Assembly (NCBI GenBank): GCA_000002445.1 | Contig: AL929603.2 | Coordinates: forward strand, 992,001 to 1,056,000 | DNA length: 64,000 bases | From: Trypanosoma brucei | Lineage: Eukaryota | Direction: 5' to 3' | Notes under the pieces: model-generated | What the model saw: the letters and a program-made list of their open reading frames with translations, nothing else | Databases searched by the model: none | Told to the model about the DNA's origin: nothing | Position numbers and translations under genes: made by a program | Shown here: piece after piece, positions 1-64,000 of the stretch | Layout: each line of letters opens with the position of its first letter | Position numbering within the stretch: position 1 is the stretch's first letter

Positions 1-3
1 ACA

Positions 4-1368
4 ATGAGGTGTGAAACAGTGTTTACTGTTGGGTTGTTTGCGATTGTTTTATCTCCTTCCTTTCAGGGGGATTTGGGGTCGTTCAAATGGAGCACAGAAT
101 TGATTGACTGGAGCAAGATTACAGAATATATTGATGAGAGTTATAAGCACCATAACGCTGGTGAGTTCGAGACACTGTGCAAGATTTACAGAATTACGCA
201 GGCAGAAGCTCCACAACCTTCCTTTGAGAATCGCGAGAAGGAAGGAGAGATTATGAATAAGTTGGAGGAAATGGTCAAGCAAACGGCGGGTGCTGGTGTT
301 AATAACAGTTCAAGCAAGTCAGGTAACAGCACGACAGCATATCAGGAGATAAGGAAACTGTTTGAGAAGGCGAAAGCGCTGAAGGAGGAAATTGAGGTGA
401 ACAGGACAAAAGCCTTAAATGCAAGTCGTTCTGCTGAAGATAATATGCTGAGAGCTGTGTATGGCGACGCTGTGGATGTTGCAAGAAATGAGAATAAAAC
501 TCTAGAGCAAGCCATGAGGGGAAACAAATCACTGCTGTTCAATAATGTCGACAATGCGGGCACGAGCTGCGGTTCTTATGGAGAGAAGTTTGTTGGAAAG
601 ACACTAATTAATGACTTTTTCTGCCTATGTGTGGGAGAGGCTATAGGTGGAACAGGGAGCGTAATAGAAAAAAAAGTGGAAAGGGGAGATGTTTTTAATA
701 CACATATATATAATGGGTTTAATTGTCCTTGTAAAGATGAGATAAGGAGGCCAAGTAATGGTAGTTGGACCATGATGGCTGAATTTTGTGCGAGTGGCGA
801 GGAGCTTTGCGAGCCTCAAAACGTCATATACAACCATACTGAAGCATGGAATGTGATCAGCAAAGCTTGTGTATACAAGAATATTGCATCGAATGTGAAA
901 ACCTTAAAGAGTGCACTAGCTCACTTTGATTCACTAGTAAATTTGGAACAGGATAAATATCAGGTGAAGGGCATTTTCGGTTATGTGAAAACTGAAAACA
1001 ACACAAATCACACCTGCACGGGTCATACTGCTGGATTCACATGTGTTAGTTACAGTTACACACTTGAAAATGGTGGGATTCCATGGTACAATCACCTTAC
1101 TAACGCTACTGAGCAACTGCAAGAAATGGATGAATATGCCAAAGAGGCTGACAGTCATCTTCATGAGTTGGAAGAATACCAACATGAGGCAGAGGAAATA
1201 TTTCTTGAGGTGAAGCTAGGAGGTGATGCGGAGCTATGGAAAAGCAACCGAGGTAAGGGTGATGGTGAAGGTGATAATACAGTGGTAGATAATGATGGAC
1301 TTACTCATTTGAATATTGCAACTGGGGGTTTTACATTATTAGTTTTATCTCTTATTTGTACGCTTTAG
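4..1368 (+). CDS. ESAG2-like GPI-anchored surface glycoprotein (copy 1), VSG-like N-terminal motif EFETLC. The start may lie upstream of the window edge.
   Basis: 455-codon ORF with a signal peptide (MRCETVFTVGLFAIVLSPSFQG), many N-x-S/T sites, about 20 Cys and a C-terminal hydrophobic GPI-type tail (GGFTLLVLSLICTL). It is the first gene of a conserved ESAG2>ESAG11>ESAG1 order and has a near-identical paralogue at 26092..27468. The family name rests on size, topology and synteny, not on an alignment. Confidence 0.6.
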   Translation: MRCETVFTVGLFAIVLSPSFQGDLGSFKWSTELIDWSKITEYIDESYKHHNAGEFETLCKIYRITQAEAPQPSFENREKEGEIMNKLEEMVKQTAGAGVNNSSSKSGNSTTAYQEIRKLFEKAKALKEEIEVNRTKALNASRSAEDNMLRAVYGDAVDVARNENKTLEQAMRGNKSLLFNNVDNAGTSCGSYGEKFVGKTLINDFFCLCVGEAIGGTGSVIEKKVERGDVFNTHIYNGFNCPCKDEIRRPSNGSWTMMAEFCASGEELCEPQNVIYNHTEAWNVISKACVYKNIASNVKTLKSALAHFDSLVNLEQDKYQVKGIFGYVKTENNTNHTCTGHTAGFTCVSYSYTLENGGIPWYNHLTNATEQLQEMDEYAKEADSHLHELEEYQHEAEEIFLEVKLGGDAELWKSNRGKGDGEGDNTVVDNDGLTHLNIATGGFTLLVLSLICTL

Positions 1369-1520
1369 TTTGCTTCTACGTTACCTATTATATTATGTTT
1401 TCTTTTGTTTTTTCGCTTCTTTGTTGCTGCGTCTATTTGGTATAATATGCTTATGTATGTATGTTCATGTATGTGTTAATTTCTCATGAGATGTAAATGT
1501 TTTAAATTATCCCATATAAA

Positions 1521-1536
1521 CTTGTTTTGTTTCTAG
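1521..1536 (+). promoter_or_regulatory. Polypyrimidine tract plus AG trans-splice acceptor upstream of the ESAG11-like gene
   Basis: cttgttttgtttctAG lies 8 nt before the ATG at 1544. The identical element precedes the paralogue at 27645. Confidence 0.5.
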
Positions 1537-1543
1537 ATAAGTA

Positions 1544-2662
1544 ATGAAGGTGGTATCACTTTTTCTTGCAGCGTGTCTGGCAGTATTGGGTGCTGTCAGT
1601 AAGGCAGTGACGGGGCAGCCTTCCGGTAAGGCCATGACACTCAAGGGAGCTGAAACATTATGCAATCTCAGTCATGCCTTGAGGGCCGTGAGTGCTAAGA
1701 CTCAGGACAAACAAAAGAATGCGACAGAAATGGTGGATAAGTTTCGGGAGTGGAGACATCGGCACGGTGTAAAGGGAAGGACATGGAGGGCAATAGTGCA
1801 GGGTTTGGAGAAGATAGGTGTTGTTAATGAAAGTTACATGGAAGGTATAAAGAAAACATATGCGGAAATGGAAAAGATAATGAACAATACAGACAAGGCT
1901 CTGCAGGTAATGGATACTAGTTTTTTAAACATTGTAAGAGTTTCCTATCATGTTGTGAATGCATCACTGTCAATAGGACAAGTGTTGAGGGATCTGGTAG
2001 TATTGTTTGAGCAAACAAAGGGAAGTGGAAACAATTGGTGCTGTTTGGTGAAGGAGAAAACTGCCTCTTCAGGAAATGGATGTGGAAGTGGGAGCGGTAG
2101 TGGAAGTGATGGCAAACACGAGTTGGCCGAGGCTCCAGAAGAGTGTAATATGTCTGTTACAAAGGATATGTCAGATTATGGTATACTTGCCACGCTAGAT
2201 AAATACACAAATAACCAAGATGTTGAATTAACAGTTAACGCGTCACCGAACTGCTGGATTATGGGTACGGAAGAGGTTGCAAATGGAGGAGCTGGATCTT
2301 TTATAGTGGGAACCACTGGAGGGTTCGTTACCTATAGCCAAGGTTCTGCCGTTATCCTGAAGTCTGGTGACATGGTGCTCAAACTTATCAGCAATTACAC
2401 TTCAATCAGAGACGGATATGAAAGTATTACAAAACAGTACCGTGATGTAGAGCCAACTCTTACTTCCTTTTCTGAGCATGAAAATAAACTAAAAAAATTG
2501 TTAACTCAGAGTCCGATGGTGCGTAGATATTTCAAGGAGAATGGAAGGAAACGCAAGGGAAGTGTCGATGACGATGATGTTATAGATGAAGAAGGATTTA
2601 CAATGAGGAAGCAACATACCCTAATGGGTTTAATGGCTTTTGCAGCAGTTTTGGTTATGTAA
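1544..2662 (+). CDS. ESAG11-like GPI-anchored surface protein (copy 1)
   Basis: 372 aa with a signal peptide (MKVVSLFLAACLAVLGAVS), an AETLCNLSHAL VSG-like motif, N-glycosylation sites and a C-terminal hydrophobic tail (MGLMAFAAVLVM). It sits between the ESAG2-like and ESAG1-like genes as in expression sites. Paralogue at 27645..28739. Confidence 0.55.
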   Translation: MKVVSLFLAACLAVLGAVSKAVTGQPSGKAMTLKGAETLCNLSHALRAVSAKTQDKQKNATEMVDKFREWRHRHGVKGRTWRAIVQGLEKIGVVNESYMEGIKKTYAEMEKIMNNTDKALQVMDTSFLNIVRVSYHVVNASLSIGQVLRDLVVLFEQTKGSGNNWCCLVKEKTASSGNGCGSGSGSGSDGKHELAEAPEECNMSVTKDMSDYGILATLDKYTNNQDVELTVNASPNCWIMGTEEVANGGAGSFIVGTTGGFVTYSQGSAVILKSGDMVLKLISNYTSIRDGYESITKQYRDVEPTLTSFSEHENKLKKLLTQSPMVRRYFKENGRKRKGSVDDDDVIDEEGFTMRKQHTLMGLMAFAAVLVM

Positions 2663-2740
2663 TTCAATGTTATATTTTATGCTACGGTTCTGTTATTGGT
2701 ATTGTGCGTTTGTGATACCCACTGCTTTTTTGTGTAATGG

Positions 2741-2789
2741 AGGGGATGTGTTTTTCCTCTTTTATATCTTTTGCCACATGTGATTGTAG
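2741..2789 (+). promoter_or_regulatory. Polypyrimidine tract plus AG splice acceptor upstream of the ESAG1-like gene
   Basis: tgtttttcctcttttatatcttttgcc followed by tgtAG just before the ATG at 2793. Conserved in the copy at about 28820..28868. Confidence 0.45.
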
Positions 2790-2792
2790 GTA

Positions 2793-3767
2793 ATGAAAGT
2801 TACGATAGCGGAATTGGTTGTTTTGTTATTTTCTGTAATTTGTATTGATGGGAAGGAGGACAATGGGTGTACGTTGATAACAGATTATCACGGTGATGCA
2901 CCTTTAAGTGAGTCCGTGTGTTATCTCAGTTGCCTTTCGGATGCATTAAATAAATTGTACAGCGAGGGAGAGAGGAGGCTGTTTGTGAATGAGGAAGTGT
3001 ATGCAAATGCATTTCGTATATTGGATGATATGGAAGGAAGAGCAGGTGAAAGTGTTAGATATTTGAGTATTATTAGTGTTGCGATGGTAGAGGAAAATAA
3101 TAGGTTGGAAAAGCTTATATCTCATGGAAATGCAATGGGAGACCTTGTAGCTAAGGCTGGTGGATTATTTGCTGAGGTTAATGAAAGTGTGAGGGCAGTG
3201 AGGAAAGAAATACCTGGTGCCCTTATAAAAGTGAATAAATATTATACGGCTATTGCTGAGATCACAAGGACTGTGTGGGATGATGTTAAAGCTGTGGAAA
3301 GTGGAAAGCACGAATGTAAAGATCAAGAGTTTAGAGGTGTTAAAGAGTTTGACGTTACATGTGGAGATAACGCATGTCTGCTGGCACATGGTGTGAGTGA
3401 GGGCGCCCTCAAACATTATAAGAATGGGCTTCTTGAAATAAACGTGATGAGTGGTTCTGTGAGCAAATGCCTCAACTTACCACGCAATAACCTGTATTTG
3501 AATGGCGCGATAAATAGTTCCCACGGCTTGCTGAAGTGGCGCCAACACAGTGCCGAAATGTTCCAGCTTGAACTTAGAGTAAAGAATATTTTTAATCCCC
3601 TCGTCGCATCTTTTGCTGCTGGACAATCGTCTTCAGTACTTGCCGAAATGATGGCCAATATCACTTCGCTTTACTCTCGTTTCAACGAAGTCCACAGGAG
3701 TTTCACTTCTTTGCTAGTCAACCCCAATCTCACTGACACCGGGGATGGTATTGATTCCATTTTTTAA
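2793..3767 (+). CDS. ESAG1-like membrane glycoprotein (copy 1)
   Basis: 324 aa with an N-terminal hydrophobic signal anchor (IAELVVLLFSVICI), no C-terminal hydrophobic tail, multiple N-x-S/T sites and the conserved motifs SVCYLSCLSDALNKLY and PFAAGQ. Last gene of the ESAG2/11/1-type triplet. Three further full-length paralogues lie in the window. Confidence 0.6.
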   Translation: MKVTIAELVVLLFSVICIDGKEDNGCTLITDYHGDAPLSESVCYLSCLSDALNKLYSEGERRLFVNEEVYANAFRILDDMEGRAGESVRYLSIISVAMVEENNRLEKLISHGNAMGDLVAKAGGLFAEVNESVRAVRKEIPGALIKVNKYYTAIAEITRTVWDDVKAVESGKHECKDQEFRGVKEFDVTCGDNACLLAHGVSEGALKHYKNGLLEINVMSGSVSKCLNLPRNNLYLNGAINSSHGLLKWRQHSAEMFQLELRVKNIFNPLVASFAAGQSSSVLAEMMANITSLYSRFNEVHRSFTSLLVNPNLTDTGDGIDSIF

Positions 3768-6700
3768 CGAACACGGTTATGAGCATGTTCTTAATACATT
3801 GTGTGTATGCGCCTACTTACGTGTCGTGTGTGTGTGTTTTGTGCTGGTGTGCGCCCGTGAAGTTTTTTTTCGCCTTGGAGGAGTAATAGCGGCGGTGAAT
3901 TTTCGACAATGGGTACGTGCATTGCGTTTCTACATGGCGTAGAAAATATTTCGTCTCATTTCTGTCGTGGTAATAAAGTCCCTAGTGTACTTTTAACGCA
4001 CTCGTGCATCCGGTCCGCGCTTTGTTTGTTGTGGTAATAAAAACCAGAGACCCATCTCAACTCTTTTTTTTTTTCGTGCCTCAACCTTGGATTGCCCACA
4101 AAGACTTAGCTATTTGTTGGTTAGGTGGCCAGGGCGTTAATATTTCCCCCAGTGTGCGTGATGTTTTTTAGTTTATGTTGGTGGGACAGAGTTGCCTCTT
4201 GAGAGGCAGCGACCGGGTGAATGCGGAACACTTGTGGTTCATGTGCGGCGAGTGAGCGGTTCTTTGGCTGCAGCGGTTAACGGCGGGGGCACTACGTGCT
4301 TGTTCGCTGTTGGCGGTTGGCCGCTGAACAACCATACAGGCCGTCGATGGATGGCGTTAAAAGTTCCTTATTTTTTCACCTTCATTCTATGGCACAACTT
4401 CTTATTGTTGAAGGGTCGCCTGGAATGTTACCTGACACACATCTTGGCATGCGTTCCCATAGTGATTGCCTTTGTTCAAACATTTTACCATAGATATATG
4501 GCGGCTGTAGTTCCCTCTGTACGTTGTCTGTGCTTTGCTCCCTGTTTGGGGTGCTTTCCATGCTCCTTTCCTTTCCCATTGATGCGCTTTTATCGTTAGG
4601 TTAGCCACTGAGCCGCGGCGCGATTGCAAAACGTAGGCGAAATGTGCAGGTAAAGCAGATCTTTGTTTCACATGGCTCCCCGTGGCGGGGACGCTTTGAG
4701 ACAGATGGACGAGACGACCTGCAACTTTGGTGGTCCCTTTTGTGAATCCCCCGATGCCCTTTCTGTGTGCTTCGCTGCTTCTTCACATGGCCGAAGTAAT
4801 GAATCCGGCGGCCCCACATCTTTTGTTTTCCTTTATCTTCTTGCTATTTGCAGAGAGTTTGAAGGTGCCAATATGCGTGACCCCAAGGCATGTGCACTTT
4901 CTTCCCTACACACATGCACACACACATCATCACATGGTTTTATGGGCCACCCCGTGATGCAGCCGATTCCTTGTTGTGGCATTTTACAGGTGCTTTTTAG
5001 ACCCGTGTCTACGCTTATGATGATTAGGTTGTTTGCAAAGAAGCTGTTCCTCATTCCTGATGATTTGTTTACCTTTCGGTTGAGGGGGCCCCTTCTGATT
5101 ATGAGCAGCATTGATCCAGGGAACGGATCGTTGCGGCACCCCGCAGGTTCGGAAAATGGCGTTTCACAATATCTTGTTTGTTTTCACTCTGGGGGTTTAA
5201 CTGTACAGGAACCGTCCCATTCATCTCGCTGGGTGGGGATATATTTTGCAGCGACTTAGCGCCACAGCGATTTACAAACGATCCACTGGGTCGAATGCCT
5301 GTGCCGCCTTTTTTTCCTGTTTTCCAACCATATTTCAACCAAACAGCTGTGCCACAGCGTCTGCTGTTGAGCATTTGAAGCCCTGACTATCAAGGCTAAA
5401 GTAAAAGACCCAGTTGATTCTTTAGTGTCCTCGCAATTGTTCCTTTTGTTGACTCGCAGAGGGCACTGATGAGGCGATTGACTGGAACGGTGCCACCTTT
5501 GTTGCAAGCTTGTTTACCTTGAAGATCGGTATTATAATGCCCTTTTATCAACCATTTTTGGTACTGCACTGTTATCCACGCATTGGCCCTATAACTTCAA
5601 TAGGCTTTATCTTTCTTTCCTCCCGAGGCCCTAAACTTCCTCTCCGTGCATATTATTTCCTGCAACTGCGGTTCCTGTGGGGAACTTACCTGACACTAAC
5701 AACAGTCCCTTCTTATAGGCAACTTGCGCCTACAGTTCCCCACTCGCGGCCACCTTGCTCTTGGGGCTTCCAGAACTTTTGTGGAACTCCTCCCGCGAAT
5801 CATGTAGCCGTCCCTTTATCGGTATTGTCCTCTTGACAACCATTTCTGATATGCTCCGTAACCTCGGTGTAAACGCCTCATTCAACGGCTCCCAGCCTTC
5901 TGATTCCATAGCCATTGTTTTAAATGTTTCTCCCCTCCACCCCTCAGGATGTTTCGTTGGATCGCACTTTTCACGTTACGTATCTTCGCACCCTCTTTTC
6001 TCGCATCACCAAGTTTCCTCATTCCACTTCCGATATTTGTCAGTTCTTTGCTCCAGAAGTGTTGCACCAGTCTATCTGTTTTAGGAGTTCTCGTTTCCGC
6101 TTTCATTCTCACCACAGACAGTAGCACTGCCTCCTTCACATCATCCGCTTCTAATGGGAGTATGACTGAACCTCTTTCTTCAGCCCACGCAGTCTGATTC
6201 GTTGGGGTGTTATCCAACCATTTTTTAAATAGCATGCGAATAATGCACGGCGGTGGTGGCAAAAATTGGCTTTATCAGCATTCACACTGACGTTTGGTTT
6301 GAGTGTGATTAAATTGCGATTGCTAGATATATAATGGCAGCGGGACTCGGAAAACACGGCGACAGAGATGTGACTTGCAAAGCATATTCCCACTTCTGTG
6401 AGGACGGATACCCCTCTTCCGTAGGAAAAACTTGCCGATCCCAGTCTGTGTGATCGTGAAATCGGTCTGAGCTCCCTTTCGTCCAGCCAAACTTGTTCCT
6501 CTTAACTTTCTTTTGGCATCCGAAAGAATTGTCGGGCCAACGTCCTTCTTAACGCCACCTCTATACAGTGGTGACGACAGACCACAGATGCCCAAAGAAG
6601 TGCGTTTGAATGCACAGAAGGATAAATAAATAACACTTTGAACTGCAGAGAACCGACGGCGTTCACCTTCCCATCTGTGTGGAAGATACCGGATCGTAGC

Positions 6701-9700
6701 ATCATGATGAAACCGCCAGTATCGTCAGGGAATAACAATATTATTACACAACTTAATAGCACCCCATTTTACAACATTCTCTTTTTCTAAGAATAGCGGC
6801 AACAATCGTCACCGTTATCACTTCAGACACAAGTTGCCATGGCACAGACCGCGACACCGTGGCAACAAGCAAGGATATTTAGAAAACGAACTGCGATGAC
6901 CAAATTTCACTGAAAACATACATGGCCATAGGCTAAACATATGCATGTGGCGGTATGCATTGCCACGGCTTCCGACAAAAATTCTGTCAAAACATCTGGT
7001 GTTTCTTTTTCTTTTTTGCGTCAAGTCACGCACCTACACGCCCACGGCGCTACACTTCCCATCCTCTCCCCAATTCTTATCCTCTTCTTGATGTTCATAC
7101 TTGTGTATTCGAAGTGCTTCTGGTACAAATTTGTGTGACACTCCGCCCTTTTCATATGTGGCGTTCTGGCGACTATCCTTAGGTAAAATATCCAAGTATT
7201 AAGAAAAAACTGCTTCATTGCAGACAAGAAAAATACAAGTGAGTTATCAACATGTCGACTAGGATGAATATGCATGATGATGAATACAAACAGAAAAGAA
7301 ACCACATTCAACGTTGCGGTGTAAGCAAAGTTTACAGAAACACAAAACACCAGGTGTGCCTAGCAATGTCTTTTATAACAGAGAAAGTAAGGTACAGAGA
7401 CGTCAGTGTATTTTAAATTACCCTAGTTTTAAAATATTGTTGAAACAAAGAATAGATACTGCCGCTACTCAATCGCAAGTTAGTGCTTTGTTTGCTCAAT
7501 CCTTATTCACGGAACGGCAACTAATACTTCGTCGCCTTAAAAAAAAATGAGTGAGTACGCTCCCGCAACTGGGACTGCGACTTCCTCCTGTCACTATCAA
7601 TGACTTTCATTCATTTCCGTTTGCGCTGCTCCTCTATGTCGCTTCTTCAACATCCTTCTCCCTATCGTGATGACGAAACGCGCGTTGATATAATTACTCA
7701 TGCATTTAGCGATATGTTTTTTTTTTTAATTGCCATGCCACATACCATTCTTATTATCCTCAAGTTCCTCGGCCAGCTCTTTGTTATCCTTCCATGCCTT
7801 TACCTTCTATTCCTTTTCTTTGGTGGTTACGGTTGGGGCATCATACCTTAGAAGCACCGTTGGGTACAAGTAAATTGCAGACGACGTGTTACCGTTAGTC
7901 TTCCCTAATTTTTAGCCTCTACTTTTTTTTTTTGCTAAGTGCCCCTTTATATTTCCGCTTTTCGGGGGGAAATCATTATGTCTACCCGAACTGTATACTC
8001 ACTTGCATTGGAGGTCCTCAGTTGTTTGCATTCGCAAAGATAAAGTGGAGTCGAGCTTTCGCAGCCTTTTGAAATCCTCGGAGTTTCGCTTGGTCGGATA
8101 AGTCAAGCGTCGTCACCCTTCGCATCCAGTTTTCCTTTGTGACCATATAGTCCCAAGTTAGTGTATTCTACCTAAAATATGTTAAGAACTGCCGATGTAC
8201 ATCCCTTTGAGCGCTTCTATCTATCTCCGAATGCTTTATTTAGTTCAAAGACTGACATCCTATGGGGCCCGATAACACGCGATTCATTCAGCGGGTACTC
8301 AAATACCATTAGCCGAAAACGATTAAGAGGAGAAATCAATTTCAAACTATTGAAGTGTTCCCACCTCACCAACGAACACCCGCTCCTGAATCAGTCCACG
8401 AACTAAGAAAGCTACCTTCTAAAGCATCAGGTCGCAGCGCCCAAGTTCCACTACCGCACAAAGTCCTCAGAGGCGTTACGAGTTAGTGCCCCCAAAGGCG
8501 AATTCGCACCAATTACTTAACATGAAGCGCCCTTAAACCCCAACTCAGCGATTGTGATAGAACGTGTCGTCGAATGTCGCCATTTCACAATGCACAGCGC
8601 GTGCGGCCGTAAGTGAACTTTGCACATACGCTCCCGACGGCCACTTTCCCAACTGCGAAGATCAAGCCGACTTCTACAGGGTCGTCTTGACCTAAAGGAA
8701 GAGTGTCAATAATCCAATTCAAGTTCATACCCTCCGCACCAACCGGAGTCTTTACGTCCCCTAGTTTCATTTTAGGGGCGATCGTCTGAGATGGACGTCT
8801 GCAACGTCAATAGTATTAAAGGTTTTCAAAACCAACGATAGCTTCGTTCTCGTCAGCAGCCGGCCCGATTTCCCGCTATATGGTATGCGACCCGAGCTCA
8901 TTTCCGGGGAAGAGAAATCCGAGGCCGGCGAAAGGCCGCAAAGCCAATCGCACACATACGGGAGGGTCGGTTCATGTCTTCCCTCCAGGCTGTTCACTTC
9001 AATCGCACTGAGCCGCCCAAGTTCACTTCTTGCCGAATGGAAATGTCTGTATTCGTGACGGTCAGTGCTTTACCTCCTTTCTTTTTGTTTTAGAGCGTGT
9101 CCACGCACATTAATTTCTTGTTCGCACCCGTGACTGAACACCCTGACGCCATTTAAACTATTCAATAGCAGTGCCCCAGGTTGCTGGCTAGAGCACGTAC
9201 TTCTTTTCCCTTTTTTCTTAAACAAACGCACACGCGTTCCGCTTCATCGCATCGGTTCAAGTTTTCGGAGTATTTAGTGCCGAGCGGCGATCGCCGTCTC
9301 ATGGCAACAGTGTCCCCGCTGCCGCCAACAGCTTCAGCGGTGTCAGCTGTGGTATATGAAGGCCGTCCCTTTGCTCTTTTCTTGGGTTGTGCGACCTTTT
9401 TTTTTTTTTCAGTCAGTCCATCTCTTCGAGGGAGGTTTCAGTTGCATCTTCAGCCGGTCCCTACAGGTGGGGCTTTCGGCTCCATTATTCTGTTTTCGCA
9501 GCGCTTGTTTGTGTTTTCGCGGTAAACTCATCCCCCATTCCTCGGGCGCGTAGCCCCCATCGCCGGTCACGGCGCTTGTCGATGCGCATCCATGCCCCTC
9601 CATACCCGTTTTTTAATTTTTTGTTTCTTTGCTTCCACACCGAGCCGCGTAGAATTCCTCGGCGAACTGTTTCATACACTCAGGTAGTTCCGGCCTCGAT

Positions 9701-12307
9701 TTTCCACGGGATGGCAGACCGAGCTTTAACGTGCGTGCGGCCCGCTGCTTACTTTCTTCCGGGTGATCGCGCCTCCTCATTTTTATCCTCCGGAGCAATC
9801 CTTCTATTTGAGGAACGGGTGTGCACTCCTCATAAAGCTTCAGAGTCTACCGTATGTCCAGTGGCTGGGCACTCGAAAGTGTTCGCGCCCTCTTGTTACG
9901 TTGAACCATTTTCAATCATCGAGGTGGCTCTTGAGGAACGAAGGAATCGCGTTGGTCGGATGAGTTGGTGCTTTCGTCTCTTCGCCATCAAGCTTCGCGG
10001 GGGCAATCCCACACAATTTCCGCCGCCAGCCAGCTCTGTGGAACACGTTCAAGTTTAAGTGGCATCTCGGCGCGAGTGGTGCTATCGAGGGTCTGTTGCG
10101 ATTCGCGTAAGGCTATACAAAGGAATTAAGGGTATGCAAGCACGACGCGGCTGGTCTTTGTGCCGCGTGTTGCCGTATTCGGAGCTTGCAGAACAGTGTT
10201 CTGCGTCCGTGGGAATTCCATTGGTCCCCATTTTCCTCCAAAAAGTCGGTGTAGTTTCGAACTAGATATTCGTCGGGCAGTCCGTGTGTGGCGTCTATGG
10301 GCCAGAGTGCCTCCACCCATTTATTTGGGAGCAACCTCATACGATTTGCAATTGGTGTTGTGTGCCTCTGGCCCTTGTGGGGAGGAATGGAGGCGTCCAG
10401 GTGACAAACCGGTGCGGCGCGCTGTGTTTCGCATAAGTACTGGATTTATTCACTGTTAGTTCTGGAGGTTGGCTAGTTGCTTGTGTGCGCAGTCAGGTCA
10501 GAAACTCGTTTTTTTTCCACATTCAGTGTCTGCGTGAAATGTATCAATGCCTCTTTATCAAATCTGTTTCTGGACACACTCCACAGTTATGGGTACGTCA
10601 GTGATCACCATGACTGCTCAAACCGAGCACCAACAGTAGAACCACCGCGATTTGCTGACGCAAGAAGAGGTTTCACTGAAATAGCCGGAGTGCGGCGTTC
10701 CATTTTCGAAGCCGAAAACATTAAGTGATCTGCGCGGGTTGGATGACGTTTACTTCATGGAGAGTGATTTCTTTTTTGGAAACTACAGATCAAGGTGGAT
10801 GCATGTCAAGAGTGCCCGTCAGTGTGGGAACACGAGTGCTGGCGTAGGTGAGAAAATGGGGGATGGAATTGTGGGATGTAACGACGAAACAAGAGGTTAG
10901 GTACTCTGCAAGAGTAGGTTGTTATATGTCCTTCTCTCTTGCTTCCCACTGCTGGACTGCTCATGTGAGCCCAATTGTTTCTGTCATGCTAACGTTGTTA
11001 GTTAACTTATCTGGAGAGTTGAACGTCTAATTCACTTCAAAAATAAGCAAAAGGGCGTATGCGAATTTGTTCCTTGTCGTTACTACACGCTCTACCCTCT
11101 CAAAGAGTAATTTGATTCCATATTATATCCTTTTTTGTTTGGCGAAAGGTGATACGACTCCCGTTCTGTTGTTGTTTACTTTGTTACGTGGTCGGGTGAT
11201 GTGTATGCACAGGTACTGCCTTGGAAGTGCAATTATACCTGTGACGTCTCAAACGTTCAGAACTCCGTTGTTTTCTGGTTATAAAACAAAGGCTGCGAAT
11301 CTACACTAATGCTGTTTTGTGGGTTACTTCGGTTTGCAGCTTGTTACAAGAGCAGTGTGCTTTGACGGTTTTTTAAATTCGCTTTATTTTTTTAATAATT
11401 ATGGGTTAAGTCATGATTGCGCGGTATTTTCAACAGTAGGTTTTGTTATTTTTACAGTTTGGAACAACAAATGAAGTGCTGAACACCCCTTTTTTGGTTT
11501 TGTATATATATATTTCTACTTCGTCACAGCACTTTAGAATTGTGTGCCGTAATGAGTAAGAGAAAAAATATGAGCTCTTCTTAAAATTATAAAAATGTTT
11601 TTGTGATTTCAAACAGCTTCGCGGAATGACTGTTGTGTACCATTTTCACCAAGTAAACATTTTTATGATTTCCTCTTTTTCCGCGCACGGCATACCTGTC
11701 CAACACGGGGTTTAGCACTGCACCAATAACTATCTTGAAGGTGTCGTACAGTTGTCTTTCAATGATTTAGTATTAGCAGGGGTAAGGTTGAGGTTCACGG
11801 GAGGGATGGGAATAGCCACATACAACATGTGTAAAGGAAACTGTCATACAATGCACTCAAGGATTATCTTGCAGTCATACGCGTCATTTGAACTTTGTGT
11901 AACCTTGTTGTACTGTTGAGTGCTTTTGTGCTACTTTTTTTCTCCTGTCTATTTCAATTAGTATGCGTTCTTTCTTTGTTGGAAGGTTAATGGGAGGTAA
12001 AGAGGCCTTTTTTAAACCTCGTATTCGCATTTAGCAGTCGGCACAATGTATATGCCTTCTTAACGTAGGTGATGCCAGGTACGTATATATTTTTGTGTTT
12101 ACGGTAGTCTGCGGTACAAGTAGACCAAGTGAACTGTGTGCTCTTCGATCATGACCAACAACGGCGCTCCATGTGTTTTGCAATATTTTTGTCGCTGGTG
12201 TTTCCACCGTACACTTGTTTCTTTCGATACCTTTTTTCAGCGAAAATTTCCACCCTTTTTCCCCTTTTTAGTAACTCATTTACTAGAGAGGCAAGTGAAA
12301 GCATAAC

Positions 12308-13123
12308 ATGACAACTGAAGAGGGAAAAGTAGAGACACCAGTGGCCAAAGGAGCGTTTAGCCCGACGCGCCACGTCATGTTTGCCGACGAGGTCACGGAA
12401 GTGCAACCACAACACAATGATATGAACGCCGGCAATGGGTTGGATGCTGTAGAGGGAAACCACACCAATCACGAGGAAGTGCCCCATCATTTGCGTCAAA
12501 ATTACGGCACCGGTGGCGATTCAAATGACAACGGTGAAGCGGGTGAAGGAGATTTCGGCCGTGGTAAAAGAGGTGGTCGTAATCGAAACCGTAGGCGTCA
12601 CAATGCGAAACCAATTTTGAAGGCTCTCGTGACGGAGGCCAATTCCGAAGCGGATGCTGAAGAGGACTTGCGCGTGCGCACGACACTTGTGGTAGCGGAA
12701 GAAAATGCCCAACGCCTTCGCGTTGAACATCAGGAACTTGAAGATCACGCTGATATTGGTTCACTCTTCAAGGCATCTGACAAGACCTTGTGGGGCCGTT
12801 ATTCACTAAAAGGTAAGCGAGTGATGAATACTTCCAGTGAAGAAGGCACTCCCATGAGATATTCGACAATGTGTGATGCTTCAACGACTTCAGACAACTT
12901 GAGCTGGAGAAATCAAGAGGAAATGCAAGACGCATCAACGCAAGCTGAATTTGAGGAGATTGTTGAAGACACACCGAGGGCCATCAGTGGTTCGGGTCCG
13001 CTGGCGAGATTACTTGGGGGGGTTGGTGGTCACCGTGACGAGTGGTATCGGCGTATTTGGAAATTATTTGTGCTTCTTGTTGTTCTTTTTTATGTGCGCC
13101 GGTTTGTTCCTCGGCTGCGGTAA
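12308..13123 (+). CDS. Hypothetical acidic tail-anchored protein
   Basis: 271-aa ATG-initiated ORF, isolated in an ORF-poor region. It has an acidic and Gly/Arg-rich low-complexity N-terminal half (GRGKRGGRNRNRRRH) and a single C-terminal TM segment (IWKLFVLLVVLFYV). A polypyrimidine tract lies upstream (ccctttttccccttttt, about 12255). No family recognised. Confidence 0.4.
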   Translation: MTTEEGKVETPVAKGAFSPTRHVMFADEVTEVQPQHNDMNAGNGLDAVEGNHTNHEEVPHHLRQNYGTGGDSNDNGEAGEGDFGRGKRGGRNRNRRRHNAKPILKALVTEANSEADAEEDLRVRTTLVVAEENAQRLRVEHQELEDHADIGSLFKASDKTLWGRYSLKGKRVMNTSSEEGTPMRYSTMCDASTTSDNLSWRNQEEMQDASTQAEFEEIVEDTPRAISGSGPLARLLGGVGGHRDEWYRRIWKLFVLLVVLFYVRRFVPRLR

Positions 13124-15803
13124 CTAGTTTGTGATGCAGAGGCTGTGCCTTCTACGGAGTAACACTGTATATGACTGTATTTATCTGTGTCCTATTTGTC
13201 ATGCAACGCAACATGTAAGCGAAGCGGTTTCTCCTCAGTGCCTGCGATGTCAGACATGTTGCTCACTTAGTGGGGGTAGCATATATGTATATATTTGTGG
13301 TGTCATTTTCTTGCAAGACGGACGGTTTCACGTACTAAGAAAAAAGTGTGTGTGTTCGGGGTTAAATATTTCTATGCAGACAGCAGTGCCACGGTAGTTG
13401 GAGTCTCTGCTATTGAAGACTGAAAATTCAGCTTTAAGATAAGATATAGCAAAAAGAGAAAAGAGAACACTTGATCGAACTAAACAAATCACTATTGCGG
13501 AGGGCTTAGTCAGCGGTATCAATGCAAATAAATACATGTGCGTGCATACATATATGTGTATGTGAGTGAGCCGATTGCCGGCGTGCGTGGCGTAGGTAAA
13601 GGAAGGTGATCACATCACCCCCATTTTGCGAAGCGAGGAGAGCGCACAGTTCGGTTGGTTAGCGAGTAGGAGTAAAAATTGAAGGAAGGACCTTGTCATA
13701 CTTTGCATTATTTGGAAGTCATAGCACTGTTTCCCGCCCCATTCAAAAGAAAATTTGTTTACATGTTTCGTAACAGAGATAGAAACACGGTTTCCACTGT
13801 CGTCACCTCCTTCGTTTCAAACCCTATTTCATCCATTTGTTTCCTCTCCCTTTTCGATAGTTTGTGAAAGCCACAACCACCTTTTTTTGTACCTTAGTTT
13901 ACTCTCGTGTCACCACCGAGCTACCAGTTGCATGTCTGGCTAGGCATATGCCGACACATTTTTAGTGGAATCGCCGTTGACACAATTTGCCAATCAGTGT
14001 CTCAGTGCTTGGGTTATAAACGTGCATAACTCGGACACCGGACACGAGCTTGTGCTGAAAATTGTGTCCCTGTTGTCATCCAGAGGTTCAGGGAGTTTAC
14101 ATTTTGAAGAATGAGGGTCTTCGATTGACTTCCTGGGACGTATCGAATACGTCAAGCACAGTCGAATGCAGTAAAGCAGTGCCTTGTCGAGAATACATCG
14201 AGACAATGGCAGCAGACACACTACTCTACTTCATTTGGTAGTGTAGCATTATTTTTTTTATTTTTGTCCGAATACTTTCGTATCCCAACACCAGAGGCTT
14301 CTCGAGCTGTTTGCCTTGTTTTGGCTTATGGTGCTATGGTTGTGTGGCCAAGAAGTGAGGTCACAGTTCGCTAAGGGATGTGCACCAGCACGTTAACGGG
14401 GCGGGTATGGGTGCAGTTGTGTTGTATGCATACATCTGTCGGTGTGCCGAGTTATCCTATAGAGCGCAAACGCCAACCGGTGGGCCGGGAAGTAGAACAG
14501 GAGTGTTCATTTCGTTTGAGCCGGAGCGGAAGCAGTGGGTCACAGCACCCAGCTCAAAGAAGGGGAGTTAACTGAGGTGTGTGATTATTGAGAAAGGAAC
14601 TGAAATTGTTGGGAATTGAAGCATCCCGAACTTTCCCCATCCCTTTGGTCATCAGACAGCCGTAATGATTTTCCCACAATGGGCTCTGTGCAAAGTTCAT
14701 TTGCTCTAATGGCTGAGATGTGATTCTCGCCCTCGCGCGATCAGCGGGGAGGAACAGCACCGTTACATTGAGTTAGGAGCCATGTTTAGTTCAACTTTTT
14801 CTGTCACTGGGAGTTGATCAGAATGAGAGGATGTGATTTTTATTTCCCCTTAATGGTGTACATTATGTGCGACACTGGCGTGTGTCAATTTTAACAGCTA
14901 GAATCGTTGGTTTAATTTGCTGTGCGCTAATTAGAGTCGTCGTACGCTCAGGGAAAGGTGGCGCATGCTCTTCTGGGAAGGGCTGTTTCTCAACTAACCC
15001 AGATTAATTGGTTGCTTTGTTGGGTGTGTGTGTGTAATTCCTTTATGTGTTAATTCTCTAGTGAGGTATCTAGTGCTCTGCCGCTTGGTCACTGTCTCTG
15101 TACAGGTGTGGAAGTTGCCATCATCTGATGCCGACCACCCCGTTTCGATGTTAACAAAGACAGTGTTTCTTACACGCACCGGGAAAACACTATTTGATGG
15201 CGCGTTTACTTGACTAGCCCCATGCTTCTTACGGCCAGCGTATGTAACGCCTTCCAGGAATGGATGAACCGAATCGGAGGTGGCAGTGTCTTCAGCCACT
15301 TCGCAAGGGACTTAAAGGAACGACAAAGTTGTGTTGTATTGGTGGGGTTCTTCTTCCCGTATCTTCATTTGACCGTAAGTTTCCACGACTATTGAAGGGC
15401 TCTGTGTTGCGCAATTGAAAATGCGTGTTGTTATGCGATTCTGATATGCTTTTGTAGTCCCGTTTTACTGATTTTTCCTCCCCACAAAAGTGGAGGAGCA
15501 TCCCGTTTTTTTTTCTCGCCGGGGCCAGTCGCCGCTGGTGCGCTGCTGGCTTCTATGGTTGGCTGCCAGGTTCCGGAGCATTTAGTCCCTAAAGTTCCAC
15601 GGCAGCGAAGGATTGTGTCTCCCTCCTCTGTTAATCAGTGTCACCACCGGTGTGCATTTCCACGCTATTGCGCGTACGAAGACTCACTTGCTCCGTATCT
15701 CTTTCCCTTTATTTATTTAATATTGTAACCCCTTTTGGTGGAGCATTTATTTCCATATAGGGTAGCATTTACCTTCAGTGAAATAAAAAGAACAAAGACA
15801 GGG

Positions 15804-18011
15804 ATGGGTGGTGTGGTCGGCAAGATACCTGTTCTGCTTCGTGGTGGTAAGACTGTGGATGGACTTAACTTCCATGGCATGGTACCCATTGATACGGAAG
15901 AGCTTACCGAATTGTTGACTGTGTTAAACTGTCGAGGATACGATACGAAGGTGGAAGTCCATCCTTTACCTGCTGGCTTTCCCCATACGGGTGAGGTATT
16001 CAGCACATATGAACTTGTACTGAGGGGTATAGTGCTTGAACGTGGTGATTTGGAGTTCATAGGAAATTATGCATCACTTAACAAACTGCATTTTATCGAA
16101 TGTTCGGGCTCATGCGACCTGGGTATGTTGTCGGGGCATTCGTTTCTTTCAGAGTTGCGCGTGGACGTTGATGGTGAAGTGAGCCATTATAAAGCGCTGC
16201 GGGAGCTCCCTTCGTTGAGAACCCTTTGGCTGCGCAACAGTAACATGACACTCACTGATTTCTTTCATGTGGGGGAAGTAGATACATTGGAAAGCCTTAC
16301 CCTTCGAGGAGCGTTGAACTTCAAGTGTCTGGAGGCTGTAGCGAGGTTGCCGCGGTTGAGGGCGCTGGATTTGAGTGAGACATTGGTCAATGATAAATGC
16401 CTCCACGCTATAAGCGCCTGCAAAACCCTGCAGCAACTTGGCCTCAGCTCCTGCAAGCGGCTGCGAGATGTTAGCCCCCTTACTCAGATTGCCAGTTTGG
16501 AGGAGTTGAACCTTAGTCACTGTGAAAATCTTAAGGAAGTGGGTGCCCTTTACAGACTTAGCCACTTATTTAGGTTAGACCTTAGGGGTGTGCACCTCAC
16601 TTATCGTGTTGTTTACAGTCTAAGCAAGTGCACGGGACTGACTGAGCTTTACGTTTCATCCTGCGAAGGGTTATCGGGCGTGGCTTGGCTTTCCAACCTT
16701 GAATCGCTAGGGGATTTGGATGTTCAGTGGCGTAAAAACTTGAAGCATACTGGGGACGTTCTTGCCTGCTTGCCGTTGCTACGAGTGCTGGATTTGAGCG
16801 GCACATCGATTAGCAACGAATCCCTTTGGAATATTAGTGAAAGTAAGCTTCTGAGAAGGCTTGACCTCTCGTTCTGTGGCGGTGTGAAAGATATAAGCCC
16901 GATATCAGATATTGTAACACTAGAAGAGTTGAATCTTAAGGGTTGCACGAGTATTACCGAAGGAGTGGATAAACTTGGAAATTTAGTGAATCTTCATATA
17001 CTGAATATGAGTAACACCCCTCTTCAATCCGGTTTTCTCTACAATATCAGCAGCATCGAAAGTCTCGTGGAACTTGATCTTTCTTCATGCTGGGGTGTAG
17101 CATCATTGGATTCTTCAGTGCAGACAGCGGTGCGTATGCGGAAGGGTTCCTATCCATTAGCGCGTCACATCGAAGGCATAAATGCGCTTGGAAGGCTCCC
17201 GAAACTTCGATTGCTAAACATGAGTAGCACTCCCGTAACAGATGAGTGCCTTCATGGATTGCAAATGTGCAAGAGTTTGGTGTGGCTCAATCTTTCTTTA
17301 TGTGCCAACCTCACGGATGTAAGTCCCCTTTCAAGTGTCAAAACACTGGAGGAAGTAGACCTCGGTTGTTGTGGAAACTTGAAGTGGGGTGCAGGTTCCC
17401 TCCGCCGACTGCCACAGTTACGCATCCTGGATTTAAAAAATACAGTCATTACTGATCACTGCCTTGGTGATGTCACTTACGGAGGGGGCGTGGTTAGTCG
17501 AATGTTGGGACGGTGTGGGATGGCTGACCTGAGTTTTTCTCGTTGGTCCATCCGTCGTGGTGGCAATTTGGTGAGGTTGGACCTCTCGTCGTGCTGGGGG
17601 CTCACTGATATTGCCCATCTGACAAGCATAACCACACTGGAGGAGTTGAGATTTACGGGATGCAGAAACTTAAAGGATGGTGTGGATGCCCTCGGCCAAT
17701 TACCAGTTCTTCACCTGCTGGACTTGAGTGGCACTTCCATAACCGATGACTCTCTCCAAGGATTAAGTACGTGTAGAAGCCTCGTCACGCTTAATATTTC
17801 GTCGTGCGCTAACCTAACAGATGTAAGTCCTCTTTCACGGATTTCATCACTTGAGGAACTAAACCTTCAGAAAAGCAAACATATCAGGAGAGGCATCGAT
17901 GAATTAGTGAGCCTTCCGCGTTTGTACCTTGTATATTTGTGTAGAGCAGACTTTAGCCGCGGAGTCGCAGAAGAGTTAGAAAAACGCGGTATTGTAGTTA
18001 AACAAATGTAA
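15804..18011 (+). CDS. Leucine-rich repeat protein, ESAG8-related (LRRP type), lacking an obvious N-terminal RING finger
   Basis: The long ORF in the track starts at a TTG (15735). The first ATG is 15804 (MGGVVGK...), and a polyY tract plus AG at about 15700..15760 lies upstream. There are more than 15 tandem cysteine-containing LRRs of about 23-25 aa (L..LDLS.C..L.DVSPLS....LEELNL). Confidence 0.65.
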   Translation: MGGVVGKIPVLLRGGKTVDGLNFHGMVPIDTEELTELLTVLNCRGYDTKVEVHPLPAGFPHTGEVFSTYELVLRGIVLERGDLEFIGNYASLNKLHFIECSGSCDLGMLSGHSFLSELRVDVDGEVSHYKALRELPSLRTLWLRNSNMTLTDFFHVGEVDTLESLTLRGALNFKCLEAVARLPRLRALDLSETLVNDKCLHAISACKTLQQLGLSSCKRLRDVSPLTQIASLEELNLSHCENLKEVGALYRLSHLFRLDLRGVHLTYRVVYSLSKCTGLTELYVSSCEGLSGVAWLSNLESLGDLDVQWRKNLKHTGDVLACLPLLRVLDLSGTSISNESLWNISESKLLRRLDLSFCGGVKDISPISDIVTLEELNLKGCTSITEGVDKLGNLVNLHILNMSNTPLQSGFLYNISSIESLVELDLSSCWGVASLDSSVQTAVRMRKGSYPLARHIEGINALGRLPKLRLLNMSSTPVTDECLHGLQMCKSLVWLNLSLCANLTDVSPLSSVKTLEEVDLGCCGNLKWGAGSLRRLPQLRILDLKNTVITDHCLGDVTYGGGVVSRMLGRCGMADLSFSRWSIRRGGNLVRLDLSSCWGLTDIAHLTSITTLEELRFTGCRNLKDGVDALGQLPVLHLLDLSGTSITDDSLQGLSTCRSLVTLNISSCANLTDVSPLSRISSLEELNLQKSKHIRRGIDELVSLPRLYLVYLCRADFSRGVAEELEKRGIVVKQM

Positions 18012-21000
18012 ACACTTGTACGAATTTAGTGAGTGCTTTCTTAGGGCTGACTCGGGGTTCTGCAGTTCATATCGGCGCTCTGCGTCCCTGTTCCCGTGTT
18101 ACTCTTGGTACAAGCTGCATCTCCCCTTTCTCCACTTCCCCAGCATTAGTTGCTAAATTTATATTCACTTATTATGTCAAAAGATCATTGGAGTGTTGTG
18201 CAGTTGACTTTGTAAACGCCCCTTTTTACAAAAGCATAGGTATGAGCTGGGCGTATCTCTGCGGTGCCAGTGGACGTGTATATGTTGATGGAGCAGTCGG
18301 CTGGTGTCAAACTTCTTTTTTTCTGGCGTTTTCACTTTGGTGCCGTTCTTCCTGGTGGGGCGGTTACCATCCCTCATGATGTACTCGTGTTCCTTCTTTC
18401 CCCTTCTTTTTCTTTTTCCTCACTTGGCGTCTGCCAAATAAAATCCAGGCAATATCCGAGATGCTTGTTGAATTTTCAACCTTACAACTGTGGCTTATAT
18501 GCTGCAGACGGTTAGGGTGCGCCCAAACTTGCCTGGAAATACTAAGACACTATACTTTGTTTTTTTTCTTTATCTATGCGAGTGGGCCTTCCTAAAAAAT
18601 ACGGTACCGTTTCGGCAGGCCCCGTGTGGTGAAGGGCTCCACATTTTGTGTGAGAACTGTCGATATCCCTCTTATCACCTGCTTTGATGTCTTACACATC
18701 TTGTTCTTTGCTTAGTTTTCCTTTTGTTTTATTAGGATCAAACTGTGAATCCAGCAGCTAGCCCACTGTACTGGGGGATTCACCGTGTTTGTTTGCTTGT
18801 GCGTGTGGATCCGTGCTTGTGTTGGGTGCTGTTGCTTTCCGTAAAGTAATCCTGAAACACCAAGGACTGATTTCGTAGGAACCATAAAAGCAATTTTGCT
18901 TCTTTGGAGGTGGGTATCACCATTTTAGTAGTTGCTTAGACACCTGTGATTTCTTTTTTGGGACATATGCGCGTTGCTATACGGTGACTGTTGAGGTTTG
19001 GCTGCCACTGCCTTAAAAAGCAAGAGGCTTTGAGCGGCATCATTCGCTGTGCCATCTTGTAGTGGAAGACTGGAATTTGAGTTTACTAACAACTAATGTG
19101 AGCTGCAAAAGCCGCATAGTTTGTGGGCACGCAAGAGTCTGTACGGTCGATCTTTACTCACCTGAAGTGTTTTTGTTTTGTTTTGTCGGTGTTTTTTTCC
19201 ACTCGATGTGCGGACGTTAAATCCTTCGAAGGGTTGTGTTTTCACACATGTGGTTGAGGTGAATTGTTTAAATTCTGGGATGTTGTGCGTGCAACACTAC
19301 CATCCATATCAGTGGATGGGAATTAACGGGGAGATACCAGGGTTCCTATGCATCATGTGAGCAATTGCTTTCCCTGCTTGCCTTCGGGTAATGACTTCAC
19401 AACGTACCTTGTGTCGTGTTTGGGAAAATATTCTAACATCTCTGAAGGGCGTCTGATGCGCGGGATGAGGGATAACACCATTCATTTTTGGCTTAATGGA
19501 ATAGTGATGGTACATTTATCCGCCATGTTCACACCATGAGAGAGGAAGCTACATCCCAACGAAATCATTCCACCCCCTACGATGGTCGATCATATATGCC
19601 AAAATGTTCTGTGGATCTTTAAATAATGAGTGAAACGTTTACTAAACTTCTGAAACCTTGTGCAGGCGAAATATTGAGTAGATCCAACGGAAATAAGATA
19701 TAGCTTACACACCTCATCGCTAAACGCCACAAAAGTTTCTGTGTGTGTGTGTGGTAAAGGAAACAAACACAGAAAAAAGGTATAGACGAGGAGAACCGTC
19801 TGTATTCTTGTATTTGAACAGTACAAAGTTCTGCGGCGGACACAACAGGTGTTCTGACGTTTTATGGCTGACAGAAGCACAACATGCTCAAGCAAGAAAG
19901 GATTCACCCCTGAAATAGAGGGTGTGGAGCTATGAACATCACAGAAGTAACAAGGCGAGGAAATTGTGCGCTAACATCGCAAGAGAACAAGGGCTCTTTG
20001 TTACACACGAAGGGACAGTACTCTGTAGTGTATACGGATGCAAATGCCCACAGAGCAACCAAGTGGGCGGTGCGCATCAATTAAAACCGGACAGCAACAA
20101 TCCAGCATCAGTACAAAGGCGGGCGCAACTTCAGTGCTCGTGCAAACAACTTAATACTGAAATGCGCGTTCTGCGGCATCTGTTCGGGGATGAAAAAAGG
20201 CCCTGCAATAAGTCAAGGGTTATAACCGTTGCAGTGAAGCGCTATCTGCAGGCATTCACGTCGTCAAAAGACAGTATGAACTTAATAAAAATAATGGAAC
20301 ACAAAATGTCAAAACAAGAACTAATCCAACTGTCCCAACGGATGGAAGAAATGCAGCAGCGGATTCTGTAAAGTGAACGTATTGCAATTTCGTGGATGTA
20401 CGAGGAGAGGCGTTGACTTTGAAAGCAAAAGCTCGACACTATCAAAAATCAACCGAAGGGAAACACCGCAAGTACAGAGCCATGATGGTAAGTGACAGAG
20501 GAAAGTGAAATACTACCAACTGATGCAACAGTTACTGTTGATGAAGGGGGAGCCCAATGCCCTCAGTACAAGCATTAACACGCATTGGTGAGTGGCGTGA
20601 TCAACCACCTCAAGAAAAATGTAGAACACGTACCTCGTTACCAAATATCAGAGTCCAACAAAATCGTCACGGAGCTTCGGTATTGAAGTATTGAGTCTGC
20701 GCTTGTTAAGCCCTCATTGCTATAGAAAAAACAAAATAACACCTTAACTTTTACTTGCAGTTGAGGAGCTGCCAACATAAGCCGGTGCTTTCTTCATGCG
20801 AAGGAAACATAACGCCTCAAGGGCTGAGAGTGTATCAAGTGTTGACATGCCTCCACCTTCGCCCAACGGAAAAGGGCGTAGGAGTTTCGAACTGAATTCC
20901 ACTAAACTCGTCACCGCGACGAGAGACTGACAACTTCCAAAAAACTGGCGGTGTGGTTTCCAAAGTTGGTACGATTGGAACGGGTTCTAGCCTTTACGCC

Positions 21001-21264
21001 TTTGCTGCCAACAAGTTTGTACGGGCTGTGCGGTGCGATGTATTGATTACGCACATCCCACAACCCAGCAGGTGCGAGATCGATGAGTAGTCCTAAGTTT
21101 TTCTTAACTTCCAAATATCCAGAATGGGAAAAGAACCCTCCCAGCGGAAATGTTTCTAAGCGTGCTCTGTTTATAATTTTTACACGAACGAAGCGAGAAA
21201 ATGGCGACTTATCTTCGTAACTACTTTTTAAGAAAGGAGTTTAATTACATAAAGTGGAACAAAA

Positions 21265-22302
21265 ATGTGGAAGAAATCAGTGGAATTAATTGTGGGCGTG
21301 ACTTTAGTAATGACATATGTGTCTAGCGCGGAGCAGGTTATACTTAATACGAAGGAGTTCCAAACGTTGTGCGGATTTGTTAGGTTGACAGAACAAATAA
21401 ATGAGCTACTGGAGCGAATGAAGGGAAAGCCTGGAGTAGATGTGTTACCTCTACAAAAAAAAGTCAAAGACATATTGTTTGGAACGCGAATTGGAGATGT
21501 GGGAAAAATGAATTGGGGATATTATAGAGAACTGGATTGTGGCCAAGATAGTGGAAACCATCAAACTAAAGGGGGAGAAGCTCTCATGAAAGATCTTGTT
21601 TGCTTGTGCGAAGGAACGGACCAGCAATCGCCACCCGGGGGACTTTGTTATGAGGGAAACACCAAAAAAAATAGCCGCGGCGGATGGAATAATGCAGGAG
21701 CCCACAGAAACACATGGACCAGTTTGAAAAGTGAATGTACAAGGGAACATGGAGAAGGTCTGTTAGCCGAGAGTGAATTTCAAGAGATGAAAAAGCAACT
21801 CAAAGAGCGGCTAAAGGAGCGTAAAGATATTCGTACAAGCGCACGTGAAGGCACGTTTTATACTTATGGGGGTAACACAAGCAATGGATTGCAGACGTGC
21901 AGTGGGGCAAAATCAGACAACGACGGCATTTGTGTAATGTATCCAAAGGAATCTGATGGGGACAACACGAGTGGTATTGAATGGCTTAATGAGCTTGAAG
22001 GTCTGGTGAAAGAAGTTGAGAAAATGAACAAGGATGAAAGTGCAGGTGGAAACACAAAACCAAGTACGGACGGGCAACCAAGCATGGAAAAAAAGCCAAA
22101 GTCAAATACAAAGCCAAGCACAGGGGAGAACTCACCAGCTAAGGGGTTAGAAGGATCACAAAAAGATGGAAACCCAAATGCGCAAACAACTACCAGTACT
22201 GAGAAAGATGCCACTACGGCAAGACCACCAGAAGAACAAAAGAGTTCGTCCAAAATTATTTTACAATTTCTATGGATATTTTTATTTTGGTTGTTTGTAT
22301 AA
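21265..22302 (+). CDS. VSG-fold (ESAG2-superfamily-like) GPI-type surface protein with a Pro/Ser/Thr-rich C-terminal region
   Basis: 345 aa with a signal peptide (MWKKSVELIVGVTLVMTYVSSA), the motif KEFQTLCGFVRLT (compare EFETLC in the ESAG2-like gene and AETLC in the ESAG11-like gene, VSG N-domain-like), a KPST-type low-complexity stretch and a hydrophobic C-terminus (ILQFLWIFLFWLFV). Paralogue at 35246. Confidence 0.5.
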   Translation: MWKKSVELIVGVTLVMTYVSSAEQVILNTKEFQTLCGFVRLTEQINELLERMKGKPGVDVLPLQKKVKDILFGTRIGDVGKMNWGYYRELDCGQDSGNHQTKGGEALMKDLVCLCEGTDQQSPPGGLCYEGNTKKNSRGGWNNAGAHRNTWTSLKSECTREHGEGLLAESEFQEMKKQLKERLKERKDIRTSAREGTFYTYGGNTSNGLQTCSGAKSDNDGICVMYPKESDGDNTSGIEWLNELEGLVKEVEKMNKDESAGGNTKPSTDGQPSMEKKPKSNTKPSTGENSPAKGLEGSQKDGNPNAQTTTSTEKDATTARPPEEQKSSSKIILQFLWIFLFWLFV

Positions 22303-23394
22303 ATTGGCTCACAATCCACCATCACGTTTTTTTTTGGAAAATTCATGTCGGTAGAGGAAGTAAAAAGTAGCTACCGTTGCAGGGACCAGGAGACAGGGTG
22401 GAGGGAATGGAGGAATAATTTTTCTTTTTTACGCCCATTTAAAAAGTTTCTCAAACTGGATAATTTCAATGCTCAATAAAGAAAATAATCCGTTCACACT
22501 TATTAGTAACAACAAAATTTGGGAAGAGTAAAAGCAACAGGGAGTGAAACGTAAACAAATAGGGAATAAGCTTTATGACTTTTGAGGTTAAGCGAATACA
22601 GATTTTAATATCGTTGTTGTGGAATTATGGAATCTGGAAAGACAAAATATATTAAAAGAACCGCGTTACATGTACACAGGAAGTGAATCTTACGAGGCTT
22701 GCAATTGGGCCCATTCAAACATAAGAAACAGAAACAGTGTGACCTCTCTTTGGAAGCTTAGTTGCAGCATTTAAGAATGGAGAGCAAATAGATAGTTATG
22801 TATACAGGAAACCACTGAAACTACGGTCAAGCCCAAGCGTGTTGGTGTGGCGATGAAACCGCCTGCAAGTGGTGAAGGAAGCGCGAACAAAAGGATTCAC
22901 GAACTTCGATCAAGTCTCAATTTAAAAAAAAATTGAAAGAACTAGATGTGTGTTTTTTCATTTAATTGGTAGGAGAGTGAAGCCACCAAAAGACATATTA
23001 TCTAAGTTGATTTTTATTTGTGTAACCCTGGAGTTCGAGGTATATGGAAAGTTGGGAATCGCGCGAGGAAGCTGAGGAGCATTCAAGGGAACTATGGGTA
23101 GAAGAGAGACTTGAATACACTGACGTGCGTAAATAATGCCTAACGAAAATGAGGTGAGCGTGTACTGAAAGCTATGGAAGGGGTACTCGTGGCGTTTGAG
23201 AGGCTTCTTCATGGCATGGAATAACTGGAATGACATGTGATAAATTAATTTACATGTGTTTACTCCGATACCAAAATAAAATTATAATTGATTACCATAT
23301 AGCATGAATAGACAAATGCATGTACATTGGTCTACTTTTTGTTTATTTTTAGTGTTTTGTACCATTTGTTTGGCTCAACCCCCGGAGGAAGGAA

Positions 23395-24174
23395 ATGCTC
23401 GGGCTTACAACAATCTTATTTTCGACACTAATAGTGATTGCATCAAGCGGTGAATCGAAAGCTTCAGTGGGCACTTCGGTCGCCGAGCAGAGATGCGATG
23501 GATACTGGGACTCCTCCAGTGGGGGCGGACGGTGCCGGCCTTGGAGTACGGGAGCAGTCGATCCAAAGACTGTAAGCACGCGGCAGACTCCAGTTTCCCC
23601 AGTTCTTAAAAGCCAGAAACCAGATGTGACCGGTGACGATGCCCAAGTACACAAAATGCAGGAGGGTGCTGCATCGAGTCCAATCGTAGAGAGTGGAGCT
23701 AGTCAATCGGCTCCTGGTACTGAGGAAACCTCTAACAAAGTGACCGTGCAACTAAGTGGTGTTGCAATTGGTGGCAGGAGTGACAAGATTGAACAGCCAT
23801 CTCTCAGCTCCCGAATCTCCGAGCCGGCGGCAAACGCGGCGACTGACTACAGCGAACAGAAAGTGGGTCAAGAAGGGCAGAGATTAGGAACTGCAGAGGG
23901 ACTAGAAGGCGCGAAATACAACGGCAGAGATGGTGGGAAAGAGGGGAAAAAGGTTTCAGAGGAGCAAACACCAGGGCCTGATAGCCGGCACGCCTTGCAG
24001 ATGTCGATGCGGGGCGCAGCTTCGCCGCGAGGGCATAGCCATATGGCGGGAGTCACGACAGATGATTTGGATGCGCAGGACCCAGCACAAAACAGTGCCC
24101 ATGAGAGGAGAAGCGCGGCGCAAAAAAGATGTGCAGTAGTGGTCGCCGCAGCGTTCAGCTTCATATGCCTTTGA
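23395..24174 (+). CDS. Small secreted, GPI-signal-bearing, Gly/Ser-rich surface protein of unassigned family (paralogue at 43260)
   Basis: 259 aa with a signal peptide (MLGLTTILFSTLIVIASSG), the motif CDGYWDSS and a C-terminal hydrophobic tail (CAVVVAAAFSFICL). The 5' flank (cccccggaggaaggaaATG) and several hundred bp of both flanks are conserved with the 43260 copy. Confidence 0.45.
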   Translation: MLGLTTILFSTLIVIASSGESKASVGTSVAEQRCDGYWDSSSGGGRCRPWSTGAVDPKTVSTRQTPVSPVLKSQKPDVTGDDAQVHKMQEGAASSPIVESGASQSAPGTEETSNKVTVQLSGVAIGGRSDKIEQPSLSSRISEPAANAATDYSEQKVGQEGQRLGTAEGLEGAKYNGRDGGKEGKKVSEEQTPGPDSRHALQMSMRGAASPRGHSHMAGVTTDDLDAQDPAQNSAHERRSAAQKRCAVVVAAAFSFICL

Positions 24175-24652
24175 AACCCGTTGCTACAAGTCCGTGCATA
24201 AGTGTGCAAATGCCCAGTAAGGCGGGCGATGCGTGACACAGGGGCTGGACGGAGAGTCAGTAACTAAATCACAGCTTCGTTTACGAGAGAAACACGTGTG
24301 AAGCGTGATAACGACATAATTTTTGAAAGGACAGTGTGACAACAGGCGTGAATAACCCTAATGTAATCATGAGTAACGTGCAAGAGTGGAGTGAATGTCC
24401 TGAAAGGGAGGGAACCAAGTTAAAGTTCGTAATCTCATACAGCGAAAATGACACAATCGCAAGGGAATAAGCAGTAGACGGGTTCGATTAAACTAATCGG
24501 GTAAAACTCAGGTTCAATACTATTGGGAAGTTTGTGGTTGATGAACTTTTCAAAAGTGTAATGGACGTTGCTGCATATCAAAAGTTAACCTTATTGCGAG
24601 GATGCTGATGGCAGTCGTGAGGGCAAGCTGGATGAAATCGTAAATTTTAATT

Positions 24653-24862
24653 GTGGGGAATTTAGAGACCACCTTGTTAATCATATTTGATCCCCTCATC
24701 GCACCTTTTGCTGCTGGACAACCGCCTTCAGTACTTGCTGAAATGATGTCCAATATCACTTCACTTTACTTTCGTTTCAACGAAGTCCACAGGAGTTTCA
24801 CTTCGCTGCTGTTCGACACGGGTAGCATTGATAATGTGAAAAGCACTAATTCTACCATCTGA
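24653..24862 (+). pseudogene. ESAG1-like C-terminal fragment (truncated pseudogene)
   Basis: Encodes ...DPLIAPFAAGQPPSVLAEMMSNITSLYFRFNEVHRSFTSLL..., matching only the last 60 or so residues of the ESAG1-like genes. No N-terminal portion lies upstream. Confidence 0.55.
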
Positions 24863-26091
24863 CAGATACTTTCAGATATTTTCCCTCGTTCCATAATAAA
24901 AATAACTTTACGCGTGCGTGCTCTCATCCTTTTCAACTGATAATTTCTTTATCTGGAGTGTCCCTATCTTGGTTATCTTAATTGTGAGTGGTAGTGACTG
25001 TGGTTGTCGCTCCACCATTTGTGTTGTAGGGTAGTGGGGTGTGTTAATTCTTTCTGCATGTGAAGTGAGGAAGAAATGTTTGGTTTTATGCCCACAAGAG
25101 TAGTTTTGTTGCCATTTATTTTTTGGTTATGCAAAGAACCTGTGTGCAGTGAAGATAAATGAGAATTCATTGAAAGGATGAGCGGTTACGTATGTAACAT
25201 CCGTTTTTTTCTACCAGCGTATCTCTAAGGATGGTGACTGGTGGGTGTGGCAAATGATCTAAATGGAGGTAAAAACAGGGAGGGTCACTCGTTATTTTGG
25301 AACTGTTCTATTTTTTGGTGTGTTGGTGGCTAACATAATATCCCATCATGTTACCATATAATCAGGGTCTTCAGTAATGAGCATAATTGTTTGAGACGGT
25401 GTTTTGAGAATGCAACTTTTATCTTTTCTAGTGTATGGCTTAAGAAAATGGATGGCAAGCGGTTGTGCATGTTCACAAAGAGAGGAGCAAAGGCTGTTGT
25501 CAATACCTGTATGAAAGGAGGAGGATGTGCTAAATGAAGCTCAGTAGCAAAGTTGTGTGCATTGGATAAGGGTAAGACATACATGCAAATTAAGCGCGTA
25601 ATCTATTAGAGAGTAAAGGCATAAAGTAACAACTGAAAGTAATGGGGTCAGAGGAGGGTATGGAAAAACATAGCATGAATGTGCAAGTACTCATTATGGT
25701 AGTGGAAGTGTTCATCTGAAGAGTAGATGAGCTCATTGAGAAACTCAAGAAAGCGGTAGCACAACTAAGTTGGGAAAGTGTAATTACCTGGCATGGAGAG
25801 TAAGGAAGTGAATATGTTGGATGAAGAAATTAGGAGAAATGGTGTAACGAAAAGGAGAATACCGCAGTTGTGAGGAAGTCTAACGTTGATATCCAGCTTC
25901 AGGCAAGGGAACTCATGTAACTGCGTGTTTCCGACGTGTGTTACGTTGTGTTGGGTGCTGCTGTAATTGGTTTGTGTCAGGCACTTTCAAGATCCGATAT
26001 TTGCTTGTATATGTCTGTTGAGTGTGTCTGCCAATATCAGTAATGACTGTAATGATAAGTTTGTGATTCTCTCTTTTTGACTAATTGATGT

Positions 26092-27468
26092 ATGAACAGG
26101 ATCACGATGAGGTATGAAATAGTGTTTACTGTTGGGCTGTTTGCGACTGTTTTATCTCCTTCCTTTCAGGGCGATATGGTTGGGTACAAGTGGGCCACAG
26201 AATCTATAAACTGGAGTGCGATTACCAGGCTCGTCGGCGTCAACGACAAGTACCACAACGCTGGTGAGTTCGAGACACTGTGCAGGATTTACAGAATTAC
26301 GCAGGCTGAAGCTCCACAACCTTCCTTTGAGAATCGCGAAAAGGAAGGAGAGATTATGAATAAGTTGGAGGAAATGGTCAAACAGACGGCGGGCGCTGGT
26401 GTTAATAACAGTTCAAGCAAGTCAGGTAGCAGCACAACAGCATATCAGGAGATAAGGAAACTACTTGAAAAAGCGAAAAAACTGAAGGAAGAAATTGAGG
26501 CGAATAGGACAAAAGCCTTATACGCAAGTCGTTCTGCTGAAGATAATATGCTGAGAGCTGTGTATGGCGACGCTGTGGATGTTGCAAGAAATGAGAATAA
26601 AACTCTAGAGCAAGCCATGAGGGGAAACAAATCACTGCTGTTCAATAATGTCGAAAATGCGGGCACGAGCTGCGGTTCTTATGGAGACAAGCTAGTTGGA
26701 AAGACACTAATTAATGACTTTTTCTGCCTATGTGTGGGAGAGGCTAAGAAAGTACAAATCAAGAAAAGTGTAGCAAAAGATGAATATGACCCAACCTATG
26801 ACGGTGTTTATAATGGGTTTAATTGTCCCTGCAAGGATGAGATGAGGAGACCGAGAAGTGGTAGTTGGACCATGATGGCTGAATTTTGTGTAAGTGGGGA
26901 GGATAATTGTAACCCTGAAAACATAAAATACAACTATACTGAGGCATGGGATGTGATCAGCAAAGCTTGTGTATACAAGAATATTGCATCGAATGTGAAA
27001 ACCTTAAAGAGTGCACTAGCTCACTTTGATTCACTAGTAAATTTGGAACAGGATAAATATCAGGTGAGGGGTATTCTTGGGTATGCAAATGCTGAAGAAA
27101 ACACTGATCACATATGTACGGGTCATACTGCTGGATTCACATGTGTTAGTTACAATCACACACTTGAAAATGGTGGGATTCCATGGTACAATCGTCTTAC
27201 TAACGCTACTGAGCAACTGCAAGAAATGGATAAATATGCCAAGGAGGCTGACAGTCATCTTCATGAGTTGGAAGAATACCAACATGAGGCAGAGGAAATA
27301 TTTCTTGAGGTGAAGCTAGGAGGTGATGCGGAGCTATGGAAAAGTAGCCAAGGTAAGGGTGATGGTGAGGGTGATAATACAGTGGTAGATAATGATGGAC
27401 TTACTCATTTGAATATTGCAACTGGGGGTTTTACATTATTAGTTTTATCTCTTATTTGTACGCTTTAG
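26092..27468 (+). CDS. ESAG2-like GPI-anchored surface glycoprotein (copy 2). The homologous start is probably the ATG at 26107 (MRYEIVF...).
   Basis: 458 aa, near-identical to 4..1368 over most of its length including the C-terminal GPI signal. It carries discrete divergent patches (about 26167..26273 and 26734..26820). Confidence 0.6.
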   Translation: MNRITMRYEIVFTVGLFATVLSPSFQGDMVGYKWATESINWSAITRLVGVNDKYHNAGEFETLCRIYRITQAEAPQPSFENREKEGEIMNKLEEMVKQTAGAGVNNSSSKSGSSTTAYQEIRKLLEKAKKLKEEIEANRTKALYASRSAEDNMLRAVYGDAVDVARNENKTLEQAMRGNKSLLFNNVENAGTSCGSYGDKLVGKTLINDFFCLCVGEAKKVQIKKSVAKDEYDPTYDGVYNGFNCPCKDEMRRPRSGSWTMMAEFCVSGEDNCNPENIKYNYTEAWDVISKACVYKNIASNVKTLKSALAHFDSLVNLEQDKYQVRGILGYANAEENTDHICTGHTAGFTCVSYNHTLENGGIPWYNRLTNATEQLQEMDKYAKEADSHLHELEEYQHEAEEIFLEVKLGGDAELWKSSQGKGDGEGDNTVVDNDGLTHLNIATGGFTLLVLSLICTL

Positions 27469-27644
27469 TTTGCTTCTACGTTACCTATTATATTATGTTT
27501 TCTTTTGTTTTTTTCGCTTCTTTGTTGCTGCGTCTATGTGGTATAATATGCTTATGTATGTATGTTCATATGTGTGTTAATTTCTCATGAGATGTGAATG
27601 TTTTAAATTATCCCATATAAACTTGTTTTGTTTCTAGATAAGTA

Positions 27645-28739
27645 ATGAAGGTGGTATCACTTTTTCTTGCAGCGTGTCTGGTAATATTGGGTGCTGCCAG
27701 TAAGGCAGTGACGGAGCAGCCTTCCGGTAAGGCCATGACACTCAAGGGAGCTGAAACATTATGCAATCTCAGTCATGCCTTGAGGGTTGTGGGTGCTAAG
27801 ACTCAGGACAAACAAAAGAATGCGACAGAAATGGTGGATAAGTTTCGGGAGTGGAGACATCAGCATGGTGTAAAGGGGAGGACATGGAAGGCAATAGTGC
27901 AGGGTTTGGAGAAGATAGGTGTTGTTAATGAAAGTTACATGGAAGGTATAAAGAAAACATATGCGAAAATGGAAAAGATAATGAACAATACAGACAAGGC
28001 TCTGCAGGTAATGGATACTAGTTTTTTAAACATTGTAAGAGTTTCCTATCATGTTGTGAATGCATCACTGTCAATAGGACAAGTATTGAGGGATCTGGTA
28101 GTATTGTTTGAGCAAACAAAGGGAAGTGAAAATAGTTGGTGCTGTTTGGTAAAAACTGCCTCTTCAGGAAATGGATGTGGAAGTGATGGTAAACGCGAGT
28201 TGGCTAGCGCTCCAGAAGAGTGTAATATGTCTGTTACAAAGGATATGTCAGATGATGGTGTGTTGACTACGCTAAATAATTATAAAACCGATCAACCGGT
28301 TGAATTAACGGACAATAACAGCGCTAAGTGCTGGATCATGGGTACGGAAGAGGTTGCAAATGGAGGAGCTGGATCTTTTATAGTGGGAACTACTGGAGGT
28401 TTCGTTACCTATAGCCAAGGTTCTGCCGTTATCATGAAATCTAGTGACATGGTGCTCAAACTCATCAGCAATTACACTTCAATCAGAGACGGGTATGAAA
28501 GTATTACACAACAGTACCGTGATGTAGAGCCAACTCTTACTTCCTTTGCCGAACTTGAAAATAAACTAAAAAAATTGTTAACTCAGAGTCCGATGGTGCG
28601 TAGGTATTTCAAGGAGAATGGAAGGAAACGCAAGGGAACTGTCGGTGACGATGATGTTATAGATGAAGAAGGATTCACAATGAGGAAGCAACATACCCTA
28701 ATGGGTTTAATGGCTTTTGCAGCAGTTTTGGTTATGTGA
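27645..28739 (+). CDS. ESAG11-like GPI-anchored surface protein (copy 2)
   Basis: 364 aa, a paralogue of 1544..2662. It lacks the Gly-Ser repeat expansion present in copy 1. Confidence 0.55.
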   Translation: MKVVSLFLAACLVILGAASKAVTEQPSGKAMTLKGAETLCNLSHALRVVGAKTQDKQKNATEMVDKFREWRHQHGVKGRTWKAIVQGLEKIGVVNESYMEGIKKTYAKMEKIMNNTDKALQVMDTSFLNIVRVSYHVVNASLSIGQVLRDLVVLFEQTKGSENSWCCLVKTASSGNGCGSDGKRELASAPEECNMSVTKDMSDDGVLTTLNNYKTDQPVELTDNNSAKCWIMGTEEVANGGAGSFIVGTTGGFVTYSQGSAVIMKSSDMVLKLISNYTSIRDGYESITQQYRDVEPTLTSFAELENKLKKLLTQSPMVRRYFKENGRKRKGTVGDDDVIDEEGFTMRKQHTLMGLMAFAAVLVM

Positions 28740-28871
28740 TTCAATGTTATATTTTATATGCTACGGTTCTGTTATTGGTATTGTGCGTTTGTGATACCCA
28801 CTGCTTTTTTGTGTAATGGAGGACATGTGTTTTTCCTCTTTTATATCTTTCGCCACATGTGATTGTAGGTA

Positions 28872-29855
28872 ATGAAAGTTACGATAGCGGAATTGGTTGT
28901 TTTGTTATTTTCTGTAATTTGTATTGATGGGAAGGAGGAGAATGGGTGCACGTTGATAACAGATTATCACGGTGACGCACCTTTAAGTGAGTCCGTATGT
29001 TATCTCAGTTGTCTTTCAGATGCATTAAATAAATTATACGCTGATGGAGAGAACAAACTGTTTGTGAATGAGGAAGTGTATGCAAATGCATTTCGTATAT
29101 TGGATGATATGGAAGGAAGAACAGGTGAAAGTGTTAGATATTTGAGTATTATTAGCGGTGTAATGGAAGGGAAACATGATAAATTGAAAAAGCTTATATC
29201 GTATGGAAATGCAATGGGGGACCTTGTAGCTAAGGCAGGTGGATTATTTGCTGAGGTTAATGAAAGTGTGAGGGCAGTGAGGAAAGAAATACCTGGTGCC
29301 CTTATAAAAGTGAATAAATATTATACGGCTATTGCTGTGATCACAAGGACTGTGTGGGATGATGTTGAGGCATTGGAGCGTGACAGTGATCCGAACTGCC
29401 ATGGCGAAAAAATTAAAAATGTTGGTGAGTTCCAAGTTACGTGTGGCGAACATTTCTGCCCACTAAAAGAAGGTGTTAACGAAAGTACTCTTCAGAAATA
29501 TAAGGATGGATGCCTTGAAATAAATGTTCAAGATAAGTCTGGCCAAATAAGTGAATGCCTTAACTTACCAAGGAATAGTTTGTACAAAAATGGCGCAGTA
29601 AAGTATTCAAGTGACGGAACGAATTGGTATGGAAACGGTAATACTTATTTTCAACTCAAACTCCACGTTCATAGTATGCTTTCCCCTCTCACAATTCCCC
29701 TTGGTGCTGGCCAACCACCTTCTGCACCCCTAGACATGATGGCTAGTATTACTTCCCTGTACTCTCGCTTCAACGAGATACACAAAAACTTTACTTCATT
29801 GCTACTTAACACCAATTTTACTGGAATTGTGAATAGTAGTAATTCCGATTTTTAA
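28872..29855 (+). CDS. ESAG1-like membrane glycoprotein (copy 2)
   Basis: 327 aa. The N-terminal 130 or so residues are near-identical to copy 1, while the central and C-terminal regions diverge (mosaic). Confidence 0.6.
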   Translation: MKVTIAELVVLLFSVICIDGKEENGCTLITDYHGDAPLSESVCYLSCLSDALNKLYADGENKLFVNEEVYANAFRILDDMEGRTGESVRYLSIISGVMEGKHDKLKKLISYGNAMGDLVAKAGGLFAEVNESVRAVRKEIPGALIKVNKYYTAIAVITRTVWDDVEALERDSDPNCHGEKIKNVGEFQVTCGEHFCPLKEGVNESTLQKYKDGCLEINVQDKSGQISECLNLPRNSLYKNGAVKYSSDGTNWYGNGNTYFQLKLHVHSMLSPLTIPLGAGQPPSAPLDMMASITSLYSRFNEIHKNFTSLLLNTNFTGIVNSSNSDF

Positions 29856-32800
29856 CAAATGCATGTACGTACATTTCTTTACCTGTTAGCCAACGCGTTT
29901 GCATGCATGTCTGTGTTTCTGTGTGCCCGTGCTCGCTTCCCTCATAAGTTTATCTTGCCTTTCCGTTGCTGCATTTTTATGGGAAAAACTGCACAGTTGC
30001 GCGCTGGCAACGTAATAATATCTTGAACACGGATATTCATGTTTTCGACTACATGAGCAGTAAACATCTTGTCTGTTGCTCACATTCCGGAGGTTGCCTG
30101 ACTTTGTAGAAATGCCAAGCGGCCGCGGTATGTGCCTGTGGTCTCTGACAACGCCGATCACCTTGTTGTGGCGGCAGTGCCTGATACTCCGGCAGAGAGG
30201 AAAACAATATTTAGATTATCACCTGTGATATCGAGATGAAGTTGGTGGTCAATACGTGGTGACCAAAGCAGCCACGGCCAGAACCACTAGGGGTTCTTGA
30301 AGAAGCTATATTCTTTGTGTGCGTGTTCCTGCAGTTGTAAGCGCGCGAGCACGTTTTGTGTTAATTGAATCCTCTCGCTCTGAAGTGGGGGTGCCGGACA
30401 GATCCCAGTCTCCACTCATCACGTAAGCCAGCGGAGCAACGGGAGTTTCCACCACGGAGAATGACCTTCACTTTCGAAAGTGTTTCACAAAGATGTGATA
30501 GCCTTTGAGCGCACCCAAGGGACGCGCCTGAAGGTTGTGAACGTCACACTGTTCACCCTCTACGGTCGCAAGCACACAAGGTTTTGGCCCGTTTCAAAAT
30601 GAAAGGCTTCGAGGTGTCCGCACCCCTTAGGAGCATGATGGTTGTCGTCAAATGTCCAAAACAAATGAAGCCTTAGAAGGTGTAACCGCTACACTGCTGC
30701 GTACAAACGGCAAGGAGCTCGTCCTATCCTCTGCAGCATATTTTCCTGAAGGCTTCAACGCGATTACGGGAAGGCTGAAGCAACTGAGCGAGAATTTAGA
30801 GCCGCTGGTTATCAGTAAACGTTAACACCTACCATGATGTTTGAGAGTTCCATGTTTCAAAGGATCTGTGTGGTGGAATTCGATAGTTAACTAGCGTCTG
30901 TAACGGAGCTTCAGAGTTTCCCATAATGAAGCTCCAGCCCAGTAGAGATTAATTGGAGGCTGATTTCCTTCCGCAGGCATTACCTGAAATAGGGATGGCG
31001 AGGTAAATTAGCAGATGGCGGAGAATAGCTTCATTTACGATCACAGTTGTGTGGCTCTCGATGCTGAAGCAGTGAATGGCATGCAGGGAATATGTACGCC
31101 GCATACTCTTTGGGTCAGTGTATTTGTGGAAGAGTGAAAGCTGGCTGATTATATGTAATGAAAAGCAGGTGTCCTTTAGAAGGACAGAAAGGTGGTGAAG
31201 GGAGTGGATGAACTCAATGGAGCTATGCAGCTCTTTTTCTGGTCTCGTCGAGAACGATCCGTGGCGGCACGGGCACCGCACCACCAAACTGGGCGCCGAA
31301 CCGACAGTATTCGAAAAAGAAAATAAGACGATACTTGGACTTGACGAAGAGTACGGCTTTCACTTATTCAAGAAGGAACCCGCTTAATGAAACAGCTTTA
31401 GGGGCGTGGAGAGAGGACGATCCCGCGCCATCTACCGCGGAAAGAAAAAATTGGGTGCGCCTTAAACCAGCGCTCATACAGGTACCGTCATCCAGCATCG
31501 CTCTCGCGCAACGGGCAATCGCTCACGAACGGCAAGACGGCGGGTGCAAACCTTGGCGGATATTTATGCGAAGACTCTTGTAGTCACCCGGATCTGCATC
31601 CGATGGCAACGAACACTCTATTTGAACCGTTTGCACGCACCAAAATGACACAGGTCCTTTGGGACCTTTGCAGATGCGGGACGGCGGGGAGACGATGAGA
31701 TTCAGTGCGACGATTTGAAGGAGATGGACAGAGTCGGAAGATGGTATTAACAGCAACTCCGAAACCATTTCCTGGAACAGGCAAAACCCTTGAGTAGTGG
31801 AAGCGTGGAATCAACATTTGCTCCTGGAACAAAGCAAGCCGATTGAGGGGATTAAATCATTTTCCGTTGTGACGCTGGATGTCGCTGTGAATAAACTGAG
31901 GGAGAAGATGCTGATCTGGAGGTTTAAGAACCGTGTATAAGGATGGTTGCTGGTACAATAGTTCAATTTTGTTCCACAATAATCTATAACCAGCTTCGCT
32001 TCAAAGGCGATGAATGCGATCAGACTCGTTTGGATAGAGCGACTGCTTCCCCACACTGTTCACGAGGTGCGTGCCAACATTCAACTTAGTGAGCTGTCAC
32101 CGAATTCTTTGCATATGAGCCGTTTAATGTGAATCCGCGCCTGATAAGGTTGGGGGAAAATTTCCTTCCAAGGAAAATTGCGCGCATTGATATCAAGCTG
32201 ACGAAAAAGAATGGGATTGATACATGTGGTGCCGCACGGATTGTTTTTTTCCATTTCCCCCATCATGAAAATATAGGGGTTGGGTAAAGAAAAAAATAAT
32301 ATCCGTATCCTTGGCAGTACGCTGAGTCCAAACGCCGGAATGAAGACATCTTAGAAGCGGGGAAAAATTATGGGGAATTCAGTGGAGACGATCAAAATGA
32401 GTAAGGGTGTGGAACCTTGCAGGAGCGGAAATTGAGGGAACAGCGGGGGAAAATTTTAGGTGAGAGGCACGCGCCATCGAAAACACTGATATTCAATTGG
32501 TATATTTTGCAACGACACATACGGAAGGCAGAGGGAAGATGTGGGAGCAAATTACTACCAACTGAACGTGGAAGCAATGAGAAATACGGTGGGGCTTACC
32601 AAAGAGAGCGTGGTCAACCTTCAGGAGCAACATACAGGACGTGCTTGCGTGGTGTGACAAGGCGGTGAAGGAACGTGAAATATATCCCTGACTTCCGACG
32701 AAACAAGAGGCAGCGATGGATATCACAAAGTTTCAAATAGGAGGCTGAGGAGCATACAATGGCGACATGGCGACATGGCGAAGGTCGACGAGCAATGTAA

Positions 32801-33968
32801 GCGCGGAGCATGACTGAACATTTGCATGGCAGAAAGGCTTCGTCAGACATAAATGCAGAAAGAAAATGATGCGGCAGAGGGTAAGGACCAAGTAAAACAC
32901 GAAACAGCATATGGGGGAAATGTTAAGCAAGATCTGTCGTGTAATTTCTTTTTCAGTAAAATTGGAAGTTATGTTGTGTGGACGGTGAGTATGATATGCG
33001 AGGAGGGGGGTTGCGCAAAGGCTGATTGAAAATGACTGCTGTTGTGCTCCGTCGGGCAAAGCCGCTGCTGGCTCAGAAGATATGGCAAAAGAATATCGTA
33101 AATTCATGAATAGCACATACAACCTCAAAGTATGCGGCAAGAATTCTGACGGCAAAGCCACCACCAGCACGGTAAAAGACTGCAACTCTCAAAACCATAC
33201 CACAGTTATGATATGATTTCCCGCCCAATATGACAGTATACTTTTTGACATGCAGGACCTGAGGAAAAGGGAGACAATAGATGAGTAAAGACAATAAATC
33301 AAGAAGTTGAAGAAACAAAGGTGATAGTTGCTAGAAACACCTCACGAAAGCCGGAGAGCCTTCGCGGATTCAGTATGTCCTACTTGATGCAGGGGGCGGT
33401 AATCTAACGCACACACGGTAGCACGATCCTGGAATTGTCATCGCCCCAGGAACAACTACGGATGGAGGCACAAAGAGGTGGAACATAACAACGGAAAGCA
33501 GGCGGCGTTCAGGGTGCTATTTGAAACTCCTCAGACAAGCCAGACTTACGTGGTGCAAAAACAAAAAATAGTGCACAGTCGGGAAGGGAAGTGAAGGGAG
33601 GTTCGCAACAACGGAAGAACAGAATACCGAGAGACGATCAGGCACTTCCTCCAATACAAGAAACTCGTGCAATTCATCACATAACTTCCAACATTCAGTT
33701 CAGAGGGACGGTTAAGCCACAAAACAACGGCCACGTAGACAAAGGCGAGAAACGGCAAACCCCAGATGATGACAAAACATCTCGTCGCCAAGCTAACAAA
33801 TCGTTTTGCCCGCGAAAGAAGCTGGGTGCTTGCCAAGTCCCAGAGCACCTTCGCAGGGTAACGAGAACTTGCCCGTCGATACATGTGTAAAGCGTGGAAA
33901 AGGTGCCAGGAAGCGATTCAGACTTTTTGTGAGCTAGCGAATAGAGAAACGGTGATAATGAAGCGCGT

Positions 33969-34301
33969 GTGCGGTCATCGCACAAAGAGGAAGAAAGATA
34001 CTCGCTGAAAGTGCATATGGCGAGTCACAACGAATATTTGGATATTATGGAGTTTAATCCGAAGAAAGCACGGGATCTTTATGTACAAACTGTTTCATGT
34101 GACGACGCAGCTCATCTTTCTGTTCAAGAGTATCTTCAGAAAGCCTTGAACGAAGTCAATGGACGCATTCTTGGAATACCAAAACAGGAGCAAAGTGGAG
34201 AGGATTTGTGCGGCGAGGAAGAACTGGATTATTGTGCACTCTGGCACTGCCTTGAAAATAGACTGGTTGTTTCAATGTATGTTAGACAAGGGCTGACTTG
34301 A
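33969..34301 (+). CDS. Candidate small ORF (110 aa) with protein-like composition, function unknown
   Basis: ATG-initiated with a balanced, non-repetitive composition (MASHNEYLDIMEFNPKKARDLYVQTVSCDDAAHLSVQEYLQKALNEVNGRILGIPK...) in an otherwise ORF-poor stretch. No motif recognised. Confidence 0.2.
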   Translation: MRSSHKEEERYSLKVHMASHNEYLDIMEFNPKKARDLYVQTVSCDDAAHLSVQEYLQKALNEVNGRILGIPKQEQSGEDLCGEEELDYCALWHCLENRLVVSMYVRQGLT

Positions 34302-35245
34302 CATACTTCGGACTTGCCGCAAGGATTGCACAGGGAGAGGGAATCCAGATTATTGTTATGTGGCCCAGAGCAACGAGAAAGGATTTTGATTTCGCGCAAA
34401 ACAAACGAACAGAGTTATTAACAGATTTTCAATTTTCCACGAGTACTGCTTGTAGTTTAATGAATACTTTAAGTGCCACTAGGAAGAGTTATCACCGCAA
34501 AAGGCTTCTGGGAAGTGCTCTAAAAGGTTGAAAACGAGAACTGCATCAATATTGACTCGGGAGTTGACGAGGCTGTATGTACAACAGGTTTTTCTGGCTT
34601 TTGTGAGTTGGAGGTCGAGGCTACAGTGAGCTGTATCCGTAGTTGAGATTATGGGAAACAAGAATTAAGTAAATTGGTAAAACGATCGAATTTACTCGCG
34701 AAGGATATGTGCAGCGTAATTGTTTTGACAAAGGCTTCCACGGCTATTGGTGGTGTCGTATTGAGGCAGGGCAAGTGAGGAAAGAATGAGAATAAATGAT
34801 TTGACTCAGATGATGTTTTAGCGGGCACTGAATTTCAGAGGGATAGGGTGAATTGGCTCAAGCGCATGAACGCAACTCAAAAAAAAGGAAAATGCCGGAA
34901 TAACCAACCCTTCTCAAATTCGATGCGACGAATACGTGGGAGAAAACACATATGAAGAAGCAAATTCAGAACCGAAATCATCAAAATAAATGATGCAGAA
35001 CCAATCAATGAACCTCCTGGAGCTGTTTGCACATTTGATACAAACATTTTATAATTAAGTATTTTATGACACTGTTTTAGACTGTTTGCTTTCAAACGTT
35101 CCGTCAATATAAATTTAGAACCGTTAAAATATACTAACGCACGTAAAATCAATTTTCTTTGGCTAAAACACGAACCCTGTAAAAAGCAGCTCTGTCTTGG
35201 GAAAATTTGCAACCTATTTTTCGCCACGCGAGGAACGAATAGACA

Positions 35246-36607
35246 ATGTGGAAGTTTAAGGTGTTGGTGGCGGCTGCGGTAGTTATTATAGCAGCACAAA
35301 TTAATTCAGTGAAAATAGTTAACCAAGAGGAGTTTGAAATACTGTGTGGTTTTGTGCGTTTAACACTTGCACCAGCACCACTAATACAATTGTCTCAGAG
35401 GATAAAAAATGAAGCTGTGGGTGCGGCGGTGGATGCAATTTATTCTGAGCCCAATCAGGAACATCTGTGGAAAAAGCTATCACCAAATTGTGAAGCGCAC
35501 CAAATAAGTGACAGGGAAAGCGTGTGCGATGCCTATGCAAGGTTCAAACATGAGGCGGAAGAGCGATTGAAAACGTCTAGACTCACAGAACCAGAACTGA
35601 CGGACTATTCACCTGATGTTCTCGATCATCTAGAGAAAGCGTTCAAACTCTATCAAGCGAGTGAGCTTGAGGGTAAACAAACTAGTATCGTAACTTTGCA
35701 AGAGGGGATAAACTCAATTATGTATGGAGAGAATGACAGTGGTGGCAATTCCCTGTGGGGAGACCACTTTCGCAACGAAGATTGCGGAACTGTGCTGGGG
35801 CAACGTCCAAAATATGCTGGTGGCGCGCTAGTTACGGACCTTTTGTGCTTATGTGCGCAGCACGTGAATGGAAGTGACACCAAGCATCTGTGTTGCGAAG
35901 GCTGCAGCTGGAGAAGTAATACTACTGTGTGGAGCGAGGAAGGCGGTCTTAAACTACAGTGGGAGATACTCAGGGAGAAATGTATCGGGTACAACATGGA
36001 TCTCGCAAATCCAAAAGACAGACTGAAGAGACTACGTGAAGAAATGGAGTGCAGAACCGTGCCAAGAGGCATCGGTAGCCGTAAAGGATTGTTTGTTTAC
36101 ACATATGGTGAGCTGGAAAAGCGGGAACTGGTCTCTTGCGGCGGGGAAGACCGACAGGATTCTGGAGCGTGTGTCCTCTATGAATGGGGAGGAACCCAAA
36201 TCCAAACCGCAAGAATACCTTGGATGCAGCGACTCGAGAAACTTGTCGACATGTTGCCAAATGTTTCGGAGGAATCAGACAGAATGGAAAAAAGAAGGAG
36301 ACAAATAGAGAACATCGTGTATCGAGTAAACGAAACTTCAAAAAAACAGCCCAAATTAGAGAAGAAAGAGGCGTTATCACAACAAGATACACCACACCCA
36401 CCTCTCGGAGATGTACTCCAAACATTTACTGACAACCCCAACACTGAGGGCGAAGCTAGGGAAAAGCAACAAGTAAAGAATGATTCTTCAGACAAATCTG
36501 TTGAGATTAAGCCCGCTGAGGGGCGAACCCCAGGAATCGGTATCCGTCCACTAAAAAGTGCGAGTAAAATTGGTACACCCCTGACGATGTTTTTATTGTT
36601 ATTATGA
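35246..36607 (+). CDS. VSG-fold (ESAG2-superfamily-like) GPI-type surface protein, a paralogue of 21265..22302
   Basis: 453 aa with a signal peptide (MWKFKVLVAAAVVIIAAQ), the motif EEFEILCGFVRLT, Cys-rich, and a C-terminal hydrophobic tail (IGTPLTMFLLLL). Confidence 0.5.
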   Translation: MWKFKVLVAAAVVIIAAQINSVKIVNQEEFEILCGFVRLTLAPAPLIQLSQRIKNEAVGAAVDAIYSEPNQEHLWKKLSPNCEAHQISDRESVCDAYARFKHEAEERLKTSRLTEPELTDYSPDVLDHLEKAFKLYQASELEGKQTSIVTLQEGINSIMYGENDSGGNSLWGDHFRNEDCGTVLGQRPKYAGGALVTDLLCLCAQHVNGSDTKHLCCEGCSWRSNTTVWSEEGGLKLQWEILREKCIGYNMDLANPKDRLKRLREEMECRTVPRGIGSRKGLFVYTYGELEKRELVSCGGEDRQDSGACVLYEWGGTQIQTARIPWMQRLEKLVDMLPNVSEESDRMEKRRRQIENIVYRVNETSKKQPKLEKKEALSQQDTPHPPLGDVLQTFTDNPNTEGEAREKQQVKNDSSDKSVEIKPAEGRTPGIGIRPLKSASKIGTPLTMFLLLL

Positions 36608-39600
36608 AATACGCCGAAAAGTGGTGACCTTTGTTATTAGTAATATTTGCTGTATTCTACGTGCCACTCCCATGGTGTTATATTTTCAAGTTTGACTATT
36701 TAAATGTCGAAGAAACGTGCAAGTCTTTGAGAAGTTCATGCGAGCAGGAGAAACGACATCATGTCGAATTGCTGTTGAGGGGAATTCTTTTGCATTTGAG
36801 GGTGTTTTTGACCAGTTTATTACATGTTTTGTGGATGTACTCAAGGTTGAGGAGCTTCCACATATTGTGCGGGTTACGTAAGCTTGCAATATGTTGGTGT
36901 CGTGAGCACTGACAAAGATGTGGTTCACTATTTGTTTCGAGACCCTAGTGGTGTAGTGCTACAAGCTTCATTGATTCTTGTTAATTTTCTACCTCTCTGT
37001 AGATAAGTACGTTTTACAAGCGGAGTAAAGGTAAATTGTCTTGGCAAGTGCACATACATGCAAAAGATATCGCGCTGACATGAGGTGTATGTGAGCGCAT
37101 CTCTGACTTACGAACAGTTGAGTAATATTTGATATGTGTTTTTTACGGATTAATTTGGGGGAGCTGAGGGGTTTTTGAAGGTGAGCCGGGGTGGGAGCGA
37201 AAAATTTAGTCTAAAGTGTTGTATTTTTGAATTGTTCTTTGTAGGACTTCCTGTGCAGGGTGCTGAAATTGCTGATGGTATCGTGAGCGTGAAATAGTTT
37301 ACTGAGTTGTAAGGATTGGTAGAATTGGCGAATGGGACTATACGATTGATGAGGCAAGCAAAGAAAGGAGGTCTCTCCGGAGGTTGAAGTGCTCGGTCTT
37401 ATGCTAGTTAATTCAGACCTTGGAAAAACTGTTGAAAAGAGTCAGCACGGAGACTTGTCTACGCATGCGGGCCCAGACACAGTATCGAGATCCGCCCTTT
37501 ACAGATGTGCTTGAGTGAAAGTTAAACAGGAATTGAATGAAGCACGGGAGGCGGAGTACTCGGAGTGGAAGGCAGCTAAGTTGAAAAAAGTGGGTAATCA
37601 ACAATCGGAAGTCGGTGCTGAATTAGCCAGTGATATCTATGAGTCTAATCCACAAGTAGTTTCTCCTAAGTACCCAACTGAAAACAACATAAAAGACGCA
37701 CTTCTCCGATACTGTAGAGATGTCGAAGGATATACAGAAAACATAAGCAGCTTGAGTTCATGTTGTGTGGATTAAGCGTGAAAGCACCAGGGCTAATGCA
37801 GGAACAGCTTTAGGCACTGATCTGTTTTGTATTTGTTTGTGCAGTGGAGACTGGGACGAAAATTTGTGGTGTGCTGTGCGGATTGTACTGAGGGTGATAA
37901 TGTAAGAGTATGAGAACAAAAAATGACGATCCCACAAACAAGGTGAAGTAGCTTACGACGAGGTGGTGGAGTTGTGTAGGGAGCCCTTTGGCGCAAGAGG
38001 GACTGGAAAAAGTATTTGCGATTTTTTTTTTGAAGGACATGCAAAGTCAGTCATCACCGTTAGCATTCTTAAGATTGCTTCATGGGAAAATACACGAATC
38101 AGCCTCAACGGTTGAATAGGAGGCGTAGTCTTTGGGGGAGAGGATTTCCACGGGACCCAAAGCAGGAAGCATTGATAACCGCAGCACGCTCCCGTGGTAT
38201 AGAGAATTGTTGGGTGCATCTCGACTGCTAGGGAGGTCGCAGCAAGTAGTACGGGCGGCTGTGACCTACAGGAATAAGTGAGTTAAAGCTCGACCCCGAT
38301 AAATTGATCAGAAACAAGAGAAACTCGGTAGCTGAGTACTCCTAACTAACCTTGTCCGAGCAACCAAGTCAGAGGGAAACCAACCCGATTCATCAACCTA
38401 ATCCCACGACAACTACCAACATGATGGAGAGCAAATCACCATAAAGTGGCGATGACACAACTGACAACGATGGTAAAAGCTTCATTGATGCCCTGCCAAA
38501 ATGTGAGAAACACCGAAATGCGAAGTCTTGCAGTGAAGCAACGTGTGTAAAAGCATTGGATGTGTCAGGCCAGAGCGAGGACAGGCTGTTTTAAGCAGTG
38601 TAGATATTGTCCGTGTACCAACAGGATTAATTGTGTTGATAGCATTCGGGATATGGTCCAACTTCAAGTACAAACGTTAGCGACTGTGAAGGGATTTTGC
38701 TTTACAGTGGAACCCTCCCTTTTACTCTAACACCACAGATATGATAAGCGTGTTTGTACACGTGTGTATTTGTATGTGTGATGTTTCTCTATAGTTGTTC
38801 AACGCTTTTGTTTTCTGTGTATCGTATTGTTTGAAATGAAAACCTTTTCTTTGTGAAATATTGATAATTTGGGATGCTTTTTGGTAATAGTGGTGATTAT
38901 ATTAGAAGTGACTAACCGATCAGGTGCATATGATGTCGACGTTACCAAATTTCAGTAATCTGTCGCGGATTTTTTTTGACTGCACTGTCGAAAAAGAAAA
39001 TTTGTACGTGTTACGTTGACGTCATTTCCGTGTGGAGGGGTGTGGGAAGAATGTGAAGTGCCCCATTTACACAAAAAAATTAGATCAGTCGGTGCCTCAT
39101 TGGGTTCAACGTGAAGGGGGAAATCGAAAAAAATTTGAAGGAAATGTGAGGTACTTTGGTTAGAGGCGGTTGAGTGGGAACCACAAGCCTGTGTGATCAT
39201 GGCGACCTGAGGGTGTTGAAAGTCGTCAGAAAATATTGTGTGGAAGAGGACAAACGGTTCCACAAGTTTAAATGGCATAGTGTCGCTGGACATACTGCCA
39301 ACAACTACCTGTTTCTCCGCAATATTTCGGTTTAAAACCCTACTTTTAAGGGCGCTTCCTCGTCGGAGCTCGTCACAACTTCAGTGACACACGTTTGAGT
39401 GATGTACGGATATCCGCATCTAGCCTTATCTTATAATGTTACACTTTGTCACATTTTAGATTTGCTTTCTCGCGTAATGTTGGCTTCTGCAGGTCTTTGT
39501 AGGTTGTTGCATCTTGGGGACTTGGATGGAAGCTATGCATACTACGATCATGGCCAATCTTTTTTCTTTCCATATTACAGGACCTGCTGGGTGATCTCAA

Positions 39601-40144
39601 CCGTTGGCACATAGGTTGGATACTCGTTTGCTCCCCGAGGAATAGTTATGCGCTCCTGGGGACGCAGATGCTTTCACCATAAGTGATAAGTGCGAGTGAT
39701 AGCAAGTTATCTTCGAAAAAAGTTTTTTCTTGGTGATAACATACGCGTATGCGGATGACGGCATGATACAGTAATGTTTGAATTTAGGAGAGCTATAACG
39801 GAAGGCAGTGGGTTACCCAGGGGCTTGGCGGTGTGTATGTAAAGGCATTTAAGAGATTTGTGTAATGACGCGGAGGATTTTTCTTGAATTGGTGACGAAC
39901 AGACGGAGGTGTGACACCGGAATATCTGTGAAACGACGATACCGCTGCAAACTTTCTTTCCGTTATTTCACCGCGGAAAAATAACGTTGCGAACTCAGTC
40001 ATCGGCGACGAGTTGTGGTTGCTCCGATTTACGCTATATTAGAGTGAGGCGCTCCGCCATTGAGATTACGCAACTGTTATAAAATTTGTTCCTGCGCGAT
40101 ACACATTCTTTTCTCTCGCATATCCAAGTTTAGTGAACTAGATA

Positions 40145-41116
40145 ATGAAGGTTGCCGTTTTTCAATGGTTAATTTGGGCATTTTTAATGGCTTGTGCTTG
40201 CGGCAAGGATGACTATACGTTGGTGACTGATCATGAAGGTGACGCGCCTTTAAACGAGTCCGTATGTTATCTCAGTTGTCTTTCAGATGCATTAAACAAC
40301 TTATACAGCGATAGTGAGAAGAGGCTGTTTGTGAATGAGGAAGTATACGCAAATGCATCTCGTATATTGGATGATATGGAAGGAAAATCAGGTGAAAGCA
40401 CAAAGTATTTGAGTGTTATTAGTAGTGTAATTTCAAAGCAAAATGATAAATTGGAAAAACTTATATCTTATGGAAATGAAATGGGGGACCTTGTAGCTAA
40501 TGTGGGTGGATTATTTTCTGAGGTTAATGAGAGTGTGAGGGCAGTGAGGGAAGTATTGCCAAGTGCTCTCATAAGAGCGAATAAATATTATACGGCTATT
40601 GCTGAGATTGTTAGGACAGTGTGGGATGATGTTAACAGGCCTTTGAAACAAGATGAGGCTAAATGCGGAAATCAAAACTTTGGAAGCGTTGGGGAACCGA
40701 AAAACGAGTGTGTTTACCGCACGTGTCCACTGGGAGACGGTGTGAGTGAAGACACTCTTCAGCACTATAAGAAAGGTGGTATTGAAATAAACGTTCAAAC
40801 AGGTTCCGTAAGCGAATGCTTTAATAGACCAAGGGACAACTTATATAGGAACGGTGCAGAAAAGCATTCGAGTGATGTGCTAAAATGGCTTGAGGGTGAA
40901 ACCACCCGTTTACAACTTACGGTTGAAGTGCAAAAAATATTTGGTCCCCTCATCGTACCTTTTGCTGCTGGACAATCGCCTTCTGCACTTCGTGCGATGA
41001 TGTCCAATATCACTTTCCTCTATTCCCACTTTAAGGAGGTCCACAGCAATTTTACTTTAATGTTACACGACACCAACATTACTGATAATTTGAATAGTAC
41101 TCATTCCACCATTTGA
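40145..41116 (+). CDS. ESAG1-like membrane glycoprotein (copy 3)
   Basis: 323 aa with an N-terminal signal anchor (VFQWLIWAFLMACAC), the conserved SVCYLSCLSDALN and PFAAGQSPSAL motifs. Its 3' flank is related to those of the other copies. Confidence 0.6.
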   Translation: MKVAVFQWLIWAFLMACACGKDDYTLVTDHEGDAPLNESVCYLSCLSDALNNLYSDSEKRLFVNEEVYANASRILDDMEGKSGESTKYLSVISSVISKQNDKLEKLISYGNEMGDLVANVGGLFSEVNESVRAVREVLPSALIRANKYYTAIAEIVRTVWDDVNRPLKQDEAKCGNQNFGSVGEPKNECVYRTCPLGDGVSEDTLQHYKKGGIEINVQTGSVSECFNRPRDNLYRNGAEKHSSDVLKWLEGETTRLQLTVEVQKIFGPLIVPFAAGQSPSALRAMMSNITFLYSHFKEVHSNFTLMLHDTNITDNLNSTHSTI

Positions 41117-42819
41117 CAAACATGTTCATCTACATTTCCTTTCATAAACATATGTGTTTATATACATGCTTTTTTGCGTTTCCGCACGCGCACACGTGCT
41201 TAACAATTACCTTCCGTTGTTGTTGATCCTTTATGTTTCCATGGGAAAGCCAAACATTCCGCGGTGGTGGTGTTATGGCGTCTTGAATGCTGAAATGTAT
41301 CATGTGTGTGTATACGAAGTGAAATCCTCTCTGGTTTCCTACTTTCCTGGGCTTCTGTGTGTGCTTGGGGCTGCAAAGATATTGTAGGATGTACAGCGGA
41401 AAAGTTGGTGCGCATAGTCGGATTGTGGTCACTACATTACGATGTTGGCTCCTGGAGGTGTGGCGGGGAAGCGTATGATCGGTAGGAGCTCTGTCGAAAG
41501 AGCCGTAGGCATGCACTCTAAAGCTTCGTTTGTTTTTCCGGCAGTTGTCGCCGTTTAAGTGATGCTAATTCAATGTTTGTTTGTATGCTATTTTGTTGCG
41601 GAAAATGCATCGAAAATAATGTGTAGGTGAGGCCGTTCTGTGGGGAATTGCTTAAAGGTGAATTTTGTGCGTGAAAAAGAGTTGGCGCGGAGTTAAGAAA
41701 GCGGGGGTATTAACCTAGGATTTAAGGCTTAGGAAGTTGAAAAAATCTTGATCTATCAGGAGGGGGAAGGGGTTTAGCCTCTTTGTTAGGGAATGTAGCT
41801 GGCGGACTTAATGTAATAGGTTATGCATTTTTCACGTAGTATTATGAGAAAGAAACTCGTGTCCGCTCCAGTTAAAACGACAAGAATAAATAGCGGGCCT
41901 TCTGAAAGGGAAACTCCTAAGCATATTACATTTCACAGTCTTTATGCAGGCAAAATAGAGGACTGACAACGAATTCTTTTTACGGTTTTATTTCCTTTAG
42001 TGGTAAATTATTACGAGTAGTTAAATGAAAATGTAGTTGGTAGTATTTATGCATGGCTTACTGTAGGCGATGCCGCATATGTCCGCCACTGCGGAAACCT
42101 TAGCGATTGAGGAGAAATTTAAATTGTCGTGCGAATTTGTTAGGGCATCACAACTAAAGAAAACATGTCTCTTGGAGGAATAAATGAAAAGGCGAAAGAG
42201 ACGGAAGTTTCTTGTTTCCTCCCCTTCATTTTGCTGATTGATGACCATCGTGGCCACCATATTCCAGCGAAGAGGAGGGAATGCGTTTGCGCACATAATG
42301 TGACAAGACATGATAGTGTGGGACTCAGCCTTGGAGAACGGGTCGCTACGCATTAAAACTCCATTAGGTGGAGATTATTACACACCCGCTTCGCCAGTGG
42401 ATGGTGACCACGGTTCGCACGGTGGTCTAAAGGGACGGTCTCCAGTGCAGCCCGCTATCCCTTCCTATATCCACTGTGGCGTATCACCCCGCGAAGTCAC
42501 CACTAGTTATAGAGCTAATGGCATGTATACGACTTTGTTGGGTTCCCGTTAGACAGGGTCCTCAACCGCGAAACATGAAGTAGCCACATATTCGCGGATC
42601 AATTTGCGCTGCACACACGTAAATTTCTTCAACGTCCAAAAGTGCACTCGCCCTGGCACCACAGCAGTCACTGTGGCTGATATGCCAGTGTTCATGTGGT
42701 AACGATTAGCTTCCCCAGAAGAACTTAATTTTTCCAGGGTGCTAGATCCTGACACCACGGTGAGGCTGCTACCACTAATGTCAGGGAAATTCCATGATTA
42801 AAAAAATTCCAAGAGCAGA

Positions 42820-44330
42820 CGTATGTTTTTTCGTTTAATTTGTAGTAAAGTGAAGCCACCAAGAGGTATGTTGTCTATGTCGAATTTTATTTTGTGTAAC
42901 CCCAAGGTTTGGAGAATATGGAAAATGGGGAATCGTGTAAAGCACCAGAGAGCCTATTAAAAAAATTACTGGTGGTGGAAGCGCTTAAGTGCGCCAACGT
43001 GCTTACACGATACTTAAAAATTGAAGTTCAAAGTCACTGAAGGTGATATAAGGGACCCTCATAGCCTTTGGGAAGCTTTTTCATGGGAAGATGTAACCGG
43101 AATGGTATGTGATATATTAATTTGTGTGTATTCGCTCTAACTCTAAATTTTATTACATTTGTTTACCGTATATCATATATGCTCATACGTTGGTCACTTT
43201 TATTTGTTTCTTAGCAGTGTTTTGTGTAATTTGTTTGGCCCAGCCCCCGGAGGAAGGCAATGGTCGGGCTTGCAACAGTTCCATTATTGACGCTAACATT
43301 GCTTGCACTATGCGGCGAGTCGGAGGCTTCAGTTGTGGTTTCATCTGGCAGCCAGGAATGTGAGGGATACTGGGACTCCTCCAGGAGGTACCACTGCACA
43401 TTACACAATACAGGTGGCGAAGGCCAGAGGAGGGTGCGTCTACCACCAACTCCAGCGGCCCCAGCTCGTGACAAAAAAACGTCAGGTGGGACCGGTGTCG
43501 ACACCCAAGGGCAAGAAGCACGGAAGGATACAGTATTGAGTTCAACCAGTGATGGTCGAACTAGTCAACCGCCTCCGGCCAATAAAGAAACATTTCCTGC
43601 AGTAAACGGGAAATCAAGTGACAGTGTAGGCGGCGGCGTGAGCAAAGATGAAGTTGTGCAGAGATCTGAAAGCTTCAAAGTCTCGGCGCCGGCGACATCC
43701 CCAGCACGTGACTACAGCAAACCGAAAGTGGATCGAGCAAGGCAAGAATTGGGAGACGGGGAAGGTTACGGCAGAGAAAGTGTAAAAGGAAATGCGATCG
43801 TAGGGAAGCAGGTAGCAGGGCCAGATGGCGGAAATGTGGTGCGACCACCTCCACAGGATGTAGTTTCGTGGCCTGAGCAAAAAAATACACAGGAAGCGGA
43901 AACTATGGGGATACAATCGATCCAAAACGGAAAAGATATTTCAGATCGAATAACACAGCATGACAACAGCCATGTGATGCGGCCGCCGACTCGGGGGGTG
44001 GTTTCGGTGGCTGAGGAAAACGCACAAGAAATAATACGAGAAGACATAGATGGCGAGGCCGCCGGAGAAAACAGCTCACGAAAGGAGAAAGGTGCAGCGC
44101 ACAAAGGGCACGTGATGCTGCTTTCCGCAGTATTGGGTCTCACGTGCTCCTGAAAATCATTACTTCAAATCTGTGAACGGGGATGCACACACCTAATAAG
44201 GGCGGGGATGCACAATGTGCATACTTCAGCGCGAGAATCAGTAACTATTCTACAGCTTCGTTCACGGGATAAACACTTATGGAACGTAGTAAAGACATAA
44301 TTTCCAGAAGGACGATGTTGCAACGAGTGT
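42820..44330 (+). repeat. Duplicated module B (small GPI-protein gene plus about 400 bp of 5' and about 170 bp of 3' flank), copy 2. Copy 1 is at about 22940..24330.
   Basis: 5' flank: gtgaagccaccaa(a/g)ag…ttttatttgtgtaaccc…atatggaaa…gggaatcg. 3' flank: cagtaacta…acagcttcgtt(t/c)acg…gacataattt. Confidence 0.6.
43260..44153 (+). CDS. Small secreted, GPI-signal-bearing, Gly-rich surface protein, a paralogue of 23395..24174
   Basis: 297 aa with a signal peptide (MVGLATVPLLTLTLLALCG), the motif CEGYWDSS and a C-terminal hydrophobic tail (HVMLLSAVLGLTCS). The conserved 5' flank is cccccggaggaaggcaATG. Confidence 0.45.
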   Translation: MVGLATVPLLTLTLLALCGESEASVVVSSGSQECEGYWDSSRRYHCTLHNTGGEGQRRVRLPPTPAAPARDKKTSGGTGVDTQGQEARKDTVLSSTSDGRTSQPPPANKETFPAVNGKSSDSVGGGVSKDEVVQRSESFKVSAPATSPARDYSKPKVDRARQELGDGEGYGRESVKGNAIVGKQVAGPDGGNVVRPPPQDVVSWPEQKNTQEAETMGIQSIQNGKDISDRITQHDNSHVMRPPTRGVVSVAEENAQEIIREDIDGEAAGENSSRKEKGAAHKGHVMLLSAVLGLTCS

Positions 44331-46312
44331 AGATAGCTCCAGCATAATCATAAGGAAAATGAAAAAGTAGAGCGAACGATTTTTGTGGAAGAAGATAGGT
44401 TAATGGCTTCCAGACCAGAAGGGGAAAGCCTATTAAAGGCAGACAGGGTAACAAACGAGAAACAGTTAAGAGCATCACAACATCTTTGATGAGGCAGGGA
44501 AAATAAAATTCGATTGTGTTGAAGAGTCCATTCCCGTTTTTCTTTTGCATTCAAAAAAAAAACATAATAGGAATCGCTTATCACTTGGGGGATACATTAT
44601 GAAGAGAGTAAATGTAGGTTACGAAGAATACTATGGAGATCACAAGCTAATATGAAGAGAGAAGCACAGAACGGTTCGGCGGCTAGAATTAGGGGTTCTT
44701 CGGTAACTTGAAGACCTTTTTAAACTGATACTAATAAAAAATATATATTGAAAAAAAAGTATAATGAATGGGCGGAGCGCATGCACATGGTCCGGGTACA
44801 TGAAAAGTTATAACTAAGTGTTGAAAAAAACTCTAAAAGCAGGTAATCGTAACGAAAGAGGTGAGGGATAGCCAAAGCGGTGCCTGAACGAAATGTGATT
44901 AATTAAAATAAAACCCAACTTATTTTCAATAGCGCCCCTGTGTGTCTTTGCTTTAATAGTCTTTATGAGAGTTAAACCACAACCCATTTAATTAACTGGA
45001 CGGAGAATTCGTAAGGCAGTAATTCTAACATTTACATACTTCAACTGCCGGGACAGAATAAAAATAATGATACGACATCAAACAGGAGATATTTTGACAA
45101 ATGTGCTATGAGCTGTTTTCACTCCTATGATTGGCTGTATATTTGTGGATGTCAACAATGTTTGACAGTGATAGAAGTCAACAATTGAATATTATTCTGC
45201 TATTCCAGTTATAACTGATAGTTTTCAAACTCTTATTTTATAAGGGTATCAGCTTAGGCGTTGTTGTGTTGGTGGTAAGTTTTTGGCGTTCCCTAAAAGA
45301 GTATCTCCGGTTGCAACACTTTTGGCTCACAGTGTCAAGCGATGTTTGGGAGAAAATTCGTAGAGTATTGTGAAACTTCTGTGCGTGATGGTCGGGAGAC
45401 CTCATCATGTCGCAAAAGAAAACATACACTCATGATATTTTTGTTATTTAAAGAGATTGGCATGACACAACGAAATTGTAGAAGTGGATATGGGACTTCG
45501 AGGGAAAGCTTGGAGTGCTAGCATCAAGCAGGGGGTTAGGGTTATGTCTAGGCTTCGTGGGATTCTAATATAAAGTGTGATGTGAGGAAAAGCGTTTTTT
45601 GTTGCTCAGAGAGCGGTAAAATTCAATAGCAGCTTCTACTCTAAGGTGCGGCGTTTCTCCACACTTGTCCCTTTTTAGATCAGAGCAGCGTTGGTACTAT
45701 GTAGGTATCCAGACTTTGTACAGCGCCGGAGGCTTTGTGCGTGTGTGCTTGTCAGCTGCACTTGCGTCACCCAAATACTTGCTTTGCTGATGGTGTTCAA
45801 ACCACTTGTTTGACGAACGCAAACGCAATTTTACTTATTTTGTCACCGATAAATAATTTTACTCCTTAAGGCGTAGTATTTCTATCGAAAAGGGGCAAGT
45901 TAAGTAAAAAATACTTTACCTGAGTTTCTGTTGGCTATCATATGCAACATTGTGGCCTAGAAAAGCTAAGGTGTGAGGATAAAGTTTAACGTGAAGGAGA
46001 TTTGTTGAAGTCTACGCTTCAGTAAGAAACGTGGGCATTTTTAACTGTAAGTATACGTTTAATAAAACATTGATGTGTCAGAACCGTCCTCGTCCAGTAA
46101 TAGCTCCACTATTTTTTATTTCCTCCGCACTGAAGGTAAGCTATGTTGACGACACAATGGGAAATGATGTGGTGGTGATTAGGGTAGCGTTTTTCCATGG
46201 GGTTAAATTTCCCTCTGTTAGTACTGTCTAAACAGCAATATAAACAAAGCGCCCGCCATTGATTGGATAAATGTTGCAATAATCCGTTTTCACGTGATTA
46301 CATGACCGCCAC

Positions 46313-46570
46313 GTGGGAGACTTTTTGCGATGGAGCAGTAACGGAGATAAAGGAGACAGCGATTATTTTAGTCTCCACATATACGCAAGCAGAGTGCTCA
46401 CTGCAGTGTTCTCTCCTTTTGTTATTAACGTAACAACCTCCATTCTATCCCGCGCTTATAGAAGTGGAGGATTTATACTCTCACTTCCAAGCATCCACAA
46501 GAATTTCACTTCGGTTCTACTCGATGCCAATCTTAACGATGGTGAAATTGACGTTTCTCTTCCTGAGTAG
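46313..46570 (+). pseudogene. ESAG1-like C-terminal fragment (truncated pseudogene)
   Basis: ...SILSRAYRSGGFILSLPSIHKNFTSVLLDANLN... resembles the ESAG1-like C-terminus (NITSLYSRFNEIHKNFTSLLLN). It sits downstream of the small GPI gene, as at 24653. Confidence 0.45.
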
Positions 46571-47807
46571 TTGCATGTTTACATTTTCATACATGTTCCC
46601 GTCCCCAAATATAAGCGCATACTTGCTGCAGCGCGCGCTAACGTATAACCTATGAGTGGATGCATCGCTTACGTTGACTGATGTGTGTTCATAAAATTAT
46701 CTTTTCCTTTTGGTTGCTGTGCTTGCTTGTGCAGGTGTGGATGTGCGTGTGCACCGCGTATGCGAAGAAAAAATGGGGCGTGGTGGGTTGCACTCGTGCA
46801 AATTTCTGTGCTATCATGGTCGGACTGTGGTGCATGGATCATTCGTGAAGTAAAAGCGAACAGAGCTCTGCGTGGTTGAAGTGTTTCTCGCCTTCACAAA
46901 CATGTATTGAATGTGGTGTCGCCATAAAACCTGGTGTGTCGCAGTGGTTGTTATGATGAGCATTCGCGCCGTCCAATAACATTACTCCAGTACAGAATGA
47001 GAGGTTGGTCGCTTTGTGCGAAGGGAGATTGCCAGAACGTCCCATATAGAGGAGAGATAGATAAATCATTCATGTGTTTTGGAGGCGTATTGACTGCAGA
47101 GGGTCTGCAAGCGAAAAGTTCAAAAGTTTGTTGGTGCACCGGTGTGCTACGGAATTTGTGTAATGCAAACCCTTTGTGCCCTTCTCCTGTGCATCATACG
47201 CTGAGTTTTGGCGGGTGCAGAAAAATTGGTAACGCTTGACGGATGCGCTATCTATTGGTGCGTTTGAGTTCATCATCAATAAAGACGCGATCTTCCGGAT
47301 TACGAACAGTGAATATGTTGCAATCGCGGTACATGGATCATTTGCAGTGTAAGATAATAGCGGTTTCTCGCGTACGATAAACACTCTATTACATGCACAG
47401 TTTCAGAGAATGCTGTGGCCTTTTCATAAAAAACGGAACAGTTATGGGTGAATGAAACTCCGTCACTGTATAATAAATAGTAACTAAATCAACCCTTTTA
47501 GTAACGATACCAACCAAGAAAATAAAATATTTACTGACCCGAAAAACGATAGTACGTTATTATTCAATTAAATGTGAGAGAAAATGCAAAGGTAGCTTTA
47601 CTAACAATGCTGCAGGCGGTGGAAGATTCATAATGATGGACAAGTATACACCAAAGTGTTTAATACCTATTACAGCAGCACTGACTGCTCAATTTTACGT
47701 GGTGTTGCAAGAACTATTTCCCATCATTATTGATTACCTCTGGTAGTTTGTGCTTTTGTTGTGGCATGGTTTGCTATCCACTGGTTTTTTGTAGGCAATA
47801 ATAGAAA

Positions 47808-48794
47808 ATGAAGGTTGTTATTGTAGAGTTAGTGATTTCATTATTGCTTGTAGTTTACGTTTGTGGGGCGGAAGAAGACGGTACTTGCAGGTTGGTGGCA
47901 GATTCTGGGGGACACTCACACTTAAATGAGTCCGTTTGCTATCTCAGTTGCCTTTCGAGTGCGTTGAATAAATTATACACTGATGGTGAGAGGAAAATGC
48001 TTGTGAATGAGGAAGTATATGCAAATGCGTCTCGTATACTGGATGATATGGAAGGTAAAACAGGTGAAAGCACAGAGTATTTGAGTGTTATCAGCGGTGT
48101 AATGGAAAGTGAACATGATAAATTGGAAAAGCTTATAACTTATGGAAATGAAATGGGAGATTTTGTAGCTAAGGCAGGTGGATTATTTGCTGAGGTTAAT
48201 GAGAGTGTGAGGGAAGTGAGGAAAGTATTACCCAGTGCCCTCATGGAAGCAAATAAATACTATGCAGCCATTGCTGAGATTACAAGAACTCTTTGGGATG
48301 ATGCTAAGGCGGTGAAGAGCGACGATGAGGAAGTCTTACAGTGTAGAAACGGGAAAATTATAAGTACAGGGGAGTTTGCAGTCAAGTGTAGCGCCCATAC
48401 GTGTCCACTAGAAGCCAATGTGACAGAGAGTAACCTCAAAATGTACAAGGATGGCTGTCTCGAAATAAATGTAATGGGTGGTTCTGTTAGCAAATGCTTC
48501 AATTTACCAAGGAATAACTTGTATATAAGCGGTGCAAGAATTAATTCGAGTGGTGTGTTGGAATGGTTTGAAAACGGTGCCTCCTTTTTTCGACTTATAG
48601 TCAAGGTTCAGGACATCTTCGCACCCCTTATCGCACCTTTTGCAGCCGGGAAACCGCCCTCTGTACTTCTTACAAAGATGACAAATATCACTTCCCTTTA
48701 CTCTCAATTTAACAAAGTTCACAACAACTTTACTTCGCTGCTGCTCGAAAACAATATCACTGGGAATGTGAATAAAACAAGATCAAGCTTCTAA
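47808..48794 (+). CDS. ESAG1-like membrane glycoprotein (copy 4)
   Basis: 328 aa with an N-terminal signal anchor (VIVELVISLLLVVYV), the conserved SVCYLSCLSSALNKLY and PFAAGKPPSVL motifs, and no C-terminal tail. Confidence 0.6.
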   Translation: MKVVIVELVISLLLVVYVCGAEEDGTCRLVADSGGHSHLNESVCYLSCLSSALNKLYTDGERKMLVNEEVYANASRILDDMEGKTGESTEYLSVISGVMESEHDKLEKLITYGNEMGDFVAKAGGLFAEVNESVREVRKVLPSALMEANKYYAAIAEITRTLWDDAKAVKSDDEEVLQCRNGKIISTGEFAVKCSAHTCPLEANVTESNLKMYKDGCLEINVMGGSVSKCFNLPRNNLYISGARINSSGVLEWFENGASFFRLIVKVQDIFAPLIAPFAAGKPPSVLLTKMTNITSLYSQFNKVHNNFTSLLLENNITGNVNKTRSSF

Positions 48795-49524
48795 CAAGTA
48801 CGTTTATATACATTTTCTCCTGTCTACTGATGTTTTTGCATACATGCTTTTGTGCGAGTTCGCACGGGTACACGTACTTAACAATTTTTGTTGTTATTGA
48901 CATGCCATGTTTTCATGAAAAAAATCTTTTCTAAACCTTTTGTAGTGTAAGTGTAATTACATCTCGATTAATGGAATACATGTTATTCTTCTGTGTGCCT
49001 AGTAAGACATATTTCTGGTAGCTTACCTTTCAGAGCTTTTCTTTTATCGTAGGAGTTGAAAAATATGTAGGGAATGAGAGTGAAGCATTGGCGAGAATAG
49101 CGATTAATCAGTTGCCGCGTTGCGACGTTGGATCCGGGGAATGCGACATAGGTGTGATTCGCCAGTTGTCGCCCTTTCTTTACTAAATTTTGTAGGCGCA
49201 CCACTGTTTCTTTTCCCTTTTTCGTAGCTGCCTCAGCTATTCTTAGGGTTTCTGTTGCTTCAAAGTTTGTCTATCCAGTTTTCTGTTTTCAAAGCGGCTG
49301 CTGCCTTGTTTTCCGTCAGCTCTCTGAAGTCAGCGCGCCCTTCGTTGGTTGCCGAGCCACAATTGTCAGCCGTTGGTTTTGTGCCGAGGTAAACTAAGGC
49401 GCCGCTGACCGTTTTTTTGTCTTTTTGTTGTCGCATGTTTGCTGTTTTTGTGTTTTTGCTGCGCTTGTTTCTTTTGCAAACCTGACTCTTGTGCTAATGC
49501 TGCCGCTACTGCGCAGGTGTCTGC

Positions 49525-50130
49525 CTATAGGAGCTTTTGTTCCGGGCCGTCAGAGCCTGGTTTTATGTGCAGCTCCTCAAGCTTTTTCAGTAACGCCGGT
49601 GAGTCAGCGCCCGCAACGTCTCCGAACAAACCTTTGATTATCCTGGTAAGTTTTGTCGTTTCTGTAACGTCCTTGTTGCCGACAGGTTCCTTGATTGCAT
49701 CTGCTAGCCCCGCTGCTGGCGCCTCCGTATTGATGATACTCTTGGTGTCGGCAGTTGTTGTAAATGCCAGTGCCGCCGTCTCCGCAAATACCGTATCTAG
49801 GTCGGTGAGGGTGGACTTGTGTTGCTTCACGCCTTCGAGTTCTCCTATTTTGCTGCCGCAGTTTCTGTCGCCGGCTAACTCGCTAGTCGATGTTCTACAC
49901 GAACCAGCACCGAATCTGATGGCACCGTGTGGTGGTTGCCCTTGTAAAAATTTGATGCCGTGGACCGTTTTAAAGGTGCAGTCGGCCCCCGTTTGTGTGT
50001 TTGCCGTTGCAAATTTTCCCTGTGTATTGGTGAGCTCAGGCGAGCTCCTGCAGCCGCCTATATGTCCAGCTACGGCGGCTGCACCTCCCGCAATTAAGAT
50101 GTAGCTGTTGGCTGTGTCGGTGTTGTCATT
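49525..50130 (-). pseudogene. VSG-like N-terminal-domain fragment, apparently truncated at its 5' side by the ingi insertion
   Basis: By manual translation the minus-strand frame stays open from about 50190 down to 49525. It encodes an Ala/Thr/Gly-rich sequence (…CGSKIGELEGVKQHKSTLTDLDTVFAETAALAFTTTADTKSIINTEAPAAGLADAIKEP…LLKKLEEL…) that resembles the N-domain of the intact VSG in this window. The overlapping plus-strand ORF (49439..50104) is low complexity and judged non-coding. Confidence 0.3.
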
Positions 50131-50145
50131 CTGTTTCCGCTGGCG

Positions 50146-52629
50146 ATGCTGGCCACATCAAGGTGGTGCCAGGGTCCAGTACCCCGTATCATCGGGGGAA
50201 GCCAAGAGCCAGCAGCGTTCCTTTCATGGGGAACAATGCTTTGCTTCGGCTACGGCATCATACAGCACAGGGATCAGCAGCGTCTTGCTGGGACACCGTT
50301 TTTCATTTGTTGGTCCCTGGGCACGTGCCAGCGTGCCATCAGCAGTATCATCCGCACTAAGATGCTGCTGTCCGGTGATGTGGAAGAGAATCCCAGCCCG
50401 TCGTTGCGCGGGATGCAGTGGAACTGCGCCGGGCTATCTCAAGGAAAGAGATTAGCACTCCACAAAACCCTTGTTGATGAGCGGATCGCCTTTTGTCTGT
50501 TGAGCGAGACAAGGATGACGCCTGGAGAGGCGGCTTGCTTTAGCGTTGCTGGCTGCCAACATCACGGAAAAGCTCGTAACTGCAAAGGAGGTGGTGTATC
50601 AATACTAGTGAGGGAGGACCTACCAATCGAGACAGGTATGGCTGTTGTTGGTCGCATTGAACAAGTGCATGCAACAATTCACCTTGCACGTGAAACGGCA
50701 CTGACCGTCACGTCGGCATACATCCCACCAAAACACACCTTCACGGCAACTGACCTAGATACGCTTCTTACGACTGACGGTGCCCAGCTCATCGGTGCAG
50801 ACGCTAACGCACACGCGTTGGCATGGGATCGCGCGAGCCCACCAAATACCAAGGGTGAAACCCTCACACAGTGGTGCATTGACAACCAGTTTCTGGTCTG
50901 CAACACTGGTGAGTGCACCAGGTACGCGCGCCACCACGGGGAGTCCACCCCTGATGTGACACTGTCAAGGAATTGCACAGTGTACACGTGGACATCGCTG
51001 TATTCTCCCGATAGCGATCACCATCACATATTTTTCGACGTTATCGTTGGAGACGACACAGATGCACTGAGTTGCCCGCAGCTTCGAAAGCCCATGTACG
51101 CATGGCTAAAAGCTAACTGGAGGAATTTCCGTCTCAAGGTTGACGAGCTCTGCAGGAAAATTGGCAGAGAGAAGAACGTCAACACCCTGGAACAGAAATT
51201 GAGCTCCGCCATCCGCACTGCGACGAAGGTCTCCGTCCCCCGTGGCTGCAGAGCAACGCCACCACATTGGACACCTGCGCTCGCGAAACTCGATGAAGAG
51301 ATCGCTGGATGCGGACCCTCCTACCGAAGGGAAAAGTTGGTAGCCACGCGTAAGCAGATCCTGGACCGTACCACAAAGAAGAGATGGAGCACGCTATGCT
51401 CCAGACTTGCGGTGTCAGACCGCTGCAGTTGGCACATTGTCAAGAAGGTATATGCGCCACGACCACTAACCACACTGACGGTACTGGTTGATAACGTGGC
51501 CATCACAGACTACCGTCAAGCTGAGAGGTTCAGTAAACTGTACTTGTCCCGCGCAAGAAGGCACCCCGACTCACACCCACCGGCACCAATAAAGACGATA
51601 GCGAGTGAGTTCAGTCCCATCACGATGGCTGAACTACGGAGATCGATCAAACTGCTTCCGAGTGGATCCGCAGCCGGACCTGATTGCTTACACAACGAGG
51701 CACTGCAACATCTCGGTAGAACAGCGCTGAATGTTGTTCTGAGGCTATTCAATGAGAGCCTACGAGCGGGAGTCGTGCCGCCTGCATGGAAGACTGGTGT
51801 TATCATCCCCATCCTGAAGGCCGGAAAAAAGGCGGAGGACCTCGAATCTTACAGGCCTGTGACGCTCACGAGCTGTCTCTGCAAAGTCATGGAACGCATA
51901 ATTGCCGCGAGGCTTAGAGACACTGTTGAGTCCCAGCTGACGCCGCAGCAATCAGGCTTTCGCCCCGGATGCTCAACGCTCGAACAACTGCTGCACGTCC
52001 GCGCTGCCCTCTGCCGTCCCACGCACCAATATCGTACGGGTGCTGTATTCGTTGACTACGAGAAGGCATTCGATACAGTAGACCACGACAAAATTGCGAG
52101 GGAAATGCACATAATGAAGGTATCACCCCACATTGTGAAGTGGTGCGTATCATTTCTGAGTAACCGAACTGGCAGAGTGAGATTCAAGGAGAAGCTTTCC
52201 AGAAGCAGAACATTTGAGCGAGGAGTGCCACAAGGAACTGTCCTTGGCCCAATCATGTTCATTATTGTCATGAACTCGTTGAGCCAACGCCTTGCAGAAG
52301 TGCCGTTACTGCAGCACGGATTCTTTGCAGACGACCTGACGCTACTTGCGAGACACACAGAGAGGGATGTCATCAACCACACACTACAATGCGGTCTAAA
52401 CGTGGTGTTACAGTGGTCAAAAGAGTACTTCATGTCTGTCAACGTAGCGAAAACGAAGTGCACACTCTTCGGGTGTACAGAGCGCCACTTCCTTACATTG
52501 CAACTGGACGGCGAAAGAATAGGAGCTGACAGGACACCGAAGCTTCTAGGAGTAACATTCCAGTGTCTGCAAGGGATGGGAACACATGCGGCCGAAACGA
52601 GATGCAAGATGGACTTCAGACTACTGTAG
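50146..52629 (+). pseudogene. ingi ORF segment 1 (2A-like peptide, endonuclease, reverse transcriptase)
   Basis: 827-aa segment ending at an in-frame TAG. It continues in the same frame at 52714. Confidence 0.8.
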
Positions 52630-52713
52630 ATAGCAGCCATCTCAGCTTCTACATGGGGGCCAAGACGATAAGTACTGAGAGCTTTTTATCTAGCACTCGT
52701 ACAGGCACACACC

Positions 52714-54228
52714 ATGTATGGCATTGAGGTATGGTACTGGGACGCTTCGGAACGAAGTCGCGACCTCCTTGCATCAGCACAACACAAAGCCAGTTGCATC
52801 ATAGCTGGCATACCACATGGGACGCGCAAAGAGGACTCTCTGCTGGAAGCAAACATCCTGCCACTCAAGACGGCCACTCTTGTGCGCAGCATGAAATTCG
52901 TGCTGATGTGTGAGTCACGAGGCGGATGTTTGCGGCGCAGTGCTGAAGAAGTATACCACAGCAAACACCCAGTCAGAGCCCTACATTCCCGCATCATGCG
53001 GTCCTATCCCCACCTCCGCATTGAGCCACGCGAGAACCCACTAGAGACATCGACGCTCCGCCACAGCTGCCGACCGCTATTTCACACGCAGATAAAGCCT
53101 GTGTGCGCTGGTGACCCTGACGATGTCAAAAGGGAGGCTTCCGAAAAGTGGATTGAACGGCATTTTGCACGGAGGGGGAAGGAGCCACCGCGGCGAGAGC
53201 ACTACGAATTGTGGACTGATGGATCCGTGTCCCTCGGTGAGAAGTCCGGAGAAGCTGCCCTTCTCTATAGAAACAACACGCTGATTTGCGCACCCAAAAC
53301 TGGAGCAGGGGAACTCTCATGCAGTTACAGAGCGGAATGCGTAGCATTAGAGATAGGACTGCAACGGCTGCTGAAATGGCTTCCGGCATACAGAAGCACA
53401 CCGAGCAGGTTGTCCATCTTCTCTGACTCGCTGTCAATGTTAACAGCACTGCAGACAGGCCCCCTAGCCGTAACGGACCCAATTCTGAGACGACTATGGA
53501 GGCTTCTGCTTCAAGTTCAGAGAAGGAAGTTGCGTATCCGACTGCCATTTGTGTTTGGCCATTGTGGCGTGAAACGGAATGACGTTTGCGATGACATGGC
53601 GAAAAAGGCCACTGATTTACCACAGTTGCGAGACACATTGATCCCCGACATCATTGCTTATGCGAAGCGAGTGATTAGGTCGGAAGAAGTCCATGAGAAC
53701 ACTCATAGGTTTGGTATCACGGGAAACCACTTTCCAACAAAACATAAAGAAGAACTGACGAGGGAAGAAGAAACGGCACTGGCACGCTTTCGAGTTGGGT
53801 CTTCAAGACACTATGGATGGATGTTGCGAAAGATCAACCCGAGTGTGCCTCCACAGTGCCGATGGTGCAACCCGCAACATGCAGAGATAGGGCCAACAAT
53901 ACAAACGGCCCCAACTGTTGCGACACACACTCTTCAGAGAACCTCCGAACCAACTAAATGTACGGAATGTGATGCCACATACCAATGCCGCTCGAGTGCT
54001 GTAATGCATATGGTAAACAAACATGGCTTTGTGCGAGCTGATGCCCTCCGGAGGATCAAATACGGCGATGCAACACCCGCAGTGGACATCCCCCCGGAGC
54101 CCCCTCCAGTGGTGGCGATCGTTCCTCTACCATCGAGCACACGAGTCCCAATGAGACCGCAGGTGCTTCATTGTACCCTTCTGTGCCTCCAAATTCGCAG
54201 TGCCAGGCCGACTATTACACCACCTTAG
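52714..54228 (+). pseudogene. ingi ORF segment 2 (RNase H domain and first C2H2 fingers)
   Basis: Same frame as segment 1. Contains the RNase H motifs and CTECDATYQCRSSAVMHMVNKHGF. Confidence 0.75.
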
Positions 54229-54754
54229 AACAATACATGGCATAGGCAGCGGTAGTTGCCGCGTGAAAAGGGGGCGAGAGAACGAAGACTCATTGCAAGG
54301 AGATGGTAGAGCCCCAGCAGCGCCAGCCTCTCAGGATACACGGAAGCTGCCGTTTCAATGTGACCTGTGCGAGGCGAGCTTCGGTACACGTTCTTCCCTG
54401 TCACTACACAAGAAATTCAAACATAAAAGCATAGTGACGGAGGACGGTAACTTTGTGGCGGTGGTGCAATTCCCTCGTAAGCGTGCCCGTGAGGGAAACG
54501 TTGACGTCCCGGGGAAAGGCGAGGTGCAGTGTGGTGTGTGCCAAAAAGTGCTCAGTTGCAGGGACTCCCTCATCCGACACTGCAAGGCTTTCTATAAAGG
54601 TGAGGAAGTCGAACTTAAATACAGCAAGAGCACAAAATTGTGTGCCACTGATTCCCCGCATACAAACGCATCCATGTTGGTTTGCCCGACATGCGGGAGG
54701 CGTGTGCTAGCAAAACTGGCCTCACCCTACATCAAAAGAAGATGCACGGTATGA
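54200..54754 (+). pseudogene. ingi ORF segment 3 (C2H2 zinc fingers), shifted +1 relative to segment 2
   Basis: FQCDLCEASFGTRSSLSLHKKFKHK and CGVCQKVLSCRDSLIRHCKAF. It overlaps segment 2 by about 29 nt in a different frame. Confidence 0.7.
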
Positions 54755-56002
54755 AGGTAGAGCGCGCTGTTACCAGCCAACGCGGCGACTGCGAAGAAAC
54801 GTCGCTGCACTTGATGAGCTGTCCCGGTTTGAAGGAGTTACGTGTCAGGTTTGCGGTAGAAGGCGTGTGTGTGCAGGATGTATGTTTCTCTAAAAGGCTG
54901 GCGCAGTTTCTCATTGCGGTTGAACGGAGCCGGCCGCAGGTGAAGTCCTCACCTAAGGTAACAGTCATACAACCCACTCTCCCTTCTGCAACTTCCCCCC
55001 TTATTGCCGAGTGTGGAGCTAGCAGGAAAAGCACCGGACGCAGGAATAGTCCAGACACCCTTAGAGACAGAGGGGGTATGCAATCAACAAGCAACAGAAA
55101 CAGAAAGAGGGAGAGAGAATAATAAACTAATAACAAAAGTCAAAACAAAAGGATTGCTAATTGACATCTTTGGGAGAGTCCGGGGTTGGGGGCTTCTCGC
55201 CCCATCTGCTGTATTCCGTTCAACTGCGGAGCTACAACAAAAATTATAGAGGTGTTAGGCTTAATAAAAAAAGGGAGACTCTGCCACAGTCGCCAGACCG
55301 ATAGCATCTCAGGGCTCTACGGTGATAGCTGATGGCCGCGCCAGTGGGGGGAAACTCCCACGAAGGCACGAAGAAAATTCCAAAAAAAAATCTTTCGAGG
55401 TTGGTTGCTTGTCTGTGAGGGTTAGGTCTCCAGTTCTTTGAAAGCGGTTTAAGGTTGTTGACAATTTTTTGTATGTATTCACTTGTTTTTTCTTTAAGTG
55501 TTCCCCAGCTTCTTGGCGTATGTCTGCTTTTTAGATGACTGGACCTCGCTGAGCTGTTATTTTCGACGTTGAACGTCTGGTGTACTGGTTGCCATTGCTG
55601 GCAGCTGTACCGCTGAGCTTGTCCGTCGGCCAGGGTGTTTCTGTCTGCTCTTTTGTCGCTGGTTGTGGCTGAGGTCGTATTTTAAACCCAAAGGCGAAAA
55701 TCTTCAAAACCGACAACTTTTCTGATGCTATTGGTTTTGGAGTTTGCTGTAGTGGAGTCATCCTAATCCTCTGATGTTGGTCGCTGCGCTTCCGTTTTTA
55801 ACTCTGTCTCAACGAAAATAGGTATTGTATTTTAACGCAACAATATCCTTGGGAGCCGGTGCACCTGCAAGTCCTGAGCTAACTCAGCATTTAAATTTTA
55901 CAGTTTCTGAGTATTAAAAACATTTCTCGCTTCAAAAGGTCAACCACTAACACTTTCATAACCAATATCTAACTTCTCTCCATGTAGCGCACAAGTTTTC
56001 AG

Positions 56003-56987
56003 TTATCCTAGATTCTGGTTTCTAAATTCCTTTCTCTCAAACTTGTTATGCCAAGTTAAGTTTGTCATAATTTCTTTTGCCCTTTTCTGCCAAGAGAACG
56101 CGTTTCCTGCTAGATGAAGTAATTCTGCTTCTCCAATGGCGCCGCTGACGTGTATGGAAAAGAAACGCTCTTCGTAATCCAATCCAATTATTCTTGGTAA
56201 AAGAAGTCTCGTGCCGATATTTTGCTCTTTGTACACACTCCAAAGAAGTAACGGCATATATATGCTCCGCTCTGACCACTACTCATCGCTCATTTTATGC
56301 ATTTCATTAAACGCCTTTCCAAACATTCTGAATGCCCAAACTCTTGCTATTATATCACCACCATTCAAGTATGCTTTTTGATTTGCAGGCCACTTAATTA
56401 AATGCGTTAGGTTCAGCCGCTCTTCCACCAAGTAAGAGACTTTGAAAAACCACGCGCACCTCTCTATATGGCCTCTCTGTTTTGATTTCAAAATCAAATC
56501 CAACTGAGGCGCATAACACTCAGCTGCCGACATGAATAGAATAGGGTAAAATTGTTTCTCTTTTAAATTATCATCTTCTCTAAAATTCTCTTCATTTGCA
56601 GTAGTATTTTAAATATTCTACCGCATTCTCATACTTATTTTCATCATAAGAAATAACATCAGATCCGTCTACAGTTATTACAATATCCTCATCACTTGTA
56701 TTCTGTTTCTCCAAAAACTCCATGACCCATCTAGGCCTCTTAACATGACTGTACAAAGCTCCCATTTCAATTGTAATAATTTCGACATTGCTTAGTTTCG
56801 CACTCAATATGAGCCTACACCATCCTTGCGTTGCATGAGTTTGAACTCCAACCACAAATACTCTTGGGTTCTTAGGATAATTCTGTGTTGTGTTTTTTGT
56901 GTCATCGTTATCAAGAGATACGGCGCTTACACACACTAAATGTAATAGCAATGGTAATGATAAAGCTCTCGAGATACCAAATTTCAT
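56003..56987 (-). pseudogene. Frameshifted ESAG3-like(?) pseudogene. The family assignment is tentative.
   Basis: Four consecutive minus-strand ORFs in alternating frames (56987-56592, 56533-56279, 56279-56046, 56257-56003) together encode about 340 aa. It begins with a signal peptide (MKFGISRALSLPLLLHLVCVSAVS) from the ATG at 56987. ESAG3-related pseudogenes are typical neighbours of VSG cassettes. Confidence 0.3.
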
Positions 56988-57839
56988 GCCATAATATACC
57001 TTCAAAATTTGAGAAAATACTGTAGAAAAAATAGAACATCGTAACAAAGGAACTCAGTTGCGCCAGAAAAGTGCTTGTTTAAAGAATAATGTTAACAAAC
57101 GTAAGTAATGCCTTGTTATTTTTATGATATATGTGCTGATGACTGTAAGTTCGGTGTTTTCACAATATTTTCGAGTACATATCTACGGGATTTATTTTAC
57201 AAGTAAACTTCTTTTACAAAACCTAGTTCCAAACATTACTTGCATTACACTGTTCGTTGCATTTAAACACCCCTCTATGTATTCTTTTGCAAACTGTAAC
57301 GGTGAGGTGCACTCATACGTTGACACATACTATGTATTTAACTGTTTAATCTAAGAACTACCCCAAACATCTTGTTTCTTGATGAGGGTCCCCTAAATAT
57401 AGATTCATAAACTACTGCTACTATTGTCTCCACCATTTTCACAGTAGCATCTATCTATATCTGTGTAAATTCTGCGCACTATTTCTCTTGTGTACTTTTT
57501 GATCTGTCTTACTCCACCACTCTTTGTGTTGTTACATTTGGTATTTTCTTTCCTTCTCTTTACTTCTTCTTCCACTGCTTTTACAGATAACGTCGAGACT
57601 CTATTTTGGTCCAACAGTGCATTCTGTTTCTCCATTGTTTTTCCCTTCGTTACCTCCTCCTGTATAATGATTCCCATACTCGTGTTTCTGTTTAAAACTT
57701 CTCATATTCAATTTTTTCTCTCTTACTTTCTATCCATTTCCTTTAATAATGTTTATTGGGCGTAATCACTAATTTCCCCCACTGATTAATACCGACTTCA
57801 TCCTTTCCATTGTTTTAAGTGCTTATATTTTTGTTTCCA

Positions 57840-58170
57840 GTAGTTTTTCTTTACCATGCATATCACAGTATTAGTATATACACACTCACAACACCATCCT
57901 ATCATTATTATTATAACCATAACTAATATGCACGAAATAAACAAAATAATATTAATTATAATAAGACCCATTTTTAATACCCTATTACTATATTTTTTGA
58001 AACCCACATGCCACTTTTATATACACATTACTAAATGTATCATTTTAAAATTTTTCTTAAATTTTTATATTTTCTCAAAGTTTTAAAAAAAGTATTAAAA
58101 TATTCTTATAAAATAGCAGAATCTCATAAATTTCATAAGATTGAGCATAACGCTTTTACCAATAATTCTT
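57840..58170 (-). repeat. VSG 3' flank block including the 70-bp unit, duplicated at about 61190..61620
   Basis: Shared strings include cacactcacaaca…c(t)atcattattattataaccata(g)ctaat and cttaaatttttatattttctcaaag / atcaaatttctcaaagatc. Confidence 0.6.
57855..57935 (-). repeat. Single degenerate 70-bp-repeat unit, downstream of the VSG at 58169
   Basis: The minus strand reads TTATAATAATAATGATAGGATGGTGTTGTGAGTGTGTATATACTAATACTGTGATATG. This matches the TAA/TGA-run plus GTGTTGTGAGTGTGT(G)(C)ATATAC core of the T. brucei 70-bp repeat as recalled. Confidence 0.55.
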
Positions 58171-59560
58171 AAAAGTCACACGCTAGAATAAAAAACGCAA
58201 GCCAAAGAGGAGCCTTTTTAATGACAAAAGAATTGCTTCCTGTGGTGTTTGTGGTTCCGGTTTTCTCTTTGTTTTCATCCTCTCCCTTCTTTTTTGGTGT
58301 GCAAACTCCCTCTACCATAACGCAAATCCTTGTGCAGTCGGTTCCATTTTTGTCACTGCATTCCTTATTTTGTTCTTCTTCAGCATTTTTGTTTTTAGTT
58401 TCTTTTTCCTCCTCACTTTTTAATTCTTTTAGCAGTAGTCTTGCTACGGAGTCGCCAAGTTGTCTCATAGTTGTGACGCTGTTTAGTGCTGTATTTTGTT
58501 CCTTGCCATCGCCGGTTACGGGGACTTTAATATCGTCGACTAGTTGCCACACGTTAGTGGCGAGCTTTTCGCCTGTTTGACCATATGCATCCTTTGTGGC
58601 GGCTTGGGCCTGCTGATCTCCTGTATCTATCGATTCTTTGTCGTACAGCCGCAATAGCGCCTTTGTTGCTAGTTTGCCGAATACTTGTGTTCCGGACAAT
58701 GCTGAGTACTCCCTTAGATCTTTTGAGCATGACTGGTTTTGTAGCAGCTGTTTTGCGGCTGTGAAGTTGGCGTTTACTTTCTTTAGTAGGTCGCCTGTTA
58801 TTTTTAGTGGCGTGACCTCGAGATTGATGCCGTTCTCTAGGCTCGTCCCAAGTCTGCTGGCTGCTGTCCCTTGATTTTGTGCTGGCCCGCCTGTGAGCTC
58901 TAGTTCGACGAAGCCATTTTCTGCTATCTGCGTGCTGTGGCAGCTGGCTGCGCCGTTGTGCGTGCATTTGTAGACGACTTTTAAGGCGTATGCTTGCTCC
59001 GGCAGCGCCGGCTGTTTCGCTTCGGTTGCTTTATCTATTTGCAGTAGGTCTTCACTGTCAGTCAAGCTTGGACACGGCTTGTCGTCTCGTGCCGCGAGTG
59101 CCGACGGCGTCGGGAGCTGTGCGAACGGTGTGCCGCCCGTTGCTGTTACTTTGAACCGTCTTGACGTCGCCGTCATCGCATCCATAATCTTCCACGAGCG
59201 GGTCAGCTGATTTACGCCTTCCGTTAGGTCTTTCGTTTGTTTCTGTAGCTTGTCGGGAAGGTCTGCACATTCTTCAAGGATTTCCCCGCCGGCCGCTATT
59301 ACAGGCACAAGCTTGCGTTTTAGGTTGGCGTCACCTACTGTTGCCGCCACAATAAGTTTGTTGTAGTTTTCGTGGTTGCTTCGCTGTTGGCTGGCTGCCG
59401 ATGCGTACGTAATTTCATACAGATTTAAGCGTTTGTGAGTGCGAGCGATGCACGCGCACAGGTTTGCGCATGCCGCGTCGTCCGCCGGCTTTTCCGTTTG
59501 CGCGCGCCGTGATGTACTTAGGACCATTATCCCTATTAATACCTGTTGCGGCAATGTCAT
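58169..59560 (-). CDS. VSG: Variant surface glycoprotein, apparently intact. The ATG start is at 59560; the track's 59584 start is a TTG.
   Basis: 463 aa with a signal peptide (MTLPQQVLIGIMVLSTS), an Ala/Thr/Gln-rich N-domain with spaced Cys, and a C-terminal domain with the CTRICVMVEGVCTPKKK cysteine motif. The GPI signal is type-2-like (GSNSFVIKKAPLWLAFFILACDF). A 70-bp-repeat unit lies about 1.7 kb upstream (61240..61310) and a degenerate 16-mer-like element about 80 nt after the stop. Confidence 0.8.
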   Translation of the reverse strand: MTLPQQVLIGIMVLSTSRRAQTEKPADDAACANLCACIARTHKRLNLYEITYASAASQQRSNHENYNKLIVAATVGDANLKRKLVPVIAAGGEILEECADLPDKLQKQTKDLTEGVNQLTRSWKIMDAMTATSRRFKVTATGGTPFAQLPTPSALAARDDKPCPSLTDSEDLLQIDKATEAKQPALPEQAYALKVVYKCTHNGAASCHSTQIAENGFVELELTGGPAQNQGTAASRLGTSLENGINLEVTPLKITGDLLKKVNANFTAAKQLLQNQSCSKDLREYSALSGTQVFGKLATKALLRLYDKESIDTGDQQAQAATKDAYGQTGEKLATNVWQLVDDIKVPVTGDGKEQNTALNSVTTMRQLGDSVARLLLKELKSEEEKETKNKNAEEEQNKECSDKNGTDCTRICVMVEGVCTPKKKGEDENKEKTGTTNTTGSNSFVIKKAPLWLAFFILACDF

Positions 59561-61239
59561 GGTTTTGTCTAGTGCTGTTTCCAAGCTTGGGCTGCAAAAA
59601 AAAAAATGGCGGACGGTGTGAACAATCTTGCTGCTTACAGGTAAACTTCGTCGTTTGCCTTTGTTTTCAAAAAAATTACAAAGCTTATTTCACTCTTCCA
59701 CGTTGGTGCGTAGTAGTGACTCAGCTTTAGGTGCCACCGATCTCACCATTTCTTATTTGTACTTAGGGTGCTTCGCTTTTGCCGAGCAGCATGCACGTTT
59801 ATTTAGTATCATTTTTCACGTGCTGCCCTAATTAAGCGTCGCCGGTGTTGGAGGGCTTCGTTCTTCTGCGTACTTTGCTAGTTTTAATTTCACGACAAAG
59901 TCCTTGTTAGATATTTACCTCCGATTGCCATTCAATCTTAGTTGTCTCAATTACGATTGTATTCTCTTCCACTCTTCTCTCCTCTCCTTTATTTACTCTG
60001 CAACAATCTGGTCCCTCCAAGAATGCGCATCTGCGTTGTGTTTTTCTTCCGTTCTGGAAATTTTGTAAAAATGCAGATGGTTTAGTTCATTTATTTTCAT
60101 GTGAGCGCCAATTGGTCTTTTATTACTGTACTTCTTATTTTAAGCTATTTCGATATCTATTGTGCCTGTCGTATCTAGCCGCTATTCCATTCATTTGGAT
60201 CTTTAAAATTACGTATATGTTAGGACACCTAAAACATTTAACGCTTTTTTGTTTCAGTGGCCTCTAGTACGCTCCACTTGCATCTGGCTGCATGTCGCTG
60301 AAATGACGACATTACTCTGAAGATTCTGTCACATGACCGACCTTGTATATTTTTAGTTGTTTTTTGTCACAAGCTTACTCTGCTTCTCTTTCATCCATTT
60401 GAAGCTTTGGATATGATTTTGCCTTTCACCCCTTTTTCTTTGTTTGTGTCTCCGTGGCAGCTTTGCATTACCGAGAACTCTTACCTGAATTGGACGATCT
60501 AAGGACGTCCTAAACTGCTAGCACTTGCACCAATAGCGCAGAAATGGGTTTCTCTTGTTAATTCCCGCCACTTTGACAACCACCCTGACAGCTTATACAT
60601 TGGGTATTTTAGGCAAATCCCCAGAATTTTTGTTTTTCTTCTTCTTCTGCTCTCCACGCTAACTCATTATAAGCCACAGTTTGAAAATGTTACTTTGAAT
60701 AATATTATATTGTTTGCCACAAAGTGTTCGTCATTATTTATATATCTAATAAAAAACTTAGGTATTACCTCACATATACGAAAAACCCTCTTCCTCATGT
60801 TGCCTTTGCTTCTTCACCGCTTATCACTATGATTCACAAGCATTTTAAAAAACATAGACTATACTGTCATCACCGCAGTAGCATCCATAGATATTTTAAG
60901 TAAATCACAGAGAAACATTGACAATTCCTCTTCCTTCTGATGCACTATCTGCTTTTTCCTCTTCCGCCCCTACCTCTGTGGATAGCCTAGCGACTTTCTC
61001 TTTCCTATAAAATAAACTTCCTTTTTGCGACTATCCCCTCTATCATCTCCTTGTGCGTATTACCATCAAAATAATGCAGTATGAAACTCCGCACATATCA
61101 TCTTCATCATTTCCGTCTTTTTAGCTTCCCTTTACTAACCTTCCTCTTCCTTAATGTCTCACTCGCTAACTTTCATTGCATTCCTTTTATTGTTTTAAGT
61201 GCGTCTATTTTGGCTTCCTATTGGGCTGCTACCACAACT

Positions 61240-61310
61240 CTTATCATATATTCGTATATATACACACTCACAACACACTCCTCTATCATTATTATTATAA
61301 CCATAGCTAA
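61240..61310 (-). repeat. Single degenerate 70-bp-repeat unit, about 1.7 kb upstream of the VSG at 59560 and downstream of the VSG pseudogene
   Basis: The minus strand reads TTATAATAATAATGATAGAGGAGTGTGTTGTGAGTGTGTATATATACGAATATATGATAAGAG, which contains the 70-bp-repeat core. Confidence 0.55.
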
Positions 61311-61483
61311 TTTCAATAAAACAAACAAAACAAATATAATTAGAAACTTTAAAAATAGTTCTTATTTTTCTCACCCTGTTATCCCATTACTTTACACCCA
61401 TAGTCCTCTATTATGCATATTATAAAAAAAGTTTATTTTTTCAAATTCGAAAAATTATCAAATTTCTCAAAGATCTTACAGAA

Positions 61484-61500
61484 GTTTTAAAATATATAAA
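61484..61500 (-). promoter_or_regulatory. VSG 3'-UTR 16-mer-like element (the minus strand reads TTTATATATTTTAAAAC; canonical TGATATATTTTAACAC)
   Basis: Lies about 100 nt downstream of the VSG-pseudogene stop (61604..61606). An 11-nt core ATATATTTTAA is conserved. Confidence 0.45.
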
Positions 61501-61603
61501 TTTTATTAAATTCTCTTTATATAGCAAACTGTTTCAAAATTAAAAATTTTCATAATTATATAAAATAAATAAAACATAATATTCTTAAAATCTTATAATT
61601 CTA

Positions 61604-63190
61604 AAGTGCTACAAAACTCACGAAAAAAGTAGTCATACTCAGAGCCAATTTGTTATTGACGAGAAAACTTCCATTTCGGCACATTTCTTTATCCTGTTCA
61701 GGGTTTTAACTTTTACCTTTTCTCTAGCCACAAACAGGGCTTAATTTTTCAACATTTTCTTCTTACGAGTTGCTCTATCATTGTGGAAAGTATAGGTAAC
61801 AGTAAGTGTTCCTGAATTTTGAGCTTGTGTTACAGGGAATCTGCTTTTTGAAACTTTTGATTCATTAAATTTGCACTTTTTAGTTCTGTCGGTTTCTGTT
61901 TCGTTGTAACTGCAGAAAGGCTTGTTGTTGCATTCTACTACGTCCTTAATTTTATTTCAGATGTTTTCTGGTGCTTTAGTATCTTTGCCTTGTTTTGCTT
62001 CGTAAAGTTCCTTGCTAAGGCTGGCGAATTTGATTGCGGCTTGCAGCTCATAATAGCTAACGAGTTCGGCTAGTTCATCGCTTTGCCTTGTCGTACCGAG
62101 CTTTGCTGCGCTTGTGCGACCTGCGGCGCCGCTGGGGATGTCTTCTGCAATCACTAGGTCGTTTATGTCTTTGTCTACTGTGCTCTTGTGGCCGCCAAAT
62201 GCTGTCTTGACTTCAGTTTCTACGGCACACTTGGTTGCATCTCTATTGCTCAGCAAAACATTTTTGATGACTTATGTTAGTGCGGGCCTCTGTGATAGCC
62301 TGTCAGTTTCATTTGTGAATTCACCGGCTGTCCGTGGCTGTTGGCGCTGACTTCTGACTGTCGGCTTCCGCGGCCCAAGCTGTCGCTTTGCCTTCATTGC
62401 CGCCTTCGACCGCGTCTCTGTTGCGCATTGTCGGCTAGGAGTTGCCGGCCAGTAGAGTTAGGTAGCCATCCAGTATCTCTACAGTTGCTGCAGCGCACTG
62501 TCCTCCGTTCATGAACCCGGTTGTGCCGTGAGCTGCTGGTAGATTGCACTTGTTTTTTCCCGTTGGTGCCCTGTATTTGAGTCTTACGTGTCTCCCGGTT
62601 TGCCGAACACAATACCTTTTAAGCCGGTGACACCTAAAAATTCGCTTGTTGTGCCGCCCGCTTGGAGGGATGTTAGTTTTGTGTTGCAGTCATACTTGCA
62701 GAGCTTTCCGTGTTTACGATCTGAACCCGCTGTATCCGAGTCGTTTTCAACTAGACACGCATTGTTGTTTCCATTCGCTCCTTCTAGGAGGTTAAGGTAC
62801 TCGTCGATGCGCCCTTTCAGGTGGGTGGCCGTGCGCACCGTGTCTATTTGCTTTTGGACTACGGTTTCTTTTTACACAGCTGCTGCTCTCACCGCTTTTA
62901 CGCTGTAATATGCTCGCAAAGCTGCTATCGCCTTGGTCTTTTGATGCTTTAGGTTTTTAGCGGTAAAATCTCCGTTCACGGCGGCATCGCCGAGTTCCTT
63001 CCAAACGGCCAGGACGCTGTCGAGAGATTTTAGTATCCCGTTGTTTTTGGTGTTAAGTTCGTCAGTTAGGCCGCATAGAGGCTCCCACACCTTCTTTAGC
63101 AGTCCATGTTTCTTTGTTGCGTGGACCACTGCAGGCAGCGTCAGCAGCGTGACAAAAAGTTTTATCTTGAAGTATGTGCGTTTCGAATAC
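61604..63190 (-). pseudogene. VSG pseudogene (start codon ATG>ACG, internal stops and frameshifts), type-1-like GPI signal
   Basis: The N-terminus reads (T)YSKRTYFKIKLFVTLLTLPAVVHATKKHGLL, a signal peptide with no ATG. Minus-strand ORF fragments in frames 0/0/2/0 are typical of a VSG (…AALRAYYSVKAVRAAAV…; …KFASLSKELYEAKQGKDTKAPENI). The C-terminus reads …VNNKLALSMTTFFVSFVAL*, compared with canonical NKKFALSVVSAAFVALLF. Confidence 0.65.
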
Positions 63191-64000
63191 GTAGCAGTTA
63201 AGCCTTTTTACCAAAGCCAGCTACTCTTTTTTTTCTTCACCAAAAGAACATTAAAAATGCGTTTAAGTATTTCTATTAGACACTTATTGGCATTGAAAAT
63301 TTATAGAAAGGTCCACAGCCACCGGATAAAAGTGCTCTTTTTCTCCTTATTGGTGATGTTTCTGCCATATTGTAACAGATAACGGGTCCTATCCAAGTTT
63401 CTAATTATGTGGTTTCGAGTTCGCCGCCACTATCCTTTGTTAAAAAGTTGTACTATGTCCTCTTGAATGCGGCACCAGCCCTGGCGTTAAAAGAAATATC
63501 GTTCAGTGCATCTGTCCCTTCTCTCCGACTTTGCGGTGTGTGTTAGCATTATTCTCATTGTTTCTCAAACTCACAAAAAAAAGCATTTACATTTTGCATT
63601 CTATGAGTAGAGAGTTTCTGACGCGTCTCGTAACACCCAGTGATTCACGAAGGTGCTGCATCTCTTTCCTACCACTTCAGATGGGGATACACCATTAGAT
63701 TTAAAAGCATAGCAAAAGCATAATCTCTTGTTGTTACAGCCGTACTTTTGCTCTGTTTTTCAGCCCGACTGCTTTATACAAAGCTTTTTTCACTGTATAT
63801 ACCGTTGCGACTCCGTTTCTCCTGTACACTGCATTCTGTTTCCCCCTCATTGTCATCTCCGTCGGTTCCTCGACTAAAATGATGGCCATCGTTATATTTG
63901 TGTTTTAAACTGAACATGTTCCGTCTCCATAACACTTTATGCATGTCTATTAATAATAATATTTCTTGTCCTATGCCTGTTTGTTATATATCACCCTAAC

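What the first reader, a model, noticed from the sequence alone, without database searches (positions are those of the whole stretch)
1..29880. Expression-site-type gene triplet (ESAG2/ESAG11/ESAG1-like) duplicated about 26 kb apart, without expression-site hallmarks
The order ESAG2-like > ESAG11-like > ESAG1-like, with GPI/GPI/signal-anchor topologies, is the gene order found at the distal end of bloodstream VSG expression sites. It occurs twice here (4..3767 and 26092..29855) with near-identical spacers. After neither ESAG1-like gene is there a 70-bp-repeat block or a VSG; several kb of ORF-poor sequence follows instead. This looks like a non-telomeric, array-embedded or decayed copy of the expression-site module, and could serve as a donor or relic for recombination into an expression site.
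Basis: partly seen in the sequence, partly recalled or inferred. Interest (0 to 1): 0.6.

Follow-up and report, generated by a model that had tools for sequence, protein, structure and literature searches.

The report
Known duplicated ESAG2-ESAG11-ESAG1 subtelomeric gene triplet
The window is the right-hand subtelomere of Trypanosoma brucei TREU927 chromosome 1, and the duplicated gene triplet is a real but already annotated and published pair of non-expression-site copies of the ESAG2, ESAG11 and ESAG1 surface-protein genes, so it is ordinary.

Summary
Window 1-3771 and 26104-29859 are a direct repeat (87% identity over 3.8 kb). Each copy carries three intact + strand ORFs. All six proteins match exactly the GenBank proteins of T. 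brucei brucei TREU927 chromosome 1 annotated ESAG2, ESAG11 and ESAG1 (Tb927.1.4890-4910 and Tb927.1.5100-5120). No 70-bp array, telomere repeat or typical VSG follows either triplet.

- The triplets are non-expression-site copies. They start a few kb past the core/subtelomere boundary, on the same strand as the core genes.
- They are not decayed. dN/dS is about 0.35, signal and GPI-type ends are kept, and splice-acceptor tracts lie in spacers that are 97.7% identical.
- Published work reports bloodstream-form up-regulation and peptides for these gene IDs.

Identity between the copies is strongly mosaic, with blocks from 50% to 100%. This fits patchy gene conversion among paralogues. The same module lies on T. 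b. gambiense chromosome 3. T. equiperdum lacks ESAG2 and most of ESAG11 at the first locus.

In trees, all four window ESAG1 genes fall outside the expression-site clade. A role as a regular donor to expression sites is therefore poorly supported. Novelty: already known. Interest: low.

The parts
4..1368 (+). ESAG2 copy 1 (Tb927.1.4890, CAJ16695), 454 aa. VSG_B-type fold with hydrophobic N- and C-termini.
   Evidence: Exact protein match; Pfam VSG_B E = 1e-27; 82% identity to Lister 427 BES ESAG2 CAQ57316; termini; gene ID from Veitch 2010.
1369..1543 (+). Spacer 1 (ESAG2 to ESAG11), pyrimidine-rich with an AG 9 nt before the ATG.
   Evidence: 97.7% identical to the spacer of copy 2. The last 80 or so columns before the ATG are nearly invariant in the T. 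b. gambiense chr 3 triplet.
1544..2662 (+). ESAG11 copy 1 (Tb927.1.4900, CAJ16696), 372 aa, intact.
   Evidence: Exact match; 82% identity over the full length to ESAG11 Q9Y021; weak ISG65-75 similarity, E = 0.002.
2663..2792 (+). Spacer 2 (ESAG11 to ESAG1), polypyrimidine tract plus AG just before the ATG.
   Evidence: 97.7% identical between the copies; alignment.
2793..3767 (+). ESAG1 copy 1 (Tb927.1.4910, CAJ16697), 324 aa.
   Evidence: Pfam ESAG1 E = 3e-109; exact match; gene ID. The first ~230 aa are 99% identical to the ESAG1 just upstream of the window (CAJ16693).
3768..12307 (.). 8.5 kb ORF-poor stretch after triplet 1. Only 'hypothetical' or 'unlikely' ORFs are annotated (e.g. Tb927.1.4920, .4970). 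GC skew turns negative at 4-10 kb.
   Evidence: 96-97% conserved in T. equiperdum. No homology to the stretch after triplet 2.
24683..24886 (+). ESAG1 3'-end remnant lying 1.2 kb upstream of ESAG2 copy 2. It marks a former ESAG1-to-ESAG2 unit junction.
   Evidence: Repeat family D3; BLASTN; tBLASTN with 42 ESAG1 proteins. The same tail-spacer-ESAG2 junction is 89% identical in T. b. gambiense chr 3 (L004).
24887..26091 (+). 1.2 kb spacer between the ESAG1 remnant and ESAG2 copy 2.
   Evidence: Collinear with L004 and L005. The counterpart for copy 1 lies outside the window.
26092..27468 (+). ESAG2 copy 2 (Tb927.1.5100, CAJ16716), 458 aa.
   Evidence: Closest relative is a T. b. gambiense chr 3 internal gene (88.7% identity; clade bootstrap 100).
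27645..28739 (+). ESAG11 copy 2 (Tb927.1.5110, CAJ16717), 364 aa, intact.
28872..29855 (+). ESAG1 copy 2 (Tb927.1.5120, CAJ16718), 327 aa.
   Evidence: Pfam ESAG1 E = 1e-116; exact match. The N-terminal part is 89% identical to copy 1, the C-terminal part only 48%.
29856..35245 (.). 5.4 kb ORF-poor stretch after triplet 2, ending at a VSG-related gene.

Best explanation
The window is the right-arm subtelomere of T. brucei brucei TREU927 chromosome 1, starting a few kb beyond the core boundary. The two triplets are the annotated genes Tb927.1.4890/4900/4910 and Tb927.1.5100/5110/5120. They are non-expression-site members ('GRESAG'-type copies) of the ESAG2, ESAG11 and ESAG1 families.

Shown:
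- They are two copies of one module, [ESAG1 tail - 1.2 kb spacer] - ESAG2 - ESAG11 - ESAG1.
- The same module lies on chromosome 3 of T. b. gambiense.
- The copies are intact and moderately constrained.
- Identity between them is a mosaic of near-identical and strongly diverged blocks.

Inferred:
- The module spread by segmental duplication or unequal crossing-over between ESAG1 repeats. Its copy number therefore differs between strains.
- The copies were then overwritten in patches by gene conversion from paralogues on this and other chromosomes.
- The genes lie on the same strand as the upstream core genes, have their own splice-acceptor tracts, and have no promoter-type repeats nearby. They are probably transcribed by RNA polymerase II as the tail of the last polycistronic unit.
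- They are probably made bloodstream-specific after transcription.

From the literature: they supply ESAG2-type and ESAG11-type GPI surface glycoproteins and an ESAG1-type secretory-pathway protein independently of the active expression site. This matters most for ESAG11, which is a pseudogene in most expression sites.
For: Identity:
- Ten exact protein matches to TREU927 chromosome 1 entries (contig 1,064,672 bp), and eight more.
- Gene IDs come from Veitch 2010, PMC11095692 and 'TB927.1.4920'.

Repeat.

Intactness and constraint: dN/dS 0.34, 0.37 and 0.35; termini kept; polyY-AG acceptors in conserved spacers.

Mosaicism:
- 100-column blocks range from 50 to 100% identity.
- Mismatch clustering: variance 162 against 10 in permutations, p < 2e-4.
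- Diverged patches also have high synonymous divergence (pS 0.6-0.8), so they have a different ancestry.
- Patch donors differ. ESAG2 copy 1, aa 31-60, is 87% identical to two Lister 427 BES proteins. Copy 2 is 100% identical to a T. b. gambiense chr 3 gene over the same segment.
- The C-terminal parts of copy-1 ESAG1 and of the upstream ESAG1 CAJ16693 match different relatives.

Module and junction:
- An ESAG1 remnant lies at 24683-24886.
- A full ESAG1 (CAJ16693) lies two gene models before window position 1.
- L004 and L005 on T. b. gambiense chr 3 carry the same junction and triplet.

Copy-number polymorphism: the T. equiperdum chr 1 assembly is collinear with window 2466-38728. At locus 1 it has only the last 197 bp of ESAG11 plus ESAG1, 1.8 kb after a phospholipase-like gene.

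Boundary: PLA1 (Tb927.1.4830) lies precisely at the core/subtelomere boundary (Jackson 2014).

Strand: every gene from 1 to about 54 kb is on the + strand, as are the upstream core genes in T. equiperdum.

Expression and proteins, from the literature:
- Bloodstream-form/procyclic-form ratios of 634x, 22x, 271x and 38x for these IDs.
- Peptides assigned to Tb927.1.4890 and Tb927.1.4900.
- A GRESAG copy of ESAG11 was tagged because BES1 has only a pseudogene. ESAG2 and ESAG11 are on the surface; ESAG1 is not.
- ESAG11 is a pseudogene in most expression sites.
Against: - Transcription by Pol II read-through is inferred from strand and context only. No transcription-start, termination or chromatin data could be examined.
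- The published tag-count, array and peptide assignments may include cross-mapping from expression-site or other paralogues, because family members are 70-90% identical.
- The biochemical function of all three proteins is unknown.
- The direction of the strain difference is not resolved: deletion in T. equiperdum or gain in TREU927. The disrupted ESAG2 and ESAG1 at locus 2 of T. equiperdum could be assembly indels.
- The sequence upstream of window position 1 was not seen. The extent of the repeat there rests on accession order.
Confidence: 0.8

Rival explanations
1. Relic of a former bloodstream expression site. The distal ESAG2-11-1 part of an old telomeric expression site, possibly two, became internal when more subtelomeric DNA was added distally. 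It then lost its promoter, 70-bp repeats and VSG.
For: - Gene order is identical to the distal BES cluster.
- The neighbourhood also holds VSG-related plus ESAG9 pairs. This is the combination that replaces ESAG2-11-1 in BES11.
- More ESAG1 copies, an ingi element and a VSG lie nearby.
Against: - All four window ESAG1 genes lie outside the ES-linked clade (bootstrap 87).
- Both ESAG2 genes lie outside the main BES clade.
- There is no trace of ESAG7/6/5/4/8/3, 50-bp or 70-bp arrays.
- The genes are intact and constrained, and ESAG11 is intact here whereas it is a pseudogene in most BES.
- Jackson 2013 proposes the opposite direction: subtelomeric genes were recruited into the ES.
Confidence: 0.1
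2. Active sequence reservoir. The triplets regularly donate sequence to, or receive it from, ESAGs in expression sites by gene conversion, as array VSGs do.
For: - ESAG2 copy 1 shares its aa 31-60 patch (87%) with two Lister 427 TAR-clone ESAG2 proteins. These group with the chromosomal clade.
- ESAG11 from an ES (Q9Y021) groups with a TREU927 chr 3 copy (bootstrap 96).
- Jackson 2013 scores ESAG11 as not reciprocally monophyletic.
- Copy-1 ESAG1 is 92-97% identical to a partial protein named 'bloodstream expression site-associated ESAG1-U1EC'.
Against: - Jackson 2013 reports reciprocal monophyly and no recombination between ES and non-ES copies for ESAG1 and ESAG2. The NJ trees here agree.
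- Best identity to any BES protein is only 82% (ESAG2) and 54-75% (ESAG1).
- Names of old cDNA entries do not prove an ES location.
Confidence: 0.15
3. Assembly artefact. The two triplets are allelic or collapsed and misplaced copies of one locus.
For: Subtelomeres of T. brucei are hemizygous and hard to assemble (general knowledge). The copies are 87% identical.
Against: - An independent assembly of T. equiperdum chromosome 1 is collinear across both loci and the 22 kb between them.
- The flanks of the two copies are unrelated.
- 12% divergence is far above allelic levels.
Confidence: 0.02

Closest known systems
ESAG2-11-1 cluster at the distal end of T. brucei bloodstream VSG expression sites (Hertz-Fowler et al. 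2008)
   Same: Same three families, same order and orientation, short spacers, and mosaic sequence relationships produced by gene conversion.
   Different: - No Pol I promoter context, no ESAG7-3 upstream, no 70-bp array, no telomeric VSG and no telomere.
- ESAG1 and ESAG2 fall outside the ES clades.
- ESAG11 is intact here but is a pseudogene in most BES.
Non-ES ESAG-like genes (GRESAGs). Jackson et al. 2013 count 21 ESAG1, 18 ESAG2 and 12 ESAG11 copies outside expression sites.
   Same: These six genes are among those copies: core or subtelomeric location, a separate lineage from the ES copies, and frequent recombination among themselves.
   Different: Nothing essential. This locus keeps the complete ES-like triplet order twice.
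Bloodstream-form up-regulated 'gene clusters 3 and 4' of Veitch et al. 2010 (Tb927.1.4880-4900 and Tb927.1.5100-5180)
   Same: The same genes.
   Different: That study described expression only, not the repeat structure, the mosaicism or the strain polymorphism.
ESAG2-ESAG11-ESAG1 triplet in the T. b. gambiense DAL972 chromosome 3 subtelomere (FN554966, 30-52 kb from the end; locus L005)
   Same: Same order and the same conserved spacer ends; 77-81% nucleotide identity over 3.5-4.8 kb, with ORF-poor DNA after ESAG1.
   Different: Different chromosome. ESAG1 there is truncated (254 aa called).

Membership tests
ESAG1 family (Pfam PF03238) | Significant match to the ESAG1 domain model | tested here: met
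   E = 2.7e-109 and 1.4e-116, well above the 27-bit cut-off.
ESAG1 family (Pfam PF03238) | About 320-330 aa with an N-terminal hydrophobic signal and no C-terminal anchor | tested here: met
   324 and 327 aa; hydrophobic N-terminus only.
ESAG1 sensu stricto (expression-site lineage) | Falls inside the clade of ES-linked ESAG1 genes | tested here: not met
   NJ tree: the ES clade (221A, 117A, Lister 427 BES copies) has bootstrap 87 and excludes all four window copies. This agrees with Jackson 2013.
ESAG2 family (b-type VSG-derived) | VSG_B domain and high identity to ESAG2 proteins from sequenced expression sites | tested here: met
   Pfam VSG_B E = 1e-27 and 5e-27; 72-82% identity to Lister 427 BES ESAG2 proteins.
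ESAG2 family (b-type VSG-derived) | Signal peptide plus C-terminal GPI-addition signal | tested here: inconclusive
   Hydrophobic N- and C-termini are present. No dedicated GPI predictor was available. GPI anchoring of ESAG2 comes from the literature.
ESAG2 sensu stricto (expression-site lineage) | Falls inside the main BES ESAG2 clade | tested here: not met
   The main BES clade (bootstrap 100) excludes both window copies. They sit in the chromosomal clade, which also holds two TAR-clone ESAG2 proteins.
ESAG11 family | Full-length similarity to the founding ESAG11 protein (Q9Y021, Redpath et al. 2000) | tested here: met
   82% and 81% identity over about 365 aa. Hydrophobic N- and C-termini.
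Bloodstream VSG expression site (BES) | 70-bp repeat array followed by a telomeric VSG and TTAGGG repeats downstream of ESAG1 | tested here: not met
   No arrays. Single 70-bp-type units occur only near 58 and 61 kb on the - strand. No telomere repeats.
Bloodstream VSG expression site (BES) | Pol I promoter with 50-bp repeats and ESAG7/6/5/4/8/3 upstream of ESAG2 | tested here: inconclusive
   - The sequence upstream of triplet 1 lies outside the window.
- In T. equiperdum the syntenic upstream genes are core genes: peptidase S9, a methylase-like gene and a phospholipase-like gene.
- Upstream of triplet 2 lie LRRP, VSG-related and ESAG9 genes.
- No 50-bp array was found.
- The promoter sequence itself was not searched.
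Pol II polycistronic unit member (GRESAG-type expression) | Same strand as the adjacent core genes, own splice-acceptor signals, mRNA detected | tested here: inconclusive
   Strand and polyY-AG signals are met. mRNA and peptides come only from the literature and carry a possible cross-mapping problem. The polymerase is not testable here.

The most novel reading that the evidence does not exclude
The ESAG2-ESAG11-ESAG1 module would be a discrete unit that can amplify, bounded by an ESAG1-tail-to-ESAG2 junction. Its copy number at the chromosome 1 core/subtelomere boundary would vary between T. brucei lineages. It would still exchange short patches with a subset of expression-site ESAG2 and ESAG11 genes. 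This contradicts the published view that ES and non-ES copies do not recombine. It would make these loci the source of functional ESAG11.
Probability: 0.2. Interest if true: 0.35.

Novelty: already known. Interest (0 to 1): 0.15.

Why it matters
It matters little as a discovery. The genes are annotated in the reference genome, counted among the non-ES ESAG copies, and already reported as bloodstream-form up-regulated clusters.

The locus is still a tidy example of three things:
- How expression-site gene families persist outside expression sites.
- How gene conversion builds mosaics in trypanosome subtelomeres.
- Why a gene that is a pseudogene in most expression sites (ESAG11) can still be expressed as a protein.

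Tried and rejected
- Hall et al. 2003 (the chromosome I paper) and Callejas et al. 2006 could not be read; they are not held. The position relative to the telomere therefore rests on T. equiperdum coordinates and on my memory of the Hall abstract.
- The look-up of encoding contigs has no TREU927 record, so the TREU927 sequence upstream of window position 1 could not be fetched.
- The ORF-poor stretches after each ESAG1 gave nothing in Pfam, in tBLASTN with ingi, VSG, VR, ESAG9, LRRP and all ESAG proteins, in Rfam or in the tRNA scan. They are not homologous to each other.
- The VSG 3'UTR 16-mer search gave only one weak hit, at 61484.
- Purely local positive selection as the cause of the divergent patches was rejected, because synonymous divergence is equally high there.
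- The assembly-artefact reading was rejected because of T. equiperdum collinearity.
- The BES promoter sequence was not searched, because I could not recall it reliably.

Full report
**What is in the sequence**

The window has three + strand ORFs at 4-1368, 1544-2662 and 2793-3767. A second set lies at 26092-27468, 27645-28739 and 28872-29855.

Self-BLASTN aligns 1-3771 with 26104-29859 at 87.2% identity over 3804 columns, and repeat finding agrees. Homology stops at the ESAG1 stop codon: identity falls to about 48% immediately after it. At the 5' end the repeat is cut by the window edge.

**Source and identity**

All six proteins are exact matches to GenBank proteins of Trypanosoma brucei brucei TREU927 on a 1,064,672 bp contig, chromosome 1.
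- They are named ESAG2 (CAJ16695, CAJ16716), ESAG11 (CAJ16696, CAJ16717) and ESAG1 (CAJ16697, CAJ16718).
- Papers give the gene IDs Tb927.1.4890.4900 and .4910, and Tb927.1.5100.5110 and .5120. 'TB927.1.4920' for CAJ16698 fixes the numbering.

Independent tests agree with the names.
- Pfam ESAG1 scores E = 1e-109 and 1e-116.
- The ESAG2 genes match VSG_B.
- ESAG11 shows only weak ISG65-75 similarity. Jackson 2013 proposes the same remote relationship.
- The ESAG11 proteins are 81-82% identical over their full length to the founding ESAG11 protein Q9Y021.
- The ESAG2 proteins are up to 82% identical to Lister 427 BES ESAG2.
- ESAG2 and ESAG11 have hydrophobic N- and C-termini. ESAG1 has only an N-terminal hydrophobic segment.

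**Surroundings**

Other annotated genes in the window:
- A conserved hypothetical gene (12308-13123).
- An LRRP gene (15804-18011).
- VSG-related genes (21265-22302 and 35246-36607).
- ESAG9 genes (23395-24174 and 43260-44153).
- Two more ESAG1 genes (40145-41116 and 47808-48794).
- An ingi retrotransposon (about 49.4-54.8 kb).
- A VSG on the - strand (58169-59560).

Everything up to about 54 kb is on the + strand.

There are no 50-bp or 70-bp arrays and no telomere repeats. 70-bp-type motifs occur only as single units flanking the - strand VSG. The stretches after each ESAG1 (3768-12307 and 29856-35245) hold no recognisable coding or RNA gene.

**Position on the chromosome**

The T. equiperdum chromosome 1 assembly (CM010672) is collinear with window 2466-38728. 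Upstream of that point it carries + strand core genes. The last is a phospholipase-like gene 1.8 kb before the match begins.

Jackson 2014 states that PLA1 (Tb927.1.4830) lies precisely at the core/subtelomere boundary. The first triplet therefore starts a few gene models into the right subtelomere.

In T. equiperdum the point matching window 2466 is about 83 kb from the end of the assembled chromosome. This is computed from the ranges.

From my memory of its abstract, Hall et al. 2003 describe this chromosome end as about 50 kb of VSG and ESAG genes and pseudogenes, with the telomere-proximal VSG pointing away from the telomere. That fits the - strand VSG here. The paper could not be read.

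**The true repeat unit**

Upstream of ESAG2 copy 2 lies a 204 bp ESAG1 3' remnant (24683-24886), followed by a 1.2 kb spacer.

Two gene models before window position 1 there is a full ESAG1 (CAJ16693, inferred to be Tb927.1.4870). Its first 230 or so residues are 99% identical to copy-1 ESAG1. Its C-terminal part is of a different type.

The same ESAG1-tail, spacer and ESAG2 junction is 89% identical at an internal locus on T. b. gambiense chromosome 3 (L004). A complete ESAG2-ESAG11-ESAG1 triplet with conserved spacer ends lies in the chromosome 3 subtelomere (L005).

The module therefore behaves as a unit of a former or current tandem array.

**Strain polymorphism**

At locus 1, T. equiperdum has only the last 197 bp of ESAG11 plus ESAG1. 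At locus 2 its ESAG2 and ESAG1 ORFs are broken, while ESAG11 is intact.

Unequal crossing-over between ESAG1 repeats would explain the difference at locus 1. The direction of the change is unresolved. Assembly indels cannot be excluded for locus 2.

**Mosaicism**

Identity between the copies by region:

| Region | Identity |
|---|---|
| Both spacers | 97.7% |
| ESAG2 | 88.7% |
| ESAG11 | 93.4% |
| ESAG1 | 76.9% |

- 100-column blocks range from 50 to 100% identity.
- Mismatches are strongly clustered: variance 162 against 10 in permutations, p < 2e-4.
- Overall dN/dS is 0.34-0.37.
- The diverged patches have pS of 0.6-0.8 as well as high pN. They are therefore segments of older, different ancestry rather than sites of local positive selection alone.
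- Patch-level comparison shows different relatives for the same segment. For ESAG2 aa 31-60, copy 1 resembles two Lister 427 TAR-clone proteins (87%). Copy 2 is identical to the T. b. gambiense chr 3 internal gene.

This is the pattern Hertz-Fowler 2008 and Jackson 2013 describe for ESAG families.

**Relation to expression sites**

- The ESAG1 NJ tree has an ES-linked clade (221A, 117A, Lister 427 BES copies, bootstrap 87) that excludes all four window copies.
- The main BES ESAG2 clade (bootstrap 100) excludes both window ESAG2 genes. Two TAR-clone ESAG2 proteins nevertheless sit in the chromosomal clade.
- ES-derived ESAG11 groups with a TREU927 chr 3 copy (bootstrap 96).
- Jackson 2013 reports reciprocal monophyly for ESAG1 and ESAG2 but not for ESAG11, and no recombination between ES and non-ES copies.

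The 'donor to expression sites' idea is therefore weak for ESAG1, open for ESAG11, and only hinted at for ESAG2.

**How it most likely works**

The genes lie on the core strand and have polypyrimidine-AG acceptors just before each ATG in highly conserved spacers. I infer that they are transcribed by Pol II as the tail of the last polycistronic unit and are regulated after transcription.

Published data fit this, with a caveat about cross-mapping among paralogues.
- Tag counts are 634-, 22-, 271- and 38-fold higher in bloodstream forms.
- Peptides were assigned to Tb927.1.4890 and Tb927.1.4900.
- The neighbouring VSG-related genes are bloodstream-up, and ESAG9 Tb927.1.5220 is stumpy-up.
- ESAG2 localises to the cell body membrane. 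ESAG11 localises to the cell body and flagellum, using a GRESAG copy because BES1 has only a pseudogene. ESAG1 is not at the surface.
- ESAG11 is a pseudogene in most BES, so intact copies like these are the likely source of the protein.

**Verdict**

The feature is already annotated and published, so novelty is 'already known' and interest is low.

Noticed in passing
window 21265-24174 and 35246-44153: VSG-related (VSG_B) genes and ESAG9 genes occur twice in the same order. The ESAG9 proteins are 29% identical, and 22926-23519 matches 42800-43384 at 70%. This suggests an older, larger repeat. Hertz-Fowler 2008 note that VR plus ESAG9 replaces ESAG2-11-1 in BES11.
   Followed up: partly
window 35246-36607: The gene annotated 'VSG-related' (Tb927.1.5170) shares a 90% identity cluster with entries catalogued as VSGs in other strains (e.g. 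'VSG 665', 'VSG 1125.4001') and with a T. equiperdum gene. It is conserved across strains and has no 70-bp repeat upstream.
   Followed up: partly
just upstream of window position 1 (outside the window): A further ESAG1 (CAJ16693, 328 aa) is 99% identical to copy-1 ESAG1 for about 230 residues. It then switches to a C-terminal type shared (92%) with a T. b. rhodesiense 'ESAG Ia' protein.
   Followed up: partly
L003 9672-10984 and L001 8462-12240 (T. equiperdum CM010672): T. equiperdum lacks ESAG2 and most of ESAG11 at the first locus. At the second locus its ESAG2 and ESAG1 ORFs are interrupted, while ESAG11 is intact.
   Followed up: partly
window 3768-12307: An 8.5 kb stretch has no recognisable gene and a negative GC skew at 4-10 kb, opposite to its flanks. 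It is conserved at 96-97% in T. equiperdum. Its nature is unknown.
   Followed up: partly
window 49439-54754: An ingi-type non-LTR retrotransposon with endonuclease, reverse transcriptase and RNase H domains. It is split into several ORFs, so it is probably degenerate.
   Followed up: no
window 57801-58103 and 61182-61495; VSG at 58169-59560 (-): A - strand VSG is flanked on both sides by related AT-rich segments (68% identical). Each holds one 70-bp-type unit (TGTTGTGAGTGTGTA plus a TAA-rich run). This implies a convergent strand switch near 55-58 kb and a - strand VSG array.
   Followed up: partly
window 46319-46543: A small extra ESAG1-like fragment, detected only by tBLASTN with two family members.
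   Followed up: no
L005 18750-19126 (T. b. gambiense chr 3): (TAT)24 and (TTA)68 tracts lie about 5 kb downstream of the chr 3 triplet. They may be the TAA-rich part of 70-bp-type repeats on the opposite strand.
   Followed up: no
window 18012-38728 against L001: Identity between TREU927 and T. equiperdum is only 79-95% across much of this region, against 99.5% in the LRRP 3' end (17603-18011). The whole stretch evolves unusually fast between subspecies.
   Followed up: partly

What the first reader, a model, noticed from the sequence alone, without database searches (positions are those of the whole stretch)
631..720. Discrete hypervariable patches inside otherwise near-identical ESAG2-like paralogues (mosaic, gene-conversion signature)
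The two ESAG2-like genes are identical over long stretches, including the N-terminal motif region, the C-terminal third and the GPI signal. They differ almost completely in two short blocks. One is residues about 21-55 (64..170 vs 26167..26273: DLGSFKWSTELIDWSKITEYIDESYK vs DMVGYKWATESINWSAITRLVGVNDK). The other is residues about 210-235 (631..720 vs 26734..26820: EAIGGTGSVIEKKVERGDVFNTHI vs EAKKVQIKKSVAKDEYDPTYDGV). Sharp boundaries like these suggest segmental gene conversion or positively selected surface loops, not uniform drift.
Basis: seen in the sequence. Interest (0 to 1): 0.55.

Follow-up and report, generated by a model that had tools for sequence, protein, structure and literature searches.

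The report
Mosaic ESAG2 paralogues, swapped variable cassettes
Two copies of a trypanosome surface-protein gene (ESAG2) are near-identical except for a few short blocks that have been swapped in from other family members by gene conversion, a real pattern that is already well documented for this gene family.

Summary
ESAG2 copy 1 (4..1368) and copy 2 (26092..27468) are 89% identical in DNA, and 66% of their differences fall in four blocks that make up 18% of the gene. The largest are 69-153 and 644-708. Permutation shows this clustering is far beyond chance. Synonymous sites are saturated inside the blocks (pS 0.87) and nearly unchanged outside them (pS 0.11). The blocks therefore have a much older ancestry than their flanks and are not recent point mutations. 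Each block variant recurs at 98-100% nucleotide identity in other ESAG2 genes of T. b. gambiense and T. b. equiperdum, in different flanking contexts. Copy 2 switches from a gambiense-P0002-like sequence to a copy-1-like sequence at 758-780 (max-chi2 129, p<0.0005). The family PHI test gives z = -16. At the syntenic T. b. equiperdum locus, the gene in copy 2's position carries copy-1-type blocks. The same blocks are the family-wide hypervariable, low-confidence loops of a class-B VSG-like fold. By chain topology they probably lie on the membrane-distal side. Segmental gene conversion is supported. Positive selection is not shown. ESAG mosaicism, including ESAG2, was published in 2008, so novelty is low.

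The parts
4..1368 (+). ESAG2 copy 1 (W1), 454 aa, intact
   Evidence: ORF. Pfam VSG_B, E = 1e-27. Homologues named ESAG2 at 70-92% identity.
26092..27468 (+). ESAG2 copy 2 (W2), 458 aa, intact. The Met aligned with the start of copy 1 is at 26107.
   Evidence: ORF. Pfam VSG_B. Alignment.
69..153 (+). Variable block 1 of copy 1 (residues 23-50, the mature N-terminus)
   Evidence: 36 of 85 nt differ from copy 2. pS 0.88. Only 2 of 85 nt differ from T. b. gambiense P0014.
26172..26256 (+). Variable block 1 of copy 2
   Evidence: 1 of 85 nt differs from T. b. gambiense P0002.
644..708 (+). Variable block 2 of copy 1 (residues 213-235). This is the block named in the finding. It lies between the invariant anchors CTATGTGTGGGAGAGGCT and TATAATGG.
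   Evidence: 45 of 65 columns differ from copy 2. 0 of 65 differ from P0014. The protein is identical in T. b. equiperdum P0020. pLDDT is below 50 over residues 212-240.
26747..26808 (+). Variable block 2 of copy 2, 3 nt shorter than in copy 1
   Evidence: 0 of 62 nt differ from P0002.
791..850 (+). Variable block 3 of copy 1 (residues 263-277). The partner in copy 2 is 26891-26950.
   Evidence: 16 mismatches in 60 nt. Family-wide pN peak at residues 265-278.
968..1017 (+). Variable block 4 of copy 1 (residues 322-338). The partner in copy 2 is 27068-27117.
   Evidence: 16 mismatches in 50 nt. The quartet topology reverts to (W1,P0003)(W2,P0002) at sites 976-997.
26858..26880 (+). Inferred recombination breakpoint in copy 2 (copy-1 coordinates 758-780). 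Upstream it is P0002-like and downstream it is copy-1-like.
   Evidence: Max-chi2 129. 104 of 108 discriminating sites are P0002-like upstream and 82 of 101 are W1-like downstream. 0 of 2000 permutations reach the observed value.
1..3771 (+). Duplicated ESAG2 / ESAG11-like / ESAG1 block, first copy. It is cut by the start of the window.
   Evidence: Self-BLAST: 87% identity to 26104-29859. The identity profile is patchy.
26104..29859 (+). Duplicated ESAG2 / ESAG11-like / ESAG1 block, second copy
   Evidence: Collinear with T. b. equiperdum L007.

Best explanation
The two genes are ESAG2 paralogues: GPI-anchored surface proteins of Trypanosoma brucei with a class-B VSG-like fold. They sit in a duplicated ESAG2-ESAG11-ESAG1 block.

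Their pattern of identical stretches with scrambled patches is a recombination mosaic. Short tracts, roughly 60-250 bp, are copied between ESAG2 paralogues by non-reciprocal homologous recombination (gene conversion). Conserved framework sequence serves as the homology arms. The framework is thereby kept homogeneous (concerted evolution). Old, highly diverged variants of a few loop-coding blocks persist as discrete cassettes and are reassorted among copies.

What is shown:
- the clustering of differences;
- the older ancestry of the patches;
- the same cassettes in other paralogues and strains, in different contexts;
- a breakpoint in copy 2;
- cassette exchange at the orthologous locus of another strain.

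What is inferred:
- the non-reciprocal mechanism;
- the direction of each transfer;
- that the blocks are exposed membrane-distal loops. Their diversity would then be either tolerated or favoured (antigenic or ligand-related). The length variation of block 2 would arise partly from slippage in K/E-rich (AAG/GAA) sequence.
For: - **Clustering far beyond chance**.
- **Synonymous divergence.** Nei-Gojobori pS is 0.88 in patch 1 and 0.87 in patch 2, against 0.11 in the flanks. Among codons that encode the same amino acid, 13 of 31 differ in the patches and 22 of 336 in the flanks (Fisher p = 3.6e-7). The patches therefore coalesce much earlier than the flanks.
- **Cassette sharing at nucleotide level**:
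  - W2 vs T. b. gambiense P0002: 1/85 and 0/62 differences in patches 1 and 2, but 105/589 downstream of position 780.
  - W1 vs P0014: 2/85 and 0/65 in the patches, but 32/490 between them. That is more than W1 vs W2 over the same stretch (24/490).
- **Quartet site patterns** switch from (W1,P0003)(W2,P0002) over 73-758 to (W1,W2)(P0002,P0003) over 786-1363, with a reversion at 976-997. Max-chi2 is 129, p<0.0005.
- **PHI test** on 7 sequences and 283 informative sites: observed 0.394, permuted 0.495 +/- 0.006, z = -16.
- **Orthologous locus.** T. b. equiperdum L007 is collinear with window 16332-36986. The ESAG2 in W2's position carries W1-type sequence at 38/39 sites over 69-237 and 61/61 sites over 644-827. 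It carries W2-type sequence in block 4 and in the ESAG1 3' half.
- **Family-wide variability.** pN peaks at residues 31-45, 91-105, 211-234, 265-278, 324-338 and 414-441. Four of these peaks (31-45, 91-105, 211-234, 414-441) fall in the segments with pLDDT below 50. Blocks 3 and 4 score pLDDT 55-75.
- **Literature.** GARD finds breakpoints every ~129 bp in T. b. brucei ESAG2, and type A/B recombinants are described (PMC2533676). GARD and PHI show chimaeras in most ESAG alignments, and each expression site is described as a mosaic (PMC2567434).
Against: - Only eight nucleotide sequences were available, six of them from one T. b. gambiense genome. Donors and directions of transfer cannot be assigned.
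- pS in each patch rests on only 12-15 synonymous sites. The patch 2 alignment contains indels.
- The structural placement of the blocks rests on chain topology. The model has low confidence exactly at the blocks. No coordinates were available to measure exposure.
- The junction in copy 2 could in principle be an assembly chimera between paralogues. I could not check read support.
Confidence: 0.85

Rival explanations
1. The 3.8-kb block duplicated recently. Positive (diversifying) selection then acted on point mutations in exposed loops, with no recombination.
For: The blocks coincide with family-wide peaks of non-synonymous diversity. They also coincide with predicted loops. Young et al. reported sites under diversifying selection in ESAG2.
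Against: Synonymous sites in the blocks are saturated while the flanks are at 0.11. pN/pS is below 1 in every block. Each block variant exists unchanged (0-2 nt different) in genes of other subspecies, so the variants predate the duplication. Tree topology changes along the gene.
Confidence: 0.04
2. The blocks are unconstrained, possibly disordered linker loops. They diverge neutrally through substitutions and slippage indels. Purifying selection alone, with no conversion, keeps the rest of the gene similar.
For: Block 2 varies in length from 0 to about 50 residues across the family and is K/E-rich in many members. Family-wide pN/pS there is about 0.85, close to neutral. pLDDT is below 50.
Against: Purifying selection on the protein does not explain the low synonymous divergence of the flanks (pS 0.04-0.13) beside saturated blocks. 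It also does not explain the shared cassettes in different contexts, or the significant breakpoint and PHI tests. Relaxed constraint probably explains why the blocks can be so diverse. It does not explain how the two copies came to differ only there.
Confidence: 0.08
3. Assembly artefact: near-identical paralogues were collapsed or chimerically joined, which created artificial mosaics.
For: ESAG arrays are repetitive and hard to assemble. The window contains a 3.8-kb repeat 26 kb apart.
Against: Both block variants occur independently in the T. b. gambiense DAL972 and T. b. equiperdum assemblies. Both window ORFs are intact. Equivalent mosaics were reported from sequenced cloned telomeres (PMC2567434, PMC2533676).
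Confidence: 0.03

Closest known systems
ESAG2 mosaicism in T. brucei expression-site repertoires (Young et al. 2008, PMC2533676; Hertz-Fowler et al. 2008, PMC2567434)
   Same: Same gene family and same phenomenon. Examples: recombinant ESAG2 genes with a type A N-terminus (residues 1-54) on a type B body, or a foreign tract at residues 302-359. GARD breakpoints occur on average every 129 bp. PHI is significant. Sites under diversifying selection are reported. The block boundaries found here (residues ~50, ~213-277, ~322-338) fit those tract sizes.
   Different: Those studies gap-stripped their alignments and removed ambiguously aligned regions. The length-variable block 2 was therefore probably not analysed as such. 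Here the two copies lie in one 64-kb stretch with no 70-bp repeats or telomere. The exchange is also seen at a syntenic locus in another strain.
Hypervariable region of the ESAG6/ESAG7 transferrin receptor
   Same: A VSG-fold, expression-site-encoded surface protein family. Variation is concentrated in short blocks on the membrane-distal surface and is shuffled among expression sites.
   Different: For ESAG6/7 the ligand (transferrin) and the position of the variable residues are known experimentally. For ESAG2 no ligand or function is known. Exposure of the blocks is only inferred here.
Segmental gene conversion that builds mosaic VSG genes
   Same: Short homologous tracts are copied between diverged paralogues of the same fold, using conserved flanks.
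   Different: VSG mosaics are assembled during an infection in the active expression site and selected by antibody. The ESAG2 cassettes here are germline variants shared between subspecies.

Membership tests
ESAG2 (T. brucei expression-site-associated gene 2; Pfam PF13206 VSG_B fold) | Sequence membership: VSG_B domain and closest relatives annotated ESAG2/GRESAG2 | tested here: met
   PF13206 E = 1e-27 and 5e-27. 16 hits named ESAG2/GRESAG2 at 46-92% identity.
ESAG2 (T. brucei expression-site-associated gene 2; Pfam PF13206 VSG_B fold) | Class-B VSG N-terminal-domain fold | tested here: met
   AF2 model, pTM 0.66, core pLDDT 85-96. The best PDB matches are VSG615, mVSG1954, VSG11 and VSG3, with E from 5e-8 to 4e-4. 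A profile search hits the same chains.
ESAG2 (T. brucei expression-site-associated gene 2; Pfam PF13206 VSG_B fold) | Gene order ESAG2-ESAG11-ESAG1 downstream of ESAG8/ESAG3 | tested here: met
   ESAG1 (PF03238, E = 1e-109) lies two genes downstream of both copies. An ISG-like ORF of 364-372 aa lies between them. The ESAG8 LRR gene is at 15735..18011, upstream of copy 2. The canonical order is given in PMC2567434. ESAG3 itself was not identified.
ESAG2 (T. brucei expression-site-associated gene 2; Pfam PF13206 VSG_B fold) | Location in a telomeric bloodstream expression site (promoter, 70-bp repeats, terminal VSG, telomere) | tested here: not met
   No tandem repeats of score >= 80 anywhere in the 64 kb. 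The only A-type VSG is on the minus strand, behind an ingi element. The genes may therefore be ESAG2-family copies outside the terminal part of an expression site (GRESAG-like), or the window may end before the terminus.
ESAG2 (T. brucei expression-site-associated gene 2; Pfam PF13206 VSG_B fold) | N-terminal signal peptide and C-terminal GPI-addition signal | tested here: inconclusive
   Hydrophobic N- and C-termini are visible in the sequences and are conserved with annotated ESAG2. No predictor was run. GPI anchoring of ESAG2 is known from the literature (PMC11298655).
Segmental gene-conversion mosaic | Differences clustered, with long identical runs, beyond chance | tested here: met
   Permutation tests.
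Segmental gene-conversion mosaic | Different genealogies along the gene (phylogenetic incongruence, breakpoints) | tested here: met
   Quartet patterns and max-chi2. PHI z = -16. Sliding nearest-neighbour analysis.
Segmental gene-conversion mosaic | Divergent tracts have older ancestry (elevated dS) and identifiable relatives elsewhere | tested here: met
   pS 0.87 against 0.11. Cassettes differ by 0-2 nt from P0002, P0014 and L007.
Segmental gene-conversion mosaic | Non-reciprocal transfer (conversion rather than crossover) | not testable with these tools
   This needs both products of an event, or a population sample of the same loci.
Positively selected surface loops | dN/dS > 1 in the blocks | tested here: not met
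   Pairwise pN/pS is 0.36 in patch 1 and 0.57 in patch 2. The family-wide maximum is about 0.85 in patch 2. dS is saturated, so the test is weak. No site-model test was possible.
Positively selected surface loops | Blocks lie on the exposed, membrane-distal face | tested here: inconclusive
   Blocks 2-4 lie between bundle helix 2 (residues 106-153) and helix 3 (residues 360-404). In class-B VSGs that segment forms the top lobe, and the bottom lobe lies between helices 1 and 2 (PMC10501684).

The most novel reading that the evidence does not exclude
The four blocks may together form one membrane-distal surface of ESAG2. Its discrete, old cassettes are shared between T. b. gambiense, T. b. equiperdum and this strain. 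They could be kept by balancing selection because they form a polymorphic ligand- or host-factor-binding site. ESAG2 would then be a second host-range-type receptor, like the ESAG6/7 transferrin receptor, rather than a mere antigenic decoy or a set of unconstrained loops.
Probability: 0.15. Interest if true: 0.55.

Novelty: already known. Interest (0 to 1): 0.15.

Why it matters
ESAG2 has no known function, although it is a cell-body surface protein co-transcribed with the VSG. Knowing that its variation sits in a handful of exchangeable loop cassettes on a conserved scaffold tells an experimenter which residues to swap or mask when looking for a ligand or for antibody epitopes. It also illustrates how expression-site genes stay homogeneous and diverse at once. 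As a genome-scan finding it adds one clean worked example, including an inter-strain cassette swap at a syntenic locus, to a phenomenon described in 2008. It does not change the picture.

Tried and rejected
- **Compensated frameshift in block 2.** Rejected. The nucleotides themselves are only about 30-43% identical. The other frames contain stops.
- **Ongoing local hypermutation.** Rejected. Each cassette is 0-2 nt different from its counterpart in other subspecies, the same as or less than its flanks.
- **Tandem or 70-bp repeats, or a telomere, to place the genes in an expression site.** None found.
- **DNA for the TREU927 paralogues P0004, P0006 and P0011.** Not on record. The nucleotide analyses therefore rest on T. 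b. gambiense and T. b. equiperdum sequences.
- **Deeper profile search to enrich the alignment for structure prediction.** It added only four sequences. The model stayed at mean pLDDT 67.7, and the blocks are unresolved.
- **Sequence search of the PDB with the single protein.** Only a marginal hit. The profile search and the fold search were needed to establish the class-B VSG relationship.
- **Origin of the window.** No protein cluster at 90% identity or more matches either full-length copy. The strain remains unidentified. The syntenic T. b. equiperdum region is only 90.8% identical.

Full report
**What is there**

The window opens with an intact 454-aa ORF (4..1368). A second intact ORF of 458 aa lies at 26092..27468. 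Both hit Pfam VSG_B. Their closest database relatives are T. brucei proteins annotated ESAG2 or GRESAG2, at 46-92% identity. Each is followed by an ISG-like ORF of 364-372 aa, in the position of ESAG11, and then by an ESAG1 gene (PF03238). The three genes form a 3.8-kb block that is duplicated, 1-3771 against 26104-29859, at 87% identity. An ESAG8-type LRR gene lies upstream of copy 2. The window also holds further ESAG1 genes, VSG-related ORFs, an ingi retrotransposon and a minus-strand A-type VSG. No 70-bp repeat array or telomere is present.

**Check of the observation**

The quoted coordinates translate to the quoted peptides. Over 1353 aligned nucleotides the two copies differ at 149 positions. 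The differences cluster at:
- 69-153 (36 of 85 nt);
- 644-708 (43-45 of 65 nt, with a 3-nt length difference);
- 360-402, 729-758, 791-850 and 968-1017, less strongly.

Shuffling the mismatch positions never gives more than 26 mismatches in a 90-nt window, against 38 observed. It never gives an identical run longer than 103 nt, against 131 observed. Four blocks covering 17.7% of the gene hold 66% of the mismatches. The same patchiness extends into the ESAG11-like gene (about 2046-2256) and the 3' half of ESAG1 (3274-3771).

**Point mutation or imported sequence?**

If the blocks were recent point mutations fixed by selection, synonymous sites inside them should be as little changed as in the flanks. 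They are not.
- Nei-Gojobori pS is 0.88 in block 1 and 0.87 in block 2, against 0.11 in the flanks. pN/pS is below 1 throughout.
- Counting only codons that encode the same amino acid in both copies, 13 of 31 differ inside the blocks and 22 of 336 outside (Fisher p = 3.6e-7).

The blocks therefore have a much older common ancestor than the surrounding sequence. That requires recombination.

**Related sequences**

I obtained DNA for six T. b. gambiense DAL972 paralogues.
- Copy 2 is 98-100% identical to P0002 from the start codon to nt 758. It differs by 1/85 nt in block 1 and 0/62 nt in block 2. Downstream of 780 it differs at 105/589 positions, and there it is closest to copy 1.
- A max-chi2 scan puts the switch between 758 and 780. 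Of the discriminating sites, 104/108 are P0002-like upstream and 82/101 are copy-1-like downstream (chi2 = 129; none of 2000 permutations reach it).
- Copy 1 carries the P0014 versions of block 1 (2/85 differences) and block 2 (0/65). Between the blocks it is closer to copy 2 (24/490) than to P0014 (32/490).
- Quartet site patterns change from (W1,P0003)(W2,P0002) over 73-758 to (W1,W2)(P0002,P0003) over 786-1363, with a short reversion at 976-997, which is block 4.
- A PHI test on seven sequences (283 informative sites) gives 0.394 against 0.495 +/- 0.006 for permuted site orders (z = -16).

**The syntenic locus in another strain**

A T. b. equiperdum contig, CM010672.1 897931-918584 (L007), is collinear with window 16332-36986 at 90.8% identity. 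It holds an ESAG2 in the position of copy 2. That gene is a pseudogene with two frameshifts. It carries copy-1-type sequence at 38/39 discriminating sites over 69-237 and at 61/61 sites over 644-827. In block 4 and in the 3' half of ESAG1 it carries copy-2-type sequence. The ESAG11 variable block is copy-1-type. The same cassettes therefore occupy different loci in different strains. This is what conversion between paralogues predicts. It is hard to obtain in any other way.

**What the blocks are in the protein**

Across the family, non-synonymous diversity peaks at residues 31-45, 91-105, 211-234, 265-278, 324-338 and 414-441. pN/pS in block 2 is about 0.85, and it is 0.05-0.2 in the framework. 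Block 2 varies in length from nothing to about 50 residues and is K/E-rich in many members.

An AlphaFold2 model (mean pLDDT 67.7, pTM 0.66) has a confident helical core. pLDDT falls below 50 at residues 1-51, 98-106, 212-240 and 412-441. These four segments cover four of the six variability peaks. Blocks 3 and 4 score 55-75. Its best structural matches are the class-B VSGs VSG615, mVSG1954, VSG11 and VSG3 (profile hits).

In class-B VSGs the bottom lobe lies between bundle helices 1 and 2, and N-glycans sit there (PMC10501684). In ESAG2 the short loop at residues 97-105, which carries NxS/T sequons, lies between helix 77-96 and helix 106-153. Blocks 2-4 lie between helix 2 and helix 3 (residues 360-404), so by topology they belong to the membrane-distal top lobe. 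Block 1 is the mature N-terminus and should also be at that end. This placement is an inference. I had no coordinates, and the model is unreliable exactly there. ESAG2 is reported to be a GPI-anchored protein of the cell-body membrane (PMC11298655).

**Mechanism**

The best-supported reading has two parts.
- Frequent short-tract homologous recombination among ESAG2 paralogues keeps the framework nearly identical, synonymous sites included.
- A few loop-coding blocks persist as old, discrete variants bounded by invariant anchors. For block 2 the anchors are CTATGTGTGGGAGAGGCT and TATAATGG. These blocks are reassorted among copies.

Whether their diversity is favoured or merely tolerated is not settled. 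dN/dS never exceeds 1 in my crude estimates, and dS is saturated. The K/E-rich length variation points to slippage and relaxed constraint as one source of the variants.

**Comparison with what is known**

This is the published picture for ESAGs.
- Young et al. 2008 sequenced ESAG2 repertoires from three subspecies. They described type A/type B recombinants, such as a type A N-terminus (residues 1-54) on a type B body and a foreign tract at residues 302-359. GARD breakpoints occurred every 129 bp on average in T. b. brucei ESAG2. They also reported diversifying selection at some sites.
- Hertz-Fowler et al. [quoted passage not shown] They concluded that each expression site and each ESAG is a mosaic, with pseudogenes as possible donors.
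- Both studies gap-stripped their alignments, so the length-variable block 2 itself may not have been analysed. That is a detail, not a new phenomenon.

**Verdict**

The positive-selection alternative is not demonstrated. The finding is an ordinary, already documented property of this gene family, and interest is low.

Noticed in passing
window 1544-2662 and 27645-28739 (variable part about 2046-2256 / 28147-28333): The ESAG11-like pair downstream of the ESAG2 copies has its own sharply bounded divergent block (40-77% identity, including a GSGSGS-type indel) inside an otherwise 93-100% identical gene. In T. b. equiperdum L007 this block is copy-1-type, although the locus is syntenic with copy 2.
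   Followed up: partly
window 2793-3767 and 28872-29855: The ESAG1 pair is 90-100% identical over the 5' half and only 33-70% identical over the 3' half (3274-3771). The switch occurs within about 30 nt, which suggests another recombination boundary. The equiperdum orthologue is copy-2-type there.
   Followed up: partly
L007 9733-11100 (T. b. equiperdum CM010672.1): The ESAG2 at the locus syntenic with copy 2 is a pseudogene with two frameshifts, yet it carries intact copy-1-type cassettes. This fits the idea that pseudogenes act as cassette reservoirs.
   Followed up: partly
window 40145-41116 and 47808-48794: Two further ESAG1 genes (PF03238, E about 1e-116) are only about 72% identical to each other and to the two ESAG1 genes of the duplicated block.
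   Followed up: no
window 35246-36607 and 21265-22302: Two VSG_B ORFs are not ESAG2 (about 20% identity to it). The first is 91% identical to a T. b. equiperdum 'VSG' (P0018) and close to VSG 1125.4270. It is conserved in synteny, so it looks like a VSG-related gene. The second is shorter (345 aa).
   Followed up: partly
window 49439-54754: An ingi-type non-LTR retrotransposon, with endonuclease plus reverse transcriptase, RNase H and C2H2 zinc-finger ORFs in a row.
   Followed up: no
window 58169-59584 (minus strand): An A-type VSG ORF (weak PF00913 hit) lies on the opposite strand to all the ESAGs, beyond the ingi element. The whole window lacks 70-bp repeats and telomeric repeats, so it does not look like the terminal part of a bloodstream expression site.
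   Followed up: partly
window 15735-18011: An ESAG8-type leucine-rich-repeat gene (758 aa ORF from TTG) lies between the two ESAG2-11-1 blocks. ORFs without a Pfam hit at 12308-13123, 23395-24174 and 43260-44153 occupy the position where ESAG3 would be expected. They were not identified.
   Followed up: no
window 26092-26106: Copy 2 has an in-frame upstream ATG that adds MNRIT before the Met aligned with the start of copy 1. The same extension is present in T. b. gambiense P0014.
   Followed up: no
window 934-1185 and 27034-27285 (minus strand): 83-aa antisense ORFs lie inside the near-identical 3' parts of both ESAG2 copies. They are conserved only because the sense sequence is, and are probably spurious.
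   Followed up: no

What the first reader, a model, noticed from the sequence alone, without database searches (positions are those of the whole stretch)
21265..22302. Unassigned VSG-fold surface protein pair sharing the EFxxLCGFVRLT motif with the ESAG2-like genes
The genes at 21265 (345 aa) and 35246 (453 aa) both begin MWK…, carry an N-terminal motif (KEFQTLCGFVRLT / EEFEILCGFVRLT) echoing the ESAG2-like EFETLCKIYRIT and the ESAG11-like AETLCNLSHAL, and end in GPI-type tails. This suggests that all four gene types in the array belong to one VSG-derived superfamily. The 345-aa member carries a C-terminal K-P-S-T low-complexity region that may be an O-glycosylated stalk.
Basis: partly seen in the sequence, partly recalled or inferred. 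Interest (0 to 1): 0.5.

Follow-up and report, generated by a model that had tools for sequence, protein, structure and literature searches.

The report
Known VSG-related (VR) surface protein genes

Summary
Both ORFs are real and intact, and the shared N-terminal motif is far above chance. It occurs 4 times in the six-frame translation, in the two VR and two ESAG2 genes, against 0.01 expected.

They are not unassigned. [quoted passage not shown]

They lack what makes a VSG variant:
- no Cys-rich C-terminal domain,
- no upstream 70-bp repeat, although two such repeats lie in front of the minus-strand VSG array in the same window,
- no canonical VSG GPI signal.

The 345-aa gene belongs to a ~340-aa subfamily with a short N-terminal domain. 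That architecture lines up end to end with T. congolense VSGs.

ESAG2 is a true b-VSG relative. ESAG11 shares only the broad three-helix-bundle fold, closest to TfR, HpHbR and ISG65. ESAG1 shows no link. The O-glycosylated stalk idea is untested.

Published surface proteomics detected VR proteins on bloodstream forms. Their function is unknown.

The parts
21265..22302 (+). VR gene, 345 aa, short-form VSG-related protein (CAJ16712.1 / XP_001219197.1; inferred locus tag Tb927.1.5060)
21265..21330 (+). Predicted signal peptide, residues 1-22 (MWKKSVELIVGVTLVMTYVSSA)
   Evidence: Hydrophobic N-terminus, mean KD 1.84. The MW[KR] start is shared by most aligned VRs and two of the three T. congolense VSGs. 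The cleavage position is my inference.
21340..21390 (+). N-terminal b-VSG motif, residues 26-42 (ILNTKEFQTLCGFVRLT) with the first conserved Cys (C36)
   Evidence: N28, E31, C36 and F38 are invariant in 26 sequences. The motif occurs 4 times in the window against 0.01 expected. It aligns to NAESYAVLCTLVQLT of VSG1954.
21331..22044 (+). Short b-type VSG N-terminal domain, residues 23-260: 8 conserved Cys and N-glycosylation sequons at N204 and N234
22045..22221 (+). Cys-free T/K/P/S-rich low-complexity linker, residues 261-319, in place of a VSG C-terminal domain
   Evidence: Composition. Block-mean pLDDT 31-37. No Pfam C-terminal-domain hit.
22222..22245 (+). RPPEEQKS block, residues 320-327, just before the hydrophobic tail; the likely GPI attachment site lies in the Ser run at 326-328
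   Evidence: 95% mean pairwise identity across 23 short VRs, against about 50% elsewhere. R-P-[PL] is shared with other VR subfamilies. The attachment site is inferred.
22246..22302 (+). Hydrophobic C-terminal GPI-signal-like tail (SKIILQFLWIFLFWLFV) plus the stop codon
   Evidence: Mean KD 2.59 over the last 15 residues. It differs from the canonical VSG signals SNSFVINK... and SSILVNK....
35246..36607 (+). VR gene, 453 aa, long-form VSG-related protein (CAJ16723.1 / XP_001219207.1; inferred Tb927.1.5170)
   Evidence: ORF. Annotation. Pfam VSG_B E 9.2e-57 covering profile positions 1-352 of 352. LC-to-CxC spacing 167 aa. No Cys after residue 309.
35315..35365 (+). N-terminal b-VSG motif of the 453-aa protein, residues 24-40 (IVNQEEFEILCGFVRLT)
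4..1368 (+). Comparator: ESAG2 copy (454 aa) carrying the same motif (NAGEFETLCKIYRIT)
   Evidence: Pfam VSG_B 1.1e-27. Motif.
26092..27468 (+). Comparator: ESAG2 copy (458 aa), motif NAGEFETLCRIYRIT
   Evidence: Pfam VSG_B 5e-27. Annotation. hhalign against the VR profile gives E 2.6e-4 over the C-terminal part only.
27645..28739 (+). Comparator: ESAG11 (364 aa). It shares a three-helix-bundle fold class but has no sequence link to the VRs.

Best explanation
The window is part of Trypanosoma brucei brucei TREU927 chromosome 1. The two genes are members of the known VSG-related (VR) gene class, labelled Fam09 in the published surface-proteome table.

Shown:
- Each encodes a secretory protein made of a b-type VSG N-terminal domain, then a Cys-free disordered linker, then a hydrophobic GPI-signal-like tail.
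- They lack the features that let a VSG take part in antigenic variation: the Cys-rich C-terminal domain, an upstream 70-bp repeat, the 3' 16-mer and the canonical VSG GPI signal.
- The 345-aa gene belongs to a ~340-aa subfamily. Its domain is about 90 residues shorter between the first Cys and the CxC motif, an architecture colinear with T. congolense VSGs. The 453-aa gene has the full-length T. brucei b-VSG spacing.

Inferred:
- The signal peptide is cleaved near residue 22.
- The domain folds into a disulfide-bonded helical bundle, with four disulfides suggested by the 8 conserved Cys.
- It is N-glycosylated at N204 and N234.
- The tail is exchanged for a GPI anchor at the Ser run.
- The protein sits at low abundance as an invariant molecule among the VSG coat of bloodstream forms. 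Published data support this for the family: transcripts enriched in bloodstream forms and surface-proteome detection.

Speculative: by analogy with other repurposed VSG-fold proteins (TfR, SRA, TgsGP, HpHbR, ISG65), it binds a host or parasite ligand rather than acting as a variant antigen.
For: Identity:
- 100% matches to CAJ16712.1 and CAJ16723.1, both 'VSG-related, putative', on the 1,064,672-bp contig.
- The nearest relatives in a scan of 1.84 billion proteins are other annotated T. brucei VRs.

Domain and fold:
- Pfam VSG_B E 6.5e-28 and 9.2e-57.
- PDB profile hits to VSG1954 (3.7e-10), VSG615 (2.1e-6) and VSG11 (3.2e-3).
- Foldseek: the top 12 hits are all class-B VSGs.

Not a canonical VSG:
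- No C-terminal-domain Pfam hit, and no Cys after residue 223 (345 aa) or 309 (453 aa).
- No tandem repeats in the + strand gene island.
- 70-bp-repeat-like elements occur only at 57.9 and 61.3 kb on the minus strand, by the A-type VSG (pseudo)genes.
- No 16-mer near either gene.
- The C-terminal tails are unlike canonical VSG signals.

Short architecture:
- 23 paralogues of 329-367 aa share the same gap.
- LC-to-CxC spacing is 76-80 aa in short VRs, 78-90 in T. congolense VSGs and 160-190 in canonical b-VSGs.
- T. congolense VSGs align end to end with the short form.

Expression and localisation (literature):
- Tb927.1.5060 and Tb927.1.5170 are 2.5-fold and 7-fold higher in cultured bloodstream forms than in procyclics (PMC2771046).
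- VR proteins are enriched in the bloodstream-form surface proteome (PMC4587319).
- In that paper's supplement, Tb927.5.130 has the highest enrichment shown. Short-family members Tb427VSG-1600 and Tb427VSG-1637 are strongly enriched. Tb927.1.5170 is linked to a weakly detected entry with 2 peptides.
- VRs are described as chromosome-internal and lacking 70-bp repeats (PMC2771046; PMC2567434).
Against: - No function has been shown for any VR. Reviews still list them as uncharacterised (PMC10311239).
- Proteomic support for these two particular genes is thin. Tb927.1.5170 has 4 PSMs, and Tb927.1.5060 was not found in the supplement.
- GPI anchoring, glycosylation and disulfides are predicted, not shown.
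- The AF2 model is only moderate (mean pLDDT 60.4, pTM 0.60), although the core is confident.
- The locus-tag assignment rests on accession-number spacing and is my inference.
- The 70-bp repeat core and the 16-mer were recalled from memory. The 70-bp pattern did find two convincing positive controls in the window.
Confidence: 0.88

Rival explanations
1. They are silent archive VSGs (atypical VSGs) that serve as donors for gene conversion or mosaic formation in antigenic variation.
For: They carry a genuine VSG_B domain. Several strain orthologues are deposited simply as 'variant surface glycoprotein' in VSGnome collections. The genes lie only 20-35 kb from a minus-strand VSG array.
Against: There is no 70-bp repeat upstream, while the array VSGs in the same window have one. 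There is no VSG C-terminal domain, canonical GPI signal or 16-mer. Orthologues of matching length (344-345 and 453-464 aa) and 80-91% identity exist in other T. brucei strains and T. b. equiperdum. The literature describes VRs as not subject to monoallelic transcription (PMC6988115).
Confidence: 0.04
2. The 345-aa form arose by a T. brucei-specific internal deletion of a full-length b-VSG domain, as SRA did from an a-type VSG. On this view it is not an old, T. congolense-like short architecture.
For: Against the 453-aa paralogue and VSG1954 the gap is one clean block of about 90-100 residues directly after the N-terminal motif. Intermediate spacings of 114-116 and 132 aa exist in other VRs and relatives, so the segment changes length readily.
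Against: T. congolense VSGs of 341-374 aa have the same short spacing (78-90 aa). They align colinearly with the short VR profile from the signal peptide to the tail. Jackson et al. 2013 state that VRs are similar in structure to canonical T. congolense VSG (PMC3605285). No phylogeny was made here, so the question stays open.
Confidence: 0.25
3. One reading: a previously unassigned family, with all gene types of the array (VR, ESAG2, ESAG11, ESAG1) descended from VSG.
For: VR and ESAG2 both match VSG_B. The ESAG11 model is a three-helix bundle, and its 17 best PDB matches are trypanosome surface bundles including A-type VSGs. There is a sub-threshold Pfam A-type VSG hit at ESAG11 residues 12-67 (E 1.5e-4, 21.6 bits against a 22.1 cut-off).
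Against: The genes are annotated. ESAG11 has no profile-level similarity to the VRs (probability 0.4%). Its closest folds are TfR, HpHbR and ISG65 rather than b-VSG, and the literature derives it from ISG-like genes. ESAG1 has no detectable link and is reported to have no homology outside T. brucei. ESAG9, also in the array, is reported as MASP-related.
Confidence: 0.08
4. They are decaying, non-functional relics that happen to keep open reading frames.
For: No function is known. Proteomic signal for these two loci is low or absent. Some family members in other strains are truncated or have altered C-termini, for example P0005 (308 aa), P0019 (250 aa), P0016 and P0026.
Against: The ORFs are intact, with all 8 Cys, the signal peptide and the tail conserved across 23 paralogues. 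The RPPEEQKS block is 95% conserved. Transcripts are enriched in bloodstream forms. Close paralogues are abundant in the surface proteome.
Confidence: 0.05

Closest known systems
VSG-related (VR) genes of T. brucei (cited to Marcello & Barry 2007; labelled Fam09 in the Gadelha 2015 surface-proteome table)
   Same: This is the family itself. The sequences are identical to annotated VR proteins. They have a b-type domain, no 70-bp repeats, a location outside expression sites, higher mRNA in bloodstream forms, and family members on the surface.
   Different: Nothing at the family level. Within the class, the two genes belong to different subfamilies (short at about 340 aa, long at 453 aa) that share only 27% identity and no detectable DNA similarity.
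Canonical T. brucei class-B VSGs (mVSG1954 8b3w, VSG11 8ok4/8onh, VSG3 6elc, VSG615 8ok8)
   Same: They share the N-terminal domain family and fold, the N-x2-E-F-x2-LC start, the CxC motif and the later Cys pattern.
   Different: The VRs have no Cys-rich C-terminal domain, a different GPI-signal sequence, no 70-bp repeat and no 16-mer. The 345-aa form has 77 residues between the LC and CxC motifs instead of 160-190.
T. congolense IL3000 VSGs (b-type, 341-374 aa; P0135, P0175, P0132)
   Same: They have the same overall architecture as the 345-aa gene: a short domain (spacing 78-90 aa), a Cys-free low-complexity C-terminal segment and a hydrophobic tail. Two of the three also start MWR.
   Different: Identity is only 18-21%. 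They are the variant antigens of their species. They lack the R-P-[PL] signature before the tail.
ESAG2 (labelled Fam13)
   Same: It has a b-VSG-derived domain with the same N-terminal motif and neighbours the VRs in the same array. It is reported to be invariant and located in the flagellar pocket (PMC6120623).
   Different: It is a separate family. Its spacing is 148 aa, and profile similarity to the VRs is confined to about 55 C-terminal residues (E 2.6e-4, probability 42%). It is a regular expression-site gene.
Fam1 (Tb927.6.1310; 347 aa; b-VSG-derived; flagellar pocket)
   Same: It has a similar size and description: signal peptide, b-VSG-like domain without the VSG C-terminal domain, and a GPI signal (PMC3605285).
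   Different: Jackson et al. treat it as a separate family from the VRs. No chromosome-6 protein appeared among the 27 close homologues. I did not compare sequences directly.
SRA and TgsGP (VSG-derived human-serum resistance proteins)
   Same: They are precedents for VSG-fold proteins that lost their variant role and gained a new function. TgsGP is reported to derive from a b-type VSG (PMC6120623).
   Different: No sequence comparison was made here. There is no evidence that these VRs act in serum resistance, and T. b. brucei is serum-sensitive.

Membership tests
b-type VSG N-terminal domain (Pfam PF13206 VSG_B) | Profile match above Pfam's gathering score | tested here: met
   98.4 bits (345 aa; the best stretch covers profile positions 138-342 and there is a second matched stretch) and 193.3 bits (453 aa; profile 1-352 of 352), against a cut-off of 25.
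b-type VSG N-terminal domain (Pfam PF13206 VSG_B) | Class-B VSG three-dimensional fold | tested here: met
b-type VSG N-terminal domain (Pfam PF13206 VSG_B) | Conserved N-terminal N-x2-E-[FY]-x2-LC motif and later Cys pattern (CxC and others) | tested here: met
   Invariant N28, C36, C92, C113, C115, C128, C158, C212 and C223. The motif is present in canonical b-VSG representatives.
Canonical (antigenically variant) T. brucei VSG | Cys-rich C-terminal domain | tested here: not met
   No C-terminal-domain family was reported at E up to 1. There are no Cys after residue 223 (345 aa) or 309 (453 aa). The segment is predicted to be disordered.
Canonical (antigenically variant) T. brucei VSG | 70-bp repeat(s) upstream of the gene | tested here: not met
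   Tandem Repeats Finder reported nothing in the + strand gene island. Searches with the repeat core hit only 57881-57914 and 61263-61278 on the minus strand, by the A-type VSG ORFs, plus one chance-level site at 5692. The pattern was recalled from memory; the two positive controls support it.
Canonical (antigenically variant) T. brucei VSG | Conserved 16-mer (TGATATATTTTAACAC) in the 3' UTR | tested here: not met
   The only match with up to 2 mismatches is at 61484-61499 on the minus strand, in the VSG array. The motif was recalled from memory.
Canonical (antigenically variant) T. brucei VSG | Canonical GPI signal peptides (…SNSFVINKAPLLLAFLLF or …SSILVNKQFALSVVSAAFAALLF) | tested here: not met
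   The VR tails are …RPPEEQKSSSKIILQFLWIFLFWLFV and …IRPLKSASKIGTPLTMFLLLL. The canonical signals are seen in long b-VSG representatives from the same search.
VSG-related (VR) genes / Fam09 | Annotated or classified as VR in the reference genome | tested here: met
   Exact-sequence look-up gives CAJ16712.1 and CAJ16723.1, 'VSG-related, putative', TREU927. Chromosome 1 VR locus tags Tb927.1.5060 and Tb927.1.5170 are listed in PMC2771046. Tb927.1.5170 is labelled Fam09.
VSG-related (VR) genes / Fam09 | Located outside expression sites and outside the VSG arrays | tested here: met
   Both genes lie in a + strand island of ESAG2, ESAG11, ESAG1, ESAG9 and LRR-protein genes. An ingi-type retroelement separates this island from the minus-strand VSG array that starts near 56-58 kb. 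Whether the island counts as core or subtelomeric was not determined.
GPI-anchored surface protein | N-terminal signal peptide, plus a C-terminal hydrophobic signal preceded by small residues at the attachment site | tested here: inconclusive
   Both sequence features are present. The published table gives a signal-peptide probability of 0.99 and a GPI score of 0.996 for the entry linked to Tb927.1.5170. No dedicated predictor was run here and there is no biochemical evidence.
Fam1 (Tb927.6.1310-type VSG-like proteins) | Sequence membership in the chromosome 6 tandem array family | not tested
   No Fam1 sequence was available. The literature treats Fam1 and the VRs as separate.
Trypanosome three-helix-bundle surface protein fold class (for the ESAG11 comparator) | Three long antiparallel helices, with structural matches to TfR, HpHbR, ISG65, GARP or VSG | tested here: met
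   The AF2 model has helices 33-91, 96-157 and 267-312. The Foldseek top 17 are all such proteins, led by 6soy at 3.3e-4, 4x0j at 5.4e-4 and 7pi6 at 7.6e-4. There is no sequence-level link to the VRs.

The most novel reading that the evidence does not exclude
The ~340-aa VRs may be survivors of an ancestral short b-VSG architecture that T. congolense still uses as its coat. On this reading T. brucei keeps them as invariant surface molecules shorter than the VSG layer. Two details would then matter. First, the R-P-[PL] block before the GPI signal is 95% conserved in the short family and absent from the canonical VSG and T. congolense VSG tails examined; it could be a VR-specific processing or sorting signal. 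Second, a VR gene often lies beside an ESAG9 gene: here, on chromosomes 5 and 9 judging by locus-tag order, and in BES11 of Lister 427. That could reflect a co-inherited two-gene unit. I did not find either point stated in the papers I could read, but I could not read Marcello & Barry 2007 or Jackson 2012.
Probability: 0.15. Interest if true: 0.35.

Novelty: already known. Interest (0 to 1): 0.1.

Why it matters
This matters little as a discovery. The genes, their VSG relationship and their class name have been in the reference annotation and the literature for many years.

The useful result is a correction. The finding can be closed as 'VR genes, Fam09'. The Fam1/ESAG2 label in the proposed check is wrong. 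The ESAG11 resemblance is at the level of fold class only. ESAG1 is not shown to belong.

VRs remain functionally uncharacterised even though some are among the most enriched proteins in the bloodstream-form surface proteome. The family as a whole is therefore still worth experimental work, but nothing in this window adds a new handle on that question beyond the small details listed under the novel case.

Tried and rejected
Look-ups that returned nothing or were unavailable:
- The look-up of encoding contigs for the 345-aa protein had nothing on record.
- Marcello & Barry 2007 and Jackson et al. 2012 are not held in the paper library. Statements about them are second-hand, from papers that cite them.

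Searches with no useful hit:
- ESAG11 against PDB sequences, as a single sequence and as a 10-sequence profile, gave nothing. Only the predicted fold was informative.
- ESAG1 as a 4-sequence profile, against the VR profile, the ESAG11 profile and the PDB, gave nothing significant.
- Tandem Repeats Finder reported only one short 18-bp array, at 58042-58087. It cannot see single 70-bp repeats, so I added pattern searches.

Ideas rejected:
- That the ~90-aa gap in the 345-aa protein is a frameshift or annotation artefact. The ORF is continuous, and 23 paralogues share the gap.
- That the two VR genes are a recent duplicate pair. They share no DNA similarity at E below 1e-10 and only 27% protein identity.
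Full report
**Observation.** The ORFs at 21265-22302 (345 aa) and 35246-36607 (453 aa) exist on the + strand, are uninterrupted and both begin MWK. The ESAG2 copy at 4-1368 reads EFETLCKIYRIT, and the copy at 26092-27468 reads EFETLCRIYRIT. The pattern N-x2-E-[FY]-x2-L-C occurs exactly four times in the six-frame translation of the 64-kb window, at the two genes of the finding and the two ESAG2 genes. The mean over 200 shuffles is 0.01. The two proteins are homologous throughout: 27% identity, BLASTP E 5e-21, plus a separate 12/17 match at the N-terminus. Both end in hydrophobic tails. The 345-aa protein has a T/K/P/S-rich segment at residues 261-327, with NTKPST occurring twice.

**Identity.** The 345-aa protein is 100% identical to CAJ16712.1 / XP_001219197.1, and the 453-aa protein to CAJ16723.1 / XP_001219207.1. 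[quoted passage not shown] The neighbours are annotated ESAG2, ESAG11 and ESAG1. The two small ORFs at 23395-24174 and 43260-44153 are annotated ESAG9. Jensen et al. 2009 list exactly two VSG-related genes on chromosome 1, Tb927.1.5060 and Tb927.1.5170, and one ESAG9, Tb927.1.5220. The spacing of the CAJ accession numbers (16712, 16723, 16728) fits 5060, 5170 and 5220. I therefore infer that the 345-aa gene is Tb927.1.5060 and the 453-aa gene is Tb927.1.5170. The genes are not 'unassigned'.

**Why they are VRs and not VSGs.**
- Neither protein has a VSG C-terminal domain. No such Pfam hit appears, and there are no cysteines after residue 223 (345 aa) or 309 (453 aa).
- Their tails (…RPPEEQKSSSKIILQFLWIFLFWLFV and …IRPLKSASKIGTPLTMFLLLL) differ from the canonical VSG GPI signals (…SNSFVINKAPLLLAFLLF and …SSILVNKQFALSVVSAAFAALLF). 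Those signals appear in long b-VSG representatives from the same search.
- There are no tandem repeats in the gene island.
- A search with the core of the 70-bp repeat, recalled from memory, found two nearly identical single copies on the minus strand at 57.88 and 61.26 kb (…ATGGTTATAATAATAATGATAG.A..GTGTTGTGAGTGTGTATATAC…). They lie by ORFs that match the A-type VSG Pfam model. No copy lies upstream of either VR gene.
- The VSG 3' 16-mer has no match near them.

This agrees with the published description of VR genes: VSG-like, lacking 70-bp repeats and located outside expression sites (PMC2771046; PMC2567434). Thirty-six VRs are reported in strain 927 (PMC2854126).

**The short form.** An alignment of 23 paralogues of 329-367 aa (44-89% identical to the 345-aa protein) shows that all lack the same block of about 90 residues directly after the N-terminal motif. 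Eight cysteines are invariant. I measured the distance from the motif's cysteine to the CxC motif in every retrieved relative:
- 76-80 residues in short VRs, including Tb09.v1.0290 and Tb09.v1.0300 and chromosome 3 VRs;
- 78-90 in T. congolense IL3000 VSGs;
- 114-116 in intermediate VRs;
- 148 in ESAG2;
- 160-190 in the 453-aa VR and canonical b-VSGs.

T. congolense VSGs of 341-374 aa align with the short profile from signal peptide to tail. Two of the three begin MWR. They also have a Cys-free low-complexity C-terminal segment. [quoted passage not shown] It makes an old short architecture somewhat more likely than an SRA-like deletion, but I made no phylogeny.

**Family size.** A full HMMER scan of 1.84 billion representatives found 254 relatives at E up to 1e-3 and only 11 at E up to 1e-30. 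All those I named were Trypanosoma proteins, and the closest were other VRs.

**C-terminal region.** The linker is about as conserved as the domain (48% against 52% mean pairwise identity). The eight residues RPPEEQKS just before the tail are 95% identical across the short family. A related R-P-[PL] signature precedes the tail in other VR subfamilies, but not in canonical VSGs or T. congolense VSGs. The only O-glycosylation in the material I saw is on the VSG3 N-terminal domain (PDB 6elc title). To my knowledge no mucin-type stalk has been described in T. brucei.

**The 'one superfamily' claim.**
- ESAG2 is a real b-VSG relative: VSG_B at 5e-27 and 1e-27. This is consistent with the literature.
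- ESAG11 is different. Its 10-sequence profile shows no similarity to the VR profile (hhalign probability 0.4%, with the motifs not aligned) and none to PDB sequences. Its Pfam hits to the A-type VSG and ISG65-75 models are below threshold.
- The ESAG11 AlphaFold2 model nevertheless has three long helices (33-91, 96-157, 267-312). Its best 17 PDB matches are all trypanosome three-helix-bundle surface proteins: TfR, HpHbR, ISG65, the factor H receptor, GARP and A-type VSGs. It therefore shares the broad fold class, in line with the published ISG link, but 'VSG-derived' is not shown.
- ESAG1 has its own Pfam family and no detectable link to VR, ESAG11 or any solved structure.
In the Gadelha 2015 table VRs are Fam09 and ESAG2 is Fam13. 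Fam1 is a separate chromosome 6 family.

**Function.** No VR has a known function (PMC10311239; PMC6988115). The following is known:
- Tb927.1.5060 and Tb927.1.5170 mRNAs are 2.5-fold and 7-fold higher in cultured bloodstream forms than in procyclics.
- VR proteins are enriched in the bloodstream-form surface proteome.
- In that paper's supplement the VR Tb927.5.130 has the highest enrichment shown (17,628).
- The short-family members Tb427VSG-1600 (123 PSMs, enrichment 2,725) and Tb427VSG-1637 (36 PSMs, enrichment 1,413) are well supported.
- An entry linked to Tb927.1.5170 is weakly detected: 4 PSMs, 2 peptides, enrichment 23.8, GPI score 0.996.

My best account is a GPI-anchored, N-glycosylated, invariant low-abundance surface protein of bloodstream forms. 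A ligand-binding role is guessed only by analogy with other repurposed VSG-fold proteins.

**Context.** The ESAG2-ESAG11-ESAG1 triplet is duplicated (1-3771 against 26104-29859, 87% identity). The two VR genes share no DNA similarity. An ingi-type retroelement at 50146-54228 separates the + strand island from the minus-strand VSG array.

**Verdict.** The feature is already known and of low interest.

Noticed in passing
window 23395-24174 (+) and 43260-44153 (+): Both ORFs are annotated ESAG9 (259 and 297 aa, 29% identical). The first lies 1.1 kb downstream of the 345-aa VR. Their 5' flanks and starts are 70% identical (22926-23519 against 42800-43384). Locus-tag order in Jensen 2009 suggests the same VR-next-to-ESAG9 arrangement on chromosome 5 (Tb927.5.110/.120/.130) and chromosome 9. 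BES11 of Lister 427 carries a VR plus ESAG9 in place of ESAG2-11-1.
   Followed up: partly
window 22222-22245 (residues 320-327 of the 345-aa protein): RPPEEQKS, just before the hydrophobic tail, is the most conserved block of the short VR family: 95% pairwise identity against about 50% elsewhere. An R-P-[PL] signature in the same position occurs in other VR subfamilies, but not in the canonical VSG or T. congolense VSG tails examined.
   Followed up: partly
window 57801-58103 and 61182-61495 (minus strand): Two 68%-identical segments each contain a single 70-bp-repeat-like element (cores at 57881-57914 and 61263-61278). They lie by ORFs matching the A-type VSG Pfam model (58169-59584 and 61957-62256, minus strand). 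This looks like the start of a minus-strand VSG array, probably partly pseudogenes.
   Followed up: partly
window 50146-54228 (+): Two long ORFs carry endonuclease, reverse transcriptase and RNase H domains. This is an ingi-type non-LTR retroelement sitting between the ESAG/VR island and the VSG array, where GC skew changes sign.
   Followed up: no
window 1-3771 vs 26104-29859: The ESAG2-ESAG11-ESAG1 triplet is a 3.8-kb segmental duplication at 87% identity. There are two further full ESAG1 copies at 40145-41116 and 47808-48794 (about 72% DNA identity) and an ESAG1 3' remnant at 24662-24883.
   Followed up: partly
window 27645-28739 (+) and 1544-2662 (+): The ESAG11 AlphaFold2 model (pLDDT 62) is a three-helix bundle. 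Its best PDB matches are the T. brucei transferrin receptor, the haptoglobin-haemoglobin receptor and ISG65, although no sequence search finds these.
   Followed up: yes
window 28872-29855 (+) and the other ESAG1 copies: ESAG1 has an N-terminal SESVCYLSCLSDAL stretch that loosely recalls the helix-start motifs of the neighbouring genes. Profile comparisons with VR, ESAG11 and the PDB found nothing. Its fold was not predicted.
   Followed up: partly
window 15735-18011 (+): A 758-aa leucine-rich-repeat protein (many LRR Pfam hits), possibly an LRRP or ESAG8-like gene, lies upstream of the VR gene in the same strand block.
   Followed up: no
window 12308-13123 (+): A 271-aa ORF is annotated 'hypothetical protein, conserved' in TREU927. 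It has an orthologue in T. b. equiperdum and no Pfam hit.
   Followed up: no

What the first reader, a model, noticed from the sequence alone, without database searches (positions are those of the whole stretch)
23395..24174. Duplicated small Gly/Ser-rich secreted GPI-type protein genes with conserved flanks, family not recognised
The 259-aa and 297-aa proteins (23395, 43260) share a signal peptide, a CxGYWDSS motif, long low-complexity Gly/Ser/Pro/Ala-rich middles and hydrophobic C-termini. About 400 bp upstream and 170 bp downstream are also conserved, so the whole transcription or processing unit was duplicated. They do not obviously resemble ESAG1-8 or ESAG11 and might be ESAG9-like or novel. 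Their coding sequences have diverged more than their flanks, which is unusual.
Basis: seen in the sequence. Interest (0 to 1): 0.5.

Follow-up and report, generated by a model that had tools for sequence, protein, structure and literature searches.

The report
Two known ESAG9 genes, Trypanosoma brucei
The two small secreted-protein genes are already-annotated members of the known ESAG9 family of Trypanosoma brucei (chromosome 1, Tb927.1.5080 and almost certainly Tb927.1.5220), so the finding is ordinary apart from an upstream non-coding block that is better conserved than the proteins.

Summary
ORFs 23395-24174 (259 aa) and 43260-44153 (297 aa) are paralogues (29% identity, E 7e-21). They share a signal peptide, a C-x-G-Y-W-D-S-S...C motif, a disordered middle and a hydrophobic C-terminus. 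About 470 bp upstream is conserved, and about 145 bp of the 3' flank.

The family is recognised. Both proteins are exact matches to T. brucei brucei TREU927 chromosome 1 entries named ESAG9 (CAJ16714.1, CAJ16728.1). Copy A is Tb927.1.5080; this places the window at Tb927_01 992001-1056000. Copy B is Tb927.1.5220 by inference. A profile search of 1.84 billion proteins found 19 relatives. Sixteen of the 17 whose names could be retrieved are ESAG9/ESAG proteins of T. brucei or T. equiperdum, and none is from outside that group.

Published work describes ESAG9 as:
- T. brucei-specific, with predicted signal peptide and GPI signal;
- enriched in stumpy forms;
- repressed by REG9.1 through its UTRs;
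- of unknown biochemical function.

Both window genes appear in those datasets.

The "flanks better conserved than CDS" pattern holds family-wide for the upstream block only: 68% against 58% identity in 10 of 10 pairs. UTR-based regulation, rapid change of a disordered protein and patchy gene conversion best explain it. Verdict: already known, low interest.

The parts
23395..24174 (+). ESAG9 copy A, CDS of 259 aa (= Tb927.1.5080, CAJ16714.1 / XP_001219199.1). Signal peptide, C34...C47 motif, disordered middle, C-terminal hydrophobic GPI-like tail. It has no N-x-S/T sequon.
   Evidence: ORF. Exact database match. Gene ID and chromosomal coordinates 1015395-1016174 (780 bp, forward) in Rico 2017 Table S2. 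Sequence features.
43260..44153 (+). ESAG9 copy B, CDS of 297 aa (CAJ16728.1 / XP_001219212.1; Tb927.1.5220 by inference). A 'long form' with an insertion of about 40 aa that is shared with P0010 and P0011. One N-glycosylation sequon, N271-S-S.
   Evidence: ORF. Exact match named ESAG9. Features. Nearest relatives. Tb927.1.5220 is the only chromosome 1 gene among the eight annotated ESAG9 genes in Jensen 2009. The accession spacing 16714 to 16728 matches locus tags 5080 to 5220; this step is inference.
22926..23394 (+). Conserved non-coding block upstream of copy A (about -470 to -1). It is shared with copy B and with T. equiperdum ESAG9 loci.
   Evidence: BLASTN at 69.7% to 42800-43257. Multiple alignment A4. 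Family-wide, the 470 nt upstream have mean identity 67.8% against 57.8% for the CDS, in 10 of 10 pairs. Homology with B and with L004 begins at A coordinates 22926-22928.
42800..43259 (+). Conserved non-coding block upstream of copy B.
23335..23352 (+). Polypyrimidine tract (23335-23350) followed by AG (23351-23352). Putative trans-splice acceptor, which would give a 5'UTR of about 42 nt. It lies in the most conserved 20-nt bin of the upstream region.
   Evidence: Sequence read. Conservation of 0.76 in that bin. Its function is inferred from the known rules of trypanosome trans-splicing and was not tested.
43197..43217 (+). Polypyrimidine tract (43197-43212) followed by AGs at 43213-43214 and 43216-43217. 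Putative trans-splice acceptor of copy B.
   Evidence: aligned with the copy A site.
23211..23240 (+). Positionally conserved 9-codon upstream ORF (MAWNNWNDM*) at -184. Counterparts: B 43083-43112 (MGRCNRNGM*), L005 (MAWNDWNYM*), L006 (MGRSNHNDM*).
   Evidence: Whether it lies inside any mature mRNA is unknown.
23044..23136 (+). Second positionally conserved upstream ATG/uORF (MESWES...). Counterparts: B 42918-43040, L004 and L006 (MENKKSC...).
   Evidence: Its significance was not tested.
24252..24395 (+). Conserved 3'-flank block of copy A (+78 to +221 after the stop), probably within the 3'UTR.
   Evidence: BLASTN at 70.8% to 44233-44376. The same block matches T. b. gambiense locus L001 (3850-3995) and T. 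b. equiperdum locus L003 (3453-3596). Alignment A5.
44233..44376 (+). Conserved 3'-flank block of copy B.
21265..22302 (+). VSG-related (VR, b-type VSG domain) gene immediately upstream of copy A. The same VR-ESAG9 pairing is seen in L003 and L006 and is described for expression site BES11.
   Evidence: Pfam VSG_B, E 6.5e-28. Synteny. Hertz-Fowler 2008.

Best explanation
These are two chromosome-internal members of the ESAG9 gene family of Trypanosoma brucei. Copy A is Tb927.1.5080 and copy B is Tb927.1.5220. They lie in an array of ESAG2-like, ESAG11-like, ESAG1 and VSG-related genes near the right end of chromosome 1.

Shown here:
- Exact identity to the deposited ESAG9 entries.
- Profile-level homology confined to proteins of the T. 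brucei group; of the 17 hits whose names could be retrieved, 16 are labelled ESAG9 or ESAG and one is a 'T. brucei spp.-specific protein'.
- The family architecture: a signal peptide, two invariant cysteines, a disordered and fast-changing middle, a conserved C-terminal ...ENS(T)Q...AHK(R) segment, and a hydrophobic tail of about 13 residues.

Taken from the literature:
- ESAG9 mRNAs are kept low in dividing slender bloodstream forms and rise in the non-dividing, tsetse-transmissible stumpy forms.
- This control is post-transcriptional. It acts through the 3'UTR, with a contribution from the 5'UTR, and involves the RNA-binding repressor REG9.1.
- The proteins are predicted to be surface-bound or released. 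Their function is unknown.

Inferred:
- Each gene is transcribed within a polycistron.
- Each mRNA is trans-spliced at the conserved polypyrimidine/AG site about 42 nt before the ATG.
- Each protein enters the secretory pathway and is then GPI-anchored or shed.
- The flanks are better preserved than the coding sequence for three reasons. They carry the regulatory and RNA-processing signals common to the family. The disordered protein body is under weak or diversifying selection. Patchy gene conversion keeps reshuffling the copies.
For: Identity and family:
- Both proteins are 100% matches to NCBI entries named ESAG9, on a contig of 1,064,672 bp from T. b. brucei TREU927.
- Rico 2017 Table S2 lists Tb927.1.5080 at Tb927_01 1015395-1016174, forward. 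That is 780 bp, the length of copy A. It is labelled Family 2, with REG9.1-RNAi log2FC 0.86, adjusted P 0.011, AveExpr 11.03.
- Jensen 2009 reports Tb927.1.5220 (ESAG9) up 4.68-fold in stumpy forms, and all eight annotated ESAG9 genes up 2- to 30-fold.
- A profile HMM of the two window proteins plus two relatives found 19 proteins at E <= 1e-3 among 1.84 billion. Names could be retrieved for 17. Sixteen are ESAG9/ESAG proteins of T. brucei or T. equiperdum, and one (P0018) is a T. b. gambiense 'T. brucei spp.-specific protein'. Two hits (P0013 and P0020) are old archive sequences with no name of their own, although the cluster holding P0013 contains two ESAG9-named T. equiperdum proteins.
- The family alignment has L12, C34 and C47 invariant, plus a shared signal peptide and C-terminal tail.
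- Jackson 2013 Table S1 gives Fam2 (ESAG9): signal peptide yes, GPI yes, no TM helix, 15 copies in T. brucei, none in T. congolense or T. vivax, highest signal in stumpy forms.

Regulation (literature): 3'UTR control, a 34-nt bifunctional element, a 5'UTR contribution and REG9.1.

Sequence evolution:
- AlphaFold2 mean pLDDT 43.5.
- dN/dS 0.57 for A against B. The three codon positions are almost equally diverged: 62, 59 and 54% identity.
- Family-wide pN 0.39, pS 0.53, and upstream p-distance 0.32.
- Mosaicism: the syntenic T. b. equiperdum locus is 92-99% identical over most of the flanking sequence but 66-79% in a patch at about 23000-23750, rising to 88% by 24000; shorter divergent patches also lie further upstream at 21500-21999 and 22250-22499.
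- The 3' two-thirds of copy A and the sequence downstream of it are 91% identical to a T. b. gambiense locus on another contig, whose 5' part is unrelated.
Against: - B = Tb927.1.5220 is inferred, not read from a coordinate table.
- No tool here could test secretion, GPI anchoring, splice-site use or stage-specific expression. Those steps rest on the literature for the family or on sequence rules.
- Copy A has no N-glycosylation sequon, whereas ESAG9 proteins are reported to be N-glycosylated. That report (Barnwell 2010) is from my own knowledge; the paper could not be opened.
- The REG9.1 effect on Tb927.1.5080 is modest, at 1.8-fold.
- The REG9.1-associated MEME motifs reported by Rico 2017 are absent from both 3' flanks.
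- The 34-nt element of Monk 2013 could not be checked because the paper is not held.
- pS is probably inflated by misaligned codons in the disordered middle. 'Flank slower than neutral' is therefore suggestive, not proven.
Confidence: 0.9

Rival explanations
1. The flanks are conserved because they serve as, or result from, recombination homology. On this reading the ESAG9 units behave as cassettes. Homology on either side supports gene conversion, which homogenises the flanks while the middle is swapped or diversified. Regulatory constraint would not be the cause.
For: - Three different upstream contexts join the ESAG9 unit at the same boundary, about A 22926: the VR gene for A, L003, L005 and L006; other sequence for B; other sequence for L004.
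- The orthologous T. b. equiperdum locus differs from copy A by a replaced patch at about 23000-23750, set within sequence that is otherwise mostly 92-99% identical.
- Copy A is a 5'/3' mosaic relative to the T. b. gambiense locus L001, with the breakpoint near 23632.
- Jackson 2013 Table 2 reports significant recombination (PHI < 0.0001) for the ESAG families whose rows were visible, ESAG1-5. The ESAG9 row was not seen.
Against: - The flank identity between lineages is a uniform 63-72%, with no near-identical tracts. That is not what recent homogenisation would leave.
- The downstream flank is not better conserved than the CDS family-wide: 54% against 58%.
- The replaced patch in L003 includes most of the upstream block rather than being bounded by it.
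- The two explanations are not exclusive.
Confidence: 0.3
2. One or both ORFs are decaying pseudogenes or non-functional relics of the ESAG9 family, not working genes.
For: - dN/dS is 0.57-0.8 across the family, with nearly equal divergence at all codon positions.
- The syntenic copy in T. b. equiperdum is disrupted; only a 124-aa C-terminal ORF is called.
- The T. b. gambiense relative P0002 has a frameshift that reads into the 3'UTR and loses the hydrophobic tail.
- Copy A has lost the family's C-terminal N-x-S/T sequon.
- Copy B has no close orthologue in the databases.
Against: - Both ORFs are intact over 259 and 297 codons, in sequence so diverged that chance retention of an ORF is unlikely.
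- Both keep every family landmark: start codon, signal peptide, both cysteines and the C-terminal tail.
- Tb927.1.5080 mRNA is abundant and responds to REG9.1.
- Tb927.1.5220 mRNA is stumpy-enriched and differentially expressed in field isolates.
- From my own knowledge, not tested here: T. equiperdum is monomorphic and is not transmitted by tsetse, so loss of a stumpy-stage gene there would not be surprising.
Confidence: 0.07
3. The proteins belong to a new family unrelated to ESAG9, or are T. brucei members of the T. cruzi MASP family.
For: - No Pfam model matches either protein.
- The literature mentions a remote ESAG9-MASP resemblance (Jackson 2013).
- The layout of conserved ends with a variable middle is like that of MASP (my own knowledge).
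Against: - Both are exact matches to ESAG9 entries.
- All 19 profile hits are from the T. brucei group, and none is a MASP or any T. cruzi protein at E <= 1e-3 among 1.84 billion representatives.
Confidence: 0.02

Closest known systems
ESAG9 (expression site-associated gene 9; cell-surface phylome Family 2) of Trypanosoma brucei and T. equiperdum
   Same: - Exact sequence identity to annotated members.
- Size of 250-300 aa, signal peptide, two invariant N-terminal cysteines, and a C-terminal conserved segment with a hydrophobic GPI-like tail.
- Restricted to the T. brucei group.
- Located outside expression sites, next to VSG-related and ESAG1/2/11-like genes.
- Stumpy-enriched or REG9.1-responsive mRNAs are reported for these very gene IDs.
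   Different: Nothing that affects membership. Copy A lacks the C-terminal N-x-S/T sequon that most members carry (consensus ENSTQ). Copy B is a long form with an insertion of about 40 aa.
ESAG9-EQ (Tb927.5.4620), the member whose 3'UTR control was dissected (Monk 2013; Rico 2017)
   Same: Same family, and co-regulated on REG9.1 depletion (Rico 2017 Table S2: Tb927.5.4620 at 1.99 and Tb927.1.5080 at 0.86 log2FC).
   Different: The window genes respond more weakly. The mapped 34-nt element could not be compared, and the MEME motifs reported for REG9.1 targets are not found in the window 3' flanks.
MASP (mucin-associated surface proteins) of Trypanosoma cruzi
   Same: Works alike in layout: a conserved signal peptide and GPI-signal ends, a highly variable middle, and a multigene family in recombining regions. 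The literature proposes remote homology (Jackson 2013).
   Different: No MASP was detected by the profile search at E <= 1e-3. It is a different genus, has hundreds of copies, and is not linked to a stumpy stage.
[quoted passage not shown]
   Same: Small (230-270 aa), T. brucei-specific, with signal peptides, and co-regulated with ESAG9 by REG9.1.
   Different: They have a transmembrane helix and no detectable sequence similarity. None was found in this window.

Membership tests
ESAG9 (T. brucei surface phylome Family 2) | Significant sequence similarity to named ESAG9 proteins | tested here: met
   Both are exact matches to entries named ESAG9. The profile search gave E values of 1e-118 to 5e-4 for 19 proteins. 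Names were retrieved for 17: sixteen are labelled ESAG9/ESAG and one (P0018) is a 'T. brucei spp.-specific protein'. Two archive sequences (P0013, P0020) carry no name of their own.
ESAG9 (T. brucei surface phylome Family 2) | N-terminal signal peptide | tested here: met
   Hydrophobic N-terminal segment in both, aligned across 18 members. It is the only helix in the AlphaFold2 model. No dedicated signal-peptide predictor was available. Jackson 2013 Table S1 scores the family SP = y.
ESAG9 (T. brucei surface phylome Family 2) | Conserved pair of N-terminal cysteines (C-x2-[YW]W...C) | tested here: met
   C34 and C47 are invariant in all 18 aligned members. A has CDGYWDSS and B has CEGYWDSS. 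This 'defining feature' comes from my own alignment, not from a published definition.
ESAG9 (T. brucei surface phylome Family 2) | C-terminal hydrophobic tail or predicted GPI-addition signal (many but not all members) | tested here: inconclusive
   Both have a hydrophobic tail of about 13 residues. It is preceded by small residues that could serve as the GPI attachment site: S-A-A in copy A and G-A-A in copy B. No GPI predictor or experiment was available. The family is scored GPI = y in Jackson 2013, and 'some members' in PMC10919850.
ESAG9 (T. brucei surface phylome Family 2) | Restricted to the T. brucei group (absent from T. congolense and T. vivax) | tested here: met
   There are no hits outside the T. 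brucei group among 1.84 billion representatives. This agrees with Jackson 2013 and Rico 2017.
ESAG9 (T. brucei surface phylome Family 2) | mRNA enriched in stumpy forms and repressed by REG9.1 | not testable with these tools
   Literature only. Tb927.1.5220 is up 4.68-fold in stumpy forms. Tb927.1.5080 shows log2FC 0.86 on REG9.1 RNAi, adjusted P 0.011.
ESAG9 (T. brucei surface phylome Family 2) | N-glycosylation (reported for expressed members; Barnwell 2010, from my own knowledge) | tested here: inconclusive
   Copy B has one sequon, N271-S-S. Copy A has none. Most members carry ENST near the C-terminus. This is a property of tested members, not a criterion for membership.
MASP (T. cruzi) | Detectable sequence homology to MASP proteins | tested here: not met
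   There is no T. cruzi protein among the profile hits at E <= 1e-3. No profile-profile comparison against a MASP alignment was possible here.
Any Pfam family or solved structure | Match to a curated domain model or a PDB chain | tested here: not met
   Pfam gives no family for either protein. The best PDB hit has E 0.95, which is chance.

The most novel reading that the evidence does not exclude
The most novel reading not excluded concerns the roughly 470-nt non-coding block upstream of ESAG9 genes.

- It is better conserved across deeply diverged family members (p-distance 0.32) than the proteins' non-synonymous sites (0.39) or synonymous sites (0.53).
- It starts at the same boundary in three different genomic contexts.
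- It carries two positionally conserved upstream ORFs.

It could therefore be a dedicated cis-acting module. One possibility is an alternatively spliced long leader whose uORFs keep ESAG9 translationally silent in slender forms. That would be the unpublished '5'UTR contribution' mentioned by Rico 2017. Another possibility is a family-specific recombination boundary. I found no description of this block in the papers I could search.
Probability: 0.3. Interest if true: 0.35.

Novelty: already known. Interest (0 to 1): 0.12.

Why it matters
As a gene finding it adds nothing. Both genes are annotated, named and present in published expression datasets.

ESAG9 itself still matters because it is one of the most strongly induced families in the tsetse-transmissible stumpy stage, and its function is unknown.

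The only part that might repay work is the family-wide upstream non-coding block and its conserved small ORFs. These could help to explain how ESAG9 is kept silent in slender forms, beyond the 3'UTR elements already mapped.

Tried and rejected
- Pfam on both proteins: no family.
- PDB sequence search with the family profile: only a chance hit, E 0.95.
- AlphaFold2 with a 4-sequence alignment: pLDDT 43.5, so no fold to search. I did not run fold search, because a low-confidence model gives meaningless matches.
- Rfam over the whole window: 0 hits.
- RNAalifold on the upstream block from six loci: -14.3 kcal/mol over 488 columns, covariation term +0.51. There is no support for a conserved RNA structure.
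- Search for the REG9.1-associated motifs ATGCGAATAA, GAAAACATGC and GCGTACATGA in the 3' flanks: absent from A. B has only one 1-mismatch hit, at +641.
- The bacterial promoter/terminator scan does not apply to a trypanosome and was ignored.
- Retroposition of an mRNA as the origin of the unit: rejected. I saw no spliced-leader-like sequence on reading the 5' boundary, and did not see a poly(A) remnant at the 3' boundary (alignments); neither was formally searched for.
- Coding potential of the upstream block: no ORF is shared between A and B on either strand.
- Barnwell 2010 and Monk 2013 could not be opened. Statements about N-glycosylation and shedding, and about the 34-nt element, rest on my memory or on secondary citations.
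- Exact look-ups of the TREU927 proteins for more loci failed, because that genome is not in the contig index. The family-wide flank analysis therefore uses T. equiperdum and T. b. gambiense loci.
- A third ESAG9 copy in the window: none found.
Full report
**1. The observation**

They are homologous over their full length, at 29% identity, E 7e-21. There is no third copy in the window.

Both proteins share these features:
- a hydrophobic N-terminus;
- the motif C-[DE]-G-Y-W-D-S-S at residues 34-41, followed by a second cysteine;
- a hydrophobic C-terminal tail of about 13 residues.

The middle is rich in Ser, Ala and Gly (about 35% in A, 29% in B). It is not low-complexity by entropy, at 3.1-3.8 bits per 30 residues. 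It is better described as disordered: an AlphaFold2 model has mean pLDDT 43.5, and its only helix is the signal peptide. That model used an alignment of only four sequences.

The flanks are similar, as claimed:
- 22926-23392 against 42800-43257: 69.7% identity.
- 24252-24395 against 44233-44376: 70.8% identity.
- In one global alignment, the 400 nt upstream are 68.4% identical with 14 gap columns. The CDS is 59.1% identical with 126 gap columns. The first 230 nt downstream are 63% identical. Similarity is lost beyond about +230.

**2. What it is**

Exact look-up shows both proteins are already in NCBI and UniProt. They come from Trypanosoma brucei brucei TREU927, on a contig of 1,064,672 bp, which I take to be chromosome 1. 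[quoted passage not shown]

Table S2 of Rico et al. 2017 lists Tb927.1.5080 at Tb927_01 1015395-1016174, forward strand. That is 780 bp, the length of copy A. The window therefore corresponds to Tb927_01 992001-1056000.

Copy B is then Tb927.1.5220. It is the only chromosome 1 gene among the eight ESAG9 genes annotated at the time (Jensen 2009). The spacing of the accession numbers also fits. This identification is an inference.

I tested membership independently of the database labels. A profile built from the two window proteins and two relatives was run against 1.84 billion representative proteins. It found 19 hits at E <= 1e-3.
- All 19 come from the T. brucei group: T. b. brucei, T. b. 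gambiense and T. equiperdum.
- Names could be retrieved for 17. Sixteen are labelled ESAG9 or ESAG, and one is a T. b. gambiense 'T. brucei spp.-specific protein'.
- Two are old archive sequences with no name of their own, although one of them clusters with two ESAG9-named T. equiperdum proteins.
- No T. cruzi MASP or any other organism appears.

An 18-member alignment shows the family architecture:
- a signal peptide;
- invariant C34 and C47;
- a very variable middle;
- a C-terminal consensus D-x-D-x-Q-x-S-x-E-N-S-T-Q...A-H-K-R followed by the hydrophobic tail.

Both window proteins have all of these, with one exception. Copy A has QNSAHE in place of the N-x-S/T sequon and no sequon anywhere else.

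A and B are not each other's closest relatives. A groups with forms of about 256-261 aa. B groups with forms of about 296-300 aa (P0010, P0011), which share an insertion of about 40 residues.

**3. Genomic setting**

On the + strand the window reads as follows (Pfam):

| Coordinates | Feature |
|---|---|
| 4-1368 | ESAG2-like, b-type VSG domain |
| 1544-2662 | ESAG11-like |
| 2793-3767 | ESAG1 |
| 15735-18011 | LRR protein |
| 21265-22302 | VSG-related gene |
| 23395-24174 | ESAG9 copy A |
| 26092-29855 | second ESAG2-like / ESAG11-like / ESAG1 triplet, 87% identical to the first |
| 35246-36607 | another VSG-related gene |
| 40145-41116 | ESAG1 |
| 43260-44153 | ESAG9 copy B |
| 47808-48794 | ESAG1 |
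| about 49.4-54.2 kb | ingi-type retrotransposon |

An a-type VSG-like ORF lies on the opposite strand at 58169-59584.

The VR-ESAG9 pairing seen at copy A is also present at the T. b. equiperdum and T. equiperdum loci L003 and L006. It is the arrangement described for the only expression site that carries ESAG9, BES11 (Hertz-Fowler 2008).

**4. How it most likely works**

From the literature:
- ESAG9 is a diverse, T. brucei-specific family with about 15 copies. It has a predicted signal peptide and GPI signal and no transmembrane helix (Jackson 2013 Table S1).
- Its mRNAs are among the most strongly induced in stumpy forms (Jensen 2009).
- Expression is controlled post-transcriptionally through the 3'UTR, including a 34-nt bifunctional element. 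There is an additional, unpublished contribution from the 5'UTR.
- The RRM protein REG9.1 represses the whole family (Rico 2017; review; PMC10919850).
- The function of the protein is unknown. It is predicted to be surface-bound or released.
- From my own knowledge of Barnwell 2010, which I could not open: expressed ESAG9 proteins are N-glycosylated and can be shed.

For the two window genes specifically:
- Tb927.1.5220 rises 4.68-fold in stumpy forms. It is also among the genes that differ between T. b. rhodesiense field foci.
- Tb927.1.5080 is abundant and rises 1.8-fold on REG9.1 knock-down.

Inferred from the sequence:
- A conserved polypyrimidine tract and AG lie about 42 nt before each ATG (23335-23352 and 43197-43217). 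This is the best conserved 20-nt bin of the upstream region and is the likely trans-splice acceptor.
- The residues S-A-A (copy A) and G-A-A (copy B), about 19 residues from the C-terminus, fit a GPI attachment site.

**5. 'Flanks more conserved than CDS'**

I fetched further ESAG9 loci: L001 from T. b. gambiense, L003 from T. b. equiperdum, and L002, L004, L005 and L006 from T. equiperdum.

Across five distinct lineages (A, B, L004, L005, L006):

| Region or measure | Result |
|---|---|
| 470 nt upstream, identity | 62.7-72.1%, mean 67.8% |
| CDS, identity | 52.9-62.1%, mean 57.8% |
| Upstream better than CDS | 10 of 10 pairs |
| 230 nt downstream, identity | mean 53.9%, not better than the CDS |
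| Shuffled-sequence baseline | 42% |
| Mean pS / pN / upstream p-distance | 0.53 / 0.39 / 0.32 |

One caveat applies: codons in the disordered middle are partly misaligned, which inflates pS and pN. In the well-aligned first 50 codons of A against B, pS is 0.42 and pN is 0.34.

Homology of B and of L004 with the A-type loci begins at the same point, about A 22926. It starts just after an A-run and just before a conserved polypyrimidine tract and AG at about 22949-22972.

The block holds many ATGs. Two upstream ORFs are positionally conserved:
- about -340 to -350: ME[NS]...;
- about -175 to -184: a 9-codon M-[AG]-[WR]-x-N-x-N-x-M-stop.

There is no evidence for a conserved RNA structure and no Rfam match.

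**6. Mosaicism**

- The syntenic T. b. equiperdum locus (L003) is 92-99% identical to the window over most of 21000-26000.
- It drops to 66-79% in a patch at about 23000-23750 and is back to 88% by 24000. That patch covers most of the upstream block and the 5' part of the CDS.
- Shorter divergent patches lie further upstream, at 21500-21999 (72-84%) and 22250-22499 (77%).
- The ORF is disrupted in the main patch in that assembly.
- From 23632 onwards, copy A is 91% identical to a T. b. gambiense locus at the start of another contig (FN554970.1). The 5' part of that locus is unrelated.
- The protein called at the gambiense locus (P0002) carries a frameshift that reads into the conserved 3'UTR.

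These loci are therefore being reshuffled by patchy gene conversion. This is a second contributor to the uneven conservation, besides regulatory constraint. It is the main rival to a purely regulatory explanation.

**7. Comparison with what is known, and verdict**

Every membership feature I could test for ESAG9 is met or is compatible. The resemblance to MASP is only architectural at the sensitivity available here.

The finding is an already-known, already-annotated pair of ESAG9 genes.

The residual point of interest is modest. The upstream block of about 470 nt is conserved family-wide and contains conserved uORFs. I did not find it described in the papers I could search. It may correspond to the unpublished 5'UTR effect noted by Rico 2017. 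Spliced-leader mapping and reporter assays would settle whether it is part of an mRNA and whether it matters.

Noticed in passing
window 1-3771 and 26104-29859: The ESAG2-like (b-type VSG domain), ESAG11-like and ESAG1 gene triplet is duplicated as a unit at 87% identity. Further ESAG1 copies lie at 40145-41116 and 47808-48794 (about 72% identity).
   Followed up: partly
window 24683-24864: A relic of the 3' end of an ESAG1 gene lies about 510 bp downstream of ESAG9 copy A. It is 90.6% identical to 3588-3715 and 72-76% identical to the ends of the other ESAG1 genes. This suggests an ESAG1 gene was truncated there by recombination.
   Followed up: partly
L003 about 2400-3000 (T. b. equiperdum CM010672.1), equivalent to window 23000-23900: The syntenic orthologue of copy A has a patch of only 66-79% identity within sequence that is otherwise mostly 92-99% identical. 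Its 5' half contains stop codons, so only a 124-aa C-terminal ORF is called. This is either gene conversion plus pseudogenisation or an assembly error. From my own knowledge, not tested: T. equiperdum makes no stumpy forms, so loss of a stumpy-stage gene there would be unsurprising.
   Followed up: partly
L001 3001-3834 (T. b. gambiense FN554970.1, first 6.5 kb of the contig): The ESAG9 protein P0002 has a C-terminus that is a frameshifted read-through into the conserved 3'UTR, so the hydrophobic tail is lost. From window 23632 onwards this locus is 91% identical to copy A, but its 5' part and upstream region are unrelated.
   Followed up: partly
window 49439-54228: A non-LTR retrotransposon of the ingi type, with consecutive ORFs carrying endonuclease, reverse transcriptase (827 aa) and RNase H (504 aa) domains. 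It sits just before the change in composition and strand.
   Followed up: no
window 56000-64000, with ORF 58169-59584 on the minus strand: GC skew and AT skew change sign after about 56 kb. The only large ORF there is on the minus strand and has a weak a-type VSG domain match (E 1.4e-6). This looks like a strand-switch into a VSG array.
   Followed up: no
window 15735-18011: A 758-aa leucine-rich-repeat ORF (ESAG8-like or LRRP) lies within the ESAG-like array. The listed ORF begins with TTG, so the real start is probably a downstream ATG.
   Followed up: no
window 23044-23136, 23211-23240, 42918-43040, 43083-43112: Two positionally conserved upstream ORFs lie within the conserved block before both ESAG9 genes and before T. 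equiperdum copies. One is a 9-codon M-[AG]-[WR]-x-N-x-N-x-M-stop. It is unknown whether they lie within any mRNA.
   Followed up: partly
window 21265-22302 and 35246-36607: Two VSG-related genes (b-type VSG domain) share only 28% identity. The first lies directly upstream of ESAG9 copy A, the same VR-ESAG9 pairing as reported for expression site BES11.
   Followed up: partly

What the first reader, a model, noticed from the sequence alone, without database searches (positions are those of the whole stretch)
58169..59560. Intact-looking VSG with a non-canonical GPI-signal tail (…APLWLAFFILACDF) and a degenerate 16-mer
The VSG has a start, signal peptide, complete N and C domains and no internal stops, which is rare among array VSGs. 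Its C-terminal signal resembles the 17-aa type-2 signal (SNSFVI.KAPL.LAF…LLF) but carries extra residues (FFILACDF, about 21 aa after the omega Ser). The 3' UTR has only a weak 16-mer match (about 58085..58100, minus strand: …GAATATTTTAATAC…). It may need repair by segmental conversion to be expressed efficiently, or it may represent an allowed variant signal.
Basis: partly seen in the sequence, partly recalled or inferred. Interest (0 to 1): 0.55.

Follow-up and report, generated by a model that had tools for sequence, protein, structure and literature searches.

The report
Silent archive VSG, variant 3' end
This is an already annotated, intact but silent surface-coat (VSG) gene of Trypanosoma brucei TREU927 chromosome 1 whose unusual membrane-anchor signal and weak mRNA-stability motif belong to a 3' end type that recurs in archive VSG genes, so it is an ordinary member of a known class.

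Summary
Window 58169-59560 (minus strand) is an uninterrupted 463-codon VSG gene. It has all conserved cysteines, a VSG13-like A-type N-domain, a four-cysteine C-domain and a 21-residue GPI signal (NSFVIKKAPLWLAFFILACDF). It has no 16-mer within 3 mismatches; the best match has 11 of 16 bases, at 58092-58107.

The protein is identical to CAJ16737.1 / XP_001219219.1 ("VSG, putative", T. brucei TREU927, chromosome 1). The tail is not a one-off. An unrelated T. equiperdum VSG ends ...LAFLILACHF, with 83% identical signal-coding DNA and a 77% identical first 60 nt of 3'UTR. VSGs from Lister 427, EATRO1125 and T. equiperdum end ...LILA or ...FILE (18 residues). One of these has a stop codon exactly where this gene has Cys, followed by the same GACTTTTAA. 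So this tail is the 18-residue "LILA-type" form read three codons further.

About half of 67 archive type-2 tails sampled are not 17 residues long. Just upstream of the divergence lies a 61-nt block that is 57/61 identical to telomeric VSGs with perfect 16-mers. That block is a natural crossover site for the published "3' donation" route. The most likely reading is a silent donor gene that gets its signal end and 3'UTR from the expression-site VSG. This is already known biology and of low interest.

The parts
61238..61302 (-). Single 70-bp-repeat unit that marks the 5' boundary of this VSG cassette
   Evidence: The core GTTGTGAGTGTGTATATA occurs exactly twice in the 64-kb window, with none in 100 shuffles. 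Both copies are on the minus strand, 3.38 kb apart. The sequence was read. Calling it a 70-bp repeat rests on my own knowledge of the motif.
59561..61237 (-). Upstream non-coding region between the 70-bp repeat and the ATG. It contains a T11 tract (59596-59606) and an AG (59593-59592) 32 nt before the ATG, a likely trans-splice acceptor.
   Evidence: Sequence read. The splice-site role is inferred from the usual polypyrimidine-AG arrangement in trypanosomes and was not tested.
58169..59560 (-). VSG coding sequence, 463 codons plus TAA. Identical to CAJ16737.1 / XP_001219219.1 / UniProt Q4GY52.
   Evidence: Pfam PF00913 scores 28.3 bits against a cut-off of 22.1. End-to-end alignment.
59510..59560 (-). 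Probable N-terminal signal peptide (about residues 1-17, MTLPQQVLIGIMVLSTS), with a short 8-residue hydrophobic core
   Evidence: It aligns with the N-terminal hydrophobic stretch of the homologues. The model shows a helix at residues 6-17 with low pLDDT. The cleavage site was not predicted with a dedicated tool.
58451..59509 (-). A-type N-terminal domain (about residues 18-370), VSG13/VSG558-like fold
   Evidence: AlphaFold2 model with pLDDT 87-95 over the helical core. Foldseek against PDB: VSG13 6z8g/6z8h at E 1.6e-17, TM by target 0.78-0.80; VSG558 NTD at E 5e-16. Invariant cysteines C31, C35, C37, C98, C163, C199, C207 and C278.
58238..58450 (-). Hinge and single four-cysteine C-terminal domain (ECSDKNGTDCTRICVMVEGVC...TTNTTG)
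   Evidence: Alignment. 68 VSGs match this part with E up to 0.001. Expressed T. equiperdum VSG-20 (P20950) has ...CELVEGVCKP...GSNSFVIKKAPLWLAFLLF.
58196..58256 (-). 61-nt block conserved with telomeric VSGs (encodes TTNTTGSNSFVIKKAPLWLA). Proposed 3' crossover site.
   Evidence: 57 of 61 bases identical to each of two telomere-proximal T. equiperdum VSGs, L001 and L002. Both carry 17-residue tails and perfect 16-mers. The crossover role is inferred from PMC3708902.
58172..58234 (-). GPI signal of 21 residues after omega Ser442: NSFVIKKAPLWLAFFILACDF
   Evidence: The first 14 residues are identical to those of expressed T. equiperdum VSG-20.
58172..58192 (-). Deviant end of the signal (FILACDF). 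Cys461 (TGT, 58180-58178) sits where a related VSG has a stop codon.
   Evidence: Compare L005 ...ATTCTAGAATAAGACTTTTAA and L003 ...ATTCTAGCATGCCACTTTTAA with this gene's ...ATTCTAGCGTGTGACTTTTAA.
58109..58168 (-). First 60 nt of the 3'UTR, shared with the T. equiperdum VSG that has the LILACHF tail
   Evidence: 77% identity with L003, against about 60% further downstream and 58% in the preceding C-domain coding DNA.
58092..58118 (-). Degenerate 8-mer-like (TGCTATTT, 58111-58118) and 16-mer-like (AAGAATATTTTAATAC, 58092-58107) elements
   Evidence: The 16-mer-like element matches 11 of 16 bases. The joint occurrence of the 8-mer-like element and the core ATATTTTAA is seen in 5e-5 of shuffles.
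57861..57918 (-). Next 70-bp-repeat unit, marking the 3' limit of this cassette

Best explanation
This is a silent, structurally intact archive VSG cassette in the chromosome 1 subtelomere of T. brucei TREU927. Its layout is: one 70-bp repeat, 1.7 kb of upstream sequence, the ORF, a short A+T-rich 3'UTR, and then the next 70-bp repeat.

**The 3' end.** Its 3' end is a recurrent archive type that I call LILA-type here. After ...PLWLAF the coding sequence continues ATT CTA GCG. Related genes then have a stop codon, giving 18-residue signals ending ILA or ILE. This gene has Cys (TGT) at that position and reads three more codons to a conserved second stop (GAC TTT TAA), giving 21 residues. The module also carries its own A+T-rich 3'UTR. 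In that UTR the 8-mer/16-mer block that stabilises VSG mRNA has decayed to 11 of 16 matches.

**How it is most likely used.** Because the 16-mer is needed for functional VSG mRNA levels, the gene is probably expressed by duplicative gene conversion into a telomeric expression site. The conversion would start at the 70-bp repeat. It would end inside the 61-nt block (58196-58256) that is 93% identical to telomeric type-2 VSGs. The hydrophobic end of the signal, the stop codon and the 3'UTR with its 16-mer would then come from the resident VSG. This is the published '3' donation' route.

**Shown here:** intactness, fold, tail format, the shared module, the stop-versus-Cys relation, the degenerate 16-mer, and the conserved block.

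**Inferred:** that the gene is silent in place, where the conversion ends, and that its own 3' end would not support full expression.
For: **Identity and intactness**
- Exact match to an annotated TREU927 chromosome 1 VSG.
- Intact ORF with conserved cysteines.
- VSG13-like N-domain model.

**The 3' end is a shared module**
- The tail format is shared with P0055 of T. equiperdum, whose N-domain is unrelated: only the last 183 residues align, at 27% identity. Its signal-coding DNA is 83% identical and the first 60 nt of UTR 77% identical.
- L005 has TAA at the position of this gene's TGT, followed by the same GACTTTTAA.
- 18-residue ...LILA tails occur in Lister 427 VSG-573 and VSG-639 and in EATRO1125 1125.238 and 1125.427.

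**16-mer and 3' flank, by gene position**
- The telomere-proximal VSGs L001 and L002 have 17-residue tails and perfect 16-mers 35 and 52 nt after the stop.
- The others have degenerate ones: this gene at 5 mismatches, L003 (which is followed by a 70-bp repeat) at 6, and L004 at 4.
- The 61-nt block is 57/61 identical to L001 and L002.

**Literature**
- Scrambling the 16-mer cuts VSG mRNA half-life from about 114 to about 20 min and abolishes functional expression (PMC5698767). CFB2 action depends on the 16-mer (PMC8051951).
- In TREU927 infections, 57% of unique expressed VSG sequences showed 3' donation. In 25% of those the boundary lay within the GPI-signal coding region. Local homology at boundaries was above 85% over 13-143 bp, median 57 bp (PMC3708902).
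- A donor with an atypical GPI signal was expressed without that signal ever appearing in the clones (PMC3708902).
Against: - No expression data for this gene were found, so use by 3' donation is an inference.
- The 16-mer here is not scrambled. It keeps the 9-nt core ATATTTTAA, and nobody has tested whether such a variant binds the stabilising factor.
- The signal keeps omega Ser, omega+2 Ser and omega+7 Lys, and has a longer hydrophobic stretch. Published mutagenesis found VSG signals tolerant of substantial change (Bohme and Cross 2002, as summarised in PMC11298655).
- Microarray and proteomic data suggest that some 'atypical' VSGs are expressed (PMC2771046).
- The contrast between telomeric and array 3' ends rests on only a handful of loci.
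Confidence: 0.72

Rival explanations
1. The gene is fully competent as it stands. On this view the 21-residue tail is an allowed GPI signal and the variant 3'UTR is sufficient. A complete copy, with its own tail and UTR, could then form a working coat once placed in an expression site.
For: - The omega, omega+2 and omega+7 residues and the spacer are canonical. The hydrophobic part is longer than usual (LWLAFFILAC).
- The tail format recurs in a second subspecies, and the 18-residue relatives occur in three strains. This could reflect tolerance or selection.
- Mutagenesis of VSG signals showed little sensitivity (PMC11298655, citing Bohme and Cross 2002).
- Some atypical VSGs give mRNA or peptides (PMC2771046).
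- The record names this gene 'VSG, putative' rather than 'atypical', whereas P0083 with a 21-residue tail is named 'atypical'.
Against: - There is no 16-mer within 3 mismatches. The 16-mer is essential for functional VSG levels (PMC5698767, PMC8051951).
- All sequences found with this tail family are genome-derived. None is a known expressed VSG.
- The 90% identity cluster of this protein has a single member, so no near-identical expressed clone is in the protein collection.
- Recurrence of the module is equally explained by duplication and gene conversion among silent paralogues.
Confidence: 0.2
2. The odd tail is a sequencing or assembly error, or it hides a frameshift, so the gene is really canonical or really a pseudogene.
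For: The divergence starts in a run of T residues (GCGTTTTTTATT), a typical place for length errors.
Against: - Independent genes in another assembly (L003, L005) carry the same ATTCTAG...GACTTTTAA arrangement in the same frame.
- No single-base shift restores a canonical ...LLF stop. This is from my own reading of the three frames of the sequence.
- The rest of the ORF aligns without frame breaks to a 70% identical VSG.
Confidence: 0.03
3. It is not an antigenic-variation VSG at all. Instead it would be a VSG-related gene transcribed in place with another role, like the chromosome-internal VR genes.
For: It lies next to a block of ESAG-like and VSG-related genes, and it points in the opposite direction to them. 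Some atypical or VSG-related genes are expressed in all stages (PMC2771046).
Against: - It has the full cassette anatomy of an archive VSG, with 70-bp repeats on both sides.
- Its neighbour is a degenerate VSG pseudogene in the same orientation.
- It has ordinary VSG relatives in other strains at 70% identity.
- Its N-domain is a typical A-type domain.
Confidence: 0.05

Closest known systems
The gene itself: T. brucei brucei TREU927 chromosome 1 'variant surface glycoprotein (VSG), putative', CAJ16737.1 / XP_001219219.1 / UniProt Q4GY52
   Same: 100% identical over all 463 residues. The source contig of 1,064,672 bp matches the size of chromosome 1.
   Different: Nothing differs. The public record gives no comment on the tail or the 16-mer that I could see.
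'Atypical' VSGs of the TREU927 archive (the VSGdb / Marcello and Barry classification), for example EAN80670.1 with tail ...LAFLLDFINL
   Same: An intact ORF whose GPI signal departs from the 17- or 23-residue forms seen in expressed VSGs. The 3' flank is A+T-rich with a degenerate 16-mer (PMC1868767).
   Different: This gene is not labelled atypical in its record. Its tail belongs to a different sub-type, ATTCTAG... rather than a deletion that runs into CTCGATTTTAT.
T. equiperdum OVI VSG SCU68440.1 (P0055), tail ...SSFVIHKAPLFLAFLILACHF
   Same: The same 21-residue format. Signal-coding DNA is 83% identical and the first 60 nt of 3'UTR 77% identical. It has no 16-mer (best match 6 mismatches). 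A 70-bp repeat follows downstream.
   Different: The N-domain is unrelated. Omega-1 and omega are Ile-Ser rather than Gly-Ser.
18-residue 'LILA' tails: Lister 427 VSG-573 and VSG-639, EATRO1125 VSG 1125.238 and 1125.427, and T. equiperdum P0015 (...FILE)
   Same: The same ...LAF(L/F)IL(A/E) continuation after the conserved PLWLAF. In P0015 the DNA after the stop is the same GACTTTTAA.
   Different: They stop three codons earlier. DNA was available only for P0015.
Expressed T. equiperdum VSG-20 (P20950) and canonical type-2 signals (SNSFVI.KAPLWLA[VF]LLF)
   Same: The C-domain is of the same type. The signal is identical up to omega+14 (NSFVIKKAPLWLAF).
   Different: VSG-20 ends LLF at 17 residues. 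This gene ends FILACDF at 21.

Membership tests
T. brucei VSG (A-type N-domain, single four-cysteine C-domain) | A-type N-terminal domain fold with conserved cysteines | tested here: met
   PF00913 scores 28.3 bits against a cut-off of 22.1. Foldseek finds VSG13 at E 1.6e-17 with TM by target 0.78-0.80. Eight cysteines are invariant.
T. brucei VSG (A-type N-domain, single four-cysteine C-domain) | N-terminal signal peptide | tested here: inconclusive
   A hydrophobic stretch VLIGIMVL aligns with the signal peptides of the homologues. No dedicated predictor was available, and the hydrophobic core is short at 8 residues.
T. brucei VSG (A-type N-domain, single four-cysteine C-domain) | C-terminal domain with four (or eight) cysteines | tested here: met
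   The pattern is C-x7-C-x3-C-x6-C at residues 401-420, aligned with the homologues.
Functional (expressed-type) VSG | GPI signal of 17 or 23 residues with omega Ser/Asp/Asn, omega+2 Ser and omega+7 Lys (PMC11298655) | tested here: not met
   Omega Ser, omega+2 Ser and omega+7 Lys are all present, but the length is 21 residues.
Functional (expressed-type) VSG | Conserved 16-mer TGATATATTTTAACAC in the 3'UTR | tested here: not met
   No match with 3 or fewer mismatches. The best match has 5 mismatches. The control loci L001 and L002 have perfect copies.
Functional (expressed-type) VSG | Evidence of expression (cDNA, VSG-seq or protein) | not testable with these tools
   The protein's 90% identity cluster has one member. 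No chromosome 1 donor turned up in the held supplements of PMC3708902. No read data could be searched.
Archive (array) VSG cassette | 70-bp repeat upstream of the gene, and cassettes arranged head to tail | tested here: met
   Two repeat units lie on the same strand, 3.38 kb apart, flanking the gene. A VSG pseudogene lies upstream in the same orientation.
'Atypical' VSG (VSGdb sense) | Intact ORF that does not convincingly encode a maturable VSG, because of a deviant GPI signal or cysteine pattern (PMC1868767) | tested here: met
   The gene meets the criterion on signal length. However, the public record names it 'VSG, putative' and not 'atypical'.
LILA-type 3' module (a grouping defined here) | ...CTTGC(G/A)(G/T)TTTT(T/G) ATT CTA G.. 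continuation, a second in-frame stop (G/C)AC TTT TAA, and no 16-mer | tested here: met
   Shared with L003 and L005 at the DNA level, and with five ...LILA proteins at the protein level.

The most novel reading that the evidence does not exclude
The LILA-type 3' module may be a maintained third class of VSG C-terminal signal rather than decay. It comprises an 18- or 21-residue signal plus its own A+T-rich 3'UTR, in which the 8-mer-like element is followed by a variant 16-mer with the core ATATTTTAA. On this reading it would be functional for GPI addition and would carry a variant stabilising element. Some archive VSGs could then be expressed complete with it.
Probability: 0.08. Interest if true: 0.45.

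Novelty: already known. Interest (0 to 1): 0.14.

Why it matters
It matters little beyond bookkeeping. The gene is annotated. Intact VSGs with non-standard GPI signals are a described class. The route by which such genes are used (3' donation) is published with numbers from this very strain.

The one small addition is that this particular tail is not random damage. It is one state, stop replaced by Cys, of a 3' module shared by unrelated archive VSGs in T. brucei and T. equiperdum. If someone wanted to test how much variation the trypanosome GPI transamidase and the 16-mer-binding machinery tolerate, this natural module would be a convenient test sequence.

Tried and rejected
**Searches that gave nothing**
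- The search for homologous proteins with the C-terminal 104 residues: 3 candidates, none scored.
- The same tool with an alignment of 36 C-terminal regions: 426 candidates, none scored. A larger census of tails, including cDNA-derived VSGs, was therefore not possible. The tail statistics rest on the 68 hits of the representative search.
- The look-up of encoding contigs did not hold the TREU927 loci. I could not read beyond the window towards the telomere or collect more TREU927 array 3' ends.

**Papers**
- Hall et al. 2003 (chromosome I), Marcello and Barry 2007 and Cross et al. 2014 are not in the held library. What I say about them is from memory and is marked as such.
- A text search for Tb927.1.53* found nothing. 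I did not establish the Tb927 gene number.

**Ideas considered and dropped**
- A simple frameshift origin of the tail: no single-base shift gives a canonical end.
- A chimera with the 23-residue signal class of the neighbouring pseudogene: similarity is limited to TTTAGAATTAT, whereas L003 and L005 give a far better match.
- A tandem duplication of LAFF(I)/LACDF: only 9 of 15 bases agree, which is not convincing.
Full report
**What is there**

On the minus strand an ORF runs from ATG at 59560 to TAA at 58171-58169. It has 463 codons and no internal stop.

An exact-sequence look-up shows the protein is CAJ16737.1 / XP_001219219.1 / UniProt Q4GY52. This is 'variant surface glycoprotein (VSG), putative' of Trypanosoma brucei brucei TREU927, on a contig of 1,064,672 bp. 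Two other proteins of the window (an LRRP and an ESAG1) are on that same contig.

The rest of the window fits a T. brucei subtelomere:
- ESAG1 and VSG_B-domain (ESAG2-like) genes and an LRRP lie on the plus strand.
- A retroelement with endonuclease, reverse transcriptase and RNase H domains lies at 50146-54228.

From memory, the chromosome I paper (Hall et al. 2003, NAR) describes one chromosome end with about 50 kb of ESAGs and pseudogenes, where the telomere-proximal VSG points away from the telomere. That would fit this window, but I could not open the paper and the window shows no telomere repeats.

**Is the gene intact?**

Yes, on every test I could run.
- It aligns end to end with eleven other VSGs. 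The nearest is ARB50682.1 of T. brucei, 70% identical over 99% of the length.
- Eight N-domain cysteines are invariant across the twelve sequences. The four C-domain cysteines (C-x7-C-x3-C-x6-C) are kept.
- Pfam's A-type VSG model passes its threshold, weakly: 28.3 bits against 22.1.
- An AlphaFold2 model built on that alignment has pLDDT 87-95 through the long helices.
- Foldseek against the PDB finds VSG13 (E 1.6e-17, TM by target 0.78-0.80) and the VSG558 N-domain, followed by other A-type VSGs.
- The N-terminus has a short hydrophobic stretch aligned with the signal peptides of its relatives. I could not run a signal-peptide predictor.
- A T11 tract and an AG lie 32 nt before the ATG, as expected for a trans-splice site. 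This is inference.

**Cassette anatomy**

The core of the 70-bp repeat (GTTGTGAGTGTGTATATA) occurs exactly twice in 64 kb. Both copies are on the minus strand, at 61238-61302 and 57861-57918, which is 3.38 kb apart. No copies occur in shuffles. One copy lies 1.7 kb upstream of the ATG. The other lies 250 nt after the stop.

Upstream of the first repeat lies another VSG in the same orientation (about 61604-63130). It is broken into at least four frames, ends in a 23-residue-class signal, and carries a 16-mer with two mismatches at 61484-61499. So the finding is one of two head-to-tail archive cassettes. One is intact and one is dead.

**The tail**

After omega Ser442 the sequence is NSFVIKKAPLWLAFFILACDF, 21 residues. 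The expressed T. equiperdum VSG-20 (P20950) has NSFVIKKAPLWLAFLLF. It is identical for the first 14 residues and then ends at 17.

A full HMMER scan of 1.84 billion representative proteins with the last 104 residues returned 68 VSGs. I could delimit 67 type-2 signals in the pooled protein set: those hits, the earlier full-length hits, cluster members, and this gene itself. Their lengths were as follows.

| Signal length (residues) | Number of VSGs |
|---|---|
| 17 | 35 |
| 18 | 12 |
| 21 | 6 |
| 12-16 | 4 |
| 23-58 | 10 |

Departures from 17 are therefore common in archive-derived VSGs. [quoted passage not shown]

Within that variation this tail has clear relatives.
- Five proteins end ...LAFLILA or ...LDFLILA: Lister 427 VSG-573 and VSG-639, EATRO1125 1125.238 and 1125.427, and one unnamed.
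- One T. equiperdum VSG (SCU68440.1, P0055) ends ...LAFLILACHF, the same 21-residue format.

**DNA comparison**

P0055's locus (L003) reads CTTGCGTTTTTGATTCTAGCATGCCACTTTTAAGAATTATTGATAAAAGC. The window reads CTTGCGTTTTTTATTCTAGCGTGTGACTTTTAAGAATTATTGGTAAAAGC.

| Segment (this gene against L003) | DNA identity |
|---|---|
| Signal-coding 69 nt | 83% |
| First 60 nt of 3'UTR | 77% |
| Further downstream in the UTR | about 60% |
| Preceding C-domain coding DNA | 58% |

The two N-domains are unrelated.

A third locus, L005 (T. equiperdum P0015, tail ...FILE), reads ATT CTA GAA TAA GAC TTT TAA. It has a stop exactly at the codon that is TGT (Cys) here and TGC in L003, followed by the same GAC TTT TAA.

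The 18- and 21-residue tails are therefore two states of one module. They differ in whether codon 19 is a stop. Which state is ancestral cannot be told from three sequences.

**The 16-mer**

- No match to TGATATATTTTAACAC with 3 or fewer mismatches lies in this UTR.
- The best match is AAGAATATTTTAATAC at 58092-58107, with 5 mismatches. That level alone is reached in 53% of shuffles of this 80% A+T UTR.
- It is preceded by TGCTATTT (58111-58118), which is 7 of 8 against my recollection of the conserved 8-mer. It also contains the exact core ATATTTTAA. The pair occurs in 5e-5 of shuffles. I read it as a decayed copy of the 8-mer/16-mer block.

Comparison with other loci:
- Two T. equiperdum VSGs followed by TTAGGG-like repeats (L001, L002) have 17-residue tails and perfect 16-mers 35 and 52 nt after the stop.
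- L003, which is followed by a 70-bp repeat, has its best match at 6 mismatches.
- The 'atypical' P0036/EAN80670.1 type (L004) has its best match at 4 mismatches.

This sample is small.

**How it most likely works**

The 16-mer is essential. Scrambling it cuts VSG mRNA half-life from about 114 to about 20 min and prevents functional complementation (PMC5698767). The stabilising factor CFB2 acts only when the 16-mer is present (PMC8051951). A full copy of this cassette placed in an expression site would therefore probably under-produce VSG, whatever its GPI signal does.

The block 58196-58256, which encodes TTNTTGSNSFVIKKAPLWLA, is 57/61 identical to the telomeric L001 and L002. Similarity ends at the codon where the tail classes diverge.

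Figures from TREU927 infections (PMC3708902):
- 57% of unique expressed VSG sequences showed 3' donation.
- In 25% of those events the boundary lay within the GPI-signal coding region.
- Boundaries showed more than 85% identity over 13-143 bp, median 57 bp.
- A donor with an atypical GPI signal was used without that signal ever appearing.

The anatomy here fits that route exactly. I give this reading about 0.7.

**The main rival (about 0.2)**

The gene may be competent as it stands.
- Omega, omega+2 and omega+7 are canonical.
- The hydrophobic segment is longer than usual.
- VSG signals tolerated substantial mutation in the only systematic study (summarised in PMC11298655).
- Some atypical VSGs give transcripts or peptides (PMC2771046).

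The signal alone may well work. The missing 16-mer is the harder obstacle.

Sequencing error is unlikely, because independent genes share the arrangement. A role as a VSG-related gene expressed in place is unlikely given the cassette anatomy.

**Comparison with what is known, and novelty**

The gene is annotated. The class (intact ORF with a non-standard signal, 'atypical' in VSGdb) and the rescue route are both published. Notably, the record calls this gene 'VSG, putative', while another TREU927 VSG with a 21-residue tail is labelled 'atypical'.

The only new detail is the recognition of a shared LILA-type 3' module and the stop/Cys relation.

Noticed in passing
window 61604-63130, minus strand: A second VSG lies one cassette upstream. 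It is a pseudogene split over at least four frames, with a B-type-looking N-terminus (WEPLCGLTDEL). It ends in a 23-residue-class GPI signal (GSFLVNNKLALSMTTFFVSFVAL) and has a 16-mer with only two mismatches at 61484-61499. The dead gene therefore keeps a better 16-mer than the intact one.
   Followed up: partly
window 4-3767 and 26092-29855, plus strand: A tandemly duplicated triplet of genes: an ESAG2-like gene with a VSG_B domain (454/458 aa), a gene of 372/364 aa with no Pfam match, and ESAG1 (324/327 aa). The C-termini are near-identical in the first two pairs. Further ESAG1 copies lie at 40145-41116 and 47808-48794, with a fragment at 24662-24838.
   Followed up: no
window about 49400-54800, plus strand: A retroelement, ingi-like by my own recollection. 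Its endonuclease/reverse transcriptase ORF (50146-52629) and RNase H ORF (52714-54228) are in separate frames. It sits between the ESAG block and the inverted VSG cassettes, so it may mark the strand switch.
   Followed up: no
window 56592-56987, minus strand: A 131-aa ORF with an N-terminal signal-like sequence lies just downstream of the second 70-bp repeat, where the next cassette's gene would be. It gives only a sub-threshold Pfam match (GT_PLOD, 19 bits against a cut-off of 27). It may be the remnant of a glycosyltransferase-like or other subtelomeric gene truncated near the retroelement.
   Followed up: no
L004 11426-11494 compared with window 58120-58196: The 'atypical' tail ...LAFLLDFINL (TREU927 EAN80670.1 and T. 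equiperdum SCU71478.1) is encoded by CTCGATTTTATAAATTTATGA. This resembles the 3'UTR stretch CTCAATCTTATGAAATTTATGA of the window gene. It looks as if a deletion of about 45 nt fused the signal to the array-type UTR, which suggests a common ancestral array-type 3' flank behind several 'atypical' tails.
   Followed up: partly
window 15804-18011, plus strand: The LRRP gene is 98.5-100% identical to T. equiperdum proteins, whereas the VSG has no relative above 39% identity among the T. equiperdum proteins found. This shows the contrast in turnover between neighbouring subtelomeric genes.
   Followed up: no
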